This document shows, one piece after another, positions 1 through 44,532 of a DNA stretch of 44,532 nt (positions are counted from its first letter, which is position 1; each line of letters begins with the position of its first letter). The DNA lies in the sequence record OX457022, one strand, 5' to 3'. The notes beneath the pieces are model-generated. The model worked only from the letters and a program-made list of their open reading frames with translations, was not told the origin of the DNA and searched no databases. Position numbers and translations under genes: made by a program. The DNA is from Escherichia phage vB_EcoP-CC1.

Positions 1-127
1 CATGTGCTGAAGGAGTGGCCTACATGCGACCAAACTTCGACTTCGGAGCTACAGTATCGGAAGACAATAATCTCATCCTGTGGCCGACTGAAGGTGAGAG
101 AATCGCTCTCATAGATGCTGACATGTT
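1..127. repeat. terminal overlap of the contig (identical to 44406-44532)
   Basis: Exact 127-nt identity between window start and end; consistent with a circular or concatemeric assembly opened inside the exonuclease gene. Confidence 0.95.
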
Positions 128-1052
128 ACCTTATATCGTAGGGTACACAATCAGTGACATGACTTATGTACGAGCCACAACTCGTGTTAAGTCAGGACAA
201 GTCCAATCAATCAAAGATACACCTGAGTGTAAGCAAGCATGTGACCGTGTGAACTCCTTGCTTAACTCTTGGGTGTATGCAGCAGAGTGTGATGCAGCTA
301 AGCTATTCATGACAAAATCAGAAGCTAACTTCCGTGTTCGCCTAGCATTCACCAAGCCTTATAAGGGTCAACGTAAGACCGAGAAGCCTCCATTCTTCTA
401 TGAATTACGAGAGCATCTCTTAGAGGTGCATGGTGCAATCTTGGCTGATGGTGAGGAAGCAGATGACCTAATGAGCATCGCACAATGGGACAGCCATCGC
501 CGCTTCCAGCAAGATACAGGTAACGAGTTCCCTATCGGTAGTCCAGAGCATAAAGCATTCTCTGATACTTGCATCGTTTCCTTAGATAAGGATTTGATGA
601 TTGTTCCCGGTTGGCATCTACTGCCGGGAGGTGAGAAGAAATGGGTAGAGCCTATGGGTTGGCTTGAGCTACGCCGCAAGGCTAATGGTCAAGTGAAAGA
701 CCTTAAAGGTGCTGGCCTCATGTTCCATTATGCACAGATGATTATCGGTGATGACATAGATAATTATGCTGGCATACCTGGGCGTGGAGCTAAATATGCC
801 TATGATCTTCTCAAAGATTGCAAGACAGAGAAAGAGTTGTACATGGCAGTGCTTGGTGCTTACAAGGCTAAGTTCGGACATGGACAAGTTAAGATTAAGA
901 ATTACCGAGGTGGTTATCGTATCGGCAAGGCTTTTGATCTCATGCTTGAATGTGGTCGCCTAGCTCACATGGCGAGATTCAAAGGTGATATCTGGAGGGC
1001 TGATAAGAATGAAATCTTATGGGGAGAAGGTGATGGATGGCTAGTAAACTAA
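24..1052 (+). CDS. 5'-3' exonuclease (T7 gene 6-like, FEN/H3TH family)
   Basis: ATG at 24 with AGGAG 8 nt upstream (ORF track begins at GTG 15); H3TH-like motif GDDIDNYAGIPGRGAKYA; sits beside endonuclease and ligase. Confidence 0.8.
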   Translation: MRPNFDFGATVSEDNNLILWPTEGERIALIDADMLPYIVGYTISDMTYVRATTRVKSGQVQSIKDTPECKQACDRVNSLLNSWVYAAECDAAKLFMTKSEANFRVRLAFTKPYKGQRKTEKPPFFYELREHLLEVHGAILADGEEADDLMSIAQWDSHRRFQQDTGNEFPIGSPEHKAFSDTCIVSLDKDLMIVPGWHLLPGGEKKWVEPMGWLELRRKANGQVKDLKGAGLMFHYAQMIIGDDIDNYAGIPGRGAKYAYDLLKDCKTEKELYMAVLGAYKAKFGHGQVKIKNYRGGYRIGKAFDLMLECGRLAHMARFKGDIWRADKNEILWGEGDGWLVN

Positions 1053-1447
1053 AATCTTCAGAGGTGGCAGCTTATAAGAAAGAGCTTATGGAGAAGCAAG
1101 GTTGGAAGTGTCCTCTGTGCGGAGGCAGCCTTAAGGCAGTAAGTCCTATCAACCGTGTACTTGACCATGATCATGAGACAGGTTTCTGTCGTGCTGTTGT
1201 GTGTCGTGGCTGCAACGGTGCAGAAGGAAAGATTAAGGGTGTTATATCTGGCTACGGAAAGGCAGGTAATAACCGCTACTTCCAACTACAATGGTTAGAA
1301 CGCCTGTATAACTACTGGAAGTTGCATAGTACACCTCAGACAGATAAGTTATATCATAATCATAAAACGGAGGCAGAGAAACGAGAGGCTAAAAATCGTA
1401 AGGCTCGCCTGGCTTATGCAAGAAAGAAGGAGGTTAAGAGTGGCTAA
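1037..1447 (+). CDS. endonuclease VII-like Holliday-junction resolvase
   Basis: 136 aa; Cys/His motifs CPLCGG and LDHDHETGFCRAVVCRGCNG typical of the endo VII/HNH-like family; overlaps exonuclease stop. Confidence 0.7.
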   Translation: MASKLKSSEVAAYKKELMEKQGWKCPLCGGSLKAVSPINRVLDHDHETGFCRAVVCRGCNGAEGKIKGVISGYGKAGNNRYFQLQWLERLYNYWKLHSTPQTDKLYHNHKTEAEKREAKNRKARLAYARKKEVKSG

Positions 1448-2447
1448 ACTTCGTAGCCTTTATAAAGACTCCGAGGTGCTTGATGCAATCGAGCAAGCTA
1501 CCGACGAGAAAGGTAATGTTAACTATAATGAGATGGCGAAGGTTCTATCTAGCCACCCTGTGGGTAAGAAGATCACCCGTCAACTTGCTCGCTACTGGCA
1601 TGGTCAATTCAAGAAGACCAAGAAGAATGGTGATTATTACCAGACTCTTCTGCAAGAGGATAAGCGTATCAAAGAAGAGCGTAAGCTCAGGACTCCTGAC
1701 CGCTACGAGGATTTGGCTATTGTACCATTGCCTGACTCGCCTCATCGAAGTGTACTGGTAATCCCTGATACTCATGCACCTTATGAGCACCCAGATACCT
1801 TAGAGTTCCTTGCAGCAGTGGCAGCACGTTATCGACCAGACACAGTGGTACATCTTGGAGATGAGGCAGATAAACATGCCCTGTCATTCCATGATTCGGA
1901 TCCAAATTTGGACAGTGCTGGCATGGAGTTAGAGAAGGCTCGTGTCTTCATGCACAAGTTGCACAAGATGTTCCCTGTGATGCGCCTGTGTCACTCTAAC
2001 CACGGATCTATGCATTTCCGTAAAGCGAGCGCCAAGGGTATTCCTGTGCAATACCTGCGTACCTATCGTGAAGTCTTCTTCCCGAATGGAGGTGGCGACC
2101 AGTGGGACTGGCAGCATACTCATGTGCTTGAGTTGCCGAATGGCGAACAGGTGGCATTCAAGCACCAACCTGCTGGTTCTGTCCTAGCAGATGCAGCGCA
2201 TGAGCGCATGAACCTAGTGTGTGGACATTTGCATGGTAAGATGTCGGTAGAGTATGCACGTAATACACATGAACAGTATTGGGCTGTGCAGGGTGGCTGT
2301 CTGATTGATGAGTCCTCTCGTGCATTTGCCTATGGTCGTGAGTCTAAATACAAGCCAGCATTAGGTTGTGTGGTTATTCTGGAAGGTGTGCCTCATATTG
2401 TCCCGATGCAGACCAATAGTGACAATCGCTGGATTGGTAAGATTTAG
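1416..2447 (+). CDS. calcineurin-like metallophosphoesterase
   Basis: Ordered signature motifs IPDTHAPY (DxH), HLGDEADKH (GDxxD), CHSNHGSMH (GNH-like), CGHLHGK; alternative GTG start at 1440 has AAGGAGG 7 nt upstream. Confidence 0.8.
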   Translation: MQERRRLRVAKLRSLYKDSEVLDAIEQATDEKGNVNYNEMAKVLSSHPVGKKITRQLARYWHGQFKKTKKNGDYYQTLLQEDKRIKEERKLRTPDRYEDLAIVPLPDSPHRSVLVIPDTHAPYEHPDTLEFLAAVAARYRPDTVVHLGDEADKHALSFHDSDPNLDSAGMELEKARVFMHKLHKMFPVMRLCHSNHGSMHFRKASAKGIPVQYLRTYREVFFPNGGGDQWDWQHTHVLELPNGEQVAFKHQPAGSVLADAAHERMNLVCGHLHGKMSVEYARNTHEQYWAVQGGCLIDESSRAFAYGRESKYKPALGCVVILEGVPHIVPMQTNSDNRWIGKI

Positions 2448-2463
2448 TTGACACTATAGAACA
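2442..2463 (+). promoter_or_regulatory. phage RNAP promoter, SP6-type variant (ATTTAGTTGACACTATAGAAC), +1 G at 2459
   Basis: Matches core GACACTATAG of the promoter family; -12 to -10 is GTT rather than the class I CTG/CCG. Confidence 0.6.
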
Positions 2464-2515
2464 AAGGGCAGGTAATGTCTTGCCCTTGATTGTATAGTGA
2501 ATGGAGGAATTAATT

Positions 2516-3001
2516 ATGTCAGAGACTGATATTAGAAAGATTGATATTGGAGAGTACGTCGTACGCCGTGCAGCTTACCGAGATGCCAACTGGAATAAAC
2601 TGTGTGAAAGACTAAACAAGAAACCAGATGAGGTATTCAAAGTATCCAGTGCAGAACCTAATTATAACTCTATCATGTTAGAAGGTGTTGAGAAGCGCGA
2701 ATGGTATGCGCCTTACTTCCATGTTGTTGACTCATTGCAAGGTGAAGAACCTAACACGTTGGACAACAATATGGTTACTAAGCCGAAGCACTATGAGTTC
2801 TTCGAAGGTGTAGAAGCGATTACTATCATTGCCCGCAGCATGACCGAGAAGCAATTCGCTGGCTATTGCATGGGTAATGCTTTGAAGTACCGCCTACGTG
2901 CAGGTAAGAAGTTCAACACTGAAGAAGACCTGAAGAAAGCAGACTACTATAAGGAGTTATTCCAGAAGCATCGTCACGAATGTATTGATGAGGATATTTG
3001 A
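2516..3001 (+). CDS. T7 gp1.7-like nucleotide (dNMP) kinase
   Basis: C-terminal half KPKHYEFFEGVEAITIIARSMTEKQFAGYCMGNALKYRLRAGKK...ADYYKELFQKH matches recalled C-terminus of T7 gene 1.7 protein; GGAGGA 8 nt upstream of ATG 2516. Confidence 0.55.
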   Translation: MSETDIRKIDIGEYVVRRAAYRDANWNKLCERLNKKPDEVFKVSSAEPNYNSIMLEGVEKREWYAPYFHVVDSLQGEEPNTLDNNMVTKPKHYEFFEGVEAITIIARSMTEKQFAGYCMGNALKYRLRAGKKFNTEEDLKKADYYKELFQKHRHECIDEDI

Positions 3002-3002
3002 T

Positions 3003-3950
3003 ATGAATATCTTTGAGTTCCTAGGTCTTCCAGAAGATCACCGCAACCACCCATTCATGTTGGTGAAACATCGTGGTGAAGTCCCTGAGAAGAAATTAAC
3101 CTTTCCATGTTATGCACAGGTGAAACGAGATGGAATATTCAGTGCTGTTGTGGTGCGTAATGATGGTGCTGTTGCCATCTTTGGTCGTACTGGTAAGAAG
3201 CTCGCAAATGTTGAAGCCTTGGAAAAGACATTTAGTGTATTTCCTGTCGGGTTGTATCTTGGTGAGTTGCAATCTATGGCTGTTGATGTTTATCTTGAAG
3301 CTCTATCAGGAGTGGTAAACCCTAATCGTACAGAGCCACTTGATTTCATAGGCCAGCAGATTAAAGACAACCTGTATATCGACTTCTTCGATATGTTAAC
3401 CATTAAGGCATTCCATGATGGATTCACTGATGTTTCTTATCTCAAACGTTACGATGCTTTACATCGTCGCATCGGCACTCATCTTAGCGGGTACAACGCT
3501 ATTCTTCCTATTACTCCTTGCCATAATGAGAGAGAGGTTGAAGCGTTTGCTCAAGAGCAAATAGATGCAGGCCGAGAGGGTGCTGTCTTTAAACTTGACT
3601 GTGATTATGAAGCAGGCCATAAAGGATATCGTCAGACTAAAGAAGTCCGTAAGGTAACTTATGACCTTACTTGTATTGGCTTTGAAGAAGGCAAAGGTAA
3701 GTACAAGGGTAAGGTAGCTAACCTCATTTTCAAATGGAAAGGAGGCAAGACAATCAAAGCTATGCTAGGTAAGGGGTGGACTCATGCAGATGCAGAACAG
3801 ATGTTCCATGATATTAAACATGGCGGACGATTGAATGTCATTGGTAAAATCTTTGAAGTCAAAGGTCTTCAGGATTCAAGCAAGGGCAACATTCGTCAGC
3901 CCAAAGCGGGAGAATTAAGACATGACAAAGATGAACCAGATTTCTTTTGA
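3003..3950 (+). CDS. ATP-dependent DNA ligase
   Basis: Adenylation motif KxDG present as VKRDGIFSAVV; ~315 aa; ORF track start 2985, likely start ATG 3003. Confidence 0.8.
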   Translation: MNIFEFLGLPEDHRNHPFMLVKHRGEVPEKKLTFPCYAQVKRDGIFSAVVVRNDGAVAIFGRTGKKLANVEALEKTFSVFPVGLYLGELQSMAVDVYLEALSGVVNPNRTEPLDFIGQQIKDNLYIDFFDMLTIKAFHDGFTDVSYLKRYDALHRRIGTHLSGYNAILPITPCHNEREVEAFAQEQIDAGREGAVFKLDCDYEAGHKGYRQTKEVRKVTYDLTCIGFEEGKGKYKGKVANLIFKWKGGKTIKAMLGKGWTHADAEQMFHDIKHGGRLNVIGKIFEVKGLQDSSKGNIRQPKAGELRHDKDEPDFF

Positions 3951-4137
3951 TAGTATGAAGGCGACTCGTGCTGTTGAGGTAGCAGAAGCTATCTTTGAAA
4001 CTTTATCTTGCGGCATGGAAGTGCCATATACTTTACTGGCTGATGCAGAAGAACTTGGTCTTTCTGTAGAAGCTATCCAAGAGAAAGTTGAGGAACTCTA
4101 TGGTACAGACGAAGAAGAAACCGACGATTTCATTTGA
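3922..4137 (+). CDS. hypothetical small acidic protein
   Basis: 71-codon ORF, GGGAGA 8 nt upstream of ATG; overlaps ligase 3' end; acidic C-terminus. Confidence 0.4.
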   Translation: MTKMNQISFDSMKATRAVEVAEAIFETLSCGMEVPYTLLADAEELGLSVEAIQEKVEELYGTDEEETDDFI

Positions 4138-4141
4138 GGGG

Positions 4142-4270
4142 ATGGAGATGCTTGAGATGATTCTCAAGCCTTCTTCTCCGAAAGTAACTAAGACTCATGA
4201 AGAGTTAATCGTAGATGAAGTGAAGCGTTACATTATGGATTGTGTCAAGGCACAACTGGTAGTCCAATGA
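4142..4270 (+). CDS. hypothetical protein (about 42 aa)
   Basis: Short ORF filling gap between flanking genes; start uncertain (ORF track 4088). Confidence 0.25.
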   Translation: MEMLEMILKPSSPKVTKTHEELIVDEVKRYIMDCVKAQLVVQ

Positions 4271-4728
4271 TACGTCAAGCATCTTTCTTAGATATACCTG
4301 AGATTATTAATCTAGGCGACAAGTATGTAGAAGAGGAAGTTAAGGTAGTAGCACACCACTCTCCTTCATGGAATGCAGAACAAAGCGCAGCAAACCTGTG
4401 TGCATCTCTTGTCCGAGATGATTTATTCTTATGGGTTGCTGTAGATGAGGGAATCATTGTAGGATTCCTATGGGCTGGGTATCATGACTTAGCACCTTGG
4501 ACACCAGTGCGTGTTGCATCTGATATTCTTTTCTACATCGTACCAGAGAAGCGTGGCACTCTCTTAGGAATGAGACTTATCAAAGCCTATAAGCAATGGG
4601 CTTTTGAGAAGGAATGTGCTGAAGTGAGACTGTCTATTGCCTCTGGTATCAATGAAGAGCGTGTTGGGCGTATGTATGAGCGGTTAGGCTTTGAGACGTT
4701 CGGCACTGTGTATAACCTGAAACTTTAA
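4267..4728 (+). CDS. hypothetical protein, possible GNAT-like acetyltransferase
   Basis: 153 aa; VPEKRGTLLGMRLI and C-terminal YERLGFE resemble GNAT motif A and C-terminal signature; weak, unverified. Confidence 0.4.
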   Translation: MIRQASFLDIPEIINLGDKYVEEEVKVVAHHSPSWNAEQSAANLCASLVRDDLFLWVAVDEGIIVGFLWAGYHDLAPWTPVRVASDILFYIVPEKRGTLLGMRLIKAYKQWAFEKECAEVRLSIASGINEERVGRMYERLGFETFGTVYNLKL

Positions 4729-4737
4729 GGAGGCAAT

Positions 4738-4947
4738 ATGGGTGTCGTGAAGAAGGCATTTAAAGCAATTGGTCTTGCACCTGAGACGCCGAAAATTGAG
4801 GCGGCTAAGACTCCGGCACAACAGTTAGCGCGTGAACCGGAGACTACGGCAGAGGATATTACATTAGGCCAAGATGATAGCGCAACTGCTGCGGCACGTG
4901 GCAAGCGTGGCCTGATTCGTCCAGTGGCATCGAGCTTAGGGGTTTAA
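4738..4947 (+). CDS. small Ala/Pro/Thr-rich protein, possibly virion-associated
   Basis: 69 aa; AAGGAGG RBS 7 nt upstream; immediately precedes portal gene (position of small head proteins in T7-like genomes). Confidence 0.45.
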   Translation: MGVVKKAFKAIGLAPETPKIEAAKTPAQQLAREPETTAEDITLGQDDSATAAARGKRGLIRPVASSLGV

Positions 4948-4948
4948 T

Positions 4949-6499
4949 ATGATGCAAGACACCGACCTTGAGTATGGTGGAAAGCGGTCGAAGATACCTA
5001 AGTTGTGGGAGAAGCTATCTACTAAGCGCAGTCCTTTCATGGACAGGGCAAAGCACTATGCGAGGTTGACTTTGCCATACCTCATGAATGAGGAGGGAGA
5101 CAACAATACTTCTCAGAATGGGTGGCAAGGTGTAGGTGCACAGGCCACTAACCACTTAGCTAACAAGTTAGCACAAGTTCTCTTCCCTGCTCAACGCTCT
5201 TTCTTCCGAGTTGACTTGACAGCAAAAGGGGAGAAGATATTAAACAACAGAGGTCTTAAGAAGACCAAATTAGCTACGCTGTTTGCTCAAGTAGAGACTG
5301 CTGCTATGAAGCAACTAGAGCAGCGGCAGTTCCGCCCAGCGGTGGTAGAATGCTTCAAGCATTTGATTGTTGCAGGTAACTGTATGCTGTACAAGCCAAG
5401 CAAGGGTGCAATCAGTGCGATACCTATGCATCACTATGTAGTTAATCGAGATGCTAATGGGGAACTGCTGGATATTATCTTACTACAAGAGAAGGCGCTA
5501 AAGACATTCGACCCTGCAACTCGCATGGCTATTGAAGTAGGCATGAAAGGTAAGAAGTGCAAAGACAGTGATAATGTAAAACTCTACACACACGCCAAGT
5601 ATGAGGGTGAAGGTTTTTGGGAATTAAATCAATCAGCAGATGATATTCCTATTGGTAAATCTAGCAGAATCAAGGCTGATAAACTCCCATTCATCCCTCT
5701 TACTTGGAAGAGGTCTTATGGAGAAGATTGGGGTCGCCCTCTTGCAGAGGATTATTCTGGAGATTTATTCGTAATCCAATTCCTGTCTGAAGCGGTTGCG
5801 CGTGGCGCTGCTTTGATGGCCGACATTAAATACCTGATTCGTCCAGGTGCTCAGACAGATGTAGACCACTTTGTTAACTCAGGAACAGGCGAAGTAATCA
5901 CTGGTGTGGAAGAGGACATCCATATCGTACAACTAGGCAAGTATGCAGACCTAACACCAATAAGTGCTGTACTAGAGGTTTATACCAGACGCATCGGCGT
6001 AGTCTTTATGATGGAGACTATGACACGACGAGATGCAGAACGTGTAACTGCTGTAGAGATACAGCGAGATGCTCTTGAGATTGAGCAGAACATGGGTGGC
6101 GTATACTCACTCTTTGCTACGACTATGCAGACACCCGTGGCTATGTGGGGTTTGCTTGATGCCGGAGACTCTTTCACCAGTGACCTAGTAGATCCTGTTA
6201 TCATCACAGGTATTGAAGCATTAGGTCGCATGGCAGAGTTGGATAAGCTGGCTAACTTCGCTCAGTATATGGCATTACCTATGAGTTGGCCTGAGCCAGT
6301 ACAGGCAGCGGTGAACTGGCCTGATTATATGGATTGGGTTCGTGGTCAGATCTCCGCTGAACTTCCATTCCTAAAATCAGAAGAGCAGATGAAGAAAGAG
6401 CAAGCACAGATGGCACAAGCACAGCAAGAGCAGATGCTTAATGAAGGAGTAGCTAAAGCTGTACCTGGTGTCATTCAACAAGAACTTAAGGAGGCGTAA
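4949..6499 (+). CDS. head-to-tail connector (portal) protein
   Basis: 516 aa; position before scaffold/capsid; segments WQGVGAQATNHLANKL and ERVTAVEIQ resemble recalled T7 gp8 WQAVGARGLNNLASKL / ERVTAEEIR. Confidence 0.9.
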   Translation: MMQDTDLEYGGKRSKIPKLWEKLSTKRSPFMDRAKHYARLTLPYLMNEEGDNNTSQNGWQGVGAQATNHLANKLAQVLFPAQRSFFRVDLTAKGEKILNNRGLKKTKLATLFAQVETAAMKQLEQRQFRPAVVECFKHLIVAGNCMLYKPSKGAISAIPMHHYVVNRDANGELLDIILLQEKALKTFDPATRMAIEVGMKGKKCKDSDNVKLYTHAKYEGEGFWELNQSADDIPIGKSSRIKADKLPFIPLTWKRSYGEDWGRPLAEDYSGDLFVIQFLSEAVARGAALMADIKYLIRPGAQTDVDHFVNSGTGEVITGVEEDIHIVQLGKYADLTPISAVLEVYTRRIGVVFMMETMTRRDAERVTAVEIQRDALEIEQNMGGVYSLFATTMQTPVAMWGLLDAGDSFTSDLVDPVIITGIEALGRMAELDKLANFAQYMALPMSWPEPVQAAVNWPDYMDWVRGQISAELPFLKSEEQMKKEQAQMAQAQQEQMLNEGVAKAVPGVIQQELKEA

Positions 6500-7407
6500 T
6501 GTCTTTTGAAATTATTAATGAACCTGTAAGTCAGTCTGACGTTACTGAACCTAAGGAGGTTGCTGATGTTACTACTACCGACACTGATTCTACTGTTGAT
6601 TCTTCTGGCAGCGATGTACAAGCTGACACAGGCAGTGCAGACGTACAAGACACCGGAGGAGCTGATATTGGAGGAGATGCAGGACAAGGAGAAGCATCTA
6701 GTGGATCGGATGATAAACCTGAGCCAGATGGTTCCTCGGACGAAGATGTACGATTCTTCTTTGGCGAACAAGAAGTAGAGATTGAAATCCCTGAAGATGT
6801 CTCCTCTGCCTTGAAAGAGAAAGGCATTGATGCAATGCAGGTAGCCAAGGAGCTTTACGGTGAAGGTGGCAAGTTTGAACTTACGGAAGAGACAAAGCAG
6901 AAGCTGTATGATGCATTTGGCAAGTTCGCAGTAGACGCTTATCTGAATGGACTGAAAGCATCTAACGAGGCATTCCTGATTAAATCTGAAGCTCAAGCTA
7001 AAGAAGCAGAAGCAGCAGATGCCCAACGCTTTACCGATATTGCATCGGAAGTTGGCGGAGAAGAAGGCTGGTCACGACTAGAAGAGTGGGCGCTAGAGAC
7101 GCTGTCTGATGAAGAATTAGCAGCCTTCAATGCAGTGATGGCCTCAGGTAATCAGTACCTGCAACAGTATGCTGTGCGTGAGCTGGAAGGTCGCCGTAAG
7201 CAAGCACAGGGCGATGACAAGCCATCATTGATTGAGCCGTCAGCACCTGCGAAGGCTAATGATGAGAACAGCCCACTTACGAGAGATCAGTATGTCCGAG
7301 CTATCGCAACTCTTAGCCAGAAATATGGTAATGACCGTAAAGCTATGGCGGAGGCTCAGGCGAAACTTGACGCTCGCCGTCGTGCTGGTATGGCTCGCGG
7401 ACTGTAA
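6499..7407 (+). CDS. capsid scaffolding protein
   Basis: 302 aa, highly acidic low-complexity N-terminal half, between portal and major capsid genes; start overlaps portal stop (TAATG). Confidence 0.75.
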   Translation: MSFEIINEPVSQSDVTEPKEVADVTTTDTDSTVDSSGSDVQADTGSADVQDTGGADIGGDAGQGEASSGSDDKPEPDGSSDEDVRFFFGEQEVEIEIPEDVSSALKEKGIDAMQVAKELYGEGGKFELTEETKQKLYDAFGKFAVDAYLNGLKASNEAFLIKSEAQAKEAEAADAQRFTDIASEVGGEEGWSRLEEWALETLSDEELAAFNAVMASGNQYLQQYAVRELEGRRKQAQGDDKPSLIEPSAPAKANDENSPLTRDQYVRAIATLSQKYGNDRKAMAEAQAKLDARRRAGMARGL

Positions 7408-7413
7408 TTCAGT

Positions 7414-7435
7414 ATTTACTGGACACTATAGAAGG
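7414..7435 (+). promoter_or_regulatory. phage RNAP promoter class I (ATTTACTGGACACTATAGAAGG), +1 G at 7431; capsid promoter
   Basis: Exact family consensus 55 nt upstream of capsid ATG. Confidence 0.85.
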
Positions 7436-7449
7436 GAGAAAACTCTCCC
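7434..7449 (+). promoter_or_regulatory. 5' leader stem-loop of capsid transcript (GGGAGA-AAAC-TCTCCC)
   Basis: 6-bp inverted repeat at transcript +4 to +19, followed by strong RBS TAAGGAGA; analogous to the T7 gene 10 leader hairpin. Confidence 0.5.
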
Positions 7450-7485
7450 TAGTTATCAATTTGATTTATAAGGAGATTATAATAC

Positions 7486-8685
7486 ATGTCTACACCGAAC
7501 ACTCTGACTAACGTTGCTGTGTCCGCATCTGGTGAGGTTGACAGCCTTCTTATTGAGAAGTTTAATGGTAAGGTAAACGAGCAGTACCTGAAAGGTGAGA
7601 ACATTCTGTCCTACTTTGATGTACAGACGGTAACTGGTACTAACACGGTTAGCAATAAATATTTAGGTGAAACTGAGTTGCAGGTGTTAGCACCGGGTCA
7701 GTCACCTAATGCTACTCCAACTCAGGCCGATAAAAACCAGTTGGTAATTGATACCACTGTGATCGCCCGTAACACCGTGGCACACATCCACGACGTACAG
7801 GGTGACATCGACAGCCTTAAGCCTAAGTTGGCTATGAACCAAGCCAAGCAACTGAAGCGTCTGGAAGACCAGATGGCAATCCAGCAGATGCTGTTAGGTG
7901 GCATCGCTAACACCAAAGCAAAGCGTAACAAACCTCGTGTAAAAGGACACGGCTTCTCTATCAACGTTAACGTGACTGAAAGTGAAGCACTGGCTAACCC
8001 GCAGTATGTCATGGCTGCTGTAGAATATGCTCTGGAGCAGCAGCTTGAACAGGAAGTGGATATCTCTGATGTAGCGATCCTGATGCCGTGGAAATTCTTC
8101 AACTCGCTGCGTGACGCAGACCGCATTGTAGATAAGACTTACACTATTAGTCAGTCCGGTGCTACTATCAGTGGCTTTGTTCTGTCTTCCTACAACTGCC
8201 CTGTTATCCCGTCTAACCGATTCCCGACATTTGTACAGAGTGCTCCACATCACTTACTGTCTAACGAAGATAACGGTTATCGTTATGACCCTACCGCAGA
8301 GATGAACGGCGCTGTAGCTGTGCTGTTTACTGCTGATGCATTGCTGGTAGGTCGCACCATTGAAGTAACAGGTGACATCTTCTATGAGAAGAAAGAGAAG
8401 ACTTACTATATTGATACCTTCATGGCTGAAGGTGCAATCCCTGACCGCTGGGAGGCTGTGTCTGTAGTTACTACTAAACGTAATGCAGGTACTGGTGCGG
8501 CTGACGGTGCAGGCGACGATCACGCAACCGTACTGGCTCGTGCACAGCGTAAGGCTGTCTACGTCAAGACCGCAGGTGCTGCCGCATTATCCGCCGCTAG
8601 CCTGCAAGCAGAAGACTTAGTAGCCGCTGTACGTGCTGTAATGGCTAATGACGTCAAGCCGACTGCACTGAAACCTACTGAGTAA
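7486..8685 (+). CDS. major capsid protein
   Basis: 399 aa; own strong promoter and RBS, followed by terminator; canonical position after scaffold gene. Confidence 0.85.
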   Translation: MSTPNTLTNVAVSASGEVDSLLIEKFNGKVNEQYLKGENILSYFDVQTVTGTNTVSNKYLGETELQVLAPGQSPNATPTQADKNQLVIDTTVIARNTVAHIHDVQGDIDSLKPKLAMNQAKQLKRLEDQMAIQQMLLGGIANTKAKRNKPRVKGHGFSINVNVTESEALANPQYVMAAVEYALEQQLEQEVDISDVAILMPWKFFNSLRDADRIVDKTYTISQSGATISGFVLSSYNCPVIPSNRFPTFVQSAPHHLLSNEDNGYRYDPTAEMNGAVAVLFTADALLVGRTIEVTGDIFYEKKEKTYYIDTFMAEGAIPDRWEAVSVVTTKRNAGTGAADGAGDDHATVLARAQRKAVYVKTAGAAALSAASLQAEDLVAAVRAVMANDVKPTALKPTE

Positions 8686-8694
8686 TAACCTATG

Positions 8695-8730
8695 CCCTAT
8701 CTACCTTGCGTAGGTAGGGTTCTTTTGTTT
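8695..8730 (+). terminator. T-phi-like transcription terminator after capsid gene
   Basis: 10-bp stem CCCTATCTAC/GTAGGTAGGG (one G-U pair), loop CTTGC, then TTCTTTTGTTT. Confidence 0.7.
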
Positions 8731-8740
8731 AGGAGGGTTC

Positions 8741-9481
8741 ATGCCTTTAATTCAAAATACAAGTGATGTTGGACGTATCATGGCTGAGGCTTCCTTCAAT
8801 ATCATTGATAGCAAACTGGAAGCAGTTAACCTGTGTATGCGAGCTATCGGTCGTGAGGGTGTGGATTCCCTTGACTCTGGCGACTTAGATGCTGAAGATG
8901 CTAATAAGATTATTGATATTGTCTCACAACGTTTCCAGTACAATAAAGGTGGTGGTTGGTGGTTTAACAGGGAACCTAATTGGCTGCTTAAACCTGATAC
9001 CAACGGCGAAGTGAATATGCCAAACAATTGCCTTGCGGTACTCCAGTGTTACGCCCTAGGTGAACGTAAAGTACCTATGACTATACGAGCAGGCAAGTTG
9101 TATTCTGTTTGGAATCACACTTTCGACATGTCAAAGTATGTGAATCAGGATGGGCGTATTAGGTTGACTCTGGTAACATTACTACCTTTTGAGCATCTAC
9201 CTGCAAGTGTTATGCAAGCTATTGCCTATCAAGCTGCCGTAGAGTTTATTGTGTCTAAGGATGCTGATAAGACTAAGTTACAAGCACACCAGCAGATCGC
9301 AGCACAGCTTATGATTGATGTTCAGTCAGAGCAGTCTTCTCAGAAGAGACTCAATATGCTTGTACATAACCCTACTCAGCGCAACTTCGGAATCATGGCA
9401 GGTGGCTCACAGAATGTACCAGCATTCTCCTATTCCCCTTATGATACTTACCCTGTAAGGCCGTGGGAGGTTGATCGCTGA
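8741..9481 (+). CDS. tail tubular protein A
   Basis: 246 aa directly after capsid and before large tail tube gene; RBS AGGAGGG. Confidence 0.75.
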   Translation: MPLIQNTSDVGRIMAEASFNIIDSKLEAVNLCMRAIGREGVDSLDSGDLDAEDANKIIDIVSQRFQYNKGGGWWFNREPNWLLKPDTNGEVNMPNNCLAVLQCYALGERKVPMTIRAGKLYSVWNHTFDMSKYVNQDGRIRLTLVTLLPFEHLPASVMQAIAYQAAVEFIVSKDADKTKLQAHQQIAAQLMIDVQSEQSSQKRLNMLVHNPTQRNFGIMAGGSQNVPAFSYSPYDTYPVRPWEVDR

Positions 9482-11886
9482 TGGAAGTGCAAGGCTCATT
9501 AGGTCGTCAGATTCAAGGTATTAGCCAACAACCAGCAGCAGTGCGGTTAGATGGGCAATGTACCGATATGGTTAATATGGTTCCAGATGTAGTCAACGGT
9601 ACACAATCTCGCATGGGGAGTGTGCACATTGCAAAGCTACTGGACTCCGGCAGTGACAATATGGCAACACATCACTATCGAAGAGGCGATGGTGATGAGG
9701 AATACTTCTTTGTTTTAAAGAAAGGTAGTTTGCCGGAAATCTTTGACAAGCAAGGCCGTAGGTGTAATGTGACAACAAGGGATGCTCCTTTAGATTATCT
9801 AAAAGAAGTAGTAAATCCACGAGAAGATGTACAGTTTATGACTATTGCAGATGTCACATTTATGCTGAATAGGAGAAAGGTCGTAAAGACAAGGTCTGCA
9901 CGGTCGCCTAAGATCGGTAACACTGCCTTAGTTTTTAGTGCCTATGGTCAGTATGGGACTACATATCGTATAAAGATTAACAACGTTACAGCGGCAGAGT
10001 ACAGAACTGCAAATGGTGGAGAGGCTAGTGACATTAGTACAATCAGAACCGAAAGGATAGCAAGGGAGTTGTATGAGAAACTGCTCGCTTGGGAAGGTGC
10101 TGCCGATTATAAATTCAGTCGTGATGAGAATGTCATAACCATTAGTACTGTGGACGGTTCTACTGATTTTACTGTATCTACTAATGATGGTGCGAAAGGG
10201 CAAGACTTAGTTGCAATTAAATATAAGGTAACGTCTACTGACCTCCTACCTTCTAGAGCACCCGCTGGTTACAAAGTTCAAGTCTGGCCTACAGGAAGTA
10301 AACCAGAGTCCAGATATTGGCTAGAAGCAGAGAAGAAAGAAGGCAGCTTGGTTACTTGGAAAGAAACCATTGCAGCAGATGTCCTTCTAGGTTTTGATAA
10401 AGCCACAATGCCTTACCTTATAGAGCGCACAGATATTATAGATGGGATAGCGCAGTTCACTATAAGGCAGGGAGATTGGGAAGACCGCAAGGTTGGTGAT
10501 GACCTCACTAACCCCATGCCGTCCTTCATTGATAAAGAGAACCCACAAACTATAGGCGGCATGTTTATGGTACAGAATAGGCTCTGTGTAACAGCAGGAG
10601 AGGCTGTCATAGCTACTAGGACTTCTGCGTTCTTTGACTTCTTTCGCTACTCAGCAGTGGCTAGCGTTGCTACTGACCCGTTTGATGTGTTCTCAGATGC
10701 AAGTGAAGTCTATCAGCTAAAACATGCAGTTACTCTGGATGGTGCTACGGTCTTATTTGCTAACAGGTCGCAGTTTACAATCCCTGGAGATAAAGTACTG
10801 GAGAAGTCAAACATCGTATTACAACCAGCGACCACCTTCGAAGTTGACAACAGGGTTCCTCCTGTGGCAACGGGTGAGTCTGTGATGTTTGCTACTAGTG
10901 AGGGTGCTTACTCTGGTATCCGTGAGTTTTACACAGATTCATATAGCGATACGAAGAAGGCACAGGCTATTACTAGTCATGTGAATAAGTTGATACAAGG
11001 TAACATCACTCACATGGTTGCCAGTACCAATATTAACAGGCTACTCGTGATTACAGACAAAGACCCCAATATCGTCTATTGTTATGATTGGTTGTGGCAA
11101 GGGACAGACCGTGTACAATCCGCATGGCATAAGTGGGTGTGGCCTAAAAATACTCTGATACGATCTATGTTCTACTCTTCGGAGGCTTTGTATCTTCTAG
11201 TAGAAAGAGGCAATACGGGTGTCTACTTAGAGGTGATGGATATGGGGGATGCCCTCACATACGGATTGGTTGATAGGATAAGATTAGATAGGCAGGCAGA
11301 GCTTATCTTTACTTATGACTCTTACAACTCCCAGTGGGTATCAAATCCTTTACCTTGGATACCAACAGACACTACATTGCTAGATTGTGTACTGACCACA
11401 GGGTGGCCTGCTTATATTGGTGGGGCTTTTGGTTTCGAATATGATGCAGGTAGCAACACACTACGGACTACATTTGATTTAGCTGATGAGCAATCTAACG
11501 CTATCGTAGTGGTCGGACAGTTGTATCAACAGGAGTTTGAACCTACGCAAGTGGTTATCAGGGATAATCAAGATAGAGTCTCCTATATAGATGTACCTGT
11601 GGTTGGGTTAGTGCACCTTAATCTGGATAAATACCCTGACTTTGAAGTGCACATTAAGAATTTGAAAAGTGGAAAGGTGCGAAAAGCACTAGCCTCTAAT
11701 CGCAAAGGTGGTGCACTGAATAACATCGTGGGATATGTTAAACCTGAAGAGGGTTCTTTTAAGTTCCCCCTTAGGTCGCTAAGTACCGACACGGTTTATA
11801 GGATAGTTGTCAAATCACCTCACACTTTTCAACTAAGAGATATTGAGTGGGAGGGTTCGTATAACCCAACTAAGAGGAGGGTATAA
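9481..11886 (+). CDS. tail tubular protein B
   Basis: 801 aa, size and position match T7 gp12-type; start overlaps preceding stop. Confidence 0.8.
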   Translation: MEVQGSLGRQIQGISQQPAAVRLDGQCTDMVNMVPDVVNGTQSRMGSVHIAKLLDSGSDNMATHHYRRGDGDEEYFFVLKKGSLPEIFDKQGRRCNVTTRDAPLDYLKEVVNPREDVQFMTIADVTFMLNRRKVVKTRSARSPKIGNTALVFSAYGQYGTTYRIKINNVTAAEYRTANGGEASDISTIRTERIARELYEKLLAWEGAADYKFSRDENVITISTVDGSTDFTVSTNDGAKGQDLVAIKYKVTSTDLLPSRAPAGYKVQVWPTGSKPESRYWLEAEKKEGSLVTWKETIAADVLLGFDKATMPYLIERTDIIDGIAQFTIRQGDWEDRKVGDDLTNPMPSFIDKENPQTIGGMFMVQNRLCVTAGEAVIATRTSAFFDFFRYSAVASVATDPFDVFSDASEVYQLKHAVTLDGATVLFANRSQFTIPGDKVLEKSNIVLQPATTFEVDNRVPPVATGESVMFATSEGAYSGIREFYTDSYSDTKKAQAITSHVNKLIQGNITHMVASTNINRLLVITDKDPNIVYCYDWLWQGTDRVQSAWHKWVWPKNTLIRSMFYSSEALYLLVERGNTGVYLEVMDMGDALTYGLVDRIRLDRQAELIFTYDSYNSQWVSNPLPWIPTDTTLLDCVLTTGWPAYIGGAFGFEYDAGSNTLRTTFDLADEQSNAIVVVGQLYQQEFEPTQVVIRDNQDRVSYIDVPVVGLVHLNLDKYPDFEVHIKNLKSGKVRKALASNRKGGALNNIVGYVKPEEGSFKFPLRSLSTDTVYRIVVKSPHTFQLRDIEWEGSYNPTKRRV

Positions 11887-12611
11887 TGGCGATAATGGCG
11901 ACAGTAGGGTCAAGCCTAGCCAGCATGTTCTCCAGTAGTGCAGGTGCTGCGGCTGCTAGTAGTGCTGCTGGTAGTGCCGCCGCTGGAAGTGGTGGTGTAC
12001 TTGGCTCTATCGGAAGTTTCTTAGGTGGAAGCTCTGCTGGCTTTTCTAATGCAGGTTTGTTGTCTGCTGGACTACAAGGCTTAAACTTACTAGGCGGTCT
12101 ATTCGGTGGACGAGATACCGCTAAGGCTATGCAGAAAGCACAAGAAGAAGAATGGAGACAAAGGCTAGAAGCCACACGTGAAGCCTATTCTTCTGTGGCA
12201 GATGCAGAGCGGGCTGCTGCAAAGCAATATCATTCTGACTTCCTTAGTAATCAAATTTCACTGATGCAGCAACGAGCGCAAGTTGCAGTAATGGCAGGCG
12301 CTACTGGAACAGGTGGTAGCTCCATCACATCCATGCTCAATGATTTGACGGCAGAAGGCGGTCGCAATCAGTCAACCATTATAGATAATTATGAGAATCA
12401 GCAAATCAACTTTGCCAACCAGTTGAAGTCTATTCAACGCAGTGGACAGATGCAGATGCGAACGTTTGACAAACCTTCCGCTTTGGGTACTTTGGTGAAA
12501 GGAATACCAAGCATTGCATCTTCCTATGTCACCGGAAGTAAAGCAGGTATGGCACTTGGCAAGGCTATCACTGAGTCTCGTACTTATTCATCAGGAACTA
12601 GAGGAGTTTAA
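11886..12611 (+). CDS. internal virion protein (gp14-like), Gly/Ala/Ser-rich
   Basis: 241 aa, low-complexity Ala/Gly/Ser N-terminal half; first of three consecutive internal-core genes. Confidence 0.65.
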   Translation: MAIMATVGSSLASMFSSSAGAAAASSAAGSAAAGSGGVLGSIGSFLGGSSAGFSNAGLLSAGLQGLNLLGGLFGGRDTAKAMQKAQEEEWRQRLEATREAYSSVADAERAAAKQYHSDFLSNQISLMQQRAQVAVMAGATGTGGSSITSMLNDLTAEGGRNQSTIIDNYENQQINFANQLKSIQRSGQMQMRTFDKPSALGTLVKGIPSIASSYVTGSKAGMALGKAITESRTYSSGTRGV

Positions 12612-15554
12612 ATGGCAATTGAACGTCAAGCTGTACAAGGACTAGAAAGAGTACAGTCAAGGGGCGCGCCAACACCTATGTCTTTCACACCACGACAAGT
12701 GAGTATCTCAGGGGGCGCGGATGCCTCCGGTAGTAGATTTTTGGAAGACTTAGTAAACGCTGCAAGTAGTGTGGCTGATGTCACTACTGCTATCCTTAAT
12801 CAGCAAGTAGAAGACGATAAGGTTCGCCAGATGGATAGGGCTTTATCTGGCATGATGCCTTCTGAGGATGCTACGGTAGGTGGTGCTCGTGCGCATATGC
12901 TGGTTAGTTTACAAAATGATGTAATCGCACAGACAACTGCGCTACAAGTAGAAGCACAGCGATTTCAAGGTAGTGACGAGGATTGGGAAAACTATGTAGT
13001 TCAATCTCGTAATGAGGTACAAAATAGGTTATGGCAAAGTTATCCAGAGCTTCGTGGTGACAAAGATTCTATGAGACTTGTCACTAACGCGTTCATGGAG
13101 CAGCAACCTAGAATTACTGCAACTAGAGCAGAGGCTAAACTTCGTCAAGAAGAAGAAGCACGAATGCAATCTATGCAGTCTCGTATTATCATGGCTACAC
13201 GGGACGTAGCGCCAGATGCCACTGGTGCAGCACTCATCCAGTTACAAAAAGAAGCACTGGCGATGGGTCTTAGTAAACCTGAGTTTGATCAGATGGTTGC
13301 TAAGATTGCATCTGACAGAGCGGCAGTAGGAGATGATAGTCTTATTCAGGGAACCAAAGCACTGGTGGATGATAAGGGTGTCTCTTTGTATGACCGTGTT
13401 GGTGCTTTGCAAACTGGAGAGATTCAAGCTAACAGAGCTTGGGCTGCGCAGAATCAGGTTGCCCTCTTTGAGAAGAAGGATGCAGCTATAAAGGCATTCG
13501 ATGCAGGGCAACTTACTCGTGAAGAGTTACTTCAGGTGATGCAGAATCACAATGAATTGACTGGTGGTACTGCTTGGTCTGATAGCGAGATCAAGGCTAT
13601 CTTCGATAGGCAAGCTAAGGCTAATGCAGAGAAAGCAAAGCTCGAAGATCTTATTGCACGAGGTGAATCTGGGTCGCCTTTAGGTTTACAGGATATTAGT
13701 AAGGATGACAGAAAATCCTATGCTGAAGCCTTAGTTAGTACCTACACTAAGTTGGCAGAAGATGAAATTGCCCGTACTGGTGCAACGGGAGAACAGGCTG
13801 AAGCTATTCGCGGTAGGTATGAGCAGATGCGTTATCTTAAATTAGGGCAACAACTTATTGAAGACCCAATCATTAAGGAAAGATATTCGTCGCTTATGCA
13901 ATTATCCTCTGCCAACCTTAAAGATATGAATGTTGAGCCTGAAGCATTACAGACCATCATGCGAGCGCGGGACTCTATTCCAGAGGATGCACGTCGTGCT
14001 GTCATGGGAGACAAAGAGTATGCCTTTGTAGAGAACTACGACCTAGCAACTCGCATGGGGTATAACGCAGGTCAAGCTATTGAGTTTGCACAGAATGCCT
14101 CTCGTGGAGAGAAGCTACAAGGTTCTGTACTTAAAGAACTGAATGATGATGTAGATGGAGTTGTAAGTGATGTGGCAGGAGGTAGTTGGCTTACTCGTGG
14201 CGATAATATGAGTGAGATGGGTCGTGACATTATGATGGAGGAGGCAAGTACAATTGCGAGAGCAATGAAGGTTGCAGGTCATAATAATGACACGATTAAA
14301 CGTCATCTTAAATCCTATTTGACGAGCCAGTATACACAGTTATCAGAGGGCTTCTTCACCCAAGGTGTTCTGGTGAAAGGTGATGTACGAACATTAGGTG
14401 ACACTATAGGAGTAAACCAGAATGACCTTCCTATGGCGCTACGTCAATATATGGATAACAACAAGCAAGCACTTCTTGATGCATCAGGTGGCTTAGAAGA
14501 GGGTGATTTGTATTTTGATGTAGATGCGCAGCGGGGACTCTTTACCATACGTGCAGGGTCTGGTCGTGTACCTGTTACGCAGGCAATGCCTTTGTCTGAA
14601 ATCAAAGGGCAGTCCTTGCTTAAGCAAAGATATGATGCAGAGGTTAAAGCCCGTGATGAGGGGCGTAAGAATTTTGAAGCACAGCAAATGAGGATGTGGG
14701 GCGCAGGTGGCTACCAAGCACAACCACCTGCAAAGACTACAGCCAAAACTGTAGGCTCCCGTGGGATTGCTGACTTCTTAATGTCACCTGCCTTTGCATC
14801 AGGCGAGAATCTACCAGCAAACTTTGAGTTTGGATATAAGAGGAATAATATGGACTTCTACAATTATGTAGCCAAGATGGAGAATAATGCCAATGTGGGC
14901 TTTGACCGAGTAGCTGGTGTTTATACACCATACAAAGATGCACATGGTCAATCTGTCGGGTACGGTCACTTCCTTACTACTGAAGAGAAGAAGAACGGAT
15001 ACATTATGATTGGTACAGAGAAAGTGCCATTCACTCCGGGACAATCTCAATTAACACCAGAACGAGCCATGCGCCTTCTACAGCAAGACTTGAAGAGTCA
15101 TGTGCCAAACACTTCAGGGTGGGCTGTTCCATTCGAAGAGATGCACCCAGGTGTTCAGCGTGGCCTTATGGACTTGTCCTATAATTTAGGCAAAGGAGGT
15201 ATCCAGAATGCACCTAAAGCCTATGTTGCGTTTAAGGCTGGCAAGTTTACTGATGGATTTATTGAGATGTTATCTACTGCATCTACTGAAGGTAAGCGTA
15301 GTACTGGGTTGTTGGTTCGTAGAGCAGAAGCATACAACCTTGCACAGAGTGGAGGTGCTATTCCTAAGATTAGTGAAGTAGAGACACGAGCCGATGGGTC
15401 TATGTATGTTAAGTTTGCAGGACAGATGTCAGAGGCTTTCGTAAATAAATCAATCTACAATCAGATTGGTAAGGATGGATGGCTGCAAGTGTACCCTCCA
15501 AAACAAGGTGTACTTGCACCTAACACCAAGATTGGTAGAATCAAACTAAGCTAG
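12612..15554 (+). CDS. internal virion protein with lysozyme-like (T4-lysozyme-type) domain
   Basis: 980 aa; residues ~760-900 contain YKDAHGQSVGYGHFLT, closely resembling T4 lysozyme YKDTEGYYTIGIGHLLT. Confidence 0.75.
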   Translation: MAIERQAVQGLERVQSRGAPTPMSFTPRQVSISGGADASGSRFLEDLVNAASSVADVTTAILNQQVEDDKVRQMDRALSGMMPSEDATVGGARAHMLVSLQNDVIAQTTALQVEAQRFQGSDEDWENYVVQSRNEVQNRLWQSYPELRGDKDSMRLVTNAFMEQQPRITATRAEAKLRQEEEARMQSMQSRIIMATRDVAPDATGAALIQLQKEALAMGLSKPEFDQMVAKIASDRAAVGDDSLIQGTKALVDDKGVSLYDRVGALQTGEIQANRAWAAQNQVALFEKKDAAIKAFDAGQLTREELLQVMQNHNELTGGTAWSDSEIKAIFDRQAKANAEKAKLEDLIARGESGSPLGLQDISKDDRKSYAEALVSTYTKLAEDEIARTGATGEQAEAIRGRYEQMRYLKLGQQLIEDPIIKERYSSLMQLSSANLKDMNVEPEALQTIMRARDSIPEDARRAVMGDKEYAFVENYDLATRMGYNAGQAIEFAQNASRGEKLQGSVLKELNDDVDGVVSDVAGGSWLTRGDNMSEMGRDIMMEEASTIARAMKVAGHNNDTIKRHLKSYLTSQYTQLSEGFFTQGVLVKGDVRTLGDTIGVNQNDLPMALRQYMDNNKQALLDASGGLEEGDLYFDVDAQRGLFTIRAGSGRVPVTQAMPLSEIKGQSLLKQRYDAEVKARDEGRKNFEAQQMRMWGAGGYQAQPPAKTTAKTVGSRGIADFLMSPAFASGENLPANFEFGYKRNNMDFYNYVAKMENNANVGFDRVAGVYTPYKDAHGQSVGYGHFLTTEEKKNGYIMIGTEKVPFTPGQSQLTPERAMRLLQQDLKSHVPNTSGWAVPFEEMHPGVQRGLMDLSYNLGKGGIQNAPKAYVAFKAGKFTDGFIEMLSTASTEGKRSTGLLVRRAEAYNLAQSGGAIPKISEVETRADGSMYVKFAGQMSEAFVNKSIYNQIGKDGWLQVYPPKQGVLAPNTKIGRIKLS
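14392..14413 (+). promoter_or_regulatory. promoter-like sequence inside coding region (CATTAGGTGACACTATAGGAG)
   Basis: Matches SP6-type consensus better than this phage's class I promoters; lies inside the 980-aa gene (codons GDTIGV); function unproven. Confidence 0.3.
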
Positions 15555-15570
15555 TGGTATACTCAAGGTT

Positions 15571-15588
15571 TGTCTCACATGTGAGACA
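15571..15588. repeat. 18-bp perfect palindrome TGTCTCACATGTGAGACA
   Basis: 16 nt after stop of 980-aa gene; member of palindrome family; flanked by AAGG...CCTT. Confidence 0.9.
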
Positions 15589-15621
15589 TGCCTTTATGAA
15601 TGACACTGACTAGGAGGTAAC

Positions 15622-18600
15622 ATGGTTGATAGTATTAACCAAAACTGGGTGGCGGTGACTCAACGCAAGTTACCGCCTACCTTCTCTCAAATTGCTGAAG
15701 CTGAGCGTAAGGCTGAAGCCCAGAGAGCTAATGATAAAGTGTTTCAAACAGCATTAGAAAGTGAGTGGGCTTTATATGGCGGACAACGTGCCTATGAACG
15801 CCACACTACAGAGTTTGCTGAACAAGAAGGCTATGAAGTGCCTGAGTCAACTAAGGATGAGTTATCCAAGTTGTATGGGTATGAAATAGCGCAAGACATA
15901 GTTAAGAATGTAAAGTCTCCAGAAGAGTTGCAATTCCGTATGTCTAATGCTGCTGCTGATAAAGACAGAGCAGACATCTTAGCACGTAATGGTTTCACGG
16001 GTTTCAGCGCGCAGATTGCTGCTGGCATCCTTGACCCTGTAGGTTGGGCTGCATCCTTAGTGGCTGCGCCTGTAGCGGGTGCTGTCAAAGTAGGTAGGCT
16101 AGGTAGGATTATCAAGACGGCTGCCTTATCAGGTGCTGAAAATGCTGCATTAGAAGCTATACTTGCACAAGGTGATTACCAGCGAGGGGTTGATGATGTA
16201 CTGGCTGCTGCCGGATTTGGTATGATTATGGGCGGCACTATTGGTGCTGCAACCAGAGAGCGCATAGCCAGTGCTGGTTCTCGTACAGCGGCAGAACGAG
16301 CAGATGCTGTAGTTGATGACTTGGACACTGTAGTAAAAGGTGCTGATGAATTTGACTCGTCTGCGGCTCGTGCTGTACGTGAAGCTATGGAATATGACGC
16401 GTATATGGCAGCGCGTAATTACGAACCACTTCGTGCAAGAGAGGTAGATGCAGACATGGCGATTCTGTCTCACACAGACAATTTGAAAGCCAATGCATCG
16501 GTAAGGATGAGTGCTAGTGAGAAGGGGCAACTGAAGAAGCAGATACGTCAGCTTGAAGCAGAAGCAGCAACACTTAAAGGGAAGAAGATAGACACTGTAG
16601 CGGAAGCTGCGGCTGCTAAGGGTGCACCTAAATCTGCTGCTGACAGATTAGATTTGGATGTTCAGAAGAAAGCATTAGCACGTAGATTTGATGAACCACT
16701 GGCAGACTTACAAGCGCGTCTTGATGAGTTGAATGCTAAATTGTCTCGTGTAAACAATGTAGGCAAAGCCAAGGAAGAGCTTAAGAGATTCTCATCGCTA
16801 TCTCGTGAAGAGCAAATAAAGGAGTTAGGTCTAGACGCACCAGTGCGCAAGGTAGAGATGACCCGTGCCGTGCGAGATGCAATTGACGCAATCCGTGCCG
16901 AGCGTAAGAAGACGCCTACCGAAATACATGCTGAACAAGTCGCAGAAGATGCAATTAAGCAAAGGGCAGACGACTCTGTTGGTGCTAAACGTGTTGAAGG
17001 TTCAGAGATTGCAGGTGAACAGTTTGACCTATCTAAAAACATGGAAGAACTTATGGATGACTTGGCACGAGAAGCATACCAGTCAGAGGTGCGGCCTATT
17101 AATCTTAAGGGTTTAGGTTCAGTGTCTTCTGTGATTCTTAACTCAGAGAATCCTGTGTTCCGAGGCCTAGGTCTTCGTCTGCTTGAAAATGCTCAAGGTG
17201 GTGCATATCAAGGTAAGACAGCTTCTATCTTATCAGATGTGTATGGCAACCTTATTCGTCATGCAGAACGTAACAGATACAATGATGGCTTCTCTCAGTT
17301 CATCAAAGATAATAACCTACGTGCGGTAGACTATCTTAACCCTGCAACGACAAGGGATTTCAATAATCAGATTTATACAGCAATTGTTCGTGGCATACCA
17401 GAAGATACACCTCGTGGTGTTAAACTGGCAGCCGAAGGTATTGCAGATAAGCTCAAGAAAGCACTGGAGATTCGTAAGCAAGCAGGTGAGCGAGGCTTCG
17501 AGGATGTGCAATCTGCTAAAGATTATATTCCCGTTATCTACGATGGTATCAAGATCACAGAGGCAGTTAACAAGTTAGGTAGTAGTGAAGCTGTCATTCA
17601 CTTGCTATCTAAAGGGTATCAGACAGGCAAGTACAAACTTGGCAAGAAAGCTGCTGATGCACTAGCCAAAGTTCAGTATATTCGCGCATCTGACTCCACC
17701 CTCTCTAGTCGTGTTGCATTCGATAGGGTGGTATCCCAGCAGCAGCAGGCTCAATTGATTGAGGATCTGAAGAAAGCAGGAGTACCAGACCATATCATTG
17801 ATAATTTCATTGAAGGTACGGAATTAGCAGAAATGGCTGAATCGGTATCCAATCGAGCTAAAGCTAGTATGGGTATTAATACGCAAGCCGAATATGGCGG
17901 TTTGAAGGTGCAGGATTTGCTTAATACAAACGTAGGCGAGCTAGCTGAGAACTACGGCAAAGAGGCAGCAGGCGGTGCTGCATTAGCTGCCATGGGTTTC
18001 CCCACTCGCCAGTCTGTGCTGAATGCGATAGATGCCGCAGAACGCGCAGGTCGTAATATGGCGGGGTCAAATGCTAAGGCAATCAAACAGCTTAGGGCTG
18101 AGGCAGAAATGCTCAGAGATGCCGTTAAGCTCATTTACGGCAACACTATTGACGCCGACCCTAACTCTGGAATTGTCAGGGGCACTCGACGTGTCCGTGA
18201 GATTACAGGCTTGTTACGATTGGGTCAAATGGGCTTCGCTCAGATACCAGAACTGGCACGTGCAATCTCTAAGATGGGATTAGGTACTGTGCTGAAGTCC
18301 ATACCTGCCACGAAGTTCTTACGTTCAAGGGCGGCTCGTAAGGGAGGAACAGCTCAAGGTGAATTACTTGAACCTGAACTGCGAGAAATGGAGGAACTCT
18401 TAGGCTATATCGGGGAAGATAACTGGCTTACAGGGTGGAACGTCCGTCATGATGAGTTCGGAGAAACTGCTGATAACCTAGGTAAGCTGTCTGCTATTAT
18501 TGATAACGGATTAGCTATGGGTAGTAGAATCAACACAATACTCTCTGGATTTAAAGCAGTACAAGGTGGTTCAGAGAAAATTGTAGCTCGCTCTATCAAT

Positions 18601-19425
18601 AAGAGATTAAAGCAGCACTTGATGGGTGAGAGACAATTACCTAAAGCAGACCTTGAAGAAGTAGGCCTAAGTGAAGATGTCATGAAAAGACTTAAGCGTC
18701 ACTTTGATGACAACCCTCTGTACGCTGAGTACAATGGAGAAAAAGTTCGTATGCTGAACTTTGATGCTATGGAGCCAGACCTGAGAGAGACAGTGGGTGT
18801 TGCTGTGCGAAGAATGTCAGGCCGTCTTATTCAACGTAACTTCATTGGCGATGAAGGTATCTGGATGAATAAATGGTGGGGTAAGGCATTAACGCAGTTT
18901 AAGTCATTCTCTATTGTCTCTATTGAGAAACAGCTAATCCATGATTTACGAGGTGATAAGATTCAGGCTGCACAGATACTTGCATGGTCTACTTTACTAG
19001 GTTATGCATCTTATGCACTACAGATGCAGATGCAAGCGATTGGTAGGGAGGATAGAGACAAGTTCTTGAGGGATAAGTTTGACACACAGAACATCGCTAT
19101 GGGTGTCTTTAATAAACTTCCACAAGTTGCAGGCTTTGGTTTAGCTGGTGATGCTTTGGCAACCTTTGGCCTAATGCCAGACTCCATGATGCAAGCACCG
19201 GGACGCATGGGTTTCCGTCAGCAAGGCTTTGGGGATTTGGTAGCAGGTGCTGGTGTAATAAGTGATACAGTTAATTTGTCACAAGCACTGGTTAAGTATG
19301 CCAGTGGAGACGATGATGTCTCTACGAGGCAGTTGGTAGACAAGGTTCGTCGCCTTGTTCCTTTGGCAAATACTATTGGTGTGGGTCAGATGACTAAAGC
19401 CAGTGTAGATTTATTGGAGGATTGA
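15622..19425 (+). CDS. internal virion protein (gp16-like, large ejection protein)
   Basis: 1267 aa, third internal-core gene, RBS AGGAGG; size close to T7 gp16. Confidence 0.75.
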   Translation: MVDSINQNWVAVTQRKLPPTFSQIAEAERKAEAQRANDKVFQTALESEWALYGGQRAYERHTTEFAEQEGYEVPESTKDELSKLYGYEIAQDIVKNVKSPEELQFRMSNAAADKDRADILARNGFTGFSAQIAAGILDPVGWAASLVAAPVAGAVKVGRLGRIIKTAALSGAENAALEAILAQGDYQRGVDDVLAAAGFGMIMGGTIGAATRERIASAGSRTAAERADAVVDDLDTVVKGADEFDSSAARAVREAMEYDAYMAARNYEPLRAREVDADMAILSHTDNLKANASVRMSASEKGQLKKQIRQLEAEAATLKGKKIDTVAEAAAAKGAPKSAADRLDLDVQKKALARRFDEPLADLQARLDELNAKLSRVNNVGKAKEELKRFSSLSREEQIKELGLDAPVRKVEMTRAVRDAIDAIRAERKKTPTEIHAEQVAEDAIKQRADDSVGAKRVEGSEIAGEQFDLSKNMEELMDDLAREAYQSEVRPINLKGLGSVSSVILNSENPVFRGLGLRLLENAQGGAYQGKTASILSDVYGNLIRHAERNRYNDGFSQFIKDNNLRAVDYLNPATTRDFNNQIYTAIVRGIPEDTPRGVKLAAEGIADKLKKALEIRKQAGERGFEDVQSAKDYIPVIYDGIKITEAVNKLGSSEAVIHLLSKGYQTGKYKLGKKAADALAKVQYIRASDSTLSSRVAFDRVVSQQQQAQLIEDLKKAGVPDHIIDNFIEGTELAEMAESVSNRAKASMGINTQAEYGGLKVQDLLNTNVGELAENYGKEAAGGAALAAMGFPTRQSVLNAIDAAERAGRNMAGSNAKAIKQLRAEAEMLRDAVKLIYGNTIDADPNSGIVRGTRRVREITGLLRLGQMGFAQIPELARAISKMGLGTVLKSIPATKFLRSRAARKGGTAQGELLEPELREMEELLGYIGEDNWLTGWNVRHDEFGETADNLGKLSAIIDNGLAMGSRINTILSGFKAVQGGSEKIVARSINKRLKQHLMGERQLPKADLEEVGLSEDVMKRLKRHFDDNPLYAEYNGEKVRMLNFDAMEPDLRETVGVAVRRMSGRLIQRNFIGDEGIWMNKWWGKALTQFKSFSIVSIEKQLIHDLRGDKIQAAQILAWSTLLGYASYALQMQMQAIGREDRDKFLRDKFDTQNIAMGVFNKLPQVAGFGLAGDALATFGLMPDSMMQAPGRMGFRQQGFGDLVAGAGVISDTVNLSQALVKYASGDDDVSTRQLVDKVRRLVPLANTIGVGQMTKASVDLLED

Positions 19426-22400
19426 TGAGTTATACATATACAGACCATGTAGCTAATGGCTCACAGGTTACATTCCCTTTTCGTTTTGCAGGCAGAGATA
19501 AGGCATACATTAGTGCGACAGATGTCCAAGTGGGTTTTGTAGAAGCAGGCACTTGGCTGCCAGCAACAGGTTGGACGCTAAGTGGCACCAATCAGATCAC
19601 TTTCTTAACCCCACCGACAGAAGGTAAACAAATACGAATCAGACGTATTGTAGATAAAATAAACCCATATGCTTACTTCGAGCGGGGTAATGTTTTAGAT
19701 ATTAACTCTTTAAATAACTCATTCATTAAGAACCTGCAAGTCAGTCAAGAAATCCTTGATGGCTTCTTCCCAGAAGGTTTCTACTTCAAGACAGACTTAG
19801 ACATGGGTGGTCATAAGATCATAAACCTACATGAAGGTTCGGAGTCAGGTGATGCTGTAAATTATGATCAGTTTAAAGAGTTATCAGACCGCGTTAATGA
19901 GATTGAGTCAGATTTAACAGGTTTATCTCACAGAACAGTACCTATGTATTATATTGCAACTGGCGGAGAGTCACGTTGGGAGATCGGTCACTGGACTTTC
20001 GACGCTGCAATATTATTTATTAATGGTATATTCCAGAACCAAAACCTAGGAGCTTTTACCATCAGCAACAACGGTTTTAACTTTGCAGAACCATTGCAGA
20101 AGGGGGATGAAGTATATGCCCTTGTAGGAAGCCGCATTGCAGCACCCGATGAGTATGTAACAATCTCTGACTTGAAAGACCCAGATAAAGCATGGAGGCT
20201 AATTGGACGTAAGTACCCATTTGCGACAGATGGAACTTTTATGTCAAAAGTGGTACATGATGTAGACTACTCCAATATCTTCATTGGAGCATCAGGACTT
20301 AGTCAAGGCTTCTGTATTGTAGACACTCCGCAAGGTGCTCGCATGTTCTTCCATCAACCTATCCCAAGCACTAATAAGGTTCGTTTCGTTGAAACAACCT
20401 TTAACCCTGAAGGGGATAATGAAAATCCTTCTGTTATTTCATTCAGCCAGGAACTGGATGATATTGGACACCAGACTGTGTGTGGTGTATATGAGGCGGG
20501 GGGTGTGCGTTTGTACACCTTGAGTGCAGATGAAAAATCTTATTATATCATAGATTGGTTAGGTAATAATACGTCTAATGCACATATGCGTAAGGTGCAG
20601 ATCCCTACGGAGGGTATCTACTCTAAGGACTTATTTGTCTCAGTGGGCATGTCAGAAGATACTAAAACGCTGGTATTCCATGCAACCACCAATACTCAGG
20701 CTTTTGGTAACAAGGATGATGCGAGAGCTATTTACCTCTTCGATAGAAAAACATTGGATTCAACCTCAACTAGAGGTCTTAAGCGTAGATTCGAAGTAGG
20801 AGCACCTGCTGCACCAGATATGGTCTTCCAAGGGGTTGCTTGTGATGACCGCTTCTTGTATATATATCAGGGATATAATGGTGTCCTGCTGTCTCACAAG
20901 ATCTCCGTCTTCACCCTCTCAGGGGAGCATGTACGGGATATTCCCGTTGATAGTGTGCGTGTAAAATATGGAGAAAGGATGTATGGTGACGAAACTTTAG
21001 GGTATCCTGTATTGCAGGAACCGGAAGGTTTGGCAATGTATAAAGGCAAACTTTATATGTTGTGTATGGATTTCTGGTACAAGAATGCAAGTGTAGTTAC
21101 TTTCGCTGGCAGGACTTTTGCTACAAGGAAATCTTCAGCGTTTTCTGGGTACAGTCCATTACAAGCATCATATTGGACACCTACGAACCTAATACCACCT
21201 ACGGGTGCACCAGAGTATAACAAGACTGCTACTTATTCCTGCTCTAATGCTACTAAGCTCAGTAAAGCTATTGTTAGCTTAGAAATAGATGATGGCACAG
21301 GCTTCCCTGCAAGTGTTGGGTGTTCTTTGCCAGAGAGTAGCGCCAGTGTATACCTAAACAACCGAGCGATGAATATGGCTATTGGCCCGAATGAAAACTT
21401 CCAGTTTGGGGTATTTCACCAGAACCTACAGTCATACAAAAACCTGTTACAGCTCAATAGAGAGAACCCAAATACGGATGGATCAGCGGCTGTGTGGAGG
21501 TTGTTCGGAGGTGCGTTCACAGATGACATTCAGAATGAAAGATTTGTTCAGATTAAGCATAGACTTAATCCCACACAAGATGCCATGGAGCTTCGTGCGG
21601 ATGTTGACCTTACGAGCGGTGGTGGGATTAACTTGTATTCTATGAACGACTCTGCCTCTCCTGGTCGAGTAAGGCTATATTGTACTGACGGGTATTCTTA
21701 TTGGTCAGCTCTACTGAGTCCTGTATCCCCATCTTTTCACCCTGATCAAGATAAGACTCTAAACTTAGGTACAGCAAACAACCGTTGGAACCTAGTCCAT
21801 TGTCAAGGTATCCGTATCATCTCTAACGACGAGTTACAGAAGCAAGTCTTTCTTGAAACTACCCGTAAAAAAGGTGCACTACAGATCTCCACTTCCGGCA
21901 ATCTAGGGGTGTGGGATAGTAGCGCAGGTACTTATGTTGTGGCAACCAGACCTGATGGTACAGGCTTTTCACAGGTAGAGATGAGCTTCAAAGGTGATGT
22001 TTTTCCTGAAATAAATAATACTTACAATTTAGGTCGTGAGAATAAGGCATGGGCTAATGCCTACTTTCAAAACGCACCGACTGTTGTCTGTGATGCCAGA
22101 CTTAAAACAGATGCTAGGGAGTTAACAGACGCAGAGAAATCCGCATTCTTAGAGATCTCTAAACTTCCGGCAGTTTGGCAATGGCTTGCTAAACTGGAAG
22201 TAGAAGGAGAGGATGCCCGCTTACACTCTGGATGTACTGTCCAAGCTGCTATCTCGGTTATGGAGAAACATGGCCTAGATTGGACTAAGTATAGTGCTTT
22301 CTGTTATGACAAATGGGATGCCAAGGAGGCTGTCTATGATATAGTGGATGGTAAGGCTATCCTTGTTGAAGAGGCAGTTGAGGCTGGCGACCGTTATCGT

Positions 22401-22508
22401 CTTCGTAGAGAAGAGCTGATGTGGTGGTGCATGAAGGCACAGAATGCTTGGATTGAATCTATTGAGGGGAGGCTGGCGAAATTAGAAGATAAACTCAAGG
22501 AGGTGTAA
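19422..22508 (+). CDS. tail fibre/tailspike with T7 gp17-like N-terminal attachment domain
   Basis: 1028 aa; position of T7 gene 17 and N-terminal region loosely resembles recalled gp17 attachment domain (no motif checked); C-terminal CDARLKTDARELTDAEKSAF resembles S74 intramolecular-chaperone motif; probable depolymerase body. Confidence 0.8.
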   Translation: MMSYTYTDHVANGSQVTFPFRFAGRDKAYISATDVQVGFVEAGTWLPATGWTLSGTNQITFLTPPTEGKQIRIRRIVDKINPYAYFERGNVLDINSLNNSFIKNLQVSQEILDGFFPEGFYFKTDLDMGGHKIINLHEGSESGDAVNYDQFKELSDRVNEIESDLTGLSHRTVPMYYIATGGESRWEIGHWTFDAAILFINGIFQNQNLGAFTISNNGFNFAEPLQKGDEVYALVGSRIAAPDEYVTISDLKDPDKAWRLIGRKYPFATDGTFMSKVVHDVDYSNIFIGASGLSQGFCIVDTPQGARMFFHQPIPSTNKVRFVETTFNPEGDNENPSVISFSQELDDIGHQTVCGVYEAGGVRLYTLSADEKSYYIIDWLGNNTSNAHMRKVQIPTEGIYSKDLFVSVGMSEDTKTLVFHATTNTQAFGNKDDARAIYLFDRKTLDSTSTRGLKRRFEVGAPAAPDMVFQGVACDDRFLYIYQGYNGVLLSHKISVFTLSGEHVRDIPVDSVRVKYGERMYGDETLGYPVLQEPEGLAMYKGKLYMLCMDFWYKNASVVTFAGRTFATRKSSAFSGYSPLQASYWTPTNLIPPTGAPEYNKTATYSCSNATKLSKAIVSLEIDDGTGFPASVGCSLPESSASVYLNNRAMNMAIGPNENFQFGVFHQNLQSYKNLLQLNRENPNTDGSAAVWRLFGGAFTDDIQNERFVQIKHRLNPTQDAMELRADVDLTSGGGINLYSMNDSASPGRVRLYCTDGYSYWSALLSPVSPSFHPDQDKTLNLGTANNRWNLVHCQGIRIISNDELQKQVFLETTRKKGALQISTSGNLGVWDSSAGTYVVATRPDGTGFSQVEMSFKGDVFPEINNTYNLGRENKAWANAYFQNAPTVVCDARLKTDARELTDAEKSAFLEISKLPAVWQWLAKLEVEGEDARLHSGCTVQAAISVMEKHGLDWTKYSAFCYDKWDAKEAVYDIVDGKAILVEEAVEAGDRYRLRREELMWWCMKAQNAWIESIEGRLAKLEDKLKEV

Positions 22509-22702
22509 TGATAAACTCCGAACTGGTAGATAATGGTGTGAAGCTGGCGCCACCTGCATTAGTCTCAGGTGGGTACTTCCTCGGTATCAGTTGGGACAAT
22601 TTGGTACTGATAGCAACATTCATTTATACAGTGTTGCAGATTGGCGATTGGTTCTATACTAAATATACAATATGGAGGAATAAGCATGAGCGTGCACAAT
22701 AA
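22508..22702 (+). CDS. class II holin (T7 gp17.5-like)
   Basis: 64 aa; segment FIYTVLQIGDWFY resembles T7 holin YTVVQIGAKV; hydrophobic core plus basic C-terminus; RBS AAGGAGG. Confidence 0.7.
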   Translation: MINSELVDNGVKLAPPALVSGGYFLGISWDNLVLIATFIYTVLQIGDWFYTKYTIWRNKHERAQ

Positions 22703-22985
22703 ACATGCAGCCACAGAGGATGAAGTAGGCATCCTTCATGGCGCTATTACGAAGATGTTTAATAAGAAAGCACAGGCTATACTGGACACTATAGAAGAAG
22801 ACCCTGATTCTGCTATGCACTTAGTGTCAGGTAAGGATATTGGAGCCATGTGTAAGTGGGTTTTAGATAATGGCATTACTGCAACCCCTGCTGCACAGCA
22901 GGAAGAATCTAAGTTGTCTAAGCGTCTCAAGGCTATCCGAGAGGCGTCCAGTGGTAAGATCATTCAGTTTACTAAGGAGGATTAA
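22686..22985 (+). CDS. terminase small subunit (gp18-like)
   Basis: 99 aa from ATG 22686 (GGAGGA upstream); immediately precedes terminase large subunit. Confidence 0.55.
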   Translation: MSVHNKHAATEDEVGILHGAITKMFNKKAQAILDTIEEDPDSAMHLVSGKDIGAMCKWVLDNGITATPAAQQEESKLSKRLKAIREASSGKIIQFTKED

Positions 22986-24880
22986 TGGCTAAGGCAAGAG
23001 AATCACAAGCGGAGGCTCTTGCCAGATGGGAGATGCTACACGAGTTACAGCAGACCTTCCCTTATACGGCAGAAGGTTTGCTTCTCTTTGCTGATACAGT
23101 TATTCATAATTTAATTGCAGGTAGTCCTCATCTGATTCGTATGCAGGCAGACATCTTGAAGTTCCTATTCTATGGGCACAAGTATCGCCTCATCGAAGCG
23201 CCCCGTGGTATCGCTAAAACTACGCTGGCAGCAATCTATACGGTGTTCCGTATCATTCATGAGCCTCATAAGCGTATCATGGTTGTATCCCAAAACGCCA
23301 AGCGAGCAGAGGAAATTGCAGGTTGGGTGGTCAAAATCTTCCGAGGATTGGACTTCCTTGAGTTTATGCTACCGGATATATATGCTGGCGACCGTGCATC
23401 CGTCAAGGCATTTGAGATTCACTACACGTTACGCGGCAGCGATAAGTCGCCTTCTGTATCCTGTTACTCTATCGAAGCAGGAATGCAGGGTGCTCGTGCT
23501 GACATCATTCTAGCAGATGACGTTGAATCTATGCAGAATGCGCGTACAGCAGCAGGTCGTGCATTACTTGAGGAACTGACAAAGGAGTTTGAATCTATCA
23601 ACCAGTTTGGTGATATCATCTACCTTGGTACACCTCAGAACGTCAACTCAATCTATAATAACCTTCCGGCTCGTGGTTATTCCGTGCGCATCTGGACTGC
23701 TCGCTATCCTTCGGTAGAACAGGAGCAATGCTATGGTGATTTCCTTGCACCTATGATTGTGCAAGATATGAAGGATAACCCAGCATTGCGAACAGGCTAT
23801 GGTCTGGATGGCAACAGCGGCGCTCCTTGTGCGCCTGAAATGTACGATGATGATGTCCTGATTGAGAAGGAAATCTCACAGGGTGCTGCTAAATTCCAGC
23901 TTCAGTTCATGCTTAACACTCGCATGATGGATGCTGACAGATACCCATTGCGCCTAAACAATCTAATCTTCACCTCATTTGGTACAGAGGAAGTCCCTGT
24001 GATGCCTACGTGGAGTAATGATTCCATTAACATCATTGGGGATGCACCTAAGTATGGCAACAAGCCTACAGATTTCATGTATCGACCTGTGGCACGTCCA
24101 TACGAATGGGGTGCTGTTACACGCAAGATTATGTATATTGACCCCGCTGGTGGCGGTAAGAACGGAGATGAGACTGGTGTAGCCATCGTATTCCTGCACG
24201 GCACATTCATTTATGTGTATCAGTGCTTTGGTGTACCGGGCGGATACCGAGAATCTTCCCTGAATCGCATTGTGCAGGCCGCAAAGCAGGCAGGGGTTAA
24301 AGAGGTATTCATAGAGAAAAACTTTGGTCATGGCGCGTTTGAGGCGGTAATTAAGCCATACTTTGAACGAGAGTGGCCTGTGACACTTGAAGAGGATTAC
24401 GCAACTGGTCAGAAAGAACTCCGCATCATTGAGACGCTAGAGCCATTGATGACCGCGCATAGGCTCATCTTCAATGCGGAAATGGTTAAGTCAGATTTCG
24501 CTTCAGTACAGAACTACCCGCTTGAACTGCGGATGTCTTATAGTCTGTTCCATCAAATGTCGAACATCACTATTGAGAAGAACAGCCTTAGGCATGATGA
24601 CCGCTTAGACGCTCTGTATGGCGCTGTGCGTCAATTAACTTCCCAGATAGACTATGACGAGGTTACTCGAATTAATCGCCTCAGAGCGCAGGAGATGCGC
24701 GATTATATACAGGCGATGAATACACCTAAACTTCGTCGGGCTATGCTGTACGGCGATTATGGTGATGAGCGAAGAACAACCAACACCTCCTTAGCGATGC
24801 AGCAGCGGGTTTACGGTCAGAATTGGAGGAGCCGCTCTGGGTCTAGAAATACACTTTCCTCAAGGATTTCAAGGATTTAG
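22985..24880 (+). CDS. terminase large subunit
   Basis: 631 aa, position and size of T7 gp19; no nucleotide-binding motif could be confirmed by eye. Confidence 0.85.
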   Translation: MAKARESQAEALARWEMLHELQQTFPYTAEGLLLFADTVIHNLIAGSPHLIRMQADILKFLFYGHKYRLIEAPRGIAKTTLAAIYTVFRIIHEPHKRIMVVSQNAKRAEEIAGWVVKIFRGLDFLEFMLPDIYAGDRASVKAFEIHYTLRGSDKSPSVSCYSIEAGMQGARADIILADDVESMQNARTAAGRALLEELTKEFESINQFGDIIYLGTPQNVNSIYNNLPARGYSVRIWTARYPSVEQEQCYGDFLAPMIVQDMKDNPALRTGYGLDGNSGAPCAPEMYDDDVLIEKEISQGAAKFQLQFMLNTRMMDADRYPLRLNNLIFTSFGTEEVPVMPTWSNDSINIIGDAPKYGNKPTDFMYRPVARPYEWGAVTRKIMYIDPAGGGKNGDETGVAIVFLHGTFIYVYQCFGVPGGYRESSLNRIVQAAKQAGVKEVFIEKNFGHGAFEAVIKPYFEREWPVTLEEDYATGQKELRIIETLEPLMTAHRLIFNAEMVKSDFASVQNYPLELRMSYSLFHQMSNITIEKNSLRHDDRLDALYGAVRQLTSQIDYDEVTRINRLRAQEMRDYIQAMNTPKLRRAMLYGDYGDERRTTNTSLAMQQRVYGQNWRSRSGSRNTLSSRISRI

Positions 24881-24881
24881 T

Positions 24882-24903
24882 ATTTACTGGACACTATAGG
24901 AGG
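24882..24903 (+). promoter_or_regulatory. phage RNAP promoter class I (ATTTACTGGACACTATAGGAGG), +1 G at 24899
   Basis: Family consensus immediately after terminase stop. Confidence 0.8.
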
Positions 24904-24920
24904 AAGACCAAGAGAGTAAA

Positions 24921-24963
24921 AGGAATATTATAGGATAATATAGGATTACCTAGGTTATATAGG
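24921..24963. repeat. periodic AGG-containing array (TAGG at 24931, 24941, 24951, 24960)
   Basis: AT-rich; 9-10 bp spacing; followed by hairpin GGTGTAC-TCCT-GTACACC (24978-24995). Confidence 0.8.
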
Positions 24964-25037
24964 TGTACCTTAGTATGGGTGTACTCCTGTACACCTATTC
25001 TTACTTGCTATTTACTTATACGTATAAGGAGTATTAG

Positions 25038-25319
25038 ATGGCTAATGATTATAGTAATCAGCCCTTAACTGGTCGCTATGACCGTAAACAGATTACACCA
25101 ACTAGTGAAGCATTAATGCTCCCTGTTGTTACAGAGGAGTCTATTAAGAAGAAAGCCAATGTTATCAATGATGCAACCAAATCTGGTAAACAGAAAGCAG
25201 CAATGGTGTGTCGTCCTGTAGGTGGCACTCTTGAGATTGCCATTGCTACTGGTAGCAAAGAGGATGCAGATTGGTTGTCTGTTAAAATGGATGGCGTTGG
25301 TTTTATTACACCGGCTTAA
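25038..25319 (+). CDS. hypothetical protein, paralog 1 of 3 (SGKQK...IAIATGS motif)
   Basis: 93 aa; strong RBS AAGGAG; shares LSGKQKxAMV...IAIAxGS...DxW block with next two ORFs. Confidence 0.6.
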   Translation: MANDYSNQPLTGRYDRKQITPTSEALMLPVVTEESIKKKANVINDATKSGKQKAAMVCRPVGGTLEIAIATGSKEDADWLSVKMDGVGFITPA

Positions 25320-25336
25320 TAAAAGGAGAAGATAAT

Positions 25337-25624
25337 ATGTCTAAGTATGGCGATGCAGGTACGACTACTGGTCAGGCTTTTCGTGTAAAAGCAGTACAAA
25401 CTATTGCAACTGCAATCCCTATGCCTATCGTGGCAGAAGCTGACCTTAAAAAGAAAGATCATCCAATTAATATTGAACACCTATCTGGTAAGCAGAAAGG
25501 TGCTATGGTGGTTGTAGATAAAGGAGATAATAGCCTTTATATTGCTATTGCACGTGGTTCTGCACCAACTGACCAGTGGGATGTAACTACTATGGAAGCT
25601 GTACCTGTAACACCAGGAGCTTAA
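25337..25624 (+). CDS. hypothetical protein, paralog 2 of 3
   Basis: 95 aa; RBS AAAGGAGA; same conserved block. Confidence 0.6.
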   Translation: MSKYGDAGTTTGQAFRVKAVQTIATAIPMPIVAEADLKKKDHPINIEHLSGKQKGAMVVVDKGDNSLYIAIARGSAPTDQWDVTTMEAVPVTPGA

Positions 25625-25625
25625 T

Positions 25626-26315
25626 ATGCTGGGAGTAACAGGACAACGCAATAAGAATGTAGCCACCAAAGTAGTGGCTGATTTAGCTACTGCTGCTACT
25701 GTCGAGGAATTACGAGACACACATAACTCTATTAACCGTGCTGACCTTTCTGGTAAACAAGAAGGTTCTGTTGTTCTTGTTAAGAAAGAGGATGGCAACT
25801 ATTCTATCTTTGTAGCAACAGGTAGCAAGCCTACTGATGTTTGGAAAGAGTTGTCTCCAACAATACCAGAGCAAGAGATGCCTGCTGAATATATTGATAT
25901 GGTTGATATTCAAATTCATCAAGACTCTGCAAGTAACTTACGTATGGATTCTTCTCGCACGAGCTTAATACAAACACCAATGTGGGATACTGAAGGTGAA
26001 TTGCTATTCCGTAATACCCTGAGCGCAACATGTTCTTGTACCATTCTTGCTGACGGTGCATCTGGTGTTCGTCAGGATTTTAATTTTAAGATTAATGGAA
26101 TCTTAGAGCAAGAAGAGCAGTATTATGACATTGACACTCTTATGTGCTCTATTCATTCTGCAACAACAACTAATGGTCTTACACTGTGTATGCCAGATGT
26201 TAAGAGCGCAAAGACCAATAAGATGGTAGTAAAGGTCGACACTATGCAGTCATTAACAATGAGTTTTGATCTTAACTTCCTTGTTGAATGGACGTCACCT
26301 ACGAGGTTACTATAA
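25626..26315 (+). CDS. hypothetical protein, paralog 3 of 3 with ~150-aa C-terminal extension
   Basis: 229 aa; N-terminal 80 aa carries the shared block (LSGKQEGSVVLV...IFVATGSKPTDVW). Confidence 0.6.
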   Translation: MLGVTGQRNKNVATKVVADLATAATVEELRDTHNSINRADLSGKQEGSVVLVKKEDGNYSIFVATGSKPTDVWKELSPTIPEQEMPAEYIDMVDIQIHQDSASNLRMDSSRTSLIQTPMWDTEGELLFRNTLSATCSCTILADGASGVRQDFNFKINGILEQEEQYYDIDTLMCSIHSATTTNGLTLCMPDVKSAKTNKMVVKVDTMQSLTMSFDLNFLVEWTSPTRLL

Positions 26316-26659
26316 TGCTAAACGAATACTTCAAGCGTAAAGAATTTGCTTGCCGTTGTGGGTGCGGTACATCCACTGTTGATGCTGAGTTACTACAGGT
26401 AGTAACAGATGTGCGTGAGCACTTTGGTGCTCCTGTGGTTATTACTTCTGGTCATCGTTGCGCCAAGCACAATGCTAATGTAGGTAGAGCTAAGAACTCC
26501 ATGCATCTTACTGGTAAGGCTGCTGACATTAAGGTCACTGGTGTTAGCCCAATGGAGGTACGTGCGTACCTATGCAATAAGTACACTGATAAGTATGGCA
26601 TTGGTGCTTATCCTACTTTTACACATATCGACGTTAGAGGTAACAAAGCACGATGGTAG
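26315..26659 (+). CDS. endolysin, peptidase M15-like (zinc D-Ala-D-Ala carboxypeptidase family)
   Basis: 114 aa from ATG 26315 (TAATG overlap with upstream stop); motif SGHRCAKHNANVGRAKNSMHLTGKAADI resembles M15 His/Asp zinc-binding signature. Confidence 0.6.
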   Translation: MLNEYFKRKEFACRCGCGTSTVDAELLQVVTDVREHFGAPVVITSGHRCAKHNANVGRAKNSMHLTGKAADIKVTGVSPMEVRAYLCNKYTDKYGIGAYPTFTHIDVRGNKARW

Positions 26660-26767
26660 GTTGTGTTGCATGGTGTGAACGCATGGTTGCTAAGGCTTCA
26701 GAGGAAGGCAACTATGCAGATTGGCAGAACTATTCGACTTTATTAGCTCAATGGAAAGGGAGGTGCA

Positions 26768-26917
26768 ATGAAAAAGCTGTTTAAGTCTAAGAAGGTTGTA
26801 GGTGCACTAGTTGCACTAGCAATTGCCCTTGTTTCTGTAGGACTTGGTGTAGACCTTGGTTCTGGCACTGAGGGGTCTGTGACAGATGTAGTTTGCCAAG
26901 TAATTACTTGTGAATAA
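26768..26917 (+). CDS. small membrane protein (49 aa)
   Basis: Below ORF-track cutoff; GGGAGG RBS; basic N-terminus then hydrophobic span VVGALVALAIALVSVGLGV. Confidence 0.4.
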   Translation: MKKLFKSKKVVGALVALAIALVSVGLGVDLGSGTEGSVTDVVCQVITCE

Positions 26918-27131
26918 ATTTCTTGAAGCACTTGCAGGTCTTATTGGCCTGCTTGTTGCAGCTAAGAAGAAACAGGAAGAGAAGGAGGCACAAAGTGAAG
27001 CGAATCATGTTGGTGATGACCCTGCTGATTGGTTCGCTAATCACTTCCGGGTGTCAGCAGGCGTTACCAGAGAAGAAGGGTGTGAAGCCGCTGAAGCCGA
27101 CGCTGACGGCAGTTTACGAAGTGGACGATAA
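26910..27131 (+). CDS. putative i-spanin-like protein (Rz-like), short
   Basis: 73 aa; N-terminal hydrophobic segment FLEALAGLIGLLVAA then charged region; shorter than typical Rz. Confidence 0.35.
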   Translation: MNKFLEALAGLIGLLVAAKKKQEEKEAQSEANHVGDDPADWFANHFRVSAGVTREEGCEAAEADADGSLRSGR

Positions 27132-27204
27132 GGTCTGCTTCAGTAAGACTGACGCTACACAATTAGGTTTGTATATTCTTTCGCTAGAACGCGGGTATAA
27201 TTAA
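26923..27204 (+). CDS. putative o-spanin lipoprotein (Rz1-like)
   Basis: Arg-rich N-terminus, hydrophobic segment and lipobox-like LITSGC (functional start may be M at 27004), comparable to T7 gp18.7 ATISGC; overlaps previous ORF in another frame. Confidence 0.5.
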   Translation: MKHLQVLLACLLQLRRNRKRRRHKVKRIMLVMTLLIGSLITSGCQQALPEKKGVKPLKPTLTAVYEVDDKVCFSKTDATQLGLYILSLERGYN

Positions 27205-27233
27205 TACATATCTTTATGTATCAATGTCCTACG

Positions 27234-27255
27234 ATTTACTGGACACTATAGAAGG
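27234..27255 (+). promoter_or_regulatory. phage RNAP promoter class I (ATTTACTGGACACTATAGAAGG), +1 G at 27251
   Basis: Family consensus 83 nt upstream of second tailspike ATG. Confidence 0.8.
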
Positions 27256-27333
27256 AGAGATAGTGCCGTTCATTTGAGCGGCCTATTACTAGCCAATCTT
27301 CATGGTGAGGGTTGGGAAGTAATAGGAGATAAC

Positions 27334-28857
27334 ATGGCTAAACTAACGAGAGTCACTGACTGGCTTGTTAAGGTAAAGTCCAGACTCACTGGTGCAGTAG
27401 AGCGACTGCTTGAAGATAAGTTAAATGACACGGTTAGTGTTAAGGACTTCGGTGCTAAGGGTGACGGTGTGACAGACGACACACAAGCATTTGCTGCCGC
27501 CTCAGCCGCATCGCCTCAAGGTGTTTATGTGCCTGACGGAACATATTTATTACCAGAAGATATTAATGGCAGGTTCTATGGTTCTGGTAAACGCATCAAG
27601 GCTGTAGGTGATGGTGGTATTCCTTTTACCAATGTAGCTCAGTCACATAGTAACCTAATATTAGGATATGATGCTGCAAAGGATTACACGGACGAAGGGA
27701 AAGGCAACCAATTAGTATTACTTGGCCCAAGCTCCGGTCGTAACCTTACCACTGGTACTAACTCCATTGTGGTAGGTGTTGGTGGCCTATCGGGTGATAC
27801 ATTAGAAGATGCACTAACAGATAAATCACCTTTCACTGGTACAGAGATTATTAGCATTGGTATCAATGCTCTTAAGAAAACTACCACTGGTAACAACATG
27901 ATTGGTATTGGTCGTGATGCCCTGAACGAGTGTAAGGATGGAAGATTCAACGTAGCTATAGGTATGTCTGCTTTGCAGCAGCTACACTCTGGTGAGGCTA
28001 ACGTAGCAATAGGGCGTTCAGCCGGTATGCGTACTGGCATCTTCACTAACGAAGATGGTGTACGATTAGGCTATACAAAATGTAGCGGTAATACCTTAAT
28101 AGGTAACGCGGCTGGTCGTGAATTGAAGTCAGGTAATCATAACACCGCCGTAGGCAATGGTGCTATGCGAGGTGTCAGTTCTGATATTAATCCATATACT
28201 GGCACTCTAGAGGGTAATTTTAATACAGCTATTGGTGTTGATACCTTAAACTCCTTAGCATCTGGTGAGTTGAACACCATGATTGGCGCAAGGGCTGGGC
28301 GTAAATTACCTAGTGGCTCTGGTAACATCTTCATCGGTGCGGATGCAGGTGCAGGTATTAACATTGAAAAGTCTAACACTCTCATTATTAACAACCACAC
28401 TGGCTTACCTTTCGTAGAAGGTATTATGGATGGTGCTCAGAGTGAGAATAACTACTTACGTGTTGATGGAAGTGTAGCACCTCAGATTGATAACACAAGA
28501 ACTTGTGGTCAGTCTAGCCGTAGATGGCAGACTGTCTTTTCTACCAATGGTGTTATCCAGACATCGGATGGACGATGCAAGGATGTCTACGATATTGCCA
28601 AGACGGAGTACATGGCTGGTCTAGAGTTATCTTCTAGTATGATTAAGTTCAAATGGACAGATACTAAAGAAGATAAGTATCACTTCGGTTGTCTGGCACA
28701 AGAGGTCATGCTGATTATGGAGAAACATGGGTTAAACCCTCTGGATTATTCCCTCGTTACCTATGATGCTGAAGCAGATATGTATGGTGTTAACTATGCA
28801 GAATTGTCTTGCTTCTGTATCGCAGCAATGTCCAATCATGTACTAGGCAGTGCGTAA
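27334..28857 (+). CDS. tailspike with pectate-lyase-like beta-helix and C-terminal S74-like chaperone domain
   Basis: 507 aa from ATG 27334 (AGGAGA RBS); motif VKDFGAKGDGVTDDTQAF typical of pectate-lyase-fold depolymerases; C-terminal SDGRCKDVYDI chaperone-like motif. Confidence 0.8.
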   Translation: MAKLTRVTDWLVKVKSRLTGAVERLLEDKLNDTVSVKDFGAKGDGVTDDTQAFAAASAASPQGVYVPDGTYLLPEDINGRFYGSGKRIKAVGDGGIPFTNVAQSHSNLILGYDAAKDYTDEGKGNQLVLLGPSSGRNLTTGTNSIVVGVGGLSGDTLEDALTDKSPFTGTEIISIGINALKKTTTGNNMIGIGRDALNECKDGRFNVAIGMSALQQLHSGEANVAIGRSAGMRTGIFTNEDGVRLGYTKCSGNTLIGNAAGRELKSGNHNTAVGNGAMRGVSSDINPYTGTLEGNFNTAIGVDTLNSLASGELNTMIGARAGRKLPSGSGNIFIGADAGAGINIEKSNTLIINNHTGLPFVEGIMDGAQSENNYLRVDGSVAPQIDNTRTCGQSSRRWQTVFSTNGVIQTSDGRCKDVYDIAKTEYMAGLELSSSMIKFKWTDTKEDKYHFGCLAQEVMLIMEKHGLNPLDYSLVTYDAEADMYGVNYAELSCFCIAAMSNHVLGSA

Positions 28858-28870
28858 GCACTGCTTTTCT
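28847..28870 (+). terminator. hairpin terminator overlapping tailspike stop (GCAGTGC-GUAA-GCACTGC then TTTTCT)
   Basis: 7-bp perfect stem, GNRA-type loop containing the stop codon, U-rich tail. Confidence 0.55.
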
Positions 28871-28937
28871 CGCAACTTCCCTTGAAGCAATCTAGCGATA
28901 CCTTCAAGGGAATAGCTCAAGAAAGCAAGGAGGTTTG

Positions 28938-29087
28938 ATGCCGTTGATCAAATCAGTTAAGCAAAGTGCTGTACACCAGAACACAGAAGAACTTATTCAA
29001 TCAGGACGTGACCCTAAGCAGGCCTATGCCATTGCCAAGGATGTACAGCGTCGTGCCATGAAGAAACCTTCTGCATCTTCTGCGTAA
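28938..29087 (+). CDS. hypothetical small basic protein (49 aa)
   Basis: Below ORF-track cutoff; strong RBS AAGGAGG 6 nt upstream of ATG. Confidence 0.4.
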   Translation: MPLIKSVKQSAVHQNTEELIQSGRDPKQAYAIAKDVQRRAMKKPSASSA

Positions 29088-29221
29088 TCAGGTTAATATC
29101 TTAGTGTACACAAGGGCAAACCTATGATAGCTCACAGCACACCTCTGAGTGCCGCTCTGGATTCTATGAATTGTTCCCTGACTATCTAGGTTTGCTCTTA
29201 GTATATTACAAAGGAGGTCAC

Positions 29222-29377
29222 ATGATTTGGATCCACACGTATGGTGTAGGGTCATTCAAGAAGAATGTACTCAGGAAGATCCATGAGTCCGAGGAATCAG
29301 CCTTAGCCAGCCAGAAGGTACTTGGTGGTACTATCCAGTGCTACATGAAGAAGCCACAAGGTTTTGACTTAGTGTAA
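29222..29377 (+). CDS. hypothetical small protein (51 aa)
   Basis: AAAGGAGG RBS 5 nt upstream of ATG 29222 (ORF track begins 29171). Confidence 0.4.
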   Translation: MIWIHTYGVGSFKKNVLRKIHESEESALASQKVLGGTIQCYMKKPQGFDLV

Positions 29378-29430
29378 CCAAAGGTGGTCACAAAGTAACC
29401 AAAGTCAAAATTTTGATGTAGGCGTGTGTC

Positions 29431-29475
29431 AGCCCTCTCGCCCTCGCCCTCGCCGGGTTGTCCCCATAGGGTGGC
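29431..29475. other. GC-rich block in terminal region ((CCCTCG)n then CCCCATAGGG)
   Basis: Non-coding; CCCCATAGGG resembles the CCCCCATAGGGGG element recalled near the T7 left end; candidate terminal-repeat/packaging region. Confidence 0.4.
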
Positions 29476-30092
29476 CTGAGGGAATCCGTCTTCGACGGGC
29501 AGGGCTGATGTACTCCTTGTACTAGCTTAGTAGTACACAAGGGCTGGCCTTTTGTTTTGCCATGTACTAGCAAGGTGGAACGCTGGAGAGCGCCTAGGAC
29601 GGCCTAGGGATGGGCTTAGTGGTGGACAAGGTGATTGCCTTAGTGAAGCCTCTTAGTGCATTCCTGAGGCCATTCAGGGCGTTTATGAGATATTGACAGG
29701 GTGTGCGTGGGTGGGCTATCTGTTCGTTTCGTTCACTCCGCTTGCGCTACGTTCACTCGCTCACGTGTACCTTAGGTTGTTCCTTGATGGATAGCTTAGG
29801 TTAGCCTTAGTGGACTACCTTAGTTATAACCTTAGTGCTTATCTTAGTAATAGCTTAGTAATGTACCTTAGTAAGTCTTAGTGTCTTCTCTTAGTGATTG
29901 CACATGCAAGCATGTAAGATGCCATTAGGTCGCGGTCGGTAGACCGCTAAAGAAAGAGAATAGTAATAAGATGCAGTAGGAGGAACACCAGAAACCTAGC
30001 CAACCTAACCTATCCTAGCTCTGTATCTATTGCTTTTCCTTAGTCTAACATGTGAGACAACCTAGATTTATCTTAGTGATGATAGCTTAGTG

Positions 30093-30121
30093 TTGACAAG
30101 GCCATCTCAATGTAATACTAT
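30093..30121 (+). promoter_or_regulatory. candidate host sigma70 early promoter (TTGACA-17-TACTAT)
   Basis: Perfect -35, 5/6 -10, 17-nt spacer; upstream of early small ORFs. Confidence 0.45.
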
Positions 30122-30193
30122 TCATCACGTAGGCAGCACTGAGGTGCTTAGTAGCCAGCTAGTAAGGCATACGAAGAGACTAGTGCCTGCATT

Positions 30194-30209
30194 GCTCTTT
30201 AACAATTTG
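30194..30209 (+). promoter_or_regulatory. RNase-III-site-like element GCTCTTTAACAATTTG (copy 1)
   Basis: 16-mer repeated exactly at 30805; resembles recalled T7 R0.3 site GCTCTTTAACAATCTGG. Confidence 0.4.
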
Positions 30210-30263
30210 CTTAGTGTAACCTATGTATGCCGTGGTTAATTACTTATTGAATGAGGGTTAACT

Positions 30264-30359
30264 ATGAATTACGAAGAAATGTATGAAGACTACTTCAATT
30301 CACTTGATGAAGGAGAAGAAGCATTGTCCTTTGCTGAGTTTATGGAGGCTTTATCATGA
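30264..30359 (+). CDS. hypothetical early protein (31 aa, acidic)
   Basis: Short ORF with GAGGG upstream; first ORF after terminal region. Confidence 0.3.
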   Translation: MNYEEMYEDYFNSLDEGEEALSFAEFMEALS

Positions 30360-30532
30360 TTCTGAATAACCGTGAACTATCCATTCTCTTCACCTTGTTG
30401 TGCTATATGATTCGTAACAACGAATTACTTACAGACGATGAACTGGCACTATATCACCGTTTCCTTAACGAAGGTTGGGTCGATACAGTTAACCAGAAAC
30501 GTGACTTGATGAAGGAGTTAAGCAATGTTTAA
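30356..30532 (+). CDS. hypothetical early protein (58 aa)
   Basis: ATGA overlap with previous ORF; stop overlaps next ORF start. Confidence 0.35.
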   Translation: MILNNRELSILFTLLCYMIRNNELLTDDELALYHRFLNEGWVDTVNQKRDLMKELSNV

Positions 30533-30734
30533 ACATGAGATTTACACTGATTGCAGTAAATCGGCTAAAGCTATCTGCGATTTGTACAAGGCAGAATGCC
30601 AGACGTACAACCTCAACGATGGTACTGAGATGTTTTATCTTCAGTTTGAAAGCAAGTTATCTCACAAACGAGTGATTAACAGCCTGAATCAACACTCCTT
30701 GGAGTGGGAAGAAGTAAATAGCAATAAAGTTTAA
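30525..30734 (+). CDS. hypothetical early protein (69 aa)
   Basis: GAAGGAG RBS 8 nt upstream. Confidence 0.45.
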   Translation: MFKHEIYTDCSKSAKAICDLYKAECQTYNLNDGTEMFYLQFESKLSHKRVINSLNQHSLEWEEVNSNKV

Positions 30735-30743
30735 ATTAACTAT

Positions 30744-30772
30744 TGACAGCCACGGCATACAAGGTTACATTA
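30744..30772 (+). promoter_or_regulatory. candidate host sigma70 promoter (TTGACA-17-TACATT) upstream of ocr
   Basis: Perfect -35, 4/6 -10. Confidence 0.4.
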
Positions 30773-30804
30773 AGCATCAAGACGGCGACGTCTTTAAACA
30801 TCCC

Positions 30805-30820
30805 GCTCTTTAACAATTTG
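30805..30820 (+). promoter_or_regulatory. RNase-III-site-like element GCTCTTTAACAATTTG (copy 2)
   Basis: Exact repeat of 30194-30209, 94 nt upstream of ocr ATG, same relative position as R0.3 in T7. Confidence 0.45.
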
Positions 30821-30913
30821 GATGGTAGCTTCTTAGTCTGGATAGGTTAAACCTAGGGGATTCTCTTGAGTCTCCTATAATGTAACCTAACTAACTAAAT
30901 GAGGATTAATAAC

Positions 30914-31273
30914 ATGACTATGTCTAATATGACTTACTCTCAGGTTTACAACACCGCTCATGCTGCATTAGTTGAACGTATCTGGAATGATGCTATTGAT
31001 TGTATCGATAACGCACATGATGCAATCCATGAGGTAGCGGACAGTGCTGTACCAATCTATTATGCTGACATCTTCTCAGTGATGGCGAGTGAAGGTATTG
31101 ATCACTTCTTCGAAGACTCCGGCCTGATGCCAGATACTAAGGATGTAACGGTCGTACTACAAGCCCGTATTTATGAACAACTCACCATTGATTTATGGGA
31201 ACGTGTTCAAGATATGATTGTTGCGTACACCAATTACGCTGAGGATTCAGAAGAAGAAGAAGAGGAAGAATAA
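30914..31273 (+). CDS. ocr: Ocr (T7 gene 0.3-like DNA-mimic anti-restriction protein)
   Basis: MTMSNMTY...[42 protein letters not shown]...[14 protein letters not shown] plus poly-Glu tail matches recalled T7 Ocr nearly residue for residue; GAGGA RBS. Confidence 0.85.
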
Positions 31274-31275
31274 GG

Positions 31276-31389
31276 ATGGAAAAGCAATATAACTTTATCT
31301 TTTCAGACGGTGTGACCCTGAAGTGTTCCCTGCGTTTCGCACAGATTCGCGAGGAAGTGCTAGGAACTACATACAAACTATTTAGCTGA
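31276..31389 (+). CDS. hypothetical small protein (37 aa)
   Basis: Short ORF right after ocr; its 3' end contains promoter-like sequence at 31380. Confidence 0.25.
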   Translation: MEKQYNFIFSDGVTLKCSLRFAQIREEVLGTTYKLFS

Positions 31390-31401
31390 CACTATAAGAG
31401 A
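31380..31401 (+). promoter_or_regulatory. variant phage promoter-like sequence (ATTTAGCTGACACTATAAGAG)
   Basis: 16/17 match to SP6-type -17 to -1 but A at +1; upstream of RNAP gene. Confidence 0.4.
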
Positions 31402-31462
31402 GGGTTTAACAGGGCGCTCTTGCGAGAGTGCCCGATTAAATCAACTTAACGAGATATTAAAT

Positions 31463-31639
31463 ATGAAATACATACTGATTGCTATGTTTTCTGGCTTCAT
31501 TGGCTATGCTGGTGCTTCTTATGACAACTACAGAAGTAAGCAATTGGCTGCTGAAAAGTGGGATAAAACCTATTTTGCTTGTATGAAACAAGGTAATTTG
31601 ATGCAAGATTGCATACTTAAAGCGCACAGCGAAGAGTGA
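31463..31639 (+). CDS. hypothetical small membrane protein (58 aa)
   Basis: Below ORF-track cutoff; N-terminal hydrophobic segment ILIAMFSGFIGYAGA; weak RBS. Confidence 0.35.
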   Translation: MKYILIAMFSGFIGYAGASYDNYRSKQLAAEKWDKTYFACMKQGNLMQDCILKAHSEE

Positions 31640-31703
31640 TGAGCCTATAGCCTACTTAAGTGGGCTATGTGAACACCATTCATTAACTCAAAAGGTGACT
31701 ATT

Positions 31704-32627
31704 ATGACTACTGAAAACACCCTCCTGTCTGTTCGTGAAGCTGCAACCGCTGAGATCAAGCAACACTTAGACAATATCGGCACTTCTTACATCAAAGTTG
31801 GCGCTTGTCTTAATGAGTTACGCGGTGACTTTGAAGGTCAAAAAGACTTTTTGGCTTATGTAGAATCAGAATTTGGAATCAAGAAAGCACAATGTTACAA
31901 GCTGATGAGTGTAGCCCGTGTCTTTGAAGGCGATGATCGCTTTAAAGGCGTGGCGATGCGTGTAATGCTGGCACTTGTTCCTTTCGCTGATGAAAATATC
32001 ATCATGGAGAAAGCCGCAGAACTTGCCGCAGCGGGCAAGCTGGACACTAATGCCGTAAATGCCCTGATTGATCCTAAGAAAGAGACAAAGGCCGAGACGG
32101 TACAATCTAAGGCTGAGGCGGTAAAACCGCAGGAGAATGCGACTGAGGCCGCAGAAACTATGCAAGGACATGCGACCTTTGAGGATTTCATCTTAGAGAA
32201 GGCGAAAGAGGAATTACAAAGTGTGCCGCCAGTAAGTGAGTCGGGTAACGACGAATCCGCACCGTGGGAAGATGAAAGCAAGCCGGAAGCGCCAAAGGCC
32301 GCGCCACTGGATAACACGGCTAACACGGAGAACGCCGCTATGTCTGGCCTACTGGCACAAATTAAGGCACTGACTGAGCAATTACAGGCAGCTAACGACC
32401 GCATCGCCGCCCTAACCAGTGCACGGGAAGGTAAGAAAGCGGCTGCGCCTATGCTTCCGCAGTTTAAATCCTCTTGCTTCTACGCTCGCTTAGGCTTGAG
32501 CGCCGAGGAAGCAACGAAGAAAACAGCAGTGAATAAGGCACGCCGTGAACTGGTTAAACTAGGGTATGGTGAAGGTCATGAGGCATGGCCTTTGATCTCT
32601 GAGGCAGTAGAAGAATTAACTAAGTAA
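31704..32627 (+). CDS. hypothetical early protein (307 aa), Ala/Glu/Lys-rich C-terminal half
   Basis: ATG 31704 with AAAGG upstream (ORF track start is GTG 31695); occupies slot between ocr and RNAP; no kinase motifs recognised. Confidence 0.6.
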   Translation: MTTENTLLSVREAATAEIKQHLDNIGTSYIKVGACLNELRGDFEGQKDFLAYVESEFGIKKAQCYKLMSVARVFEGDDRFKGVAMRVMLALVPFADENIIMEKAAELAAAGKLDTNAVNALIDPKKETKAETVQSKAEAVKPQENATEAAETMQGHATFEDFILEKAKEELQSVPPVSESGNDESAPWEDESKPEAPKAAPLDNTANTENAAMSGLLAQIKALTEQLQAANDRIAALTSAREGKKAAAPMLPQFKSSCFYARLGLSAEEATKKTAVNKARRELVKLGYGEGHEAWPLISEAVEELTK

Positions 32628-32690
32628 CCTTATCGGTGGCATCTTCTTAGGTGTCACCTATTAAGGTTTCTTTCACTAGGAGTAAACAAG

Positions 32691-35318
32691 ATGCAAGATC
32701 TACACGCTATTCAGCTTCAGCTTGAGGAAGAAATGTTTAACGGCGGTATTCGTCGCTTTGAAGCAGACCAACAACGCCAGATTGCATCAGGTAATGAATC
32801 CGATACGGCATGGAATCGTCGCCTGTTGTCGGAGCTTATCGCACCTATGGCGGAAGGTATTCAGGCTTATAAGGAAGCCTACGAAGGAAAGAAAGGACGC
32901 GCACCGCGTGCACTGGCCTTCATTAACTGCGTAGAGAACGAAGTGGCAGCATATATCACGATGAAGATCGTAATGGATATGCTTAACACAGATGTAACCT
33001 TGCAAGCCATAGCAATGAATGTAGCTGATCGCATCGAAGATCAAGTACGCTTCAGCAAGCTGGAAGGCCACGCCGCCAAATACTTTGAAAAAGTTAAGAA
33101 GTCACTCAAGGCAAGTAAGACTAAATCATATCGCCATGCGCACAACGTAGCGGTAGTGGCTGAGAAGTCAGTAGCTGACCGTGACACTGATTTCTCCCGC
33201 TGGGAGGCGTGGCCTAAAGATACCTTACTGCAAATCGGTATGACCTTGCTAGAAATACTGGAGAATAGCGTATTCTTCAATGGTCAACCTGTCTTCCTCC
33301 GCACCTTGCGCACTAATGGTGGCAAGCATGGTGTTTACTACTTACAGACCAGTGAGCACGTAGGGGAGTGGGTTACAGCATTTAAAGAACATGTAGCGCA
33401 ACTTAGTCCGGCCTATGCACCTTGCGTCATTCCTCCGCGCCCTTGGGTGTCCCCTTTTAATGGTGGGTTTCATACTGAGAAGGTGGCAAGTCGCATCCGT
33501 TTGGTAAAAGGCAACCGTGAGCACGTCCGTAAGCTGACCAAAAAGCAAATGCCAGCAGTTTATAAGGCTGTTAATGCTTTACAGGCCACTAAGTGGCAAG
33601 TTAACAAAGAAGTTTTGCAGGTAGTAGAAGACGTTATCCGTCTCGACCTTGGTTATGGTGTACCTTCCTTTAAACCACTCATCGACCGCGAGAACAAGCC
33701 GGCTAACCCAGTGCCGTTAGAATTTCAACACTTGCGAGGCCGCGAACTGAAGGAAATGTTAACGCCGGAACAATGGCAAGCCTTCATCAACTGGAAAGGT
33801 GAATGCACCAAGCTGTATACCGCTGAGACTAAGCGCGGAAGTAAGTCGGCGGCAACCGTTCGCATGGTAGGACAAGCGCGCAAATACAGCCAGTTTGATG
33901 CGATTTATTTCGTGTATGCACTGGATAGCCGCTCACGCGTTTATGCGCAATCTAGCACACTCTCACCGCAATCAAACGACCTAGGCAAGGCGTTACTGCG
34001 TTTTACCGAAGGGCAGCCGCTAAATAGCTCTGAGGCGCTTAAATGGTTTTTGGTGAACGGGGCGAATAACTGGGGTTGGGATAAGAAGACTTTCGACGTG
34101 CGCACCGCTAACGTACTGGACGGCGAGTTTCAAGATATGTGCCGCGACATTGCAGCGGATCCTCTGACCTTTACTCAATGGGTAAATGCCGATTCACCTT
34201 ATGGATTCCTTGCATGGTGCTTTGAGTATGCTCGTTATTTGGATGCACTGGATGAAGGAACACAAGATCAGTTTGTGACGCATTTACCTGTTCATCAAGA
34301 TGGTAGCTGTTCTGGCATCCAGCACTACAGTGCTATGCTACGCGACGAAGTGGGTGCGAAGGCGGTAAACCTTAAACCATCCGACTCGCCTCAAGATATT
34401 TATGGAGCGGTTGCGCAGGTTGTTATCCAGAAGAACTACGCCTACATGAATGCAGATGATACAGAAACTTTCACATCTGGAAGCGTAACACTTACAGGTG
34501 CAGAACTGCGCAGCATGGCTAACGCGTGGGATATGATTGGGATCACTCGCGGCTTAACCAAAAAGCCAGTAATGACCTTGCCATACGGCTCCACCCGCTT
34601 AACCTGCCGTGAATCGGTGATTGATTATATCGTTGATTTGGAAGAAAAAGAGGCGCAGAGAGCTGTTGCCGAAGGGCGGACGGCTAATCCTGTGCACCCT
34701 TTTGATAATGACCGTAAAGACTATCTGACACCTGGTGCAGCTTACAACTATATGACCGCTTTAATTTGGCCTTCTATCTCTGAGGTTGTTAAAGCGCCTA
34801 TAGTGGCGATGAAAATGATTCGCCAGCTTGCACGATTCGCAGCTAAAAGAAACGAAGGGTTAGAGTACACCTTACCCACTGGTTTCATCTTGCAGCAAAA
34901 GATAATGGCTACCGACATGCTACGCGTATCCACTTGCTTGATGGGTGAAATCAAGATGAGTCTACAGATTGAGACTGATGTAGTGGATGAAACGGCAATG
35001 ATGGGCGCTGCCGCTCCTAACTTTGTTCACGGTCATGATGCGAGTCACCTTATTCTGACTGTATGTGACCTAGTTGACAAAGGTATTACATCAATTGCAG
35101 TTATTCATGACTCTTTCGGAACTCATGCAGGCCGTACATCAGATCTTCGTGATAGCTTAAGGGCAGAAATGGTTAAGATGTATCAAGGGCGTAACGCCTT
35201 GCAGCAATTGCTGGATGAGCATGAAGAACGTTGGTTGGTGGACACTGGCATTCAAGTGCCGGAACAAGGGGAGTTTAACCTTGAAGAGATATTAGTTTCT
35301 GACTATTGTTTTGCATAA
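32691..35318 (+). CDS. single-subunit DNA-directed RNA polymerase (SP6-type)
   Basis: 875 aa; N-terminus [32 protein letters not shown] and C-terminus ending DYCFA agree with recalled SP6 RNAP; AGGAG RBS. Confidence 0.95.
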
Positions 35319-35325
35319 TATTGAT

Positions 35326-35357
35326 AGGCCATTCCTTAGGGAGTGGCCTTTTCTTTT
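35326..35357 (+). terminator. intrinsic (rho-independent-type) terminator after RNAP gene
   Basis: Stem AGGCCATTCC/GGAGTGGCCT (one G-U), loop TTAG, then TTTTCTTTT; candidate early terminator. Confidence 0.7.
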
Positions 35358-35391
35358 ACCTATTACCTGTAACATTTAATTAACATAACCG

Positions 35392-35409
35392 TGTCTCACG
35401 CGTGAGACT
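35392..35409. repeat. palindrome family member TGTCTCAC-GC-GTGAGACT
   Basis: Perfect 16-bp palindrome GTCTCACGCGTGAGAC; 2 nt upstream of promoter at 35411. Confidence 0.85.
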
Positions 35410-35410
35410 T

Positions 35411-35432
35411 ATTTACCGGACACTATAGGATA
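35411..35432 (+). promoter_or_regulatory. phage RNAP promoter class I (ATTTACCGGACACTATAGGAT), +1 G at 35428
   Basis: Family consensus with C at -11. Confidence 0.8.
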
Positions 35433-35463
35433 ACCGTCGGAGACGGAAAGAGAAGGGAAGATA

Positions 35464-35513
35464 AGGATATAAAGGAAGTAATAGGTATTAAAGGTTGTAT
35501 AGGTTTACCTAGG
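35464..35513. repeat. periodic AGG array (AGG at 35464, 35473, 35483, 35492, 35501, 35511)
   Basis: Six AT-rich (T)A(A)AGG units at 9-10 bp period between two promoters downstream of RNAP gene; candidate replication origin. Confidence 0.8.
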
Positions 35514-35572
35514 AATACTTATTACCTTCTTCCTTCCTCTTCTTACTACCTAGAGGAAGGGCAGACCTAGGT

Positions 35573-35590
35573 TGTCTCACATGTGAGACT
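35573..35590. repeat. palindrome family member TGTCTCAC-AT-GTGAGACT
   Basis: 4 nt upstream of promoter-like sequence at 35595. Confidence 0.85.
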
Positions 35591-35594
35591 TCGT

Positions 35595-35616
35595 ATTTAC
35601 CGGACAGTATAGATAA
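35595..35616 (+). promoter_or_regulatory. variant phage promoter (ATTTACCGGACAGTATAGATAAG), +1 G at 35612
   Basis: C to G change at -5 relative to family consensus; directly upstream of gp1.1-like gene. Confidence 0.45.
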
Positions 35617-35642
35617 GACTAACTTACTTTGGAGATTTAACC

Positions 35643-35771
35643 ATGCGTAACTTTGAGAAGATGACCCGTAAAGCTAACCGTTTTGACATGGAAGAAGGGC
35701 AGACGAGAGGCAAGAAGCTGAATAAACCTGTCCGTGACCGTGCATCTAAACGAGCAGCGTGGGAGTCCTAA
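35643..35771 (+). CDS. T7 gp1.1-like small basic protein
   Basis: 42 aa MRNFEKMTRKANRF...GKKLNKPVRDRASKRAAWES matches recalled T7 gene 1.1 MRNFEKMTKRSNRN...GRKLNKTKRDRSHKRSWEGQ; GGAGA RBS. Confidence 0.6.
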   Translation: MRNFEKMTRKANRFDMEEGQTRGKKLNKPVRDRASKRAAWES

Positions 35772-35774
35772 GTT

Positions 35775-37763
35775 ATGGCTATTATTCAGAACGTACCGTG
35801 CCCTGCCTGCCAAAAGAATGGACACGATAAATCCGGCAACCATCTTATGATATTTGAGGATGGCGCTGGTTACTGTAACCGTGGTCATTTCCATGATAAT
35901 GGCAAACCTTATTACCATAAGCCAGAGGGCGGCATCGAGATAACCGAATTGCCCATTACTGGCAATATCAAATACACACCTTCTCAATTCAAAGAAATGG
36001 AGAAGGAAGGGAAGATAAGCGACCCTAAGCTACGCGCCATCGCACTTGGTGGTATGCGTATGAAAGACCGTTGGGAGGTCATGAATGAGCAAGAAAGGGC
36101 AGACCAAGAAGCAGAGTGGAAACTTGATGTTGAATGGTTCCTCACGCTTAAGCGTAAGAACCTTGTTTCCCGACACATTCGCGGCGACATTTGCGCATTG
36201 TATGATGTACGTGTCGGACACGATGAAGAGGGTAGAGTCTCGCGGCATTACTATCCACGCTTCGAGAAAGGTGAGCTAGTAGGAGCTAAGTGTCGCACAT
36301 TACCTAAAGACTTTAAGTTTGGTCATTTAGGTAAACTCTTTGGTATGCAAGATCTTTTCGGGATGAATACTTTGTCTCACGTGTTAGACAAGGGAAGACG
36401 AAAGGATTGCTTGCTTATTGTTGGTGGGGAACTGGATGCGCTAGCAGCGCAGCAGATGCTCCTTGATTCTGCCAAGGGTACTAAGTGGGAAGGTCAACCT
36501 TACCATGTATGGTCTGTTAACAAAGGGGAGTCTTGCCTTGAAGAGATTGTGCAGAACCGTGAACACATCGCCCAATTCAAGAAGATTATTTGGGGCTTCG
36601 ATGGGGATGAGGTAGGGCAGAAGCAGAACCAGCAAGCGGCTCGCCTGTTCCCTGGCAAATCTTATATCCTTGAATACCCCTCTGGTTGCAAAGATGCCAA
36701 CAAGGCATTGATGGCTGGTAAAGCCAAAGAATTTGTGGATGCTTGGTTTAATGCAAAGTCATCTGATGAAGTCTTTGGTAGCCAGATTAAATCTATCGCA
36801 TCTCAAAGGGATAAGCTCAAGGCTGCACGTCCAGAACAAGGGCTGTCATGGCCTTGGCCTAAGCTAAACAAGGTAACACTGGGTATCCGTAAGAACCAGC
36901 TTATCATTATAGGTGCAGGCTCTGGTGTTGGTAAGACAGAGTTCCTCCGTGAAGTGGTAAAGCATCTCATCGAAGAACACGGTGAATCTGTAGGTATCAT
37001 TTCTACAGAAGACCCGATGGTCAAAGTGTCCCGTGCTTTTATCGGTAAGTGGATTGATAAGCGTATTGAACTACCGCCAACCAATGACCCGAAAGAAGAT
37101 GGCTACCGTGAGGTGTTCGACTATACAGAGGAAGAGGCTAATGCTGCCATTGATTATGTAGCTGATACAGGGAAGCTGTTTGTAGCTGACCTAGAGGGTG
37201 ACTATTCGATGGAGAAGGTAGAGCAAACTTGCCTAGAGTTTGAGGCTATGGGTATTTCTAATATCATCATTGATAACTTAACGGGGATTAAATTAGATGA
37301 GCGTGCTTTTGGTGGGAAGGTTGGTGCACTTGATGAATGCGTCAAACGAATTGGTACTATCAAAGACCGACATGCGGTTACGATTTTCCTTGTCTCTCAC
37401 CTTACACGCCCTCCGGCAAACCGTACCCAACACGAAGAAGGTGGCGAAGTTATCCTTTCTGACTTCCGAGGCTCAGGCGCTATCGGATTCTGGGCATCTT
37501 ACGCCTTGGGGATTGAGCGTAATACAAGAGCTGAAACGCTTGATGAACGGACTACCACGTACATCTCATGTGTCAAAGACCGCGACCAAGGTATCTACAC
37601 TGGAACCAAGGTCATGCTTAAGGGTGACATTCAAACCGGACGTTTAATGGAACCACAAGCCCGTACTAAGTCATTTGATACAGGTGAAGCAAGGCAACAA
37701 GAAGTACCTGATTTACCGGACACTATAGAAGAGACAACCTTTGACGATGAACAGGAGTTTTGA
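35775..37763 (+). CDS. DNA primase/helicase (T7 gp4-like)
   Basis: N-terminal zinc-binding CPACQKNG...GYCNRGHFHD, central primase-type region, helicase Walker A GAGSGVGKT; acidic C-terminus DDEQEF. Confidence 0.9.
   Translation: MAIIQNVPCPACQKNGHDKSGNHLMIFEDGAGYCNRGHFHDNGKPYYHKPEGGIEITELPITGNIKYTPSQFKEMEKEGKISDPKLRAIALGGMRMKDRWEVMNEQERADQEAEWKLDVEWFLTLKRKNLVSRHIRGDICALYDVRVGHDEEGRVSRHYYPRFEKGELVGAKCRTLPKDFKFGHLGKLFGMQDLFGMNTLSHVLDKGRRKDCLLIVGGELDALAAQQMLLDSAKGTKWEGQPYHVWSVNKGESCLEEIVQNREHIAQFKKIIWGFDGDEVGQKQNQQAARLFPGKSYILEYPSGCKDANKALMAGKAKEFVDAWFNAKSSDEVFGSQIKSIASQRDKLKAARPEQGLSWPWPKLNKVTLGIRKNQLIIIGAGSGVGKTEFLREVVKHLIEEHGESVGIISTEDPMVKVSRAFIGKWIDKRIELPPTNDPKEDGYREVFDYTEEEANAAIDYVADTGKLFVADLEGDYSMEKVEQTCLEFEAMGISNIIIDNLTGIKLDERAFGGKVGALDECVKRIGTIKDRHAVTIFLVSHLTRPPANRTQHEEGGEVILSDFRGSGAIGFWASYALGIERNTRAETLDERTTTYISCVKDRDQGIYTGTKVMLKGDIQTGRLMEPQARTKSFDTGEARQQEVPDLPDTIEETTFDDEQEF
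37711..37732 (+). promoter_or_regulatory. phage RNAP promoter class I embedded in primase/helicase 3' end (ATTTACCGGACACTATAGAAGAG), +1 G at 37728
   Basis: Exact consensus inside coding sequence (encodes DLPDTIEET). Confidence 0.7.
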
Positions 37764-37924
37764 TGGAAATTATTAAACCATTATTAAATATCGGCGTTGA
37801 CATCCTATTCATGCTTATGCTAGCAAACTATGCTGCACGATATGGATTCAAGCCAGCTGTGAAACTTATCGTTGCATCTGGTTTTCTTATGTCAATGTTC
37901 TTTATTGTAACACACCTTATCTAG
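37763..37924 (+). CDS. hypothetical small hydrophobic protein (53 aa)
   Basis: Below ORF-track cutoff; TGATG overlap with primase stop; two predicted hydrophobic segments. Confidence 0.35.
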   Translation: MEIIKPLLNIGVDILFMLMLANYAARYGFKPAVKLIVASGFLMSMFFIVTHLI

Positions 37925-37940
37925 TGTATTTATCAGGGCT

Positions 37941-37958
37941 TGTCTCACATGTGAGACA
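37941..37958. repeat. 18-bp perfect palindrome TGTCTCACATGTGAGACA
   Basis: 17 nt after stop of small ORF; identical to copy at 15571. Confidence 0.9.
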
Positions 37959-37996
37959 GGCTCTTATTAAGTACATTAAATAACTGGAGATTGATT

Positions 37997-38719
37997 ATGT
38001 ATAAATTAGTATTGAATGCAGGTGATTATGTTCGTAACATCAATGAAGCCTCACGTCGTTATCGTTGCCGTGGTGTGGTTAGCTATGTAAGTGAGAACAT
38101 GTACCATGTGGAGTACAGCAACGGCATTAAACAATCTTATCATAAGAAGTTAGCACATAACTACCTTGAGAAGATTGGCGAGACAAGCAATCAATGCAAG
38201 TGTGTACATGATGAGGTTTGCGATAAGTGCAAACGTCAGGCAATTAAAGCCTTTACCTTTGCGCAACGTTATGGTTCTATGTATGGTGCTGGTCACAAGA
38301 CCGTTGCAGAAGCAGCTTGGAAGACATTACAGTTTGAGCATTCAAATGGACGACGCACCACAATTAAGAAAGAGCGCCGCAATGTCATCACTGGTAAGAC
38401 TCAAAGTGAGATGATTAAGCAATGTGGCACTGCATTAGGTGTTACACAGTTCAATACACGTGCTCTAGGTAAATCTACAGGACAAGCTATGTTTAAGATT
38501 GGTGAAGCCATGATGCACCCAAATGTACCTGTGCGAATCATGGATGTTGACCATGCAATCACAGAACATGGTACAACACGGCGTGTAGTTAATAATCATT
38601 TTGCCGACACTATAGAAGATATTATCCGTAAGCAAGGATTGAAAGGTCTTCACATCTTAAATGGTGAAGAGTTGCTGTACCTTCCTATTGTTACCGAAGA
38701 AACCTACGTGAATATCTAA
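37997..38719 (+). CDS. hypothetical protein (240 aa) with Cys cluster
   Basis: GGAGA RBS 6 nt upstream of ATG 37997; CKCVHDEVCDKC cluster; between primase and DNA polymerase. Confidence 0.55.
   Translation: MYKLVLNAGDYVRNINEASRRYRCRGVVSYVSENMYHVEYSNGIKQSYHKKLAHNYLEKIGETSNQCKCVHDEVCDKCKRQAIKAFTFAQRYGSMYGAGHKTVAEAAWKTLQFEHSNGRRTTIKKERRNVITGKTQSEMIKQCGTALGVTQFNTRALGKSTGQAMFKIGEAMMHPNVPVRIMDVDHAITEHGTTRRVVNNHFADTIEDIIRKQGLKGLHILNGEELLYLPIVTEETYVNI
38588..38609 (+). promoter_or_regulatory. weak promoter-like sequence inside coding region (ATTTTGCCGACACTATAGAAG)
   Basis: Core CACTATAGAAG intact but 3 mismatches at -13, -12, -10; probably non-functional. Confidence 0.2.
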
Positions 38720-38729
38720 GGAGTTAATC

Positions 38730-38918
38730 ATGACTAAAGTATTGATTTATATGAGAGGTGCTAATAAATGCTATGCAGTTGTAGCACCTGATGGGGTCAA
38801 GCCTTACGGTACTTCAAAAGGATTAGCATTAATAGGTGCTAGTCGCAGTGCAAGTTTCCAAATGGAACTTTTTGGTCATTGGACTGAAAAAAAGAATTCC
38901 GTGAAGAGTTTAATGTAA
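38730..38918 (+). CDS. hypothetical protein (62 aa)
   Basis: AAGGAG RBS 7 nt upstream. Confidence 0.5.
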   Translation: MTKVLIYMRGANKCYAVVAPDGVKPYGTSKGLALIGASRSASFQMELFGHWTEKKNSVKSLM

Positions 38919-38939
38919 TTGGCAGCTTTATGGTGAAAC

Positions 38940-39137
38940 ATGCAAAATAAACATAGCCTTAAGATGTTTGATGGTCACGAAGACCTGCAAGCACAAATTA
39001 CCAACCAAGCCTTCCTGTTTGCACAGTTAACTATGGCTGAAGCAAAGAAGAACAGCCTTACTCGTGAGCAGATTATCAAGGAAGGTAGCCGTGGTGCTAC
39101 TCGTCGTACCAAGAACCACAGAAGTGGTGCTCGCTAG
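38940..39137 (+). CDS. hypothetical protein (65 aa)
   Basis: ORF only; weak RBS. Confidence 0.35.
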   Translation: MQNKHSLKMFDGHEDLQAQITNQAFLFAQLTMAEAKKNSLTREQIIKEGSRGATRRTKNHRSGAR

Positions 39138-39153
39138 TCGATAAGTCAAGGGT

Positions 39154-39171
39154 TGTCTCACGTGTGAGACA
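39154..39171. repeat. palindrome family member TGTCTCAC-GT-GTGAGACA
   Basis: 17 nt after preceding stop; flanked by AAGGG...CCTTT. Confidence 0.9.
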
Positions 39172-39201
39172 GCCTTTCATCATATTGATTGGAGGTGCAT
39201 T

Positions 39202-39309
39202 ATGCCACGTGATTATGATTCTGATTGGGACTACTATGACTCAATGAATCCAAAACCCGAACGTTCAGATGATTACTACGAAACAGAGGCAATGTATGAA
39301 AACTATTGA
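39202..39309 (+). CDS. hypothetical small acidic protein (35 aa)
   Basis: Below ORF-track cutoff; GGAGGTG RBS; Asp/Tyr-rich; overlaps DNA polymerase start. Confidence 0.4.
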   Translation: MPRDYDSDWDYYDSMNPKPERSDDYYETEAMYENY

Positions 39310-41842
39310 TTGGAAGAAGGAAGCAGAAGGCCGCATCCTCGTCATGGACGCAGAAGCTAAAGGTCTGCTTGATGCTATCCGCTACGGTCATCGTGAAGAT
39401 GTACACATCATTTGCTGCATGGACTTGCTCACCACTGAGGAGTTCCTCTTCTTCGACCCATATGAGATGCGTGACCCTGAAGCAAGAGAACGCCTGAAGG
39501 AGTGGGAAGGCCATCAAGATGGTGACTTGGTTGACGGTGTTAACTTCCTGAAACACTGTGAAGCTATCGTGTCACAGAACTTCCTAGGGTATGACGGCCT
39601 CCTTTTTGAGAAAGCCTTCCCTGATATCTGGAAAGGTTTTAACTATACCGAAAGGCGCGGCAAGGGCAGACTCCGTGCCGACCTGTGTCCTGTGCGAGTC
39701 ATGGACACGCTGGTGATGAGCCGCCTGTTAAACCCCGATAGACGCCTTCCTCCGCAAGCATATGCCAAAGGTATGGGTAACGTCGCCCCTCATTCAATTG
39801 AGGCGCACGGCATCCGTATAGGACGCTATAAGCCGGAGAATGAGGACTGGTCTAAACTAACTGACCACATGGTTCACCGTGTCCGCGAGGACGTGGCAAT
39901 CGGTCGTGACCTTTTCCTGTGGCTGTACAATGGAGAGTGGACGGAGCATAAACGCCGTGGCGTGAATAAACGCACTGGCCTAGGCATTGAGACAGCCTTC
40001 CACATGGAGTCTATTGTGGCGCTGGAGATGAGCCGTCAGGCAGAGCGTGGATTCCGTCTGGATATTGACAAAGCACTAGCGCGATGCGAAGAACTGGACG
40101 CTAAGATTGATGAGACAGTCGCAGCGTTCCGCCCTCACATGCCTATGCGTATCAAGTCTAAACCTTTTAAACCGGAAGAAAAGAATGAAGTATGCCAACG
40201 CGCAAATGAGTATGGAGCTAGCAACAATATACCTACTGTCCTTGACCCCTCACACTTTCTTCATGCCGAGAGACGAGGAGATCGCAAGACAGTATGGAGT
40301 GTCACTACTAAGTCTGGTGATTGGTCGGCTAGCGTCAAGAAAGACTTTCCTCACCTTAGAGGAAACCGTAATGACACGCCAAGCATCAAGTGGATTGGCG
40401 CTTACTCGCCTGTTACTTTCGAAGAGATTCCCTTGGGTAACAGGGATACAGTTAAGCAAGTGCTCTATGATTATGGATGGAAAGGTGTTGAATTTAACGA
40501 TACCGAGCAAGCGCATCTCGATGAGCATGGCGTATTACCCAAACCTTGGAGTGGAAAGATAAATGAGAAATCCCTTACTTTATGGCAAGAAAGAGCCGCA
40601 CGTGAAGGTAAAACAGTACCAGATTGGTGCTTGGGTATCGCTGCATGGTACATACTCGTATCCCGTCGTGGTCAGATCCTCAACCGTGGTGACGTTGAAG
40701 CCTTCGATCAGAAGGGGGCGTGGCCTTCGCAAGCTGGTGTACGAAAGTGTCGCGGCCTTATACCTGTAGCCTTTAACAAGGAATTAGGAATCAATGCGCA
40801 ACAATACTACGAGAGGTATGGGTATTGGCCTACGTCTGACAAGGATGACGGAGAGTGGCGTGTGCCAGCTATTGCTATTAGTATTGGCACTTCTACGTTC
40901 CGTATGCGTCATCGCAATGTGGTTAATATTCCTGCCCGTGGCTTGTATCCTTTACGTGATTTATTCATAGCAGGTAAAGGTAAGCTAATCCTTGGTTGTG
41001 ATGGTGCAGGTCTTGAACTACGTGTACTTTCTCACTTCATGAATGACCCTGAGTACCAAGATATTGTACTGCATGGCGATATACATACTCATAACCAGAT
41101 GAAGGCGGGTCTTCCTAAGCGTGATATGGCGAAGACATTTATATATGCCTTCCTTTACGGCTCTGGTATAGCTAACCTTGCAGCAGTGTGCGGTGTTACT
41201 GAGGAAGAAATGAAGGAAGTTGTGGCAAGATTCGAGATTGAATTACCATCCCTTGCACGTCTTCGTGAGAATGTTATCGCACAAGGCAACAAGTTTGGAT
41301 ACTTACAAGCACCTGACGGGCATTGGGGTCGCATCCGTATGTCTGGTGGAGAACTTAAAGAGCACACTATGCTTAATGTATTACTCCAAATGACTGGCTC
41401 TTTGTGTATGAAATACGCATTGGTCAAAGCGTTTGCAGTGATGCGCAAGGAAGGTGTGGCCTTAGATAGTATGGGACACCCTTGTGGTGTAGCTAACGTG
41501 CACGATGAAATCCAGATGGAAGTACCTGAAGAAGAGGTATTGTATCTTAACTACGACCTACCTTTCACCTTAGAGGGGTTTGAAACAGAGAAGGCTGCTG
41601 TGAAAGCAGTATTCGATGCAGAGGAGAAACGTGTTCATGTGGATTCTGAAGGACGTATGTGGTCTGCTGCAAATCTCATTAGTGTTGATGCTGCTGCTGG
41701 TGTACTTCATTGCCAGCGTCGTTATCACCGCGCAGGGCATATCATTGCCGACGCCATGACTTGGGCTGGTCAGTATCTGAAGATGCGTTGCCCGATGGCA
41801 GGCGAGTATAAGATTGGCGCAAGCTGGAAGGAAACGCACTAG
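39296..41842 (+). CDS. DNA polymerase (family A, T7 gp5-like)
   Basis: 848 aa from ATG 39296 (ORF track 39269); polymerase-type motifs incl. HDEIQMEV; position after primase-helicase. Confidence 0.9.
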   Translation: MKTIDWKKEAEGRILVMDAEAKGLLDAIRYGHREDVHIICCMDLLTTEEFLFFDPYEMRDPEARERLKEWEGHQDGDLVDGVNFLKHCEAIVSQNFLGYDGLLFEKAFPDIWKGFNYTERRGKGRLRADLCPVRVMDTLVMSRLLNPDRRLPPQAYAKGMGNVAPHSIEAHGIRIGRYKPENEDWSKLTDHMVHRVREDVAIGRDLFLWLYNGEWTEHKRRGVNKRTGLGIETAFHMESIVALEMSRQAERGFRLDIDKALARCEELDAKIDETVAAFRPHMPMRIKSKPFKPEEKNEVCQRANEYGASNNIPTVLDPSHFLHAERRGDRKTVWSVTTKSGDWSASVKKDFPHLRGNRNDTPSIKWIGAYSPVTFEEIPLGNRDTVKQVLYDYGWKGVEFNDTEQAHLDEHGVLPKPWSGKINEKSLTLWQERAAREGKTVPDWCLGIAAWYILVSRRGQILNRGDVEAFDQKGAWPSQAGVRKCRGLIPVAFNKELGINAQQYYERYGYWPTSDKDDGEWRVPAIAISIGTSTFRMRHRNVVNIPARGLYPLRDLFIAGKGKLILGCDGAGLELRVLSHFMNDPEYQDIVLHGDIHTHNQMKAGLPKRDMAKTFIYAFLYGSGIANLAAVCGVTEEEMKEVVARFEIELPSLARLRENVIAQGNKFGYLQAPDGHWGRIRMSGGELKEHTMLNVLLQMTGSLCMKYALVKAFAVMRKEGVALDSMGHPCGVANVHDEIQMEVPEEEVLYLNYDLPFTLEGFETEKAAVKAVFDAEEKRVHVDSEGRMWSAANLISVDAAAGVLHCQRRYHRAGHIIADAMTWAGQYLKMRCPMAGEYKIGASWKETH

Positions 41843-42026
41843 TGGATAGATTAGATATTGTTTGCTTGTTCTTTACCTTCTTTCTTGTCTTTCTTATGCT
41901 TGCTTGTTATGGAAGTATTCAGGTAAATATACCTGATGAAGAGGAAGGATACGACTGAGTTATACTCAAGGTCACTTACGAGTGGCCTTTATGAATAACT
42001 TACTCCTACTTATTTTGTCTAACATG

Positions 42027-42048
42027 ATTTACTGGACACTATAGAAGG
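42027..42048 (+). promoter_or_regulatory. phage RNAP promoter class I (ATTTACTGGACACTATAGAAGG), +1 G at 42044
   Basis: Exact consensus downstream of DNA polymerase gene. Confidence 0.85.
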
Positions 42049-42103
42049 AAAGCCTAGGTAATCTAGGTTTATAAGGTAGTATAGGTAATTAAGTAAATAT
42101 AGG
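42046..42103. repeat. periodic AGG array (AGG at 42046, 42056, 42065, 42074, 42083, 42101)
   Basis: AT-rich TAGG/TAAGG units at 9-10 bp period in leader of 125-aa gene. Confidence 0.8.
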
Positions 42104-42113
42104 AGATATAAAT

Positions 42114-42491
42114 ATGTCTATGGTAACTACTCTGGTATTCGTAGCTCAATACTTTCGTGGCCTGGCTAATAAGTTTAAACAGAAAGCAATCTTTGCAATT
42201 CAAGAACGTATTAATAAAATTGAAGAAGAACAAGTAGATGTAGAGGAACATCGTAGTTCTCAGATGATTGACCTGCATAATCGTCTGTACAAAGATCGTG
42301 ATGAGATGCGTCACCGTCATGCGAAGGAAGTTGAAGACATGCTTAACCGCCATGCGGAAGAACAAGCTAAGTTGGAAACCACTTTCCATGAGGATAAACG
42401 TAGCATCGCTCTAGCACATCAAGCTGCATCGGATAGCCTGAAGAAAGAGATTGTTATGCTGGAGATTGAGTTAGACAATCTTACCAAATAA
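42114..42491 (+). CDS. hypothetical coiled-coil protein (125 aa)
   Basis: RBS TAGGAGA; charged heptad-like sequence through most of the length. Confidence 0.55.
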   Translation: MSMVTTLVFVAQYFRGLANKFKQKAIFAIQERINKIEEEQVDVEEHRSSQMIDLHNRLYKDRDEMRHRHAKEVEDMLNRHAEEQAKLETTFHEDKRSIALAHQAASDSLKKEIVMLEIELDNLTK

Positions 42492-42511
42492 TTACTGGAC
42501 ACTATAGAACA
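42490..42511 (+). promoter_or_regulatory. phage RNAP promoter (AATTACTGGACACTATAGAAC), +1 G at 42507
   Basis: One mismatch from class I consensus (A for T at -16); overlaps stop codon of preceding gene. Confidence 0.7.
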
Positions 42512-42653
42512 ATAGGTCGGCTTAGTTCGGCCTATGATTGTAAAGTGTTGAACCTTATTGTGCATCTTGCACAACCCGATACCGTATCGGGCTTTCTAGT
42601 GAGTACATGCTTGTGCTCAGTACAAAGCTAACTGACAATAGGAGACTAAATAA

Positions 42654-43460
42654 ATGGCACGTGGTGATTTTGATTTTGGTGCTCAAGTTACTAAAGCTGA
42701 AGGTAAAGTATTTAAGAACCCAGAAGTAGGTGATCATGAAGCAGTTATCTCTGGCATCATTCATGTTGGTTCCTTCCAAGACATCTTTAAGAAAGGTAAT
42801 ACCACTGAAGTTAAGAAGCCAGCAAACTTTGTTCTGGTTAAGATTATCCTGATGGGTGACGATGACAAGAACGAAGATGATTCTCGCATGGAACAATGGA
42901 TGGCTGTGCCTCTGAAGTCTGGTGATAAGGCAACACTGACTAAGTTCCTGAATGCAGTTGACCCTAAAGAATTGCTTGGTGGCTTCGATGACTTCATTGG
43001 TGAATGCCTGACTGCAACCATGGTTGGCTCTGGTGATAAGAATGACGATGGCTCATTCAAGTATGTTAACTGGAAGGGCTTTGGTGGTATGCCGGAAAAG
43101 CTGAAGAAACTTGTAATTGCTCAGGTTGAAGAAGAAGGTCTGTCTATGACAGGTCACATTACCTTTGACAAGCTGACCAAAGAAATCCTTGATGATATTC
43201 CTGCTAACTTGGTACGCCAATACTTCCTGAATGAAACACCTCGTGGTAAGAACCTGTCTGTTGCTGGTTCTCACGTAGAAGAAATCATTAAAGCTGCTCG
43301 TGAAGAAGACCCAGAATGGAAGAAGGCTAAGAAGAAAGATGATGAGGATGCTACTCCAGCTAATCGTAAGTCTCTGGATACTGGCGAGTCTGTTCCGCAG
43401 GAAGTGCCTGAAGCAGAAGACGCACCTGCACCGGAAATGGATGAAGACGCGGAATACTAA
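42654..43460 (+). CDS. hypothetical protein, possible ssDNA-binding protein (gp2.5-like by features)
   Basis: 268 aa in replication module; acidic C-terminal tail ending in aromatic residue (EMDEDAEY) like the T7 gp2.5 tail; RBS TAGGAGA. Confidence 0.5.
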   Translation: MARGDFDFGAQVTKAEGKVFKNPEVGDHEAVISGIIHVGSFQDIFKKGNTTEVKKPANFVLVKIILMGDDDKNEDDSRMEQWMAVPLKSGDKATLTKFLNAVDPKELLGGFDDFIGECLTATMVGSGDKNDDGSFKYVNWKGFGGMPEKLKKLVIAQVEEEGLSMTGHITFDKLTKEILDDIPANLVRQYFLNETPRGKNLSVAGSHVEEIIKAAREEDPEWKKAKKKDDEDATPANRKSLDTGESVPQEVPEAEDAPAPEMDEDAEY

Positions 43461-43469
43461 GGAGGGATG

Positions 43470-43688
43470 ATGAAGGTACAAATCGTAACCCTGCACTGCA
43501 AGAAGGGCATTACAACCCTTGGCGGAAACACTTTTCACTCCTTCTCTGAAGGGGAGACATATTCTGACCTGCACTACATCTGGCGCGATGGGCAGCACGT
43601 GGTGAACTACAGCGACCCCGCTACAGGGAAACGCCACGGCGTATCTCTTCCGGCGCACGACATTGCTCAGGTGAACACAGTTTTATAA
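43470..43688 (+). CDS. hypothetical protein (73 aa)
   Basis: Strong RBS TAAGGAGGG. Confidence 0.5.
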   Translation: MKVQIVTLHCKKGITTLGGNTFHSFSEGETYSDLHYIWRDGQHVVNYSDPATGKRHGVSLPAHDIAQVNTVL

Positions 43689-43689
43689 A

Positions 43690-43705
43690 GTCTCACATGT
43701 GAGAC
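43690..43705. repeat. palindrome family member GTCTCAC-AT-GTGAGAC
   Basis: Starts 2 nt after preceding stop; 15 nt upstream of promoter 43721. Confidence 0.85.
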
Positions 43706-43720
43706 AAATCGGTGTCCAGT

Positions 43721-43742
43721 ATTTACTGGACACTATAGAAGA
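43721..43742 (+). promoter_or_regulatory. phage RNAP promoter class I (ATTTACTGGACACTATAGAAGAG), +1 G at 43738
   Basis: Exact consensus 55 nt upstream of 122-aa gene. Confidence 0.85.
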
Positions 43743-43792
43743 GAAGAATTTTAATCGGCGATAATGCCATAACTAACAAAGGAGAATTTAAT

Positions 43793-44161
43793 ATGTTCAA
43801 GATTGAAACTATCGTAAACCGTGTTGTTAAAGGTGCTGCTCTGGTGTCCGTTGAATCTTTCATTATCGTCGATGAAGCTGATCAACTGGTAGCTGGCACT
43901 AAGGCTTACGATACCCGTGAAGAAGCTCAGGCTAAGATTGACAGCATGGGTAACTTTGCTGCTGGTCTGGAGTTCGCTCGTGCTTGCTTCCCTGAGCAGG
44001 CTGACAAAGCACAGATTGGTAAGGCTAATATCGTAGCTGAATATCTGGATTGGGTTGCTGCTGGTAAACCAGTGAAAGAAGCTAAGGCTGAAGAAGCTGA
44101 AGCTCCTGCAGTAGAAGAAACCAAAGCAGAAGAAGCTCTGTCTGCTGAAGAAGAATTTTAA
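43793..44161 (+). CDS. hypothetical acidic protein (122 aa), own promoter and terminator
   Basis: RBS AAAGGAGA; net charge about -12; C-terminus AEEEF; monocistronic unit. Confidence 0.65.
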   Translation: MFKIETIVNRVVKGAALVSVESFIIVDEADQLVAGTKAYDTREEAQAKIDSMGNFAAGLEFARACFPEQADKAQIGKANIVAEYLDWVAAGKPVKEAKAEEAEAPAVEETKAEEALSAEEEF

Positions 44162-44167
44162 TTGATG

Positions 44168-44203
44168 CCCTGTCTGCCTTAGTGTAGGCAGGGTCTTTTG
44201 TGT
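44168..44203 (+). terminator. T-phi-like terminator (paralog of 8695-8730)
   Basis: Stem CCCTGTCTGC/GTAGGCAGGG (two G-U pairs), loop CTTAGT, then TCTTTTGTGT; compensatory changes relative to the 8695 copy. Confidence 0.7.
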
Positions 44204-44225
44204 AATAGTTATTGGAGAATGAATT

Positions 44226-44519
44226 ATGCCGACTATTGAAGAACGTTTCCTGATTCACGTAGACTTCTCACCCATACATCTTGGTTATCTTATCACTATT
44301 CTCTTAGGAGAGGAGGTTTATCTACATAATTACCTTATACCTGAATATGTATGTTTTAGGGATAAGATACACCCGCTTACTTGGGCACAAGAGTGGCTGC
44401 GTGAACATGTGCTGAAGGAGTGGCCTACATGCGACCAAACTTCGACTTCGGAGCTACAGTATCGGAAGACAATAATCTCATCCTGTGGCCGACTGAAGGT
44501 GAGAGAATCGCTCTCATAG
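44226..44519 (+). CDS. hypothetical protein spanning the contig junction
   Basis: 97-codon ORF with GGAGA RBS; runs into the duplicated 127 nt and would overlap exonuclease start by about 90 nt in another frame. Confidence 0.3.
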   Translation: MPTIEERFLIHVDFSPIHLGYLITILLGEEVYLHNYLIPEYVCFRDKIHPLTWAQEWLREHVLKEWPTCDQTSTSELQYRKTIISSCGRLKVRESLS

Positions 44520-44532
44520 ATGCTGACATGTT
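44406..44532. repeat. terminal overlap of the contig (identical to 1-127)
   Basis: Exact 127-nt identity with window start. Confidence 0.95.

Follow-up and report, generated by a model that had tools for sequence, protein, structure and literature searches.

Palindromes of 18 nt recur along the genome of Escherichia phage vB_EcoP-CC1 (OX457022), a Vectrevirus of the K1E/K1-5/SP6 group, and raise the question of whether they form one element, and whether they are read in RNA or in DNA. In the window, the whole 44,532-nt stretch analysed here, the 18-mer TGTCTCACNNGTGAGACA has three exact matches (0.00 expected) and, with up to three mismatches, eight matches (0.31 expected), a count reached in none of 100 shuffles. 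The palindrome family proposed in the initial annotation is a real feature, much more frequent than in shuffled sequence and conserved in close as well as distant relatives throughout the phage subfamily; seven of its start positions hold, while the last copy begins at 43689 instead of 43690 (Table 1). The copies follow a palindromic module, (T/A)GTC-YM-AC-RY-GT-KR-GAC(A/T), that is spread through the Molineuxvirinae. As described before, the arms are conserved and the central dinucleotide varies (AT, GT or GC in the window); among relatives, the centre is purine-pyrimidine in all 177 distinct family members. GTC/GAC form the invariant outer positions of the core, which alternates between the discrete states CCAAC/GTTGG and CTCAC/GTGAG, with a U·G intermediate, CTAAC/GTTGG, in SP6. 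Within any one genome the family is homogeneous; mixed genomes carry the other core type at slot A2 in K1-5 (CCAAC/GTTGG at the locus of copy 39154) and at slot A1 in L077. The window also holds two decayed slots, X1 at 34105 and X2 at 2748, the latter a relic (AACCTAACACGTTGGACA) absent from the initial annotation. The eight copies fall into two classes: three extended copies (class A) cap RNase III-type hairpins, and five consist of the core only. A location shortly after a stop codon (2-20 nt) had been claimed for most copies and applies to four of the eight: copies 15571, 37941 and 39154 each begin 16 nt past a stop, and 43689 begins immediately 3' of one. Copy 35392 lies 73 nt past the stop of the RNAP gene, 35573 and 30042 lie in non-coding DNA, and 36373 lies within the primase/helicase ORF (35775-37763).

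Table 1. Palindrome copies and RNase III-type hairpins in the window (CM, covariance model).
Feature	Slot	Position	Strand	Details
Palindrome core TGTCTCACATGTGAGACA	A3	15571..15588	+	Between internal-virion-protein genes; exact match; orthologues in 22 distinct relatives
RNase III-type hairpin around 15571 core	A3	15552..15608	+	Predicted cut between 15597 and 15598; CM score 76.7 bits
Core-only AGTCTAACATGTGAGACA	L	30042..30059	.	Non-coding left-end region, upstream of early sigma-70-type promoters
RNase III-type hairpin without palindrome		32627..32667	+	Just upstream of RNAP gene (T7 R1 position); CM 16.5 bits, E = 0.31, full-length
Core-only TGTCTCACGCGTGAGACT	P1	35392..35409	.	1 nt upstream of phage promoter 35411-35428; past host-type terminator after RNAP gene
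Core-only TGTCTCACATGTGAGACT	P2	35573..35590	.	4 nt upstream of phage promoter 35595-35612
Core-only TGTCTCACGTGTTAGACA	G	36373..36390	.	Inside primase/helicase ORF; codons L-S-H-V-L-D-K; present in 23/23 distinct orthologues
Palindrome core TGTCTCACATGTGAGACA	A1	37941..37958	+	After primase/gp9.5; exact match; 25 distinct orthologues
RNase III-type hairpin around 37941 core	A1	37922..37978	+	Predicted cut between 37967 and 37968; CM score 84.8 bits
Palindrome core TGTCTCACGTGTGAGACA	A2	39154..39171	+	Upstream of DNA polymerase region; exact match
RNase III-type hairpin around 39154 core	A2	39135..39191	+	Predicted cut between 39180 and 39181; CM score 78 bits
RNase III-type hairpin without palindrome		41956..42002	+	Apical stem GGUCACU/AGUGGCC; CM 19.8 bits, E = 0.036, full-length match
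Half palindrome TGTCTAACATG		42016..42026	.	Abuts phage promoter 42027; absent from initial annotation
Core-only AGTCTCACATGTGAGACA	P3	43689..43706	.	Directly after stop of ORF 43467-43688; 14 nt upstream of promoter 43721-43738

The class A cores constitute the apical stems of 57-nt irregular hairpins, which are G·U-rich and specific to the mRNA strand. Each hairpin comprises a lower stem, a conserved 5'-UC/3'-YAU internal loop, a 13-bp upper stem, and a 7-bp apical stem with a tetraloop; in every class A slot the core sits at the apex, always 13 bp above the internal loop. At 15571, the lower stem includes the upstream TAG stop, and the 13-bp upper stem stands between a UC/UAU internal loop and a CAUG loop; at slot A2, an invariant U·G pair flanks the core (26/26). 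Complementary flanks of the AAGG…CCTT type, said to extend several copies, occur only at 15571, 37941 and 39154, and folding with flanks gave extended pairing at these three and none at the five core-only copies. Among orthologues, 99.3% of alignment cells are paired in the 15571 hairpin and 98.7% in the 39154 hairpin, each with eight doubly compensated pairs (0/500 shuffles), and sliding the partners of the class A consensus structures drops pairing to 31-46%. The mean fold energy is -25 to -27.5 kcal/mol on the + strand compared with -15 to -18 on the - strand, and the + fold is the more stable one in each of the 73 distinct sequences; for the 37941 hairpin the values are -31.5 and -20.1 kcal/mol, with the same preference in 25/25 orthologues.

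These hairpins closely resemble the RNase III sites of T7 (R0.3, R0.5, R1, R1.1, R1.3, R3.8, R4.7, R6.5, R13 and R18.5). Their flanks correspond to the T7 consensus ACUCAAGG…CCUUUAUGA, with (A)CUCAAGG…CCUUUAUGA as the consensus of the extended copies, and those of the 15571 hairpin (UACUCAAGGUU…UGCCUUUAUGAAU) match R0.5/R18.5. Covariance model R1, trained solely on SP6-group hairpins, matches T7 R18.5, R0.3, R0.5, R4.7, R6.5, R1.1 and R1, all on the + strand. The UC/UAU internal loop, the total helix of about 22 bp and the specificity for the mRNA sense strand are likewise shared, as is an intercistronic location, in many cases with a phage promoter close by (in T7, phi4.7 adjoins R4.7, and phi1.1A and phi1.1B enclose R1.1); no promoter lies within 200 nt of A1 to A3. 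The three extended copies belong to a known kind, T7-style RNase III sites, and on the computational evidence are very probably the SP6-group counterpart of the T7 processing sites. The processing role suggested initially is thereby upheld for these copies by T7 homology, covariation and mRNA sense. The cut in the 15571 hairpin is placed by homology to T7 …CCUUUAU↓GA…; of the T7 cleavage coordinates, 5/5 checked fall at the same loop position. Host RNase III would cut once, in the 3' strand of the internal loop, close to the positions predicted in Table 1; the upstream message would then end in the hairpin, which would protect its 3' end, and a new 5' end would arise about 25-30 nt ahead of the next start codon. 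Known substrate rules call for about two helical turns, and an internal loop limits cleavage to one cut and leaves a 3' hairpin that protects the message (PMC1540722).

Two differences set the phage apart from T7. Here, all copies share a perfect 18-nt DNA palindrome as their apical stem, whereas that of T7 is of the GGUCRYUC…GAGUGGCC type, and the palindrome also stands alone, without an RNase III scaffold, by promoters and in ORFs; a covariance-model search found no stand-alone copies in T7. Conversely, the window contains RNase III-type hairpins without the core, which makes the palindrome a module separable from the hairpin. The one at 41956..42002, also found in SP6 and K1-5, has an apical stem nearly identical to that of T7 R1.1, and the one at 32627..32667, a weak call, folds with the UC/UAU internal-loop architecture. 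In Era103, two slots have the hairpin scaffold but lack the core, yet seven core-only copies are retained.

The core-only copies have stems of 6-7 bp, unpaired flanks and no strand asymmetry (-14.5 vs -14.2 kcal/mol). At slot P1, flank pairing and strand asymmetry are absent in 22 orthologues, and the covariance-model match is limited to model positions 33-48. A reading as RNase III substrates, one of the candidates in the initial annotation, was therefore rejected for these five, their stems being too short, their flanks unpaired and their strands unbiased. They nevertheless recur at orthologous positions across six genera, which extend from E. coli phages to those of Erwinia, Pectobacterium and Proteus, and there the flanks diverge and the core is retained. 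Of 51 promoter-slot sequences, 38 have a mismatch at the outermost pair, and unpairable middle combinations occur in 8/65 class B and 14/37 ORF copies, compared with 0/73 in class A; no core-only copy departs from the 2-nt spacing. Slot L, whose half-sites are of two different types and would produce an A·G clash in a hairpin, has orthologues in K1-5, SP6, VR702, PP1, PM93 and Era103, abutting a phage promoter in PM93 and Era103. At slot G, synonymous sites are frozen: four core codons have invariant third positions, compared with about 1.1 bits in the flanks. Within the limits of its reading frame, this copy follows the core switch, the match staying incomplete because a full one would create a TGA stop, and an N-to-H codon change fits the new arm sequence yet breaks a base pair. 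These features suggest selection for nucleotide sequence rather than for hairpin stability.

Most core-only copies directly adjoin phage promoters, and others lie within ORFs at such frozen sites. As noticed earlier, the repeated promoter ATTTACYGGACACTATAG closely follows copies 35392, 35573 and 43689. In every genus the promoter follows the core at a distance of 0-17 nt, irrespective of the promoter sequence, and the conserved habitat of the core comprises the left-end promoter region, the two promoters in the origin-like stretch that follows the RNAP gene, and a single middle promoter. We tentatively favour, at somewhat less than even confidence, a reading of copies 30042, 35392, 35573, 36373 and 43689 as duplex DNA by a putative two-fold symmetric factor, probably phage-encoded; this corresponds to the dimeric-protein binding site listed among the initial candidates. 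The absence of strand asymmetry, the outermost mismatches, the unpairable middles, the slot G change and the strict spacing all lean this way, and the purine-pyrimidine centre rule fits it because the rule is symmetric under reverse complement. The palindrome would then be the primary element, built in as the top of an RNase III hairpin in transcribed intergenic spacers. Searches of 20 early/middle ORFs against Pfam, PHROGs and PDB sequences returned no cognate DNA-binding protein, and the variable core-promoter spacing is awkward for a contact-based regulator. We regard the two-part account as a whole, RNase III hairpins plus DNA-read core-only copies, as evenly poised between right and wrong.

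The main competitor, which we consider rather unlikely, places the function in RNA at all copies: the 7-bp stem with its CRYG loop would be a sequence-specific hairpin for an RNA-binding factor or nuclease of phage or host, tuning or positioning RNase III at the extended copies and, at the core-only ones, marking or protecting the 3' region of the upstream transcription unit before the next promoter. The fixed apex, the invariant pair beside the A2 core and the SP6 intermediate agree with it, as does the placement of core-only copies at gene or operon ends, always upstream of the next promoter and never downstream. The constant 13 bp between the apex and the presumed cleavage loop recalls yeast Rnt1p substrates, where a conserved apical tetraloop guides RNase III at a fixed distance, though as an analogy only; bacterial RNase III is not known to read apical loops (compare PMC1540722 on proximal and distal boxes). 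In Proteus phage PM93, the three class A copies keep identical arms with a 3-nt centre, which a rigid DNA-binding dimer would not tolerate and which therefore hints at RNA-level or other constraints on the arms; the excess of G·U over C·A intermediates in core-only copies (14 vs 7) leans weakly toward RNA. Against this stand the symmetry of the core-only copies, which accommodate C·A, A·G and C·U clashes midway along a 7-bp stem, and the pair-breaking amino-acid change accepted in slot G. Furthermore, slots L and P1 are transcribed solely by read-through, because one lies upstream of all early promoters and the other behind a terminator; a 6-7 bp hairpin of about -7 kcal/mol would protect 3' ends poorly, and no RNA-binding protein was found in the searches of phage ORFs.

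Improbable, in our assessment, is a role of the core-only copies as single-strand DNA or cruciform elements of replication origins, extruded by negative supercoiling or R-loops from the adjacent phage promoter, with GTC, the triplet recognised by T7-type primase and invariant on both strands, serving priming or helicase loading. P1 and P2 lie on either side of the first phage promoter past the RNAP gene, where T7 has its primary origin, and on the T7 map the left-end copy corresponds in position to the secondary origin near phiOL; the core, with its invariant outer GTC/GAC, is always on the upstream side of the promoter, where transcription generates negative supercoils. However, extrusion is poor for an 18-bp palindrome with a 2-nt centre, the hairpin so formed would have its GTC base-paired, and the in-ORF and class A copies are not beside promoters. 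Slightly less probable again, the core-only copies could be functionless remnants or by-products of RNase III hairpins, homogenised by gene conversion or templated quasi-palindrome correction. Palindromes are known to self-correct by template switching, and such correction can maintain perfect DNA palindromes without any reader; the homogeneity within genomes fits this reading, and the mixed genomes of K1-5 and L077 are as recombination would give. Yet the same slots are retained between genera only about 65-70% identical while flanks diverge freely, synonymous sites in slot G are frozen, Era103 lost the core from its RNase III hairpins and retained core-only copies, and X1 and X2 did decay, so that loss is possible for unneeded copies. 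The earlier proposal of pause or termination signals for the phage RNAP, taken here to include the host polymerase as well, is very improbable. The copies at gene ends and the ARNOLD 'putative terminator' annotated on the 37941 orthologue in the R4596 record speak for it, but no copy is followed by a U-run (downstream are UAUGAAU, UAUUAAG, CAUCAUA and UAUUUAC), termination midway through the DNA-metabolism operon, or within the primase and RNAP ORFs, would be harmful, and the hairpin-plus-U-run terminator after the RNAP gene (~35326-35350, annotated in R4596) differs in sequence.

The tentatively preferred reading as duplex DNA finds a parallel in the operators of dimeric proteins, including parS/ParB, which share two-fold symmetric 8-bp half-sites at a strict 2-bp spacing, a strand-symmetric centre rule, limited half-site variants and several dispersed copies per genome. 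K1E-type arms differ by one base each from the canonical parS arms TGTTTCAC/GTGAAACA, and two unrelated high-GC contigs have arrays of exact 18-mers flanked by ParA-like and ParB-like genes. On the other hand, the promoter spacing here is not fixed, the ancestral CCAAC type lacks the parS resemblance, and searches of the phage revealed no ParB, HTH or other DNA-binding domain. We treat the resemblance as a lead and not as membership.

Core and promoter also move together in E. coli prophages. As a separate observation, the core with a K1E-type promoter lies upstream of iss/bor in ~10% of complete E. coli genomes.

The window represents the complete genome, in circularly permuted form, of a Vectrevirus of the K1E/K1-5 group (Autographiviridae, Molineuxvirinae). 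Over the compared 9.2-kb segment (32691-41842) it shares 100% identity with Escherichia phage vB_EcoP-CC2. Identity amounts to 97-90% for R4596, K1E and K1-5, falls to about 76% for SP6, and reaches 65-70% for the Proteus, Pectobacterium and Erwinia relatives. All genes lie on the + strand, and the phage promoter ATTTACYGGACACTATAG, which is similar to the textbook SP6 promoter, occurs 10 times. The palindromic core TGTCTCACNNGTGAGACA is present in three exact copies and in eight copies at up to 3 mismatches, against 0.31 expected. The palindrome family of the initial annotation is thus real, and its remarks on the site positions were right for the most part. An Rfam 15 search of the entire window on both strands gave no match reaching the gathering score, and the public records of SP6, K1E, K1-5, PP1 and Era103 carry no feature annotated on the palindrome sites. 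The R4596 record labels the orthologue of 37941 (L005:8643-8666) as a 'putative transcriptional terminator' (ARNOLD). Software-predicted terminators were also the sole related mention in the SP6-group literature searched, where we found no transcript-end mapping for the SP6/K1E phage group. A literature search on the motif strings returned noise only; the 2004 SP6/K1-5 genome papers, which may mention repeats or RNase III sites, lay outside it.

Structurally, the family falls into two cleanly separate classes. Each site was folded on both strands, and 206 members of the family, drawn from SP6-like genomes and contigs, were tabulated. In the extended copies (15571, 37941, 39154), G·U-rich flank pairs lengthen the stem to a 13-bp upper stem, followed below by a 2x3 internal loop (5'-UC, 3'-UAU or CAU) and a lower stem of 9-11 bp that takes in the stop codon of the upstream gene. 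These copies fold at about -26 kcal/mol on the + strand versus about -17 kcal/mol on the - strand, the + strand being the more stable in 73 of 73 distinct orthologues. In the consensus folds of the orthologue sets, 98.7% and 99.3% of cells are paired, compared to 31-46% with slid partners. In each alignment, both sides have changed at eight pairs, and the observed covariation score was reached in none of 500 shuffles, so that the structure shows compensatory evolution and is selected in the sense of the mRNA. In contrast, the core-only copies (30042, 35392, 35573, 36373, 43689) form a stem of 6-7 bp with unpaired flanks and a mostly mismatched outermost core pair, and their two strands fold with similar energies (-14.5 vs -14.2 kcal/mol).

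Substrates of E. coli RNase III offer approximately two helical turns (about 20-22 bp) of RNA helix, coaxial stacking being allowed, and an internal loop at the scissile position leads to a single-strand cut and a protective 3' hairpin (PMC1540722). The lower and upper stems of 15571, 37941 and 39154 together reach this length, whereas none of the five core-only copies does. In a structural comparison, the 2x3 loop of the extended copies occupies the identical place to that in the T7 sites R0.3, R0.5, R1.1, R4.7 and R18.5. Folding the T7 genome at ten RNase III cleavage coordinates, presumably those of Dunn and Studier 1983, revealed the architecture and flank sequence of the extended copies; the flanks of T7 R0.5 read GACUCAAGGUCGC…GUGGCCUUUAUGAUUAUCAC, those of 15571 UACUCAAGGUU-core-UGCCUUUAUGAAUGACAC. 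All five T7 cut coordinates checked fall on the 3' side of the internal loop, at …CCUUUAU/GA… (slash, cut). The extended copies share with T7 the four pairs AAGG/CCUU above the loop. The distal-box position of the extended hairpins corresponds to a U·G/U-A step at the core base, and the register of T7 R1.1 differs. Covariance model R1 had no other input than 71 SP6-group hairpins. Run filterless on the window and T7, it scores the three extended window sites at 77-85 bits and returns T7 RNase III sites as listed in the table.

Features located in the window, in T7 and in related or unrelated contigs, with scores from covariance model R1 where available
Feature	Sequence	Coordinates or strand	Score or remark
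RNase III site R18.5	T7	+ strand	30.8 bits, E 2.9e-5
RNase III site R0.3	T7	+ strand	E 1.1e-4
RNase III site R0.5	T7	+ strand	E 8.7e-4
RNase III site R4.7	T7	+ strand	E 2.1e-3
RNase III site R6.5	T7	+ strand	E 0.043
RNase III site R1.1	T7	+ strand	E 0.46
RNase III site R1	T7	+ strand	E 8.1
RNase III-type hairpin without palindrome	window	41956-42002	apical stem nearly identical to T7 R1.1; just 5' of promoter 42027
RNase III-type hairpin without palindrome	window	32627-32667	precedes RNAP gene, equivalent to T7 R1 position
RNase III-type hairpin without palindrome, weak candidate	window	30831-30900	precedes ocr-like gene, equivalent to T7 R0.3 position
Extended hairpin	Proteus phage PM93 (L007)	10508-10584	3-nt centre
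Extended hairpin	Proteus phage PM93 (L007)	11584-11664	3-nt centre
Extended hairpin	Proteus phage PM93 (L007)	32097-32175	3-nt centre
Prophage module	L032	780-1030	
Prophage module	L224	3560-3970	
Prophage module	L142	7284-7358	
TGTCTCACNNGTGAGACA cluster	L185	2060-2160	
TGTCTCACNNGTGAGACA cluster	L190	963-1020	
TGTCTCACNNGTGAGACA cluster	L190	3003-3020	

The copies at 15571, 37941 and 39154 are therefore very probably ordinary T7-style RNase III hairpins, a known kind of element with an unusual shared palindromic apex. The suggestion of the initial annotation that the palindromes are RNase III processing hairpins is thus well supported for these three, on the basis of T7 homology and covariation, and does not fit the five core-only copies with their short stems. 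By homology, cuts are predicted between 15597 and 15598, 37967 and 37968, and 39180 and 39181. With these three predicted sites and their explicit cut positions, RNase III processing of the T7 type is extended to phages of the SP6/K1E group. The sites are useful for annotation, as one of them now carries a wrong terminator label in a public record, and are also helpful for the engineering of therapeutic K1-capsule phages.

Among the full-length hits of model R1 in the window are also RNase III-type hairpins devoid of the palindrome (see table). The converse is seen in Erwinia phage Era103, where two slots have the hairpin scaffold but no palindrome, and where seven core-only copies are retained. 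As hairpins without the palindrome occur in the window and Era103 provides the converse, the palindrome is a separable module.

RNase III processing leaves unexplained why the palindrome is kept at promoters, at the genome end and in essential genes across at least six genera. Orthologous core-only slots are common to Escherichia, Salmonella, Klebsiella, Pectobacterium, Proteus and Erwinia phages. They comprise a slot at the left end, 5' of the early promoters, two slots each 5' of one of the two phage promoters past the RNAP gene, one slot 5' of a middle promoter, and slots within the primase, RNAP and ligase-region ORFs. The core persists at these slots despite diverging flanks. Third-codon positions of the primase ORF show about 1.1 bits outside the core, while four core codons are invariant and the remaining two switch exactly with the core type. 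The core-only copies are conserved and selected for sequence, and tied to promoters or to an origin-like region. Slots have also been lost in the window: the copy in the RNAP gene has decayed (CCGCTAACGTACTGGACG, 34105-34122; slot intact in relatives), and a relic at a further slot that is intact in relatives, AACCTAACACGTTGGACA at 2748-2765 inside ORF 2501-3001, retains a CCAAC-type right arm.

The arms of the core occur in discrete states, namely CCAAC/GTTGG in Klebsiella, Pectobacterium, Proteus and some Escherichia phages, CTAAC/GTTGG in SP6, and CTCAC/GTGAG in the window, K1E, K1-5 and Era103. A given genome has almost all of its copies in a single state; the mixed cases are K1-5, at the slot of 39154, and contig L077, at the slot of 37941. 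Such concerted flips between discrete states per genome, combined with conservation, are the signature of an unrecognised pair of cis-element and reader (a putative factor recognising the core), in a lineage that is among the best-studied phages.

What this reader would recognise can be weighed from the pattern of changes. Clashes at the middle pairs are absent from the extended hairpins (0/73), but occur in 8/65 core-only copies between genes and in 14/37 within ORFs. In the primase ORF of K1E-type phages, TCC-AAC…TTG has become TCT-CAC…TTA through two synonymous changes and an Asn-to-His replacement, which fits the altered arm and disrupts a pair; completing the switch with the fourth change would yield a stop codon. 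The centre of the core consists of 2 nt and is purine-pyrimidine in 177 of 177 sites, a rule that is symmetric between the strands. The clashes, the primase switch and the purine-pyrimidine centre favour a reading of half-site sequence in the duplex over RNA stability, and we tentatively regard the core-only copies as a duplex-DNA site for a putative symmetric factor, a possibility to which we give a little less than even weight. Two observations argue against such a site: all three extended hairpins of Proteus phage PM93 have a 3-nt centre (ACT, AGT, ACT) between unchanged arms TGTCCAAC/GTTGGACA, and among the intermediates U·G outnumbers C·A (14 vs 7). The left-end copy of PM93 (L007 355-372), abutting a promoter, keeps the 2-nt centre, so that the 3-nt centres look like another concerted change, confined to one class.

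That the core-only copies instead serve an RNA-hairpin reader is rather unlikely, the middle-pair clashes weighing against RNA stability and the PM93 centres and U·G intermediates against the duplex. A role as an origin or cruciform appears improbable, and the notion that the copies are functionless relics is slightly more improbable still. Least probable is that the palindromes act as terminators. The initial annotation had listed pause or termination signals among its candidates, and the R4596 label points the same way, but this reading is rejected because the stems are followed by UAUGAAU, UAUUAAG, CAUCAUA or UAUUUAC, with no U-run; the terminator past the RNAP gene, a hairpin with a U-run at approximately 35326-35350, is a different element.

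The core has several attributes of an operator of a dimeric DNA-binding protein: half-site symmetry, fixed spacing (except for the extended copies of PM93) and a strand-symmetric constraint, with mixed half-sites tolerated. The distance from the core to promoter position -17 varies from 0 to 17 nt across slots and lineages, so that there is no fixed geometry towards a regulated promoter. Among 20 early and middle ORFs, Pfam and PHROGs gave no HTH or other nucleic-acid-binding domain, and a PDB sequence search with gp10 and gp16 found no relatives. The specificity loop of the RNAP was rejected as the reader, as core type is independent of promoter type: the CCAAC core occurs with at least five promoter types, and CTCAC with K1E-type and Era103-type promoters. 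A host transcription factor was dismissed as well: core type differs among phages of one host, and an informal comparison with common Enterobacterales operators (LexA, CRP, LacI family, GntR family, DeoR, RutR, SlmA, MatP) gave no convincing match. In two high-GC contigs of 85 and 129 kb (see table), exact copies of TGTCTCACNNGTGAGACA form clusters that lie between ParA-like and ParB-like genes and are probably parS-type centromere sites; their arms are one base off canonical parS. This idea was discarded for the phage core, as these contigs are unrelated to the phage and the phage lacks ParB. The product gp18 (43793-44161, 122 aa) is conserved in the SP6 group and has an acidic tail with a terminal Phe (…SEEEEF), which its homologues also show. 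Such acidic tails of T7 gp2.5 and gp4 dock on DNA polymerase, and the tail suggests that gp18 is likely a replisome accessory protein.

Scanning public viral contigs for the core also returned dozens of lambdoid prophage fragments with one common module. It lies just 5' of iss/bor in lambdoid (DLP12/SfIV-like) E. coli prophages, in approximately 64 viral contigs. In order, the module carries the T7-promoter-like stretch CAATACAACTCACTAATGGAGAG, the palindrome, lengthened by extensions with G·U pairs, a spacer of 13 nt, and the K1E-type promoter ATTTACTGGACACTATAGAAGG in perfect form. A strong RBS and an ORF of 40 codons (MFHSTNHQAV…) come next, followed by iss/bor. Its 89 nt are found in 535 of 5426 complete E. 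coli genomes (about 10%) and are annotated in none. There are 47 CCAAC alleles (TGTCCAAC..GTTGGACA) and 17 CTCAC alleles (TGTCTCAC..GTGAGACA), which differ by the four-position core switch of the phages, with no intermediates and with none in SP6-like contigs. Direct import of the alleles from phages was rejected, as the module-specific flank is present in prophage-type contigs only (64/64); they may have arisen by in-situ switching or by short-patch exchange with phage hairpins of the 37941 type. One joint reading, which we consider doubtful, is that the stand-alone core is the site of a type-specific SP6-group factor and that prophages captured the unit of palindrome and promoter as an infection-triggered switch. 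There would be at least two versions of such a factor, one specific for CCAAC and one for CTCAC, acting jointly with phage-RNAP promoters or origins. Capture of both alleles would put iss/bor and the 40-codon ORF under the RNA polymerase that a K1E/K1-5-type phage brings in on infection, serving for example as a defence or abortive-infection trap. If functional, the module would link a virulence-associated gene (serum-resistance iss/bor) or a small ORF to lytic phage infection.

Further structures accompany the promoters. At 43711-43734, an inverted copy of the -13 to -5 region of promoter 43721 (GGTGTCCAGTATTTACTGGACAC) lies just 5' of this promoter and forms a hairpin of 10 bp. In PP1 (CCGCCC/GGGCGG) and in contigs L021 and L012, the inverted copy changes together with promoter type, and it therefore represents a second conserved structure at that slot. 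The origin-like region (35319-35640) comprises, in order, a host-type terminator, the core at 35392 with its promoter, a 170-nt long hairpin that is purine-rich/pyrimidine-rich, and the core at 35573 with its promoter. In the MFE fold of the read-through RNA, these two palindromes pair with each other (z = -2.9), and the mutual complementarity of any two copies could in principle favour copy uniformity. A half palindrome, TGTCTAACATG at 42016-42026, abuts promoter 42027, which appears to take the place of the right arm. In Era103 (L223 7021-7073), a truncated promoter lies between two palindromes (TGTCTCACACGTGAGACA gc ATTAACCACCCAG ga AGTCTCACACGTGAGACA), its initiation region being replaced by the second palindrome.

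Follow-up and report, generated by a model that had tools for sequence, protein, structure and literature searches.

A small conserved gene accompanies the outer-membrane lipoprotein gene that closes the lysis cluster of an SP6-like coliphage

Results

A conserved small gene overlaps the lipoprotein gene at the end of the lysis cluster

The 73-aa open reading frame next to the outer-membrane lipoprotein gene of this phage, here called gpX (26910 to 27131, + strand; phrog_9219, "unknown function", E 1.3e-29), is a real conserved gene that most annotations omit, and in evolution it constantly accompanies the lipoprotein, though it is unlike the usual inner-membrane partner protein. We read the two as a non-canonical two-gene module for outer-membrane disruption, with a putative mechanism, and give the reading as a whole, mechanism included, a probability of about 0.4. 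The first-pass annotation of the window (the whole stretch of 44,532 nucleotides analyzed here) had described a split lysis module ending in three mutually overlapping small reading frames, a 49-aa membrane protein, a short Rz-like and an Rz1-like one. Its reality was partly confirmed and its interpretation partly supported, the holin and all three small reading frames being found where it had placed them.

The window derives from an SP6/K1-5-like coliphage of the genus Vectrevirus and is 100% identical to OX638290.1; matches to the lysis region occur in 109 phage records. The lysis genes form the late cluster that is normal and conserved in SP6-like (Molineuxvirinae) phages, and they are indeed split, with a T7-type holin placed as in T7 and an M15 endolysin beyond the terminase. 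The start of the holin gene (gp17.5-like, 64 aa, 22508 to 22702, + strand; PF10746, E 7.8e-26; phrog_920 "holin", E 2.8e-25) overlaps the stop of the tail-fibre gene (1028 aa), and the terminase genes terS and terL lie between holin and endolysin, as first described. For the endolysin (Peptidase_M15_3, 114 aa, 26315 to 26659, + strand; PF08291, E 3.1e-32; phrog_894 "endolysin") the start annotated in the record was used, the longest reading frame beginning at 26288; inspection by eye revealed neither a signal sequence nor a SAR domain. A homologue of the T7-type amidase gp3.5 was absent from the window, in agreement with the first-pass annotation, as was one of gp18.5. Directly 3' of terL, an SP6-type phage promoter core (GACACTATAGGAG, 24890 to 24902, + strand) is likely the start of the transcript with the endolysin and the small genes and would act as operon promoter; matches to this core number 11 in the window, where chance would give 0.01. 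The downstream boundary of the cluster is a further SP6-type promoter (ATTTACTGGACACTATAGAAG, 27234 to 27254, + strand), recognized by direct reading and by its promoter-core match, upstream of the tailspike gene (27274/27334 to 28857).

Between these limits the run of small genes contains a fourth conserved member, which encodes a soluble Cys-containing protein of 43 aa (CxxWC...WKGR; 26653 to 26784, + strand; phrog_1312, E 1.3e-17) with homologues in Era103, ECBP5 and Reminis (PF26839/DUF8272). It shares its first nucleotides with the end of the endolysin gene and its last ones with the beginning of the 49-aa gene. The product of the latter, p49 (26768 to 26917, + strand; phrog_4712), is by Kyte-Doolittle analysis a bitopic inner-membrane protein with a basic N-terminus (MKKLFKSKK), a 19-residue TMD (19-residue maximum 2.64, apolar run 19 aa) and a 21-residue periplasmic tail with a CxxxxC motif.

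The 49-aa, 73-aa and lipoprotein reading frames lie in three different frames, as had been noted, but they are not mutually overlapping. The overlap is 8 nt between the first two (TGTGAATAA) and 137 nt between gpX and the lipoprotein gene, which is in the +1 frame relative to gpX. The lipoprotein gene had been taken to begin at 26923. Among the 23 aligned sequences (the window and 22 relatives), the codon at 26923, TTG in the window, reads TAG seven times and TGG five times, while an A[AG]GGAGG-N6-GTG/ATG element (26982 to 26997) is invariant in all 23, which rules out TTG 26923 as the start. The lipoprotein gene therefore extends from GTG 26995 to 27204 (69 aa, + strand; phrog_8971, annotated o-spanin, E 8.6e-37) behind its Shine-Dalgarno sequence AAGGAGG (26982 to 26988, + strand; within gpX codons 25 to 27), and thus does not overlap the 49-aa gene.

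Every one of these reading frames is open in the 22 relatives (22/22; 71 to 90% nucleotide identity), with identical starts and stops, and all four small genes show substitution patterns of the coding type (variable states by codon position 26/19/48 for the 43-aa gene and 17/6/35 for gpX; dN/dS of 0.15 for p49 and of 0.09 for the non-overlapped part of the lipoprotein gene). In the non-overlapped part of gpX, dN/dS was 0.22 in its own frame, whereas the two other frames gave 2.1 and 3.5; for overlap A the value was 0.15, for the tail 0.88. Judged from the alignments, the arrangement is far beyond chance. The start of gpX, fixed by an in-frame stop at 26901 to 26903, is a GTG inside TGTGAATAA, so that its translation would be coupled to the p49 stop; this GTG has no Shine-Dalgarno sequence.

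Properties of gpX and of the lipoprotein

Purifying selection delimits a constrained core of gpX of about aa 1 to 48 (26910 to 27053), followed by an unconstrained tail (aa 49 to 73). The core is made up of an amphipathic/hydrophobic helix of heptad-like pattern, a charged one and an aromatic one with the motif DPADWFANHF (DPxxWFxxHF in the family); the AF2 model has helices at 3 to 29 and 38 to 45 and a disordered tail. A profile search returned 49 clusters at E<=0.001, with homologues down to about 30% identity, some of them stand-alone, non-overlapped genes. Full-length members measure 49 to 95 aa, so that none has the length of a normal Rz, and three longer matches aligned only in part.

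The first-pass designation of gpX as Rz-like is borne out by its position only. No TMD was found in 62 diverse members of the family, in none of which the longest apolar run reached 17 residues (median 9, maximum 16); nor does gpX have a long coiled coil, a Pfam Rz match or detectable homology to known Rz or LysB families. Hydrophobic residues occupy helix positions 4, 5, 7, 8, 11, 12, 14, 15 and 18 across the 62 members, the mean K/R count rises from 0.59 ahead of the helix to 2.7 behind it, and the median net charge is slightly acidic (−1 to −2). By these features, gpX is not a canonical i-spanin. In the SP6-like clade the helix is more uniformly hydrophobic, with 12 to 13 apolar residues and G/A on the polar face, and might, by analogy with T7 gp18.5 and its 15-residue apolar run, serve as a short membrane anchor. 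A weak pairwise BLASTP match of gpX to Era103 Rz (13/33 identities, E 0.002) falls in the TMD/juxtamembrane region of the latter and is a hint that gpX descends from a true i-spanin. Against Era103 Rz, hhalign assigned a probability of 0.4%.

The Rz1-like character of the lipoprotein, named "O-spanin" in UniRef and CPT, was upheld by a valid lipobox. A signal peptide (aa 1 to 19) is followed by ITSG|C with Cys20 at 27052 to 27054 and Gln at +2. The mature protein carries a conserved free Cys and comprises a flexible P/K-rich tether of about 12 residues and a beta-beta-alpha mini-domain (about 27088 to 27201), modeled by AF2 with a mean pLDDT of 82.8 (domain 94 to 96). A geometric estimate on the model shows its reach to be short, and probably too short to cross a periplasm of about 20 to 25 nm; the CPT curators flagged the pair as "too short" (Kongari 2018, PMC6139136).

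The lipoprotein is accompanied by gpX rather than by p49

In HMM scans, the lipoprotein was present at every fetched locus with gpX. Distant IMG/VR loci retrieved by the gpX motif alone had both genes in 26/26 cases, and in nearly all of these contigs an endolysin/holin lysis cluster ends with the pair. Holin and endolysin families differ among the distant cassettes while the pair is constant, and gpX co-varies with no holin family. In these cassettes gpX is translationally coupled to the holin; one natural in-frame holin-gpX fusion exists (P0201). Salicola phage CGphi29 carries the two genes overlapped. In temperate Vibrio phages (three loci from two phages, X29, fetched twice, and PVP-XSN), an opposite-strand gene lies between the two, which are separated by about 550 nt. 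p49 was absent from the 26 distant contigs and from the Salicola and Vibrio phages, that is, from all non-Autographiviridae cassettes with a lipoprotein of the window's type. Conversely, the lipoprotein that occurs with p49 in VP4-like phages and L043 is an unrelated one, and p49 is retained in three Klebsiella phages with a deletion of exactly gpX and the lipoprotein gene. In the genome of one of these, K44PH129C1, neither homologues of the two elsewhere nor a credible lipobox ORF were found.

gpX and the lipoprotein are thus co-inherited, and p49 is evolutionarily independent of both. The pairing of the 73-aa ORF with the lipoprotein, proposed in the first-pass annotation as "overlapped, not embedded", is that of a genuine gene pair in the Rz/Rz1 slot and is kept in very distant phages, which favors gpX over p49 as the partner. 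In overlapped architectures the co-inheritance is partly physical linkage, broken only in the three Vibrio loci, and joint loss would follow from the gene overlap alone.

Discussion

A working model of lysis and its rivals

In the sequence of events that we propose, the T7-type holin would open the inner membrane and the cytoplasmic M15 endolysin would then degrade the wall, leaving outer-membrane breakage as the final step to the gpX core and the 69-aa lipoprotein. gpX, its synthesis coupled to the upstream membrane protein, would accumulate on the cytoplasmic side and enter the periplasm only upon holin firing. Its DPxxWFxxHF helix may dock on the beta-beta-alpha domain just below the outer membrane, after which the hydrophobic helix could destabilize or bridge the membranes. 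That the two proteins are functional partners in outer-membrane disruption is probable; the full holin-gated version is tentative, and the physical interaction and gated access that it includes are conjectural. A precedent is the phiKT disruptin gp28, a helical protein of 56 aa without a signal sequence, encoded in the lysis cluster, which is membrane-active and replaces spanins in outer-membrane disruption (bioRxiv 10.1101/515445). Small size, helicity, lack of a signal sequence and gene location are shared with gpX; gp28, however, is a strongly cationic protein that works without a partner and lacks homologues, whereas gpX is slightly acidic, always found with the lipoprotein and part of a broad family. 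Relatives of the ECBP5/KBNP1315 type, which have a Sec-exported endolysin, speak against gating: their authors argued for a pinholin (PMC4640515), and this counts against it because a pinholin would not pass gpX. Also against our preferred reading are the spanin-subunit features of p49, the occurrence of a p49 homologue with a lipoprotein in the T7 Rz/Rz1 slot of VP4, and the viability of phages without gpX and the lipoprotein.

Two other assignments stay within the spanin scheme, and both appear unlikely to us. In one, in line with the Rz-like label of the first-pass annotation, gpX is a true miniature i-spanin, N-in/C-out through its short N-terminal helix and paired with an overlapped o-spanin like a shorter P2 LysB/LysC. 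The overlapped architecture in the Rz/Rz1 slot, the charged helical region after the N-terminal helix, the local similarity to Era103 Rz and the likewise short TMD of T7 gp18.5 speak for it, as does the unconstrained C-terminal end, which fits reports on other overlapped i-spanins; the CPT dataset lists the UAB_Phi78 homologue of gpX as an overlapped i-spanin (Kongari 2018, PMC6139136). It conflicts with the family-wide lack of a TMD, with the D/R/K/E residues that many members carry within the helix, with a charge pattern opposite to that of a type II anchor, with the negative Pfam and hhalign results and with a combined periplasmic reach estimated at no more than about 10 to 12 nm. In the curated view (CPT, Kongari 2018; LL11, Premi and SP6 records), the i-spanin role falls to p49, in a "separated" architecture with the lipoprotein as o-spanin, and gpX is an accessory, for example a holin-associated regulator, or irrelevant to outer-membrane disruption. 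This doubtful alternative has on its side the robust N-in/C-out TMD of p49, the VP4-like pairing in the T7 gp18.5/18.7 slot, the coupling and fusion of gpX to holins, and the database annotations that follow it. Rz/Rz1 dimers are disulfide-linked, and the conserved periplasmic CxxxxC of p49 and free Cys of the lipoprotein recall them. But the periplasmic tail is only 21 aa and uncharged, the curators themselves remarked "Too small?" on the 49-aa protein (Table S1 of PMC6139136) and "Too short", p49 is missing from the distant cassettes and persists after lipoprotein deletion, and gpX is tied to the lipoprotein and to no holin family. The databases disagree on p49 ("holin" in PHROG/RefSeq, "i-spanin" in CPT); we propose that it is an inner-membrane lysis protein in its own right rather than the obligate partner of the window's lipoprotein.

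That the pair serves envelope modification or exclusion instead of lysis, for example by blocking a secondary receptor or protecting progeny against cell debris as T5 Llp does, seems very improbable. The stand-alone lipoprotein gene adjoins the integrase in PVP-XSN and X29, a typical moron position, and in SP6-like phages the tailspike gene follows it directly; deletion mutants occur naturally and are viable, and the beta-beta-alpha domain is unlike the proline-rich, unstructured Rz1. Yet the pair ends the lysis cluster in nearly all distant contigs and is conserved in phages with unrelated receptor-binding proteins, and gpX of X29 directly follows amidase and holin-like genes. No other spanin candidate was seen in the genomes searched, neither in K44PH129C1 nor in the lysis/late region of the window, where no further credible TMD ORF was found and the sole other ORF of high hydropathy lies inside the endolysin gene. 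The suspicion raised in the first-pass annotation, that a frameshift had split a normal-length Rz, and the related idea of a chance ORF over the lipoprotein gene can practically be dismissed. The 73-aa ORF is unannotated in most records and its GTG lacks a Shine-Dalgarno sequence, but the layout conserved in all 22 relatives, the matches of the region in 109 records, the frame-specific purifying selection, the stand-alone homologues, the uniformly short family members and the in-frame stop that fixes the start already refute an artefact.

Comparison with known spanin systems

Like the overlapped spanin genes of P2 (LysB/LysC) and the embedded prototype, lambda Rz/Rz1, the gpX-lipoprotein pair stands last in the lysis cluster. 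As in the P2 type, a small outer-membrane lipoprotein with a lipobox and without Asp at +2 is the product of the downstream gene, which begins within the upstream gene in the +1 frame and continues beyond its end. The pair differs in that gpX is unrelated in sequence to the Rz/LysB families, has neither TMD nor long coiled coil and is constrained over some 48 aa only, and in that a folded domain takes the place of the Pro-rich chain of Rz1-type proteins; the combined reach would be too short for a pre-formed periplasm-spanning complex.

The genes listed as "separated spanins" of K1-5, K1E and SP6 and as "overlapped spanins" of UAB_Phi78 (Kongari et al. 2018, PMC6139136) are the same as those of the window. 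The K1-5 proteins are 96% (49-aa protein) and about 86% (69-aa lipoprotein) identical, and the UAB_Phi78 "i-spanin" is the gpX orthologue. In that table, two genes that are not homologous serve as the i-spanin in sister phages, and both solutions are flagged as too small or too short; selection on gpX and its distribution in out-groups are not covered there, whereas here gpX, not p49, tracks the lipoprotein.

The VP4/ICP3 vibriophages have a mini pair of a 47-aa TMD protein and a 65-aa lipoprotein between terS and terL, the T7 Rz/Rz1 position. The 47-aa protein is a p49 homologue (GVDLxG...CxxxxC); the lipoprotein, however, is unrelated in sequence to that of the window, and no gpX-like ORF is present. 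The unimolecular spanin T1 gp11 likewise is an outer-membrane lipoprotein whose gene stands last in a lysis cluster, but a u-spanin requires a C-terminal TMD, whereas the lipoprotein of the window ends in an amphipathic helix, ...LGLYILSLERGYN, with an apolar stretch below TMD length.

Layout of the lysis region

The 1-kb test region was 100% identical to OX638290.1 (Escherichia phage vB_EcoP-CC2, a Vectrevirus among the SP6/K1-5-like Autographiviridae), the window being a rotated copy, and 109 phage records matched it. The lysis cluster is an ordinary, previously sequenced region of a well-known phage group, and its lipoprotein has been called an o-spanin before. All genes of the region lie on the + strand and every ORF named in the first-pass annotation was present. 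The holin gene (22508-22702, 64 aa) does occupy the T7-type position between the tail-fibre gene and terS; with 90 bits against PF10746 (curated cut-off 25.4) and the position of T7 gene 17.5, its product belongs to the T7 holin family. The endolysin, whose start is annotated at 26315 in the record, is of the M15 type as proposed (Peptidase_M15_3, PF08291, E 3e-32). In tblastn searches the window contained no T7-type amidase, in line with the initial reading, and no homologue of T7 gp18.5.

Eleven SP6-type promoter cores were observed in the window versus 0.01 expected by chance. Two of these, both on the + strand, are located directly 3' of terL (24890) and directly 5' of the tailspike gene (27242), so that the block 25038-27204 looks like one late transcription unit. 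Another core, at 22785-22797, falls within terS, some 200 nt 5' of terL. An AT-rich inverted repeat (ATACATA-TCTT-TATGTAT, 27204-27221) directly 3' of the lipoprotein stop and 5' of the tailspike promoter may be a processing or termination signal; a similar repeat is found at the same place in a Klebsiella deletion phage (L042). At the other end of the block, three tandem paralogous ORFs (25038-25319, 25337-25624 and 25626-26315; 93, 95 and 229 aa) have an N-terminal module of some 90 aa in common (phrog_2725, phrog_32357). Because they have no Pfam match, the label 'acetyl-CoA acetyltransferase' that they carry in many records looks like a propagated misannotation.

Four small genes, not three, follow the endolysin gene: a 43-aa ORF (26653-26784, + strand, phrog_1312), the 49-aa membrane protein p49 (26768-26917), the 73-aa gpX (26910-27131), first read as Rz-like, and the lipoprotein. 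The description of mutually overlapping ORFs in three frames is right about the frames and inaccurate about the mutual overlap, since gpX shares 8 nt with p49 at one end and 137 nt with the lipoprotein gene at the other, and p49 stops short of the lipoprotein gene. The lipoprotein gene does end beyond gpX (27204 versus 27131) and is thus overlapped, not embedded. Its proposed TTG start at 26923 was not kept: among 23 aligned sequences this codon is TAG in 7 and TGG in 5, and the 93-aa version was discarded on account of the stop codon in these 7 relatives. In the same alignment AAGGAGG-N6-GTG/ATG at 26995 is invariant, and the record annotates the same start. We therefore assign the lipoprotein gene to 26995-27204 (69 aa).

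The 43-aa ORF encodes a Cys-containing product (MVGCVAWCERMV...WKGRCNEKAV); it begins before the endolysin stop and ends past the p49 start. It has relatives in Era103 (3' of Rz1), ECBP5, an Edwardsiella phage and Reminis (PF26839/DUF8272).

Selection on the gpX reading frame

gpX is open in 22 of 22 relatives (71-90% nucleotide identity). Its GTG start is embedded in TGTGA[A/G]TAA, a motif kept in the relatives that also holds the p49 stop, and an in-frame stop at 26901-26903 fixes the start. In this way gpX is translationally coupled to an upstream membrane protein, which is p49 in the window and a holin in distant cassettes. Pairwise Nei-Gojobori estimates, for which the sequence pairs are phylogenetically non-independent and the between-frame contrast is large, gave a dN/dS of 0.22 in the gpX frame for 26919-26993, where gpX is the sole coding frame, and 2.1 and 3.5 for the other two frames. 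The segments unique to p49 and to the lipoprotein yielded 0.15 and 0.09 in their own frames. Where gpX residues 29-48 run over the lipoprotein signal peptide, dN/dS was 0.15 in the gpX frame and 0.55 in the lipoprotein frame; over gpX residues 49-73 the corresponding values were 0.88 and 0.48. Variable states in the gpX-only segment were distributed 17/6/35 over the three codon positions, and the length of gpX varied from 61 to 73 aa among relatives, with a free-running tail. Frame-specific dN/dS and codon-position variation together indicate that gpX is a real gene with a predicted functional core of about 48 residues. The analysis establishes the four small genes as real, and for the 43-aa ORF a codon-position variation of 26/19/48 suggests this as well.

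The first-pass annotation had raised the concern that resequencing might uncover a frameshift fusing these ORFs into a normal-length Rz. The layout and its signals are kept in all 22 relatives, selection is frame-specific, and no slippery site was seen on reading the p49/gpX junction. The large contrast in dN/dS between frames refutes this explanation, and we give an artefact, be it frameshift, misassembly or annotation error, practically no weight.

gpX as a family without a membrane anchor

A profile built from close gpX homologues and run against 1.84 billion representatives (clusters at 50% identity, E<=0.001) retrieved 49 clusters, with full-length members of 49-95 aa. No full-length Rz was among the matches, and three longer matches were partial only. 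The order of elements is an amphipathic helix, a charged helix, a near-invariant DPxxWFxxHF motif and a polar low-complexity tail; AF2 predicted helices at residues 3-29 and 38-45 and a disordered tail. In 62 diverse members, positions 4, 5, 7, 8, 11, 12, 14, 15 and 18 are hydrophobic in 74-97%, and positions 3, 6, 9/10, 13 and 16/17 tolerate charge, a heptad-like pattern that makes the helix amphipathic. Stretches without D, E, K, R, H, N or Q measure at most 16 residues in these members (median of the longest stretch 9), and none reaches 17. Basic residues amount to 2.7 per ten residues after the helix versus 0.59 before it, and the median net charge is -1 for the core and -2 for the whole protein.

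The window protein has a 12-residue apolar run and a Kyte-Doolittle 19-residue maximum of 1.26, to be compared with 2.63 for lambda Rz and 1.35 for T7 gp18.5, which we take to be a genuine i-spanin. Apolar runs measure 19 residues in p49, the same as in lambda Rz and Era103 Rz, and 15 in T7 gp18.5. Within the SP6-like clade the gpX helix carries Gly/Ala on its polar face, with 10-13 apolar residues, and for this reason gpX resembles a membrane protein in the window. Judged from its sequences, the family as a whole lacks a transmembrane domain (TMD), the SP6-like subgroup alone being borderline.

Of the features expected from an i-spanin, gpX has a gene that overlaps or adjoins an o-spanin gene within a lysis cluster. 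An N-terminal N-in/C-out TMD was found neither in the window protein nor in the 62 family members, and the AF2 model, the constrained region (residues 1-48) and the overall length (49-95 aa) leave no long charged coiled-coil periplasmic domain. Profile searches gave no homology to a described Rz/LysB family and no Pfam or NCBIfam match; for gpX and the lipoprotein alike, sequence searches of Pfam, NCBIfam and the PDB returned no relatives. The term 'Rz-like' thus fits gpX by gene position and fails on TMD, coiled coil and detectable Rz-family homology. gpX was also considered as a truncated Rz of the Era103 type. Against the 120-aa Rz of Era103, which occupies the same slot, hhalign gave a probability of 0.4%; a weak pairwise match (13/33 identities, E 0.002) covers the TMD end and the juxtamembrane region. 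Two points appear to be new, namely that the overlapping ORF usually skipped is under selection over a core of about 48 aa and that the gpX family does without the membrane anchor that defines i-spanins.

The metagenomic protein P0201 (95 aa) begins with ~42 N-terminal residues of a two-TMD holin, which continue in frame into gpX from about residue 13. If natural, this fusion would place the charged helix and the DPxxWF motif on the cytoplasmic side; it could be a deletion artefact.

The lipoprotein and p49

The lipoprotein signal peptide (MKRIMLVMTLLIGSLITSG/CQQ, with Gln at +2) fits a PROSITE PS51257-type pattern by eye. Nearly all of 47 aligned homologues have the lipobox Cys, and Asp at +2 occurs in none of the displayed rows, about half of these 47. 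The ORF initially read as an Rz1-like lipoprotein therefore has a valid lipobox, as befits an o-spanin signal. In position and size the protein also corresponds to an o-spanin, with a mature chain of 50 aa, a match to phrog_8971 'Rz-like spanin' (E 8.6e-37) and the same place in all cassettes. It is not a proline-rich unstructured chain of the lambda Rz1 type: AF2 (47 sequences) predicted a flexible P/K-rich tether followed by a mini-domain of a beta-hairpin plus helix with pLDDT 94-96. A u-spanin was considered and rejected, as the chain ends in an amphipathic helix (aa 51-65) with an apolar stretch too short for a TMD. Elsewhere in the window there was no second credible lipoprotein and no credible i-spanin with TMD plus coiled coil. 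The only other match, outside the lysis cluster, was a 38-aa ORF (41842-41958) with a lipobox-like LMLA/C (MDRLDIVCLFFTFFLVFLMLACYGSIQVNIPDEEEGYD), a strongly hydrophobic N-terminus and an AAGG Shine-Dalgarno-like match upstream; its product may be a lipoprotein or another small membrane protein.

p49 has five Lys in its first 9 residues and then the 19-residue apolar run, with a Kyte-Doolittle maximum of 2.64, as expected of an N-in/C-out TMD. Its periplasmic tail is only 21 residues (DLGSGTEGSVTDVVCQVITCE), too short for the helical, charged domain of an i-spanin. Nor is p49 constantly associated with its o-spanin: in VP4-type phages it sits in the T7 Rz/Rz1 slot between terS and terL together with a small lipoprotein of unrelated sequence, it is again found with an unrelated lipoprotein in locus L041, its homologue in locus L043 accompanies a tiny lipoprotein of the second, VP4-type family, and in one Klebsiella lineage it is alone. 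This second family (C-x-V-x-IVKDS..., 38-73 aa), represented at L043 1029-1145 and L041 1648-1869, goes with p49 homologues in podophage contigs, VP4-like ones among them. The L043 member lies 5' of the endolysin, and the p49 homologue there is without both Cys.

Co-inheritance of gpX and the lipoprotein

SP6, Proteus Pm5460, ECBP5, a Klebsiella Molineuxvirinae phage, an Edwardsiella phage and 'Ralstonia' phage Reminis all carry the complete four-gene set. Beyond the Autographiviridae, gpX is again joined by the same lipoprotein family, this time with p49 missing. Salicola phage CGphi29 has, in this order, an M23-type endolysin, a holin-like protein, a 71-aa gpX and an overlapped lipoprotein. 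Two temperate Vibrio phages, X29 and PVP-XSN, have a stand-alone gpX of 58 aa behind an amidase and a holin-like gene, and the lipoprotein lies about 550 nt past gpX, beyond a gene on the opposite strand. A pattern search with the gpX alignment added 26 viral contigs (30-54% identity); in an HMM scan the lipoprotein was found in 26/26 of these and a significant p49 match in 0/26, and the Salicola and Vibrio loci likewise lack p49. On the distant contigs gpX is overlapped out of frame by the lipoprotein gene (+1 where coordinates were checked), the lipoprotein match starting 7-90 nt after that of gpX in the 26. Around the pair the endolysin varies (M15_3, VanY-like, GH108, GH24, amidase) and so do the holin families; gpX therefore does not track a particular holin. 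Some ORFs with TMD plus coiled coil near the distant cassettes were inspected by eye as canonical i-spanins and discarded, being mostly N-out/C-in by the positive-inside rule or having a C-terminal TMD, and being inconsistently present.

The reverse situation is found in the Klebsiella phages K44PH129C1, pKP-M186-2.1 and vB_KpnP_HY, in which a deletion of about 240 nt has removed exactly gpX and the lipoprotein, both kept by their closest relatives. The complete genome of K44PH129C1 has p49 (E 2e-16), no gpX or lipoprotein homologue and no credible lipobox ORF. Taking the lipoprotein as the criterion, one may call the three isolates 'spaninless' SP6-like phages. The deletion loci (vB_Kpl_K44PH129C1, OY978837.1, 4107-4400; OP413828.1; PV369459.1) keep p49 and the downstream promoter.

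The comparison of these loci shows that gpX and the lipoprotein are inherited together and p49 independently. As overlapping genes are lost together physically, the Vibrio arrangement alone separates linkage from function. On present genome content it is gpX, not p49, that is the constant companion of the lipoprotein across unrelated phages, an association that appears to be new.

Possible mechanism and alternatives

We consider it probable (about 0.65) that gpX and the lipoprotein work together as functional partners to disrupt the outer membrane. In the mechanism that we prefer, gpX, amphipathic and without signal sequence, would wait in or at the cytoplasm. Along with the endolysin, gpX would cross the holin lesions and then be captured by the lipoprotein beneath the outer membrane. 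Conservation within the pair is highest in the DPxxWFxxHF helix and the beta-beta-alpha domain; these may bind each other, and the pair would perform the outer-membrane step, with the hydrophobic helix of gpX destabilising or bridging membranes. Most gpX members are not Sec-insertable and the charge pattern puts the C-terminal part in the cytoplasm, for which reason we favour this holin-gated model, rating its full version somewhat short of an even chance. Against this preference, phages without gpX and the lipoprotein are viable, and relatives of the ECBP5/KBNP1315 type export their endolysin via Sec, where a pinholin has been argued for (PMC4640515). Small helical proteins that disrupt the outer membrane without a signal sequence have a precedent in the disruptin gp28 of phiKT (bioRxiv 10.1101/515445). 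However, gp28 is cationic and acts alone, whereas gpX is slightly negative and always paired with the lipoprotein; we therefore do not class gpX as a disruptin. That the pair forms a distinct, widespread two-component class of outer-membrane disruptor, neither spanin nor disruptin, is a more tentative proposal that we find rather doubtful. In it a receptor-like lipoprotein would be pre-positioned beneath the outer membrane, and compartmentation, not the peptidoglycan mesh, would gate the last step of lysis; if true, the label 'i-spanin' on p49 in SP6/K1-5-type genomes would be wrong.

A tether of about 12 residues and a domain of 2-3 nm would carry the lipoprotein to about 7 nm from the outer membrane, and the combined reach with the roughly 30 constrained gpX residues past the helix, or with the 21-residue tail of p49, is estimated at 10-12 nm at most. 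The periplasm of E. coli is approximately 20-25 nm wide, so that a pre-formed bridge of the lambda type appears physically implausible with either gpX or p49 as partner, a doubt that the CPT curators had also noted. The reading of the first-pass annotation, a mini i-spanin with a short anchor, has the gene position and the borderline hydrophobicity of the SP6-like subgroup on its side and the family-wide absence of a TMD against it, and we judge it unlikely; should gpX prove to be such a protein, it would set a new lower size limit for spanins. About equally improbable is the curated view of p49 as the i-spanin and gpX as an accessory. The periplasmic Cys pair of p49 and the pairing of its homologue with a lipoprotein in the T7 spanin slot speak for this view and against our preference, but p49 is missing from the 26 distant, the Salicola and the Vibrio loci that carry the lipoprotein. 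The gpX-lipoprotein pair adjoins endolysin and holin-type genes in nearly all cases; a non-lysis, exclusion-type role for it is a far slimmer prospect than either anchored form.

Consequences for annotation

Phages of the SP6, K1-5 and K1E type are classic models and phage-therapy candidates. The literature searched contained no experimental work on these lysis genes. In the reference spanin catalogue of Kongari et al. 2018 (PMC6139136) the 49-aa protein of K1-5, K1E and SP6 is a 'separated i-spanin', with the curator notes 'Too small?', 'only 20 pp residues' and 'not that highly charged' for p49 and 'Too short' for the pair, and the gpX orthologue of the sister phage UAB_Phi78 is an 'overlapped i-spanin' (PMC6139136). 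The role of inner-membrane partner is thus assigned to two different genes in sister phages, with both solutions called too short. CPT annotations of LL11 and Premi followed the p49 assignment and left gpX unannotated, and PHROGs lists p49 as 'holin' (phrog_4712), gpX as 'unknown function' (phrog_9219) and the lipoprotein as 'Rz-like spanin' (phrog_8971). The findings on gpX turn this vague annotation problem into a direct complementation question. Should the pair act with no complex that spans the periplasm, the pre-formed bridge restrained by the wall of the spanin model would not be the sole two-component solution, and spanin finders that require a TMD would miss the whole family (49 clusters at the 50% identity level, E<=0.001).

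Several records show related labelling problems. gpX is gp48 in the SP6 RefSeq entry (NC_004831.2, 802-1020 of locus L036); in the updated GenBank entry (AY288927.2, 864-1061 of locus L044) the ORF in the gpX frame (39607-39804) is mislabelled 'o-spanin' and the real lipoprotein gene (~39671-39880) is unannotated. In OR594181.1 (Escherichia phage vB_EcoM_SHAK7704) the region matching 26280-27280 is labelled 'similar to RNA polymerase', an annotation error, and OR594179.1 is classed as a Kayfunavirus, yet has 86% identity to the Vectrevirus lysis region.

Follow-up and report, generated by a model that had tools for sequence, protein, structure and literature searches.

In phage T7, replication starts at the promoters phi1.1A/phi1.1B, secondary origins are phiOR and phi6.5, and every origin requires a T7 promoter (PMC8373140). 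In the T7 sequence, the spacer from the RNA polymerase (RNAP) gene to gene 1.1 comprises phi1.1A, phi1.1B, and an AT-rich region. To our knowledge, the T7 origins have no sequence-specific element beyond the promoter; the AT-rich region has loosely repeated T(T)AAG units, and a search of the T7 origins for a regular repeat array (9-10 nt) found none, so that such repeats are not needed for T7-type initiation. For SP6-like phages, we found no replication data in the searchable literature, the sole statement there, in PMC4837284 (citing Dobbins 2004), assigning a putative SP6 origin to the DNA polymerase gene.

The window, i.e., the whole stretch of DNA analyzed here (44,532 nucleotides of Escherichia phage vB_EcoP-CC1, record OX457022), comes from an SP6/K1E-like Vectrevirus and is in rotated form. 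It contains three arrays of short purine motifs downstream of phage promoters, found after the genes for the large terminase subunit (T-side), the RNAP (R-side), and the DNA polymerase (D-side).

The arrays and their surroundings

22985..24880, + strand: large terminase subunit gene (TerL), from the ORF list; 'Terminase, large subunit gp19' in OX638290
24883..24899, + strand: T-side phage promoter TTTACTGGACACTATAG, +1 at 24899, zero mismatches to the consensus
24921..24963, + strand: T-side array, AGG at 24921/24932/24942/24952/24961, spacing 11, 10, 10, 9 (direct reading, chain scan)
24967..24998, + strand: CCTTAGTA motif, then GC hairpin GGGTGTAC-TCCT-GTACACCT closing the T-side array (sequence, fold)
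32691..35318, + strand: phage RNAP gene (ORF list, annotation)
35393..35408, + strand: palindrome GTCTCACGCGTGAGAC, directly 5' of P1 (sequence reading)
35412..35428, + strand: R-side promoter P1 TTTACCGGACACTATAG, +1 at 35428 (promoter scan)
35434..35446, + strand: 5' hairpin CCGTC-GGA-GACGG, +7 to +19 of the P1 transcript (predicted fold)
35454..35513, + strand: R-side array, AGG at 35454/35464/35473/35483/35492/35501/35511 (direct reading, chain scan)
35521..35550, + strand: pyrimidine (CCT-rich) tract, able to form a long imperfect hairpin with the 5' half of the R-side array (fold prediction)
35574..35589, + strand: second palindrome GTCTCACATGTGAGAC, directly 5' of P2 (sequence reading)
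35596..35612, + strand: R-side promoter P2 TTTACCGGACAGTATAG, +1 at 35612 (promoter scan, 1 mismatch)
35643..35771, + strand: T7 gene 1.1 homologue, 42 aa, MRNFEKMT... (56% identity, E=4e-13; phrog_2490)
39269..41842, + strand: DNA polymerase gene, 5' of the D-side module (ORF list, annotation)
42028..42044, + strand: D-side promoter TTTACTGGACACTATAG, +1 at 42044 (promoter scan)
42046..42105, + strand: D-side array, AGG at 42046/42056/42065/42074/42083, then degenerate AAG and an in-phase Shine-Dalgarno (SD) sequence (direct reading, chain scan)

The T-side hairpin is followed by a pyrimidine-rich leader and then an SD/ATG at 25038, and the D-side array runs in phase into its SD (AGGAG at 42101; ATG at 42114), as it also does in Aeromonas phage MJG. 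A covarying palindrome occupies the matching place 5' of P1 in other genera.

Phased AGG arrays at three promoters, as claimed in the first-pass annotation, are borne out both by direct reading and by a scan of the entire window on both strands (44.5 kb, i.e., 89 kb) for AGG chains of at least four units spaced 8-11 nt. It returned three such chains, against a chance expectation from first-order Markov simulations of 0.29 (and of 0.007 for chains of at least five units), and an unbiased scan of all 3-mers likewise ranks these arrays top in the window. Several particulars change: instead of four to six units per array there are five (24921), seven (35454), and five (42046), the R-side array begins one unit earlier than the 35464 first given, and the unit, described as (T)A(A)AGG, is replaced by the core H-AGG-W with the consensus (T)AGGT(A). 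The recurrence every 9-10 bp holds, with AGG spacings of 9-11 nt inside the window arrays and a mean of 9.5 nt over 86 intervals from eight genomes (9 nt and 10 nt 36 times each, 8 nt and 11 nt seven times each), but the helical phasing of ~10 bp read into it does not, the period falling short of 10-10.5. The positions flanking AGG are under strong constraint (G in 1% of units at -1, C in 0% at +3), G stands at position +4 in 6% of units, roughly one unit in four is a palindrome (CCTAGG or ACCTAGGT), and GGA is present in just 24% of units.

The window has 14 SP6-type promoter matches, all on the + strand, three of which are followed by an array; the other 11 lack one. No array stands in the most highly expressed late leader, that of the capsid (+1 at 7431). 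The 'class I' label first given to the promoters goes beyond what sequence alone can support. The arrays always lie on the sense strand and start +3 to +27 from a promoter, so the earlier estimate of ~20-40 nt from +1 to the first unit stands at 24.9 kb (+23) and 35.4 kb (+27) and fails at 42.0 kb (+3).

Synteny with the T7 origins and physical properties of the DNA

As the ORF at 35643-35771 is a gp1.1 homologue, the 35.4 kb array occupies the RNAP-to-gene-1.1 spacer that in T7 holds the primary origin, again with two tandem phage promoters. With this homologue directly 3' of P2, the synteny is stronger than had been claimed for the array, and its spacer, judged by gene order, is the positional orthologue of the T7 primary origin. 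The proposed fit of the 24.9 kb array to the T7 right-hand origin is likewise upheld: the TerL stop is 3 nt ahead of the T-side promoter, just as phiOR follows gene 19, and this promoter, with an array behind it after the large terminase gene, is the positional analogue of T7 phiOR. Since two of the three arrays sit at T7 origin positions, they are good but unproven origin candidates. There are also differences: the AT-rich part of the T7 primary origin comes after the second promoter and not between the two; the third site here, after the DNA polymerase gene (in a homologous position in SP6, as gene 14, and in K1-5), is without an exact T7 counterpart; and the motif here is lineage-specific.

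Both systems place the genome's least stable DNA behind a promoter. Ordered from the least stable duplex upward, the 50-mers of the window have the arrays at ranks 1, 3, and 9 (top 0.2%), and the array promoters rank 1, 2, and 4 of 14 for low downstream duplex stability; the T7 promoters whose downstream DNA is least stable are precisely the four 'replication' promoters (OL, 1.1B, 6.5, and OR). The pattern is not consistent in SP6 and Pm5460, where the array promoters rank 1, 2, and 6 of 12 and 4 and 8 of 10, respectively, and a predicted RNA:DNA hybrid advantage is notable only in the 5' part of the R-side region. The origin interpretation originally put forward is strengthened by synteny, conservation, and low duplex stability, and loses the two properties attached to it, namely intrinsic bending and binding along one DNA face. 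The wedge-model curvature profile is unremarkable at the arrays (percentiles 6.5, 1.0, and 10.9), and a 9.5-bp period on B-DNA (9.5 vs 10.5) displaces each unit by about -34 degrees, rotating the units by ~200 degrees over a seven-unit array, which therefore does not lie on one face. GC skew shows no switch at any of the three arrays.

Conservation and lineage-specific motifs

The comparison with relatives that had been suggested as a check shows the phasing to be kept, arrays and spacing being retained at about 70% or lower DNA identity. Each of the eight complete Molineuxvirinae genomes checked, from at least six genera, keeps position and spacing; the T-side array is present in every one of these and in 26 of 26 IMG/VR TerL loci reaching past the gene, and 12 further distinct RNAP-flank sequences keep the position and spacing of the R-side array despite drift. 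The R-side array is conserved in Vectrevirus, SP6, Pm5460, K1-ULIP33, and KPN7, and reduced in length or regularity in phD2B, PP1, and phiEa100. K1-5 and K1-ULIP33 share the D-side array, of which SP6 and phD2B have a degenerate form. Across genomes the runs have 5-8 repeats, up to 16, with units lost when a point mutation turns AGG into ATG, so that 20-21 nt gaps remain, and arrays expanded by whole units (29 bp x5 in phiEa100). The AGG cores are kept while the spacers diverge to about 50% between genera.

Two phages of the Colwellvirinae carry the same three-site module with another motif, which is AGAG in AS51, a Vibrio phage, and AGTAG in the Aeromonas phage MJG; an unbiased repeat scan of MJG puts its R, D, and T sites in the first three places, and an equivalent seven-unit TAG array follows the DNA polymerase gene. 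TerL identity between the two subfamilies is 52-58%. AS51 and MJG differ in motif in spite of 76% TerL identity, yet phiEa100, whose TerL is just 65-69% identical to those of other Molineuxvirinae, retains AGGT. As each genome has a single motif, which differs between lineages, the repeats are probably read by a sequence-specific trans-acting partner, be it protein or nucleic acid, of phage or host origin.

The T-side hairpin drifts in sequence with its pairing retained in SP6, Pm5460, phiEa100, KPN7, AS51, and MJG, and its variants tolerate G.U; the 5' hairpin of P1 has compensatory variants in relatives (CCATC/GATGG, CCTTC/GAAGG) and is found identical in MJG. Such compensatory and G.U-tolerant changes in the flanking hairpins are typical of RNA function and count against reading the arrays as origins.

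A putative origin module and competing explanations

We tentatively favor the arrays being a T7-type promoter-coupled replication origin module with iteron-like repeats. They form the downstream half of a conserved unit made up of a phage promoter, sometimes a 5' hairpin, and then 5-8 purine motifs every 9-10 nt in AT-rich sequence; the 35.4 kb array would be the orthologue of the primary origin, and the 24.9 kb (after the terminase gene) and 42.0 kb (after the DNA polymerase gene) arrays are candidate secondary sites. We infer that the phage RNAP would start at the promoter and transcribe into a segment more readily kept open than almost any other in the genome, that rG:dC pairs at each AGG would hold the nascent RNA, which the phage DNA polymerase would then use as a primer, and that the helicase-primase would load on the displaced AGG-bearing strand. 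Reading the arrays as primase sites finds no support: the SP6-type site is 5'-GCA-3' (PMC5737085), which does not occur inside them.

Two live rivals of this origin module account for the same observations and take the repeats to be binding sites of other kinds. The arrays, as part of the 5' untranslated RNA of the three operons, might offer phased single-stranded sites to an oligomeric RNA-binding factor, which we regard as possible if rather doubtful; the same holds for the factor, from phage or host, controlling transcript stability, processing, or translation timing, or being titrated. The invariant sense orientation at +3 to +27 suits such a leader element, as do the RNA-like behavior of the flanking hairpins, the largely unpaired state predicted for the T-side and D-side arrays, and the phase of the D-side array with the SD in the window phage and MJG; moreover, a 9.5-nt spacing fits a per-subunit single-strand footprint better than a B-DNA face, and a single, lineage-differing motif per genome implies a trans-acting reader. 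However, a candidate RNA-binding protein was sought in PHROGs and Pfam and none was found, the distance to the start codon varies (with P2 intervening on the R side, and the hairpin and ~40 nt of further leader on the T side), and the highly expressed capsid leader has no array. An Rfam search of the arrays matched no family, and Shine-Dalgarno or CsrA-like sites are disfavored by the unit flanks and the scarcity of GGA. The CsrB/RsmZ-type GGA sponge RNAs and STAB-SD 5' stabilizers also present several GG-bearing purine motifs in untranslated RNA, but the former differ from the arrays in GGA content, and, with regard to the latter, the flanks here (-1 and +4) disfavor extended anti-SD pairing and the other lineages have AGAG or AGTAG, the hosts of AS51 and MJG presumably sharing the same anti-SD sequence. 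The other live rival, which we consider improbable, is a double-stranded operator, where a small phage DNA-binding protein (e.g., of the ParR, omega, or RHH type) would polymerize on the ~10-bp repeats past +1 to switch the three promoters jointly, or build a higher-order nucleoprotein complex. It draws on the direct repeats with a 5-8 bp core, 9-11 bp spacing, and runs of 5-8 (up to 16), on the palindromic units and the inverted copies (CCT tracts) after the R-side array, and on the concerted change of the motif at all three loci of each genome. Proteins forming superhelical filaments (ParR/parC-type complexes) tolerate a period <10.5 bp, and the period here is compatible with them. Origin iterons of plasmids and phages and ParR/omega repeats similarly have 5-10 direct repeats at fixed spacing beside a promoter or AT-rich region, with copy number differing between relatives. 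Classical iterons, however, are 17-22 bp as opposed to the 9-10 bp unit here, and the present arrays lie inside a transcribed leader, every one found having one orientation relative to transcription. Further, the small ORFs tested (Pfam, PHROGs) yielded no DNA-binding domain, whether RHH, HTH, or of another type, the search of these databases for a cognate binding protein identified none, and a co-evolving phage protein would need faster change in one subfamily (76% TerL identity for AS51/MJG vs 65-69% for phiEa100).

As the T7 AT-rich region comes after phi1.1B, and the hairpin between phi1.1A and phi1.1B is what we take to be the R1.1 RNase III site, the R-side array could instead correspond to R1.1. 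That this array and its CCT tract are the SP6-group counterpart of R1.1, with the AGG periodicity being incidental, is very unlikely in our estimate. Like the T7 hairpin, the array and tract follow the RNAP gene with one of two tandem promoters on either side, both structures pair a purine-rich arm with a CCUU-rich one, a long imperfect hairpin is predicted in 8/8 genomes (z from -1.3 to -4.8), the array-to-tract duplexes score better than their shuffled-tract controls (z from -1.3 to -2.6), and a C-to-U change gives a G.U pair in the window phage relative to K1-5. Nevertheless, the comparison covers the R-side module only and accounts for just one of three arrays, T-side array-to-tract pairing being at the shuffled level (z about 0) and the D side lacking a partner tract; the hairpin is much longer than R1.1 with a periodic 5' arm, the CCT tract is without the 9.5-nt period, the three 3'-most R-side units fall in the loop, and the fold energy in the window is not exceptional (z = -1.5). 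Hardly credible, and already disfavored by conservation, is the view that the repeats are functionless as such, arising by replication slippage in AT-rich leaders with a period inherited from a ~10-bp duplicated unit and a phase that persists because indels are rare. The recent perfect expansion in phiEa100, (TA)n expansions in K1-5 and L037, the decay of units by point mutation, and AGG positions that within Vectrevirus change only slightly less than the spacers (judged by eye, not computed) would agree with it, but the retention of AGG cores between spacers as diverged as those between genera, the arrays at the same three syntenic sites in both subfamilies, the strong constraint on the unit-flanking positions, and the tight spacing distribution all speak against it.

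The T7 SRL/SRR repeats, located by the terminal repeats, are also short motifs that recur about once per turn in the non-coding DNA of a T7-supergroup phage, but the AGG arrays are internal, promoter-linked, and of a different motif. The true SRL/SRR counterpart in the window is a CTTAGTR cluster at 29100-30216, adjoining the terminal repeat.

Phased AGG arrays downstream of three promoters

The window is 100% identical to OX638290.1 (Escherichia phage vB_EcoP-CC2, hereafter CC2), a Vectrevirus of the SP6/K1E/K1-5 group (Autographiviridae, Molineuxvirinae), and all of its genes lie on the + strand. The first-pass annotation had described phased AGG arrays behind three phage promoters, and direct reading recovers these. 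So does dynamic programming: when both strands are searched for AGG units chained at intervals of 8-11 nt, exactly three loci are returned. We refer to them as the T-side, R-side and D-side arrays, following the genes for the large terminase subunit (TerL), the RNA polymerase (RNAP) and the DNA polymerase, respectively.

Genes (ORF list) and AGG arrays (read directly) in the window
22985-24880, + strand: large terminase subunit (TerL) gene
24921, 24932, 24942, 24952, 24961, + strand: AGG units of the T-side array
32691-35318, + strand: RNA polymerase gene
35454, 35464, 35473, 35483, 35492, 35501, 35511, + strand: AGG units of the R-side array
39269-41842, + strand: DNA polymerase gene
42046, 42056, 42065, 42074, 42083, + strand: AGG units of the D-side array

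Markov simulation predicts 0.29 AGG chains of at least four units and 0.007 of at least five. An unbiased scan over all 3-mers again places the three arrays at the top, the corresponding any-3-mer simulation giving, per genome, ~1 chain of at least five units and 0.02 of at least six. A consensus search locates 14 SP6-type promoters in the window, all on the + strand; three of these (+1 at 24899, 35428 and 42044) precede arrays, and none of the remaining 11 is followed by one. The array promoters, at 24883, 35412 and 42028, match the consensus without mismatch and each lies directly upstream of its array. The array segments have an AT content of 70-72%, fall within ~100 nt downstream of +1, and are regular direct repeats of at least three units, as in iteron- or centromere-like arrays. 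Full-text literature searches, covering papers other than those that first reported the SP6 and K1-5 genomes, yielded no description of the arrays, which within that scope appear to be new.

Conservation of the module and variation of its motif

We compared CC2 with the complete genomes of seven phages of the same subfamily representing several genera, viz., SP6 (Zindervirus), K1-5, Proteus phage Pm5460 (Acadevirus), Klebsiella phages K1-ULIP33 and KPN7, Lelliottia phage phD2B (Tuodvirus), and Erwinia phage phiEa100 (Eracentumvirus). Chains of at least five units are found in all seven and only at two syntenic places: the first promoter past the RNAP gene (R side) and the promoter after the TerL stop (T side). 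The shorter D-side array is present in Vectrevirus, K1-ULIP33, SP6, and phD2B. Further afield, a T-side array of 2-8 units occurs in 26/26 IMG/VR TerL loci whose sequence extends beyond the gene, and the R-side module in 12/12 further distinct RNAP flanks. Relatives thus keep both the arrays and their phasing, the loss of which in close relatives the first-pass annotation had named as grounds for refuting an origin function. Across 101 units the consensus is H-AGG-W, with T (52%), A (29%), C (18%), and G (1%) at position -1, T (72%), A (24%), and C (0%) at +3, and A (68%) and G (6%) at +4. Units are spaced by 9 nt (36 cases), 10 nt (36), 8 nt (7), or 11 nt (7), with a mean of 9.5.

Several peculiarities of individual genomes deserve mention. 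In phiEa100 a perfect 29-bp tandem repeat (40700-40830, five copies with three AGGT units each) produces a 16-unit T-side array, and looks like a recent expansion. In K1-ULIP33 (36859-39503) and phD2B (36141-38783) a homing-endonuclease insertion interrupts the TerL gene, and the T-side array is still present downstream. Many units in KPN7 and phiEa100 read CCAGGT rather than CTAGGT or TTAGGT, which places Dcm-type CCWGG sites within the arrays and may be a footprint of host very-short-patch repair.

The two members of Colwellvirinae that we compared, Vibrio phage AS51 and Aeromonas phage MJG, display the same architecture with a different core motif. AS51 has (T)AGAG(C) units after its post-RNAP and post-TerL promoters; the post-TerL array heads the chain ranking in that genome, and past it lie a GC hairpin, a CT tract, and a Shine-Dalgarno sequence (SD). 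MJG has AGTAG units (spacing 10, 9, 10, 10, 9, 9) at its R, D, and T sites, which are also the three best loci of its unbiased scan, and a hairpin, CCGTCG-N-AGACGG, precedes each of the three (at ~5720, ~13050, and ~42298 in MJG), in two cases with the very sequence of the CC2 R-side hairpin. Looser TA(A)G arrays are seen in Marinomonas phage CPP1m. In T7 the chain scan detects no regular chain of at least five units at the origins, indicating that arrays of this regular form are not a general feature of the T7 supergroup.

These comparisons indicate that the module is older than its motif. Each genome uses one motif for all of its arrays, and the motif differs between lineages at a constant spacing of 9-10 nt; we read this as a sign that a putative sequence-specific trans-acting factor recognizes them. 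Motif identity is not simply related to phage distance: phiEa100, whose TerL is 65-69% identical to those of the other Molineuxvirinae, keeps AGGT, and the motif differs between AS51 and MJG at 76% TerL identity, which weakly hints at a host influence. A link to the promoter specificity region was rejected, as promoters of different Molineuxvirinae genera diverge strongly and the motif is AGGT throughout.

Correspondence to T7 origins and competing readings

SP6, K1-5, and K1E are classic models and candidates for phage therapy, and T7-supergroup origins are currently thought to require only a promoter and AT-rich DNA. To our knowledge, the replication origins of SP6, K1-5, and K1E have never been mapped; the sole origin statement that we found is a second-hand citation that puts a putative origin of SP6 at its DNA polymerase gene (PMC4837284). 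T7 replication starts at phi1.1A/phi1.1B, with phiOR and phi6.5 as secondary origins, and every T7 origin needs a T7 promoter (PMC8373140, citing Rabkin and Richardson 1988); the results and discussion of the same paper indicate R-loop-type priming. The CC2 R-side array lies between two tandem promoters, P1 and P2 (+1 at 35428 and 35612), and the ORF directly past P2 (35643-35771, MRNFEKMT...) encodes a homolog of T7 gp1.1 (56% identity, E=4e-13). The R-side module therefore occupies the same spacer between RNAP and gene 1.1 as the T7 primary origin, which likewise comprises two tandem promoters and an AT-rich region. In T7, phiOR comes after the large terminase gene, and so does the T-side promoter here. 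The positional assignments of the first-pass annotation, matching the 35.4 kb array to the place of the T7 primary origin and the 24.9 kb array to that of the origin right of gene 19, are hence upheld, while the D side has no exact T7 counterpart.

Ordering the 50-mers of the window from the least stable upward, on nearest-neighbour energies, puts the arrays at ranks 1, 3, and 9. When promoters are ranked by downstream instability, the T7 'replication' promoters OL, 1.1B, 6.5, and OR occupy exactly ranks 1-4 of 17, and by the same metric the CC2 array promoters rank 1, 2, and 4 of 14; SP6 (1, 2, and 6 of 12) and Pm5460 (4 and 8 of 10) show this pattern less clearly. Hybrid-minus-duplex energy, a measure of R-loop thermodynamics, is notable only at 35425-35475, with the T and D sides near the 15th percentile. 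No GC-skew switch marks an origin in the window, where the skew is positive throughout.

Orthology, conservation, and duplex instability together strengthen the origin interpretation, which we regard as plausible. In its specific form, which we favor tentatively and with less than even confidence, the arrays would belong to a promoter-coupled origin module of T7 type, its AT-rich part having turned into a phased, iteron-like array read by a putative factor. That they are true iterons, through which a putative factor with lineage- or host-specific sequence preference selects exactly three promoters in each genome to start replication, we consider unlikely; such a factor would have a footprint of ~9.5 nt per subunit on the displaced DNA strand or the nascent RNA, and the T7 supergroup would thereby gain its first sequence-specific origin determinant. 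Searches against PHROGs and Pfam detected no nucleic-acid-binding domain in 20 neighbouring or small ORFs, most of which are of unknown function.

The main competing reading places the function in the transcript. The R-side RNA starts with a 5-bp hairpin, CCGTC-GGA-GACGG (35434-35446), for which relatives show compensatory variants (CCGTC/GACGG, CCATC/GATGG, CCTTC/GAAGG). A conserved CCTTAGT motif, together with a GC hairpin, closes off the T-side array; the sequence of this hairpin varies between genera with its pairing kept and G.U tolerated. The D-side array continues in phase into the SD. These hairpin and in-phase SD features keep a role as an RNA leader element fully alive, as a possibility that we grade as somewhat unlikely; they may also be ordinary 5' stabilizing hairpins, as on other CC2 leaders. 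Stable RNA structure of the arrays themselves was rejected (z = -1.5 for the R side, -0.07 and -1.3 for the other two), as was a CsrA-type sponge or leader, GGA being present in 24% of units and the AS51 and MJG arrays lacking any GG. An extended Shine-Dalgarno (STAB-SD) element was likewise rejected: only AGGU pairs with the 16S 3' end against a criterion of at least 5 nt, G is avoided on both flanks (1% at -1, 6% at +4), and other lineages have AGAG or AGTAG. No family of Rfam 15 matches anywhere in the window at gathering score. An RNase III hairpin could pertain to the R side alone, where the 5' half of the array pairs with the following CCT-rich tract better than with shuffled tracts, and a long imperfect hairpin is predicted in 8/8 genomes (z -1.3 to -4.8). 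A similar hairpin, the R1.1 RNase III site, lies between phi1.1A and phi1.1B in T7. On the T side the pairing with the downstream tract equals that of shuffled controls, and a hairpin of RNase III type (~20 bp or more of imperfect dsRNA) is predicted for neither the T nor the D side. We deem this explanation, which concerns the R-side array only, very improbable.

At the DNA level, the first-pass annotation had taken the phasing to suggest intrinsic bending or binding along one face of the duplex, and neither is borne out. Wedge-model curvature is ordinary at the arrays, at percentiles 6.5, 1.0, and 10.9, and the mean period of 9.5 bp against a helical repeat of 10-11 bp is one bp short of B-DNA, such that successive units rotate by about -34 degrees and fall out of phase. 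An array of double-stranded DNA operators, to which the one-motif-per-genome pattern might also be ascribed, appears quite improbable. Neutral slippage is barely credible as an account of the arrays; units are gained whole, as in the 29-bp x5 repeat of phiEa100, and lost by point mutation (AGG to ATG), leaving gaps of 20-21 nt. A role of the arrays as primase sites is not supported, the SP6 primase site 5'-GCA-3' (PMC5737085) being absent inside them; one GCA (35561-35563) does follow the R-side array, as part of AGGAAGGGCAGAC, a sequence conserved in Vectrevirus and SP6 alike.

Returning to the promoter-coupled origin module, the outcome is three precise, conserved, and mutable candidate elements. 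If a specific factor reads the repeats, the 'promoter plus AT-rich DNA' view of T7-type origins would need revision, and the arrays would offer compact orthogonal origin parts for SP6-type replication/transcription systems. If they instead act in RNA, they would constitute a new class of phased leader element spanning two Autographiviridae subfamilies.

Genome ends and neighboring features

The window is a rotated assembly in which bases 1-127 recur exactly at 44406-44532, a duplication that we read as assembler overlap (k=127 type) and not as biology; OX638290 has the same kind of offset with a different rotation. Comparison with the terminal repeats of K1-5 and phD2B places the physical left end at ~29437, giving natural-map positions of ~13.6% (35.45 kb), 28% (42.05 kb), and 90% (24.93 kb) for the arrays. 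The segment 29437-29721 begins with (CTCGCC)x3, shows homology to those same terminal repeats of K1-5 and phD2B, and is likely the direct terminal repeat region; ATCTGTT, a T7-type class II pause/termination signal, lies at 29715-29721, in the same place as the T7 concatemer-junction signal.

The physical end is surrounded by 18 + strand copies of CTTAGTR within 1.1 kb (29100-30216), including ~12-bp tandem units at 29768-29900, and the whole window has 38 copies against 15 expected. In the SP6 group, this cluster probably corresponds to the SRL/SRR end repeats of T7. A terminase (pac) site was rejected as an explanation of the AGG arrays, the end-associated repeat being this other motif, clustered at 29.1-30.2 kb. 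A conserved CTTAGTR copy (24969 in the window) also closes every T-side array.

A 16-bp palindrome, GTCTCAC-NN-GTGAGAC, occurs a few bases upstream of three promoters (35393-35408, 35574-35589, and ~43693-43708, the last before the promoter at 43722), and other genera have GTCCAAC-NN-GTTGGAC in its place; a terminator-like hairpin and a dimeric protein's operator would each be consistent with this symmetric co-variation. The T-side leader is immediately followed by genes for two paralogous proteins of 93 aa (25038-25319) and 95 aa (25337-25624), whose 'acetyl-CoA acetyltransferase' name derives only from the phrog_2725 label and which are far too small for such an enzyme. Upstream of the RNAP gene, a 310-aa + strand ORF (31695-32627) missed in the public record occupies the place of K1-5 gene 6/SP6 gene 7, and the 169-aa minus-strand ORF annotated there instead (31895-32404) is probably a gene-calling error.

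Follow-up and report, generated by a model that had tools for sequence, protein, structure and literature searches.

The closest described counterparts of the locus analysed here are the genome ends of phage T7 and of the SP6/K1-5/K1E group. In T7, the terminal repetition is reportedly flanked by short repeat arrays, SRL and SRR, which Dunn and Studier are said to have described in 1983 as CCTAAAG-type heptamers. Polycistronic mRNAs of T7-group phages are cut at RNase III processing sites (R0.3 ... R18.5). The window considered here is the whole stretch of 44,532 nucleotides from Escherichia phage vB_EcoP-CC1 (sequence record OX457022), and it has a direct terminal repeat (DTR) homologous to that of the SP6/K1-5/K1E group, with the same conserved boundary sequences and an ATCTGTT at the right edge. 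An earlier note on this DNA had pointed to two copies of a 12-mer, which it read as possible processing sites at the left and right of a terminal repeat or, equally, as regulatory repeats. It was right to place them in the genome-end region, but the 12-mers differ from the DTR boundaries of the SP6/K1-5/K1E group, one being interior to the repeat and one outside it. What the locus holds is an ordinary feature of T7-like genome ends together with a modestly interesting conserved RNA hairpin. Its significance is mostly one of annotation, with uses in phage genome curation and engineering, and specialists in T7-like phages would find little surprise in it.

Several features of the record define the genomic context. 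Bases 1-127 recur at 44406-44532, and the window is thus an assembly that is circularly permuted, with a unit length of 44,405 bp and internal physical ends. Positions 28600-30400 match Escherichia phage vB_EcoP-CC2 (OX638290) at 100% identity; that phage belongs to Vectrevirus in the Molineuxvirinae (SP6/K1-5/K1E group), and the presence of 14 SP6-type promoters in the window, every one on the + strand, confirms this family assignment. When scanned with a matrix built from the genome's 14 promoters, the interval from 27234 to 31380 contains no SP6-type promoter, which indicates that this region is co-transcribed. A consensus scan of 28500-30600 found no + strand terminator and a sole convincing sigma-70 promoter, an early one at 30093-30121 that agrees with the consensus at 10 of 12 positions. 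No real match emerged from an Rfam scan of 28500-30600 (the best was a chance snoRNA, E 9.3), and text searches of the literature for the repeat motifs returned nothing relevant. A paper on one SP6-like genome mentions, in passing, a predicted terminator after the tail-spike genes.

The two copies and the small genes beside them are arranged as follows.

28938-29087, + strand: gene 48 homologue, 49 aa (phrog_2423, E 2e-23), immediately upstream of copy 1.
29106-29117, + strand: copy 1 of the 12-mer, GTACACAAGGGC; in the RNA hairpin described below, its GUAC falls in the lower stem, its AC in the internal loop and its AAGGGC at the base of the upper stem.
29222-29377, + strand: small ORF of 51 aa (phrog_3955, E 4e-25) in a variable "gene 49" slot between the 12-mers.
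29533-29544, + strand: copy 2 of the 12-mer, GTACACAAGGGC, about 97 nt inside the DTR, in the 3' arm of a small inverted repeat.

The exact match between the two sites was correctly reported, as were the longer strings given for 29102-29117 and 29528-29544. The copies lie 427 bp apart, start to start, and no third copy exists on either strand of the window, even at 2 mismatches. Their similarity reaches 5' to CTTAGT(A)GTACACAAGGGC, given one inserted A. The note's description of the copies as flanking small genes applies to the ORF at 29222-29377, which does lie in the interval and is conserved; it does not apply to the gene 48 homologue, which is upstream of copy 1. The interval between the copies holds that one small ORF and the opening ~100 bp of the terminal repeat. 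Gene 48 is annotated under this name in K1-5 and noted as "48" in vB_EcoP_R, and the ORF at 29222-29377 is present in CrRp3, vB_EcoP_R and K44PH129C1 and replaced or absent in others.

Both 12-mers are embedded in an array of short one-strand repeats. The hexamer CTTAGT has 35 copies in the genome, where ~11.6 are expected, and 20 of these fall within 28900-30400, all on the + strand; the reverse complement has 0 occurrences in that interval. The copies extend from the left of the DTR (29100, 29197, 29368) through its interior (29526-29652) to its right (29806-30210). A composite motif, CTTAGT-N3-8-CAA(A)GG, occurs six times, in every case on the + strand and within 29100-30101. Its expected number is 0.12, with a maximum of 1 in 200 simulations, and given the CTTAGT sites alone the expectation is 0.55. 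The six units are listed here.

29100-29115, + strand: unit 1, CTTAGTGTACACAAGG.
29197-29214, + strand: unit 2, CTTAGTATATTACAAAGG, which runs into the gene 49 RBS and supplies the 3' strand of the hairpin's lower stem.
29368-29384, + strand: unit 3, CTTAGTGTAACCAAAGG, closing the gene 49 cassette.
29526-29542, + strand: unit 4, CTTAGTAGTACACAAGG, containing copy 2.
29615-29631, + strand: unit 5, CTTAGTGGTGGACAAGG, inside the DTR.
30086-30101, + strand: unit 6, CTTAGTGTTGACAAGG, overlapping the -35 hexamer of the sigma-70 consensus-like early promoter at 30093-30121.

The two 12-mers belong to units 1 and 4, which are the two most similar members of the family. A covariance model of the site-1 hairpin (the hairpin that holds copy 1), run on the window with filters off, weakly re-found five of the six units (E 0.015-0.24), and the unit at 30086 scored E 1.6. 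We favour, with a probability of about 0.7, a reading in which the 12-mers are members of a one-strand CTTAGT(R)-N-ACAAGG family that occupies ~1 kb at the concatemer junction within an array of CTTAGT heptamers, with copy 1 lying in an RNA hairpin and neither copy acting as a cutting site.

The CTTAGT array resembles the T7 short end repeats, of which it is probably a functional analogue. As in SRL and SRR, many imperfect units of ~7 bp, all in one orientation, are concentrated in the non-coding stretches to either side of the terminal repeat at the concatemer junction. The unit is CTTAGTG here and CCTAAAG in T7, which makes the array an analogue and not a homologue. The present array also differs in having units inside the DTR and between small genes, and in that some units carry a second half-motif, ACAAGG, and form hairpins.

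How far the shared 12-mer departs from chance was gauged with first-order Markov simulations of this genome. These gave an expectation of 1.5 exact 12-mer direct pairs at distances <=500 nt per genome, with at least one such pair in 72% of simulated genomes, so the 12-mer pair alone is not beyond chance. Two further results sit comfortably with pure coincidence between unrelated sequences. The block shared by the two sites spans 18-19 nt, and similarity past it is not significant (p ~0.22 for the downstream parts alone). Moreover, in a comparison set of 35 distinct junction sequences that includes this window and draws on GenBank phages, IMG/VR and metagenomes (scanning contigs of the last two by pattern added only ~30 junction loci), about half of the sequences carry the exact GTACACAAGGGC at site 1, seven carry it at site 2 and just five, the window included, carry it at both, with spacings of 190, 192, 193, 427 and 683 bp. 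In relatives, both sites are conserved. Coincidence is nevertheless improbable in our view: both copies follow CTTAGT and fit the six-member family within 1 kb, both sites of further lineages contain the 10-mer GTACACAAGG, and in other lineages the two sites have a different 16-mer in common.

The reason for the identity of the two copies may lie in the local repeats themselves. The reverse complement of the 12-mer, GCCCTTGTGTAC (GCCCTT-GTGTAC), is close to a local repeat unit, GCTCTTAGTGTA, and a hairpin therefore forms wherever the 12-mer adjoins such a unit. This pairing unit is downstream of the 12-mer at site 1 and upstream of it at site 2. In vB_EcoP_R, the sequence common to the site-1 3' arm and the DTR element is the different 16-mer, AGGTCTGCTCTTAGTG. 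Such sharing of different pieces by different lineages fits common repeat ancestry with patchy recombination. We infer that the identity of the two copies reflects shared repeat ancestry or patchy recombination and not paired function, and common ancestry of the two copies is plausible. Duplication of the whole hairpin between the sites was also considered and was set aside, the local alignment being significant solely via the shared block.

Repeat units of this family also delimit a variable gene cassette. Gene 49 is bounded by units 2 and 3. In the junction sequences L019 and 101117UKE2, gene 49 is missing and an exact recombinant junction stands in its place, and in CrRp3 an extra gene is inserted between duplicated units. 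The gene-free junctions and the CrRp3 insertion make it clear that the repeats do recombine, and the units are probably the points at which recombination adds or removes the gene 49 cassette. A similar arrangement is provided by the linker repeats of mosaic phages, in that gene 49 is flanked by two ~25-nt units and relatives have either gene-free recombinants or added genes between duplicated units. The repeats here differ in holding an RBS and in belonging to an end-region array, and no recombinase is implied. CTTAGT-type end repeats thus appear to double as small-gene-cassette recombination points.

Copy 1 forms part of a predicted RNA structure in the intergenic region between genes 48 and 49, with the following elements.

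29102-29208, + strand: site-1 RNA hairpin, in the gap from the gene 48 stop (29087) to the gene 49 RBS (29212).
29102-29109 paired with 29201-29208, + strand: lower stem, 8 bp.
29112-29124 paired with 29187-29199, + strand: upper stem, 13 bp, following an AC/A internal loop and with an apical extension beyond.
29125-29186, + strand: apical segment of 62 nt, which an alignment against K1E, K1-5 and others puts where the short form has its tetraloop, between CCTA and TAGG.

The hairpin begins 15 nt past the gene 48 stop and ends 3 nt short of the gene 49 Shine-Dalgarno sequence. The earlier fallback of regulatory repeats thus came nearer to the evidence than the processing-site proposal, copy 1 being part of a conserved RNA hairpin that ends just before the RBS of the small ORF. 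In the window, the site-1 fold has a minimum free energy of -38.5 kcal/mol and a z score of -4.3. Most relatives have a short form, composed of a 10-bp upper stem with a tetraloop, a 5-bp lower stem and one bulge (z -4.5 in K1E), and the 62-nt apical segment is common to LF31P3, PST_H2, ACG-C91 and the N4-like phage St11Ph5.

Comparison of variants points to maintenance of this structure. Across 17 distinct variants, pairing is retained in 92% of cells, as against 26-46% for slid-partner controls, and the figure for the upper stem is 169 of 170 cells. Four upper-stem positions show swaps between G-U and G-C, and a double change from A-U to U-G is found in five sequences. The Klebsiella-phage variants have lost the lower stem, to which the 12-mer contributes its GTAC. 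In all eight variants tested, the sense strand folds more stably than the antisense strand, by 2-10 kcal/mol, which points to selection on RNA. The hairpin also accompanies gene 48 into the tail-spike module of an N4-like phage: in St11Ph5, copy 1 and the gene 48 homologue are found between the tail genes gp66 and gp63.1. The analysis documents a conserved, previously unannotated RNA hairpin on the sense strand downstream of gene 48, one that moves with tail-spike modules, even to an N4-like phage.

The surroundings of the hairpin suggest how it might act. With no phage promoter between 27234 and 31380, no terminator from 27234 as far as the DTR and none following the hairpin, it would lie on the late tail-spike transcript from the phage promoter at 27234. 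The site-1 hairpin lacks the following U run of an intrinsic (class I) terminator. By analogy it probably helps to process or stabilise the mRNA, as an RNase III-type site or as a protective 3' hairpin, and it may tune translation of the downstream cassette. Like the RNase III sites of T7, it is an irregular, intergenic, co-transcribed sense-strand hairpin situated just upstream of the next RBS, with a lower stem, an internal loop and an upper stem in which pairing is kept via G-U pairs and compensatory changes. The short form differs in being shorter than the classic T7 sites, at 15 bp with one bulge. The likeness is one of architecture, drawn from predicted folds of a hairpin that is separate from the genome's GTCTCACATGTGAGAC hairpins. 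A grouping of site 1 and the GTCTCACATGTGAGAC intergenic hairpins into one family was dropped, the covariance model having given no link.

Copy 2 has a different setting, in the small inverted repeat given here.

29514-29543, + strand: site-2 inverted repeat, UCCUUGUACUA / UAGUACA-ca-AGGG, whose loop contains a CTTAGT unit.

This element folds at -10.2 kcal/mol when taken alone, and its 81-nt context is no stabler than shuffled sequences (z 0.09). The 5' arm is missing or altered in K1E, vB_EcoP_R, L027 and L044, all of which retain CTTAGTRGTACACAAG. With a z score near 0 and the 5' arm missing in several lineages, the site-2 hairpin was rejected as a conserved structure. As for an intrinsic terminator, copy 2 offers only a stem of -5.2 kcal/mol before UUUUGUUUUG. 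The DTR interior as a whole is a mosaic of CTTAGTG units, CCTAGG motifs and GTACTAG hairpins, and module numbers vary between lineages. Copy 2 lies in a mosaic, poorly conserved segment, and any structure-dependent role for it would be speculative.

About as improbable as coincidence is the possibility that the units, both 12-mers included, are DNA binding sites for one protein (an early regulator, for instance, or a terminase or other factor that recognises DNA for packaging), which would assemble a nucleoprotein array across the junction. The strict single orientation of the units and their confinement to the junction region speak for such an array, as does conservation of CTTAGTRGTACACAAG in the DTR even where its hairpin partner is gone, and copy 1 contains a palindrome, GTGTACAC. 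Against these points, unit spacing and central bases vary, K1-5 and SP6 lack the 12-mer, and site 1 is conserved in the manner of an RNA, with G-U pairs on one strand; the binding protein is purely putative. A narrower proposal, that the six CTTAGT-N-ACAAGG units across the junction, both 12-mers among them, act cooperatively as an array recognised by the machinery for packaging or end processing in SP6-group phages, strikes us as a shade less probable still. If true, it would give a defined role to the long-unexplained short end repeats of T7-like phages.

The physical ends of the genome were located by homology. Terminal repeats were computed from records whose two ends are the physical termini, the repeat of Mt1B1_P10 being taken as annotated. 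Their lengths are 234 bp in K1-5, 288 bp in K1E, 174 bp in SP6 and 267 bp in Mt1B1_P10. In all four genomes the DTR starts with (TC)(TC)TCGCCCTCGCC, or TCTCTCGGCC in SP6 (in short, (TC)(TC)TCGCC/TCGGCC), preceded by a strongly conserved AAAATTTTGATRTAGGCGTGTG, and finishes at GTGGGCTA, after which TCTGTT follows. The window equivalents of these boundaries are 29434-29438 and 29718, and several further records terminate exactly at the equivalent of 29718. The resulting features of the window are these.

29406-29435, + strand: left DTR flank, CAAAATTTTGATGTAGGCGTGTGTCAGCCC.
29436-29718, no strand assigned: DTR, inferred by homology and present once in the permuted assembly, with a left edge accurate to +/-2 nt.
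29718-29724, + strand: ATCTGTT, straddling the right DTR boundary.

The predicted DTR of the window is ~283 bp long. Fixing it at ~29436-29718, its likely position, would give a packaged genome of ~44,405 + 283 bp. Copy 1 lies ~330 nt upstream of the DTR, with a protein-coding gene between.

Two further alternatives appear very unlikely. In the first, the inverted repeat at site 1 or site 2 would be a DNA fold-back hairpin that primes duplication of the terminal repeat during concatemer processing, following a model that Chung, Nardone and Hinkle are said to have proposed for T7 in 1990. Inverted repeats do lie just left of and inside the DTR, and in relatives without gene 49 site 1 is only ~60 bp from it, but the distance from site 1 to the search anchor in the left flank varies from 62 to 558 nt, the G-U pairs make an antisense or DNA version of the hairpin much weaker, and site 2 is not kept as a hairpin.

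In the second, which we consider equally remote, the units would be decayed -35 modules of early sigma-70 promoters (CTTAGTG-TTGACA-AGG) or weak decoy promoters. Unit 6 is indeed the -35 region of the promoter with 10 of 12 consensus positions, and TACACA and TGGACA are 1-2 bases off TTGACA. Neither 12-mer has a -10 element at the correct distance, however, and site 1 is within the late operon. The 12-mers are not phage promoters either: the best matrix score over either copy is -1.1 bits, compared with 22-35 bits for the 14 promoters (22-nt consensus).

Least probable of all is the reading of the two 12-mers as left and right cutting sites of the terminal repeat: both occupy the genome-end region, the second of them inside the DTR, but the termini of K1-5, K1E, SP6 and Mt1B1_P10 fall at boundary sequences that do not include the 12-mer (GTGTCAGCxC/TCTCGCC on the left and GTGGGCTA/TCTGTT on the right, the slash marking the boundary), a conserved protein-coding gene lies inside the interval, the copies are spaced 190-683 bp apart in relatives whereas DTRs measure 174-288 bp, SP6 and K1-5 carry neither copy despite their proper DTRs and K1E has copy 1 only, and copy 1 of St11Ph5 sits in a tail-spike gene cluster away from SP6-type junction sequences. 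The DTR mapping, the variable spacing, the absence from SP6 and K1-5 and the St11Ph5 copy thus argue that the 12-mers are not processing sites, and they are unsuitable as end markers.

The sequences at the mapped boundaries are themselves of some interest. The left flank at 29406-29435 is highly conserved across the 35 distinct junction sequences, a conservation that is partly ascertained because this flank served as the search anchor, and it is a candidate left-side processing signal. At the right boundary, ATCTGTT is presumably identical to the core of the class II pause and termination signal at the T7 concatemer junction, reportedly described by Lyakhov (1997/1998) and He (1998). Published support covers the existence of a seven-base conserved motif and does not extend to the identity of ATCTGTT with it. 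Every relative with sequence past the right boundary has GGGCTATCTGTT at this position or, in one case (L037), GGGCCATCTGTT.

Conserved sequence at the right boundary of the direct terminal repeat (DTR) suggests that the concatemer junction of the SP6 group makes use of an RNA-polymerase pause, as does that of T7. The boundary motif and further features of the window are as follows.

29718-29724: ATCTGTT, spanning the right DTR boundary
29406-29435: CAAAATTTTGATGTAGGCGTGTGTCAGCCC, directly left of the DTR
30093-30121: sigma-70 consensus-like promoter (TTGACA, 17 nt, TACTAT; 10/12 positions)
29125-29186: 62-nt insert between CCTA and TAGG, located in the loop of the gene 48/49 intergenic hairpin, which is short apart from it
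29197-29221 and 29368-29392: direct repeats of about 25 nt flanking gene 49, CTTAGTATATTACAAAGGAGGTCAC and CTTAGTGTAACCAAAGGTGGTCAC
15568, 30039, 35570, 36370, 37938, 39151 and 43686: the seven copies of the palindrome GTCTCACATGTGAGAC

The suggested parallel with T7 is based on two conserved elements, the boundary ATCTGTT, which we take to be the T7 class II pause/termination core, and a TTGACA located 18-19 nt upstream of it (29693-29698). All SP6-group relatives with sequence beyond the right DTR boundary keep GGGCTATCTGTT, with GGGCCATCTGTT present in one relative. On the opposite side of the DTR, the left flank ranks among the most conserved non-coding sequences of the family, from SP6 through the Klebsiella phages, and contains the palindrome CAAAATTTTG. 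This flank is a candidate left-end processing signal.

Two promoter matches were found to the right of the junction. The sigma-70-like sequence lies about 375 bp from the DTR, is preceded by CTTAGTG and is probably the early promoter for the host RNA polymerase. On the minus strand, the site that scores highest with the matrix of SP6-type promoters (about 30892) reaches 14 bits, compared to at least 22 for the real plus-strand promoters, and is probably non-functional.

The gene 48 homologue and the long hairpin that follows it (29050-29211) share 94% identity with positions 2389-2662 of the N4-like phage St11Ph5, where the matching segment is flanked by the tail genes gp66 and gp63.1. The shared segment is the tail end of a tail-spike module that has been horizontally transferred across unrelated podovirus families. 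The hairpin's loop insert has GATAG/CTATC ends. About 20 SP6-like phages of Klebsiella and Proteus carry, near their right genome ends, sequences with 94-97% identity to the central 32 nt of this insert (29131-29162).

Relatives L019 and 101117UKE2 contain the recombinant junction without gene 49, and K1-5, K1E, PSK8 and others have unrelated small ORFs in the gene 49 slot. Separately, in vB_EcoP_R one 16-mer, AGGTCTGCTCTTAGTG, occurs without any mismatch both in the DTR element and in the 3' arm of that phage's own gene 48/49 hairpin; this shared piece differs from the 12-mer in the 5' arm of the window's hairpin.

The first 127 bp of the window exactly duplicate 44406-44532, and the GenBank record contains the same duplication. 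It looks like an untrimmed assembler overlap of a circularised contig and is distinct from the biological terminal repeat.

Elsewhere in the genome, three of the seven GTCTCACATGTGAGAC copies fall within two-tier hairpins of about 67 nt (15546, 37916 and 39129; -22 to -39 kcal/mol). These hairpins have a CTAGTG...CAAGG 5' flank, are positioned just 5' of ribosome-binding sites or phage promoters, and could be RNase III-type or regulatory sites.

Follow-up and report, generated by a model that had tools for sequence, protein, structure and literature searches.

The window analyzed here is the whole stretch of 44,532 nucleotides, and its genes are co-linear, all lying in one orientation. Around the block that concerns us, the DNA is 100% identical to that of Escherichia phage vB_EcoP-CC2 (OX638290.1; Vectrevirus, Molineuxvirinae, Autographiviridae), which falls in the K1-5/SP6 branch within the T7 supergroup. 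Between the last late ORF and the first early ORF is a gene-free gap of 886 bp (29378-30263), and the block, at 29431-29475 (AGCCCTCTCGCCCTCGCCCTCGCCGGGTTGTCCCCATAGGGTGGC), is located near its start. The two small late ORFs that precede the gap match PHROGs 2423 and 3955, and an ocr-like gene is found at 30899, past the gap and the first early ORFs. The junction described below is the expected substrate of the two terminase subunits (Table 1), and the large subunit is assigned to the T7/SP6 type. A single-subunit RNA polymerase is also encoded, and 12 exact copies of the SP6-type promoter core ACACTATAG are present in the window, every one of them on the plus strand. Transcripts from the last such promoter upstream of the junction would run toward the terminal repeat, and a search of 28800-31000 for plus-strand terminator-like sites found none.

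Table 1. Features of the predicted concatemer junction and of the genes and promoter relevant to it, with conservation across 11 aligned junctions (percentage of invariant columns; mean pairwise identity). A slash within a sequence marks a cut.
Feature	Coordinates	Strand	Details
Terminase small subunit	22641-22985	+	PHROG 891, E = 5e-26
Terminase large subunit	22985-24880	+	PHROG 17672/38, E = 9e-241; named in the record "Terminase, large subunit gp19"
Last SP6-type phage promoter upstream of junction	27234-27254	+	ATTTACTGGACACTATAGAAG
Segment further upstream	29300-29394		3% invariant; identity 0.46
Conserved flank outside repeat (end of unique right end)	29395-29435	+	AACCAAAGTCAAAATTTTGATGTAGGCGTGTGTCAGCCC; conserved including SP6; 48% invariant; identity 0.85
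Perfect 12-bp palindrome TCAAAATTTTGA	29405-29416		In flank, 20 nt upstream of left cut; conserved in SP6
GGCGTGTGTCAG	29421-29432	+	Within conserved flank
Predicted left terminus and left-end cut	29434-29438; best guess between 29435 and 29436	+	Genome would start TCTCGCC; from deposited starts
Predicted direct terminal repeat	29436-29718	+	About 283 bp; both boundaries orthologous to those of six relatives' repeats
Block (part inside repeat)	29436-29475		85% invariant (34/40); identity 0.96
Palindrome CCGTC-TTC-GACGG	29486-29498		Inside repeat; hairpin-capable; lineage-specific
Repeat interior	29511-29692		6% invariant; identity 0.57
Conserved island over right boundary	29693-29731	+	TTGACAGGGTGTGCGTGGGTGGGCTA/TCTGTTCGTTTCG
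Last 26 nt of repeat	29693-29718		40% invariant; identity 0.79
ATCTGTT	29718-29724	+	Identical to core of T7 class II pause/termination signal
Predicted right-end cut	between 29718 and 29719	+	From ends of relatives' deposited repeats
First 13 nt past repeat	29719-29731		77% invariant; identity 0.91
Next 36 nt	29732-29767		1% invariant; identity 0.43
CTTAGT array	29806-29895	+	8 copies at 10-13 nt spacing; kept in relatives
Single-subunit RNA polymerase	32691-35318		PHROG 414, E = 6e-290

The block is made up of two recognizable parts. Tandem Repeats Finder (TRF) reports 3.0 copies of CTCGCC at 29437-29454 with 100% identity, and GGGTTGTCCCCATAGGGTGGCC comes next; these three units are predicted to form the extreme left end of the terminal repeat. 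The second part, CCCCATAGGG, is found at 29462-29471, 27-36 nt from the predicted terminus at 29436. It has one copy in the window, and the more general motif C4-(A/G)-TAG also occurs a single time with both strands combined. The sequence-only reading had described this arrangement as a (CCCTCG)n run followed by a C-run element, and had called it the most GC-rich non-coding segment present. The first description is borne out by the two parts just given, and the second holds more widely than was claimed: with 73% G+C in 29431-29475 against 45% window-wide, the block is the GC peak of the entire window, coding DNA included. Only 11 of 44,488 windows of 45 nt reach 73%, all of them in a single cluster with starts at 29420-29439, and across all 44.5 kb the maxima for 30-, 60- and 100-nt windows likewise fall on the block.

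The form in which the window was assembled bears directly on how the block is to be interpreted. Its first 127 nt are exactly its last 127 nt, and the CC2 record has a like 127-nt overlap but is opened at another point; the two are one substitution and one homopolymer indel apart and are not related by a plain rotation. In view of these end overlaps and different opening points, both are circular short-read assemblies with arbitrary openings, and the unique length of the circle is 44,405 bp. No second copy of 29436-29718 is present anywhere in the window. For phages with short direct terminal repeats (DTRs), short-read assemblers are known to collapse the repeat into a circle that carries one copy (PMC5557969, PMC10438801). 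The window is thus predicted to represent the concatemer-junction form, with the unique right end running to 29435, one collapsed copy of the repeat following, and the unique left end beginning at 29719. The CC2 record carries no annotated ends or repeat, and the terminal repeat is collapsed there too; the reads belong to ENA study PRJEB59323, named in PMC10433417.

The deposited genomes of six relatives are linear and carry an exact repeat of 174-304 bp at each end: SP6 (NC_004831; 174 bp), K1-5 (AY370674; 234 bp), RoP3a (283 bp), R4596 (285 bp), mutPK1A2 (286 bp) and VEc3 (304 bp). The starts of all six fall in the run ...CAGC TC TC/TCGCCCTCGCCCTCGCCGGGTTGTCCCCATAGGG. When further records with explicit ends are included, the deposited starts are equivalent to 29434 (SP6), 29436 (R4596, EEc2, EEc4 and fTuEco01), 29437 (VEc3, RoP3a and mutPK1A2) and 29438 (K1-5), a spread of 5 nt inside the TC run. 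At the other boundary, the six repeats end ...GGGCTA and are followed by TCTGTTCG, which corresponds to the step from 29718 to 29719 in the window. Two contigs lend support to this boundary: AAPEc6 (L020) terminates exactly at this GGGCTA, and a metagenome contig (L019) stops 6 nt before it. At the left boundary, the records of ACG-C91 and of one Proteus phage end 2 nt short. There is one outlier, UAB_Phi78, in which the DTR is annotated as bases 1-180 of a record beginning 15 nt further left, and in which the annotated DTR is about 10 nt shorter at the right than the window-equivalent boundary would give. The ends of this phage were determined by run-off sequencing (PMC4837284). Several relatives' records label the region as a DTR, a redundant repeat or a repeat_region, the last of these being the term used for RoP3a and mutPK1A2.

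Judged by this homology, the block very probably is the left end of a short direct terminal repeat, at the cut site, in a phage of the K1-5/SP6 type, and would constitute the terminus-proximal 40 nt or so of that repeat. Predicted positions are 29436 ± 2 for the left terminus and 29718 ± 1 for the repeat's right boundary, which would give a virion genome of about 44,405 + 283 = 44,688 bp. The earlier suggestion of a terminal repeat or packaging site is in line with the deposited data, in that the starts of no fewer than nine related records with explicit ends fall at equivalents of 29434-29438, and no relative has deposited ends that map far from this region. The interval of 29.38-29.60 kb that had been proposed for the ends needs amending: it contains the left start, but by homology the repeat extends beyond it, to 29718. 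As a feature, the terminal repeat is known already, both in kind and, given that the first 79 nt of the K1-5 record match window positions 29438-29516, in sequence; only the CC2 record is unannotated.

A quite different mode of packaging, by the headful (pac) mechanism with permuted ends, would reduce the block to a recognition site of the pac type or to a regulatory element, and it would not be a fixed terminus. The closure of the assembly into a circle and the lack of annotated ends in the CC2 record would both be expected in such a case, but assemblers normally give a collapsed circle for phages with short DTRs (PMC5557969, PMC10438801). Furthermore, close relatives have been deposited with exact repeats at fixed ends, several of them annotated as DTR, the ends of UAB_Phi78 were determined by the run-off sequencing cited above (PMC4837284), and the large terminase subunit belongs to the T7/SP6 type. 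Headful packaging is, on this evidence, extremely improbable.

An alignment of 11 junctions was assembled from CC2, K1-5, SP6, R4596, VEc3, RoP3a and five IMG/VR contigs, the last retrieved by the pattern GCCGGGNTGTCCCCATAGGGT. Conservation is concentrated in two islands that lie exactly at the two repeat boundaries, and the block is the best conserved segment of the junction (Table 1); the interior of the repeat carries large indels. The element CCCCATAGGG is invariant in 11 of 11 junctions. The CTCGCC triplication is invariant in all Vectrevirus-like junctions, and SP6 and UAB_Phi78 carry CTCGGC CTCGGC CTCGCC, with the same change in two units. A 91-nt core at the left boundary is present in 139 phage records, with hosts from Escherichia, Klebsiella, Salmonella, Proteus, Citrobacter, Lelliottia, Raoultella and Pectobacterium. 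The conserved flank at 29395-29435 adjoins the block in the concatemer junction and not in virion DNA, which is the main argument that the left island serves as a processing site recognized ahead of cutting. By analogy with T7/T3 biology, recognition (PacB) and cleavage (PacC) functions would reside in the junction (PMC9860248).

In T7-like phages the left end of the genome enters the cell first. The block could accordingly be a cis-element of the leading genome end, concerned with ejection and entry, end protection or replication and not with cutting by terminase; examples would be a hold in the portal or tail channel, a GC clamp against fraying or exonucleases, or a role in priming or in recombination of the repeat. 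Such a reading still places the block at the left end of the DTR and only assigns it a different job. It would fit the position of the block at the end that enters first and the presence of GC-rich (CTCGCC)3 at the very tip. It also draws support from the retention of the C-run and (A/G)TAG across subfamilies whose terminases have diverged, and the connection of terminase to the block is itself one that we infer. Against this, conservation reaches about 40 nt outside the repeat, into sequence that adjoins the block only in the concatemer junction, and the tip of the T7 genome is not GC-rich, so that a GC clamp is no requirement of the family. We regard a leading-end function as unlikely. That the block is instead read by terminase, rather than serving ejection or end protection, is a proposal to which we give slightly less than even credence.

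Several structural explanations were also considered. The sequence-only reading had pointed to a long-range inverted repeat bracketing the block, and this is indeed present, with arms CAGCCCT at 29430-29436 and AGGGCTG at 29501-29507 that extend to 17 nt with 76% complementarity; the significance attached to it does not survive. Folding of the DNA at 29420-29517 gives z = -1.8, with 8 of 200 shuffles folding as well, and the heptamer AGGGCTG has six copies in the window. One of the arms lies outside the repeat. In most relatives CAGCTCT takes the place of the left arm, in RoP3a GGGGTGT does, and SP6 has a deletion of the right arm. A functional hairpin was rejected on the grounds of this marginal fold and the unconserved arms, and the bracketing repeat is probably incidental.

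A smaller hairpin within CCCCATAGGG likewise appears unlikely. Only CCC and GGG can pair in this context, although mutPK1A2 has a perfect CCCCATATGGGG, and the DNA of the block folds no better than shuffled sequence (z = -0.7, -0.2 and -0.04). Moreover, T3, K1F and phiKMV keep the C-run and (A/G)TAG with no complementary G-run, which indicates that it is the sequence and not the pairing that is conserved. As far as these comparisons go, conservation thus attaches to a short sequence placed at a set distance from the end and not to a hairpin. An intrinsic terminator or structured RNA was discounted, there being no plus-strand terminator-like site, no better-than-shuffled fold, no Rfam family over the region at E ≤ 1 and no tRNA. 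A minus-strand ORF at 29388-29573 (61 aa) was rejected as coding because it has no PHROG match and is broken in frame by indels in relatives. Some relatives' records do set "hypothetical protein" CDSs across the repeat region, and these, together with the 17-nt arms and the CCC and GGG that surround ATA, are what would favor a structural element (a hairpin, terminator or small RNA) or a piece of coding sequence. Set against the folding, conservation and database results above, we consider the chance that the block is any of these to be very small.

At the right boundary the most distinctive feature is the heptamer ATCTGTT. At the T7 concatemer junction it serves as the class II signal (bioRxiv 10.1101/2021.01.11.426313; PMC11617373), and in T7, the only phage for which this is known, RNA polymerase pauses 6-8 nt downstream of it and the pause is needed for concatemer processing (bioRxiv 10.1101/2021.01.11.426313; PMC3276506). 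According to the summary given in PMC3276506, citing Zhang & Studier 2004, the T7 polymerase paused at this site is reported to engage gp18/gp19 and start maturation. The window contains one sense-strand copy, that at 29718-29724, compared with six antisense copies. In the whole genomes of CC2, K1-5 and SP6 together there are three sense copies, each at the repeat boundary, against about 10 expected under a first-order Markov model, a comparison whose P-value is optimistic, the three genomes being related; antisense copies in the same genomes number nine against 12.7 expected. The sense-strand pattern is repeated at the IMG/VR loci. ATCTGTT is counter-selected on the sense strand outside the repeat boundary, and this avoidance lends indirect support to a possible pause of the phage polymerase here. 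The heptamer lacks a T-run directly after it (ATCTGTTCGTTTCG), which, as at the T7 junction, would favor pausing over termination. The conserved TTGACA at 29693-29698 was examined as the start of a sigma-70 promoter; this was rejected, no acceptable -10 hexamer being found after it, and the hexamer is treated as part of the right-boundary island.

The closest known counterparts are the direct terminal repeats of K1-5 and SP6. Besides the 79-nt match to K1-5, the window shares with these phages the left boundary ...CAGC(TC)n/TCGCC... and the right boundary ...GGGCTA/TCTGTTCG, and the location of the repeat, with the last late ORFs (gp48/49-like) on one side and the early genes on the other. The repeat is about 283 bp here, longer than that of either phage as a result of interior indels, and the window phage has C for T two bases before the predicted cut (CAGCCC/TCTC compared with CAGCTC/TCTC).

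A resemblance of the block to the T7 left-end element had been noted from the outset, and this is upheld in terms of position: a C-run with ATAG is found at a matching distance in T7, T3 and SP6, without an alignable junction sequence. For T7 against CC2, 156 of 500 shuffles score as well at the left junction and 81 of 500 at the right. Overall homology between the T7/T3 and CC2/SP6 junctions was rejected on the same basis, dinucleotide shuffles doing as well in 156/500 and 147/500 cases at the left and in 81/500 and 66/500 at the right. What supports the parallel with T7 is therefore a set of short motifs that occur at corresponding positions. The records of T7, T3, K1F and SP6 each begin TCTC, as the window phage genome is predicted to do. 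In T7 and T3, ATCTGTT is found at the right edge of the repeat as in the SP6 group, although the deposited right end lies one base earlier (CCCT/ATCTGTT compared with GGGCTA/TCTGTT). Host-type early promoters and an ocr-like first gene follow the repeat in T7 as they do here. Unlike the window, T7 has no (CTCGCC)3 at its tip, and its phage promoters phiOL and phiOR lie within a few hundred bp of the repeat, whereas the window has no phage promoter closer upstream than about 2.2 kb, and the DNA just downstream of the repeat yielded none.

One of these short motifs is the C-run with (A/G)TAG. In T7 it is CCCCCATAGGGGG at positions 26-38, thus beginning at +26 and ending at +38. It begins at +26 in T3, +27 in K1F, +29 in SP6, +25 in K1-5 (+25 to +27 in K1-5-like phages) and +28 in Era103; KP34 (Slopekvirinae) has CCCCCATAGGGGG at +26. 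The variant CCCCCGTAGG is found at about +26-27 in gh-1 and phiKMV (Krylovirinae), and LKA1 and Syn5 retain the C-run alone, without the TAG part. In the window phage and the relatives listed, C4-8 followed by (A/G)TAG thus sits some 25-38 nt from the left terminus, and it has been kept in at least four subfamilies (Studiervirinae, Molineuxvirinae, Slopekvirinae and Krylovirinae) whose junctions are not alignable. The motif C4-(A/G)-TAG has a frequency of about one per 89 kb of CC2 sequence with both strands counted, and the recurrence of so rare a motif within a 7-nt positional window in four subfamilies argues that its placement is not due to chance. A literature search for CCCATAGGG, CCCCATAG and CCCCCATAGGGGG, conducted outside the primary genome papers, returned no paper naming the element. 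Whether it amounts to a family-wide Autographiviridae cis-signal that places the left-end (terminating) cut of terminase is a bolder question, and an affirmative answer seems to us somewhat unlikely. Were it so, the C-run with (A/G)TAG, the TCT after both cuts and the unique sense-strand ATCTGTT would together make up a universal two-site "junction code", which could predict the termini of any T7-like genome from sequence alone.

A working model of how the junction might be processed can be drawn from these elements and from the biology of T7 and T3. Replication would generate concatemers of genomes joined head to tail, each junction holding a single repeat. Moving rightward from late promoters, the phage RNA polymerase would pause at ATCTGTT and help to recruit terminase, which would then cut or nick at the boundary islands, between 29435 and 29436 and between 29718 and 29719, with TCT following each cut. 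Duplication of the repeat by 3' extension would give virion DNA with a repeat at both ends; cutting by terminase, or nicking followed by 3' extension, at both boundaries would supply each genome with a full repeat (PMC5557969, PMC10438801). Within this scheme, (CTCGCC)3 and CCCCATAGGG, together with the 40 or so conserved bases to their left, would be the most likely recognition context for the left-end cut, and what the family shares of the left-end site would be C4-(A/G)-TAG, located 25-38 bp in from the end. If packaging proceeds from right to left as in T7, the left-end cut beside the block would be the terminating one. In this model the chemistry of cutting, the pausing of the polymerase, the identity of the reader protein and the precise base cut (±2 nt) are inferences.

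The practical value of these assignments lies mainly in annotation. CC2 (OX638290) and many relatives have been opened arbitrarily and lack the second copy of the repeat, and the "hypothetical protein" calls placed over the repeat in some relatives are spurious. Such genomes can be re-oriented and completed from sequence alone by means of the left boundary signature ...GGCGTGTGTCAG../TCTCGCCCTCGCC...CCCCATAGGG and the right boundary signature TTGACAGG...GGGCTA/TCTGTT. Defined ends matter when phages are to be rebooted synthetically, when transducing particles are designed and in dossiers on therapeutic phages. The biology itself is as expected: a K1-5-like phage follows the logic of the T7 junction, its cut-site islands being conserved, the interior of its repeat variable and a pause signal located at the right edge. 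Only the recurrence across the family of the C-run with (A/G)TAG, at a constant distance from the end, is mildly novel.

Two further repeated elements lie in or near the terminal repeat. The palindrome at 29486-29498 has a DNA fold of -4.1 kcal/mol (z = -1.45). Its loop varies between relatives (TTC, TCC, GAA and GGA), with the exact reverse complement in VEc3, and it is missing in SP6, L014 and L016. The hexamer CTTAGT has 57 copies on both strands of the window compared with 29.6 expected, a number reached in none of 100 shuffles. On the plus strand, 20 of its 35 copies fall within the 1.1 kb of 29100-30215, on both sides of the terminal repeat and extending into it, in a single orientation and enriched about 60-fold, and TRF reports period-24 arrays at 29768-29874. 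The same CTTAGT arrays are present downstream of the repeat in K1-5 and SP6. Short oriented repeats also flank the terminal repeat of T7, where the motif is CCTAAAG, in arrays that we take to be those named SRL and SRR (Dunn & Studier).

In the three whole genomes of the window phage, K1-5 and SP6, the sense-strand heptamer ATCTGTT, the core of the T7 class II polymerase pause site, is confined to the right edge of the terminal repeat, although some 10 copies would be expected. No depletion of the motif was found on the antisense strand of the same three genomes.

Features of the predicted terminal-repeat junction and its surroundings (window coordinates unless another genome is named)
Feature	Coordinates	Strand or orientation	Remark
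ATCTGTT	29718-29724	sense
ATCTGTT, K1-5	234-240	sense
ATCTGTT, SP6	174-180	sense
Perfect 12-bp palindrome TCAAAATTTTGA	29405-29416		20 nt upstream of predicted left cut
Perfect 6-bp stem GCGGTC-GGTA-GACCGC	29932-29947		early leader
CTTAGT repeats	29100-30215	single orientation throughout	densest at 29806-29895
SP6-type phage promoters, consensus ATTTACTGGACACTATAGAAG	2451-43730	plus, all	12 sites

The palindrome upstream of the predicted left cut, which is kept in the junctions of SP6 and of Vectrevirus phages and is degenerate in LL11, might be bound by a dimeric protein or might form a bend. Within the repeat, VEc3 has CCGTCGAAGACGG where the window has CCGTCTTCGACGG (29486-29498), each being the exact reverse complement of the other, and the loops in other relatives are TCC or GGA. 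The VEc3 exchange resembles the inversion of a hairpin loop and suggests that this palindrome extrudes, at least occasionally. The stem in the early leader, for which there was no Rfam match, is kept in one relative (L014) and in part in LL11.

The LL11 junction (MH729818) also carries a G-rich insertion, GGGGGAGGGGGGGGGGGAGGGG, within the right-boundary island, just short of the repeat's right edge. Its 40-nt GC-rich block at the left tip of the repeat is unaltered despite a divergent flank upstream of the left cut.

Near the junction CTTAGT is enriched approximately 60-fold, which parallels the CCTAAAG arrays that T7 carries around its own repeat. The arrangement of promoters, in contrast, differs from that of T7, in which phiOL and phiOR are located near the repeat; in the window, no SP6-type promoter lies in the 2 kb upstream of the terminal repeat or in the 5 kb that follow it.

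Two annotation discrepancies are found among the relatives. The direct terminal repeat (DTR) feature of UAB_Phi78 (NC_020414.2, 1-180) begins 15 nt upstream of the SP6-type terminus, and just one copy is present in the record; the repeat of R4596 was given as 428 bp by Korf et al. (PMC6563267), whereas exactly 285 bp are common to both ends of its record (MK373771). Furthermore, coding sequences annotated as 'hypothetical protein' are drawn across the terminal repeat in several relatives (MZ234019, MZ234020, MZ234032, PV717788 and others), and are probably spurious gene calls in non-coding junction DNA.

Positions 1-127 of the window are identical to 44406-44532 over all 127 nt. This is a k-mer overlap from circular assembly, which leaves 44,405 bp of unique sequence. 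The record of Escherichia phage vB_EcoP-CC2 (OX638290.1) has a 127-nt overlap of like kind, with its opening point 12 kb away from that of the window. Compared with this record, the window has one substituted base (window 21366, G versus T) and a single indel in a homopolymer (window 38893, A7 versus A6).

Follow-up and report, generated by a model that had tools for sequence, protein, structure and literature searches.

A one-strand CTTAGT array around the terminal repeat of Escherichia phage vB_EcoP-CC1, very probably the SP6/K1-5-group counterpart of the T7 end repeats

The window analysed in this work was the whole 44,532-nucleotide sequence of Escherichia phage vB_EcoP-CC1 (sequence record OX457022), in which all genes were encoded on the + strand. 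The last late ORF ended at 29377 and the first early ORF started at 30265. The stretch between them (29378-30264) was non-coding, as the original prediction had proposed, and the alignments of relatives over this stretch showed many indels that were not multiples of three. Up to five "hypothetical proteins" were annotated across 29380-30260 in several related records (MZ234019, MZ234020, MZ234032, MZ234049 and others); considering the indel pattern, together with the repeats, promoters and terminal repeat present there, these are probably over-annotations of non-coding DNA. An 881-bp stretch (29380-30260) was 100% identical to Escherichia phage vB_EcoP-CC2 (OX638290.1, 44,531 bp) and 82-96% identical to many Vectrevirus genomes (e.g. 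K1-5, K1E), and it matched Zindervirus (SP6, UAB_Phi78) and other Molineuxvirinae more weakly. The phage is a Vectrevirus, i.e. an SP6/K1-5-type coliphage.

The assembly was rotated and its terminal repeat (DTR) was collapsed, so that the genome ends fall inside the window. The records of K1-5 and P3a carry both ends, with DTRs of 234 bp and 283 bp respectively (that of P3a is annotated), and the DTR of SP6 has 174 bp. When six genomes were aligned, K1-5, P3a, K1E and SP6 had their left ends at 29434-29438 (TCTCGCCCTCGCC...), and the repeats of K1-5, P3a and SP6 ended on the right at 29717/29718, directly 5' of ATCTGTT; by homology, the collapsed repeat was therefore located at approximately 29436-29718 (Table 1). 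The ATCTGTT at this boundary was taken, by its sequence and its position, to be the concatemer-junction pause signal established in T7 and T3. ATCTGTT is the class II pause signal that halts the complex of T7 RNA polymerase and lysozyme at the concatemer junction to start maturation (PMC3276506). The motif was invariant at the same boundary in all the Molineuxvirinae examined, suggesting that this maturation step is shared.

Two further conserved stretches were observed at the borders of the repeat. At the left border, the 40 bp or so 5' of the left end (AAAGTCAAAATTTTGATGTAGGCGTGTGTCAG) plus the opening 40 bp or so of the repeat (29396-29478) could still be aligned with phages of Klebsiella, Pectobacterium and Lelliottia, unlike the rest of the region. 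In these opening 40 bp, the repeat was also related to that of T7 (TCTC...CCCCATAGGG, 29462-29471, vs. TCTC...CCCCCATAGGGGG). The 29396-29478 stretch probably corresponds to the terminase cutting context. At the right border, TTGACAGGGTGTG...GGGCTATCTGTT (29693-29724) was invariant from SP6 to K1-5, contained a -35-like hexamer 17-18 bp 5' of TATCTG, and overlapped the pause signal; it may be a weak host promoter or a piece of the junction signal.

Table 1. Features at and around the genome ends. Coordinates refer to the window, except in the last row, in which they refer to each of the genomes or loci named.
Feature	Coordinates	Strand	Remarks
Small terminase	22686-22985	+	PF11123, phrog_891
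CTTAGT copy before the terminal repeat	29100..29105	+	In the spacer after the penultimate small ORF; probable T7 SRR counterpart
CTTAGT copy	29197..29202	+	Just 5' of the RBS of ORF 29222-29377 (last small ORF)
CTTAGT copy at the 3' end of the last ORF (CTTAGTGTAACCAAAGG)	29368..29373	+	Among the aligned genomes, only here
Inferred DTR, single collapsed copy	29436..29718		Left end TCTCGCC..., right end abuts ATCTGTT; by homology
Four CTTAGT copies within the terminal repeat	29526, 29615, 29639, 29652 (29526..29657)	+	
ATCTGTT at the right boundary of the repeat	29718..29724	+	Invariant in all relatives
Two CTTAGG variants (one mismatch)	29771, 29795	+	Lead into and extend the core run
Core array, eight CTTAGT copies	29806..29895	+	Probable T7 SRL counterpart
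Two small hairpins	29902-29906/29911-29915; 29932-29937/29942-29947	+	Directly 3' of the core array
Five dispersed CTTAGT copies	30039, 30072, 30086, 30147, 30210 (30039..30215)	+	Early-promoter/leader region
Strong sigma-70-type early promoter	30093..30121	+	TTGACA, 17 nt, TACTAT; ~656 bp from the inferred left end
Core protein, function not assigned (240 aa, Cys-rich)	37997-38719		phrog_6703; CxC...CxxC motif
DnaA-box loci of S16c-like phages	L140 (S16c) 44562-44720; L159 1528-1667; L160 804-942; L167 1372-1531; L168 1582-1741		

The span 29526-30215 contained seventeen exact CTTAGT copies, all of them on the + strand; 16 were located in 29615-30215, and the - strand was free of the hexamer throughout 29090-30220. 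The figure of about 20 copies originally predicted was a fair one: it is reached with these 16, the copy at 29526, the two CTTAGG variants and the three copies upstream of the repeat. Both strands of the window together contained 57 CTTAGT (29.6 +/- 5.7 in shuffled sequences), and the excess was wholly local. The density in the remaining genome was 0.46 per kb and strand, from which 0.33 copies were expected in the end region vs. 17 found (Poisson p ~1e-23). All other 600-bp windows had at most 2 copies on either strand, vs. 16 in the end region, and the copies outside the end region showed no strand skew (18 on +, 22 on -). This genome-wide count contradicts the alternative that the hexamer is equally frequent throughout the genome: the enrichment was confined to one place and one strand.

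The consensus could be extended to CTTAGT[G/A], since G or A followed the hexamer in 18 of 20 copies. The bases preceding it were only weakly constrained, and the CCTTAGT form accounted for 6 of 17 copies. Start-to-start gaps in the core run (29806-29895) were 13, 12, 12, 11, 13, 10 and 13 bp, and two tight pairs were present outside the core (29639/29652 and 30072/30086). The intervals of 11-13 bp described in the original prediction hold inside these clusters but not elsewhere, where copies were 24-154 bp apart.

The terminal repeat itself was located inside the array region, a point absent from the original prediction, with one part of the array within the repeat and the rest on either side. 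Four copies were inside the repeat, three in the 340 bp to its left, and ten (2 variants plus 8 exact copies) 50-180 bp to its right; the remaining five were scattered further right, up to the first early gene (30265). The copies at 29100 and 29197 were both intergenic, the first with a conserved positional counterpart in K1-5 and in Raoultella phage P3a, and the second kept in K1-5, P3a and SP6. With respect to the physical ends, homology places the array in the DTR and on both its flanks, and comparison with the end regions of SP6, K1-5 and K1E favoured the structural interpretation first given to these repeats, as a non-coding array at the genome ends.

The segment from ATCTGTT to the conserved hairpin was aligned in 12 non-identical Vectrevirus/Zindervirus sequences (GenBank, IMG/VR). 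Mean pairwise identity in the 12 genomes was 0.93 for the hexamer columns and 0.66 for the spacer columns, and invariant columns numbered 49 of 60 in the motif vs. 15 of 69 in the spacers (Mann-Whitney p = 1.5e-11). The hexamer is under purifying selection and the spacers are not, and each copy is selected. Spacers were unlike between units of one genome and recognisably orthologous across genomes, which indicates that the units are old and individually maintained. Copy number changed by whole units, L060 and L071 each being two units short. The pattern carries the signature of individually kept, sequence-specific sites and not that of a recently homogenised satellite.

The T7 arrays of short repeats, SRL and SRR, were reportedly described by Dunn and Studier in 1983, and the original prediction had proposed them as analogous. 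Direct counting in the ends of T7 and T3 revealed an equivalent arrangement. In T7, CCTAAAG was found inside the 160-bp repeat (positions 17, 41 and 60), right after it (175, 188, 213, 226, 239, 293, 306 and 332, mostly 13 bp apart and with one-mismatch variants interspersed), and before the right repeat (39671 and 39700, plus variants), with none on the bottom strand. The T7 repeat ended in ...GTGTCCCT (...CCCT) followed by ATCTGTT, as did that of T3, which had the same layout with the word CCTAAAG/CTTAAAG in one orientation. The arrays of T7 and T3 and the one described here were all non-coding and on the top strand only, with copies in the repeat, a dense run to its right and few copies to its left; in all of them the repeat ended at ATCTGTT and host early promoters followed further downstream. 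The T7 promoters A1-A3 are located at 498-750, and the first strong sigma-70 promoter here, at about 656 bp, is of the same order. The words differ (CTTAGT[G/A] here vs. CCTAAAG in T7, with only C1, T3, A4 and G7 in common); the array is thus positionally equivalent to that of T7, and homology between the words is unsupported. We consider it very probable (about 0.9) that the array is the SP6/K1-5-group (Molineuxvirinae) counterpart of T7 SRL/SRR, and that it is under selection.

Several other conserved elements accompanied the array. The hairpins that follow the core array (29896-29995) showed compensatory changes in 6 of 11 pairs over five genera, and this interval is predicted to be a conserved structured element, either as RNA or as single-stranded DNA; no Rfam covariance model matched 28800-30800 with E up to 1. 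The hairpins were followed by an A-rich stretch and by the invariant block GATGCAG..ACACC, with AAGATGC present twice. A near-palindrome, GTCTAACATGTGAGAC, was located at 30043-30058 between two clusters of copies, and its counterpart was perfect (GTCTAACATGTTAGAC or CCAACATGTTGG type) in K1-5, K1E, SP6, PM116, POP72, phD2B and S16c; it could be a putative binding site for a dimeric protein. The GCTCTTTAACAA box (30194-30205), about 60 nt 5' of the first early gene, was invariant in five Molineuxvirinae genera and duplicated in SP6, and may be an RNA processing or leader element. In S16c-like Klebsiella phages, the inferred terminal repeat, taken as the DNA from the left-end sequence to ATCTGT, contained co-oriented DnaA boxes (TTATCCACA) over about 170 bp, 4-5 of them perfect and 2-3 with one mismatch (5-7 perfect in another count), suggesting that these phages recruit the DnaA of the host to their ends or titrate it there; the window had no DnaA boxes at the corresponding place. 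A long-range inverted repeat (29789-29805/29999-30015), absent from SP6, was rejected as a structure. Resemblances to the upstream half of the SP6 promoter (TTTAGGTG), Tus-Ter, EcoKI and Chi were rejected by eye, and a resemblance to the DnaA box was rejected by scanning.

The order of the elements formed a scaffold: repeat, ATCTGT(T/C), spacer, array, two hairpins, the invariant GATGCAG..ACACC block, further copies, the palindrome (GTCTAACATGTTAGAC type), copies, the major sigma-70 promoter, the GCTCTTTAACAA box and the first gene. This scaffold was recognisable in Proteus phage PM116 (Acadevirus), Pectobacterium phage POP72 (Axomammavirus), Klebsiella phage S16c and Lelliottia phage phD2B (Tuodvirus). 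CTTAGT was the word used by Vectrevirus, Zindervirus, Acadevirus (PM116) and Axomammavirus (POP72); S16c used (C)ATAGTG(C), with (C)ATAGTG across five Klebsiella S16c-like genomes, and phD2B used CATGATG. In 27 IMG/VR loci recovered via the RNA polymerase gene, the dominant local word was CTTAGT in 20, ATAGTG in 4 (S16c-like) and CATGATG in 1 (phD2B). The other two (L147 and L161) had no array, in an upstream sequence that was short and devoid of ATCTGT and may lack the left end. The preferred spacing was about 12 bp in all three word classes (mean 12.1 over 22 Molineuxvirinae loci), and the longest tight run ranged from 2 to 9 copies.

POP72 and phD2B, with different words, were close relatives: their core proteins were 70-93% identical overall (DNA polymerase 83%, primase-helicase 89%, large terminase 93%, small terminase 74%) and the flanks of their arrays were orthologous, which points to a discrete switch of all the copies within a conserved frame. 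Co-evolution of the sites with a reader would be expected to give such a switch. T7 and K1-5 both infect E. coli and use different words, making a host reader unlikely; SP6 (Salmonella), K1-5 (E. coli), PM116 (Proteus) and POP72 (Pectobacterium), from four host genera, have the same word, which favours a reader inherited with the phage. From these comparisons, word switching points to a sequence-specific reader, more probably encoded by the phage than by the host. A scan of IMG/VR for three CTTAGT at array spacing led to 120 stretches being fetched, of which 8 aligned to the window (SP6-like); the pattern alone is therefore not diagnostic of such arrays. The same pattern in bacterial genomes was found in scattered, unrelated taxa, with no Enterobacterales among the matches listed, and nothing in these matches pointed to an array in host chromosomes or to a host reader.

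No protein conserved in CTTAGT phages and divergent in the others was found when the window was compared with PM116, POP72, S16c and phD2B, a comparison in which independent switches were too few and motif classes coincided with clades. The small terminase was 77, 70, 66 and 69% identical to those of PM116, POP72, S16c and phD2B respectively, with no pattern following motif class, and the internal virion proteins did not track it either. Early genes were for the most part not shared, even between phages with CTTAGT, and this speaks against a reader encoded by an early gene. The product of 37997-38719, a poorly conserved core protein, is a speculative candidate. A fixed wrap of the array around the small-terminase ring was considered and dropped, given the variable length of the tight runs.

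The words CTTAGTG, CATAGTG, CATGATG and CCTAAAG all fit C-N-T-R-R-W-G, and might represent a single evolving "address code" with a conserved phage protein as its putative reader, an idea we regard as doubtful. The reader might then be the gp18-family small terminase or a core protein such as the 37997-38719 product. If the idea were true, a word switch would create packaging or maturation incompatibility between co-infecting relatives, i.e. a self/non-self system for genome ends, and a function would be assigned to T7 SRL/SRR. The swap of the word between close relatives on a kept scaffold is in our judgement worth following, and offers an experimental handle on the function of T7-type arrays.

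The most likely role of the array, though at somewhat less than even odds, is that of a cis landmark for junction recognition during DNA maturation and packaging. In replicating concatemers, the copies make up a single cluster, about 1.1 kb long and with the genome junction at its centre, in which each copy would be a putative site for a sequence-specific DNA-binding protein and neighbouring protomers might bind cooperatively at the spacing of about 12 bp. The occupied array and the RNA polymerase pause site ATCTGTT would together mark the junction for the maturation/packaging machinery, and the mark could serve in terminase recruitment or in the recognition of an approaching genome end. We infer protein binding and the packaging role from the position of the copies, which flank the junction, are also present inside the repeat and adjoin the pause site, and from the precedent of T7, for which recognition of a concatemer pac element by the small terminase is reported (PMC9860248). 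Copies on both sides of the repeat fit a role centred on the junction. Against packaging, no phage protein followed the motif class in the five genomes compared, the copies were distributed asymmetrically (13 exact copies to the right of the repeat vs. 3 to the left), and they reached as far as the early promoters, more than a signal for packaging alone would need. T3 and T7 packaging is reported as mutually specific in the title of Tsuchida 1996 (cited in PMC9860248), and the two phages share the heptamer; going by that title, the word alone would not be the specificity determinant there.

A role in genome entry seems unlikely. In this reading the array, on the first 650 bp or so to enter the cell and ahead of the first strong host promoter (30093), would be bound by a host protein or by a virion protein after its ejection, and the bound protein would hold, protect or pace the leading end until host RNA polymerase takes hold and draws in the remainder. 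Thirteen of the approximately 20 copies were indeed located between the left repeat and the first early gene, and the densest run was 335-460 bp into the genome as counted from the inferred left end; the distance to the first strong sigma-70 promoter was comparable to that of T7 A1-A3, and the single polarity of the copies is what a directional process would give. However, conserved copies (including those of T7 SRR) were also present upstream of the right repeat, the end that enters last; the different words of T7 and K1-5 in the same host make a host reader unlikely, and internal virion proteins did not follow motif class. The stop of transcription-independent T7 entry depends on gp16 and is not known to depend on DNA sequence, which also counts against an entry role. 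The data favour a junction-centred role over an entry-only role, and prove neither.

Control of early transcription, by operator-like sites through which a phage or host factor would modulate or shut off host RNA polymerase at the early promoters, or clear the junction of transcription late in infection, is distinctly unlikely. The evidence for it came from the major early promoter, which was kept in relatives and whose -35 hexamer was abutted by the copy at 30086 (CTTAGTgTTGACA, 30086-30098). S16c had its own word at the same place (ATAGTGcTTGACA), the CATGATG of phD2B overlapped its -35, T7 A1 reads TTGACTTAAAG, and two more copies (30147 and 30210) were located in the leader. However, POP72 and phD2B both had ATAGTGc beside the -35, whatever the word of their arrays, so that the copy at the -35 may be mere promoter context. 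The core array, the copies in the repeat and those before it were hundreds of bp from any promoter, no strong promoter was present in 29724-30090, and early gene sets were not shared among CTTAGT phages. The SP6-type 22-bp promoter consensus had 12 matches in the window and none in 29378-30264.

It is improbable that the array functions in replication or recombination, either by forming with the hairpins an origin-like or priming region, or by promoting duplication of the terminal repeat. The hairpins supported by covariation and the invariant block follow the array directly; the 5-7 co-oriented perfect DnaA boxes in the repeat of the S16c lineage indicate that arrays for replication-type proteins are possible in this region, and in T7 the left array is followed by phiOL (nt 405), which is associated with a secondary replication origin. 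Nevertheless, the units of 6-7 bp were far below iteron length, the window had no AT-rich unwinding element, the region contained no DnaA box with one mismatch or fewer, and no phage promoter was present in the stretch. The SP6 primase site is GCA, a trinucleotide absent from CTTAGT, which also counts against a replication role.

Expansion by neutral, microsatellite-like slippage is highly improbable: whole units were gained or lost (two in each of L060 and L071), but slippage would homogenise the 12-bp units, whereas the spacers within a genome all differed and orthologous ones were shared, only the hexamer was conserved (93% vs. 66%), and the layout persisted across subfamilies (T7, T3 and five Molineuxvirinae genera), with dispersed single copies conserved as well.

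Phages of the K1-5, K1E and SP6 type are used in therapy and in engineered transducing particles, so that knowing the cis elements around the repeat, and the repeat itself at 29436-29718, matters for genome rebooting (feasible for SP6 according to PMC9860248), annotation and the design of packaging plasmids. A full-text literature search for the motif or for SRL/SRR gave nothing relevant in a coverage that did not extend to the primary 2004 SP6/K1-5 genome papers (Dobbins; Scholl) or the T7/T3 packaging-signal papers. To our knowledge, the function of the T7 terminal heptamer arrays remains unproven after four decades.

Compared with other known systems, the array resembles in part the repeats recognised by terminases (lambda cosB R sites, SPP1 pacL/pacR boxes, T7/T3 pacB), which are also short repeated sites near the terminase cut and differ among related phages; binding by the small terminase is hypothetical here, and the copy number is much higher and the extent greater, 1.1 kb reaching into the promoter region. 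With KOPS (FtsK) and Chi (RecBCD) it has in common a short, strictly strand-polar word, meaningful to a directional machine, but those words are distributed genome-wide with a skew, whereas CTTAGT was concentrated at one locus and unskewed elsewhere. Like iterons, the copies were direct repeats in one orientation, under selection, with a lineage-specific sequence suggesting co-evolution with a binding protein. Iterons have 17-22 bp, usually number 3-7, and lie beside a rep gene and an AT-rich unwinding element; none of these features was found here, and no rep gene was adjacent to the array.

The closest comparison is with T7 and T3, from which the array differed in its details. Spacing within runs was 10-13 bp here and mostly 13 bp in T7/T3; the distance from ATCTGTT to the array was about 50 nt here and 8 nt in T7; two conserved hairpins took the place of the phage promoter phiOL that follows the T7 array, and the right-side array was weaker (2-3 copies) than that of T7. 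The kind of element has been known from T7 since 1983, and the SP6 group, with its own word, provides a further member.
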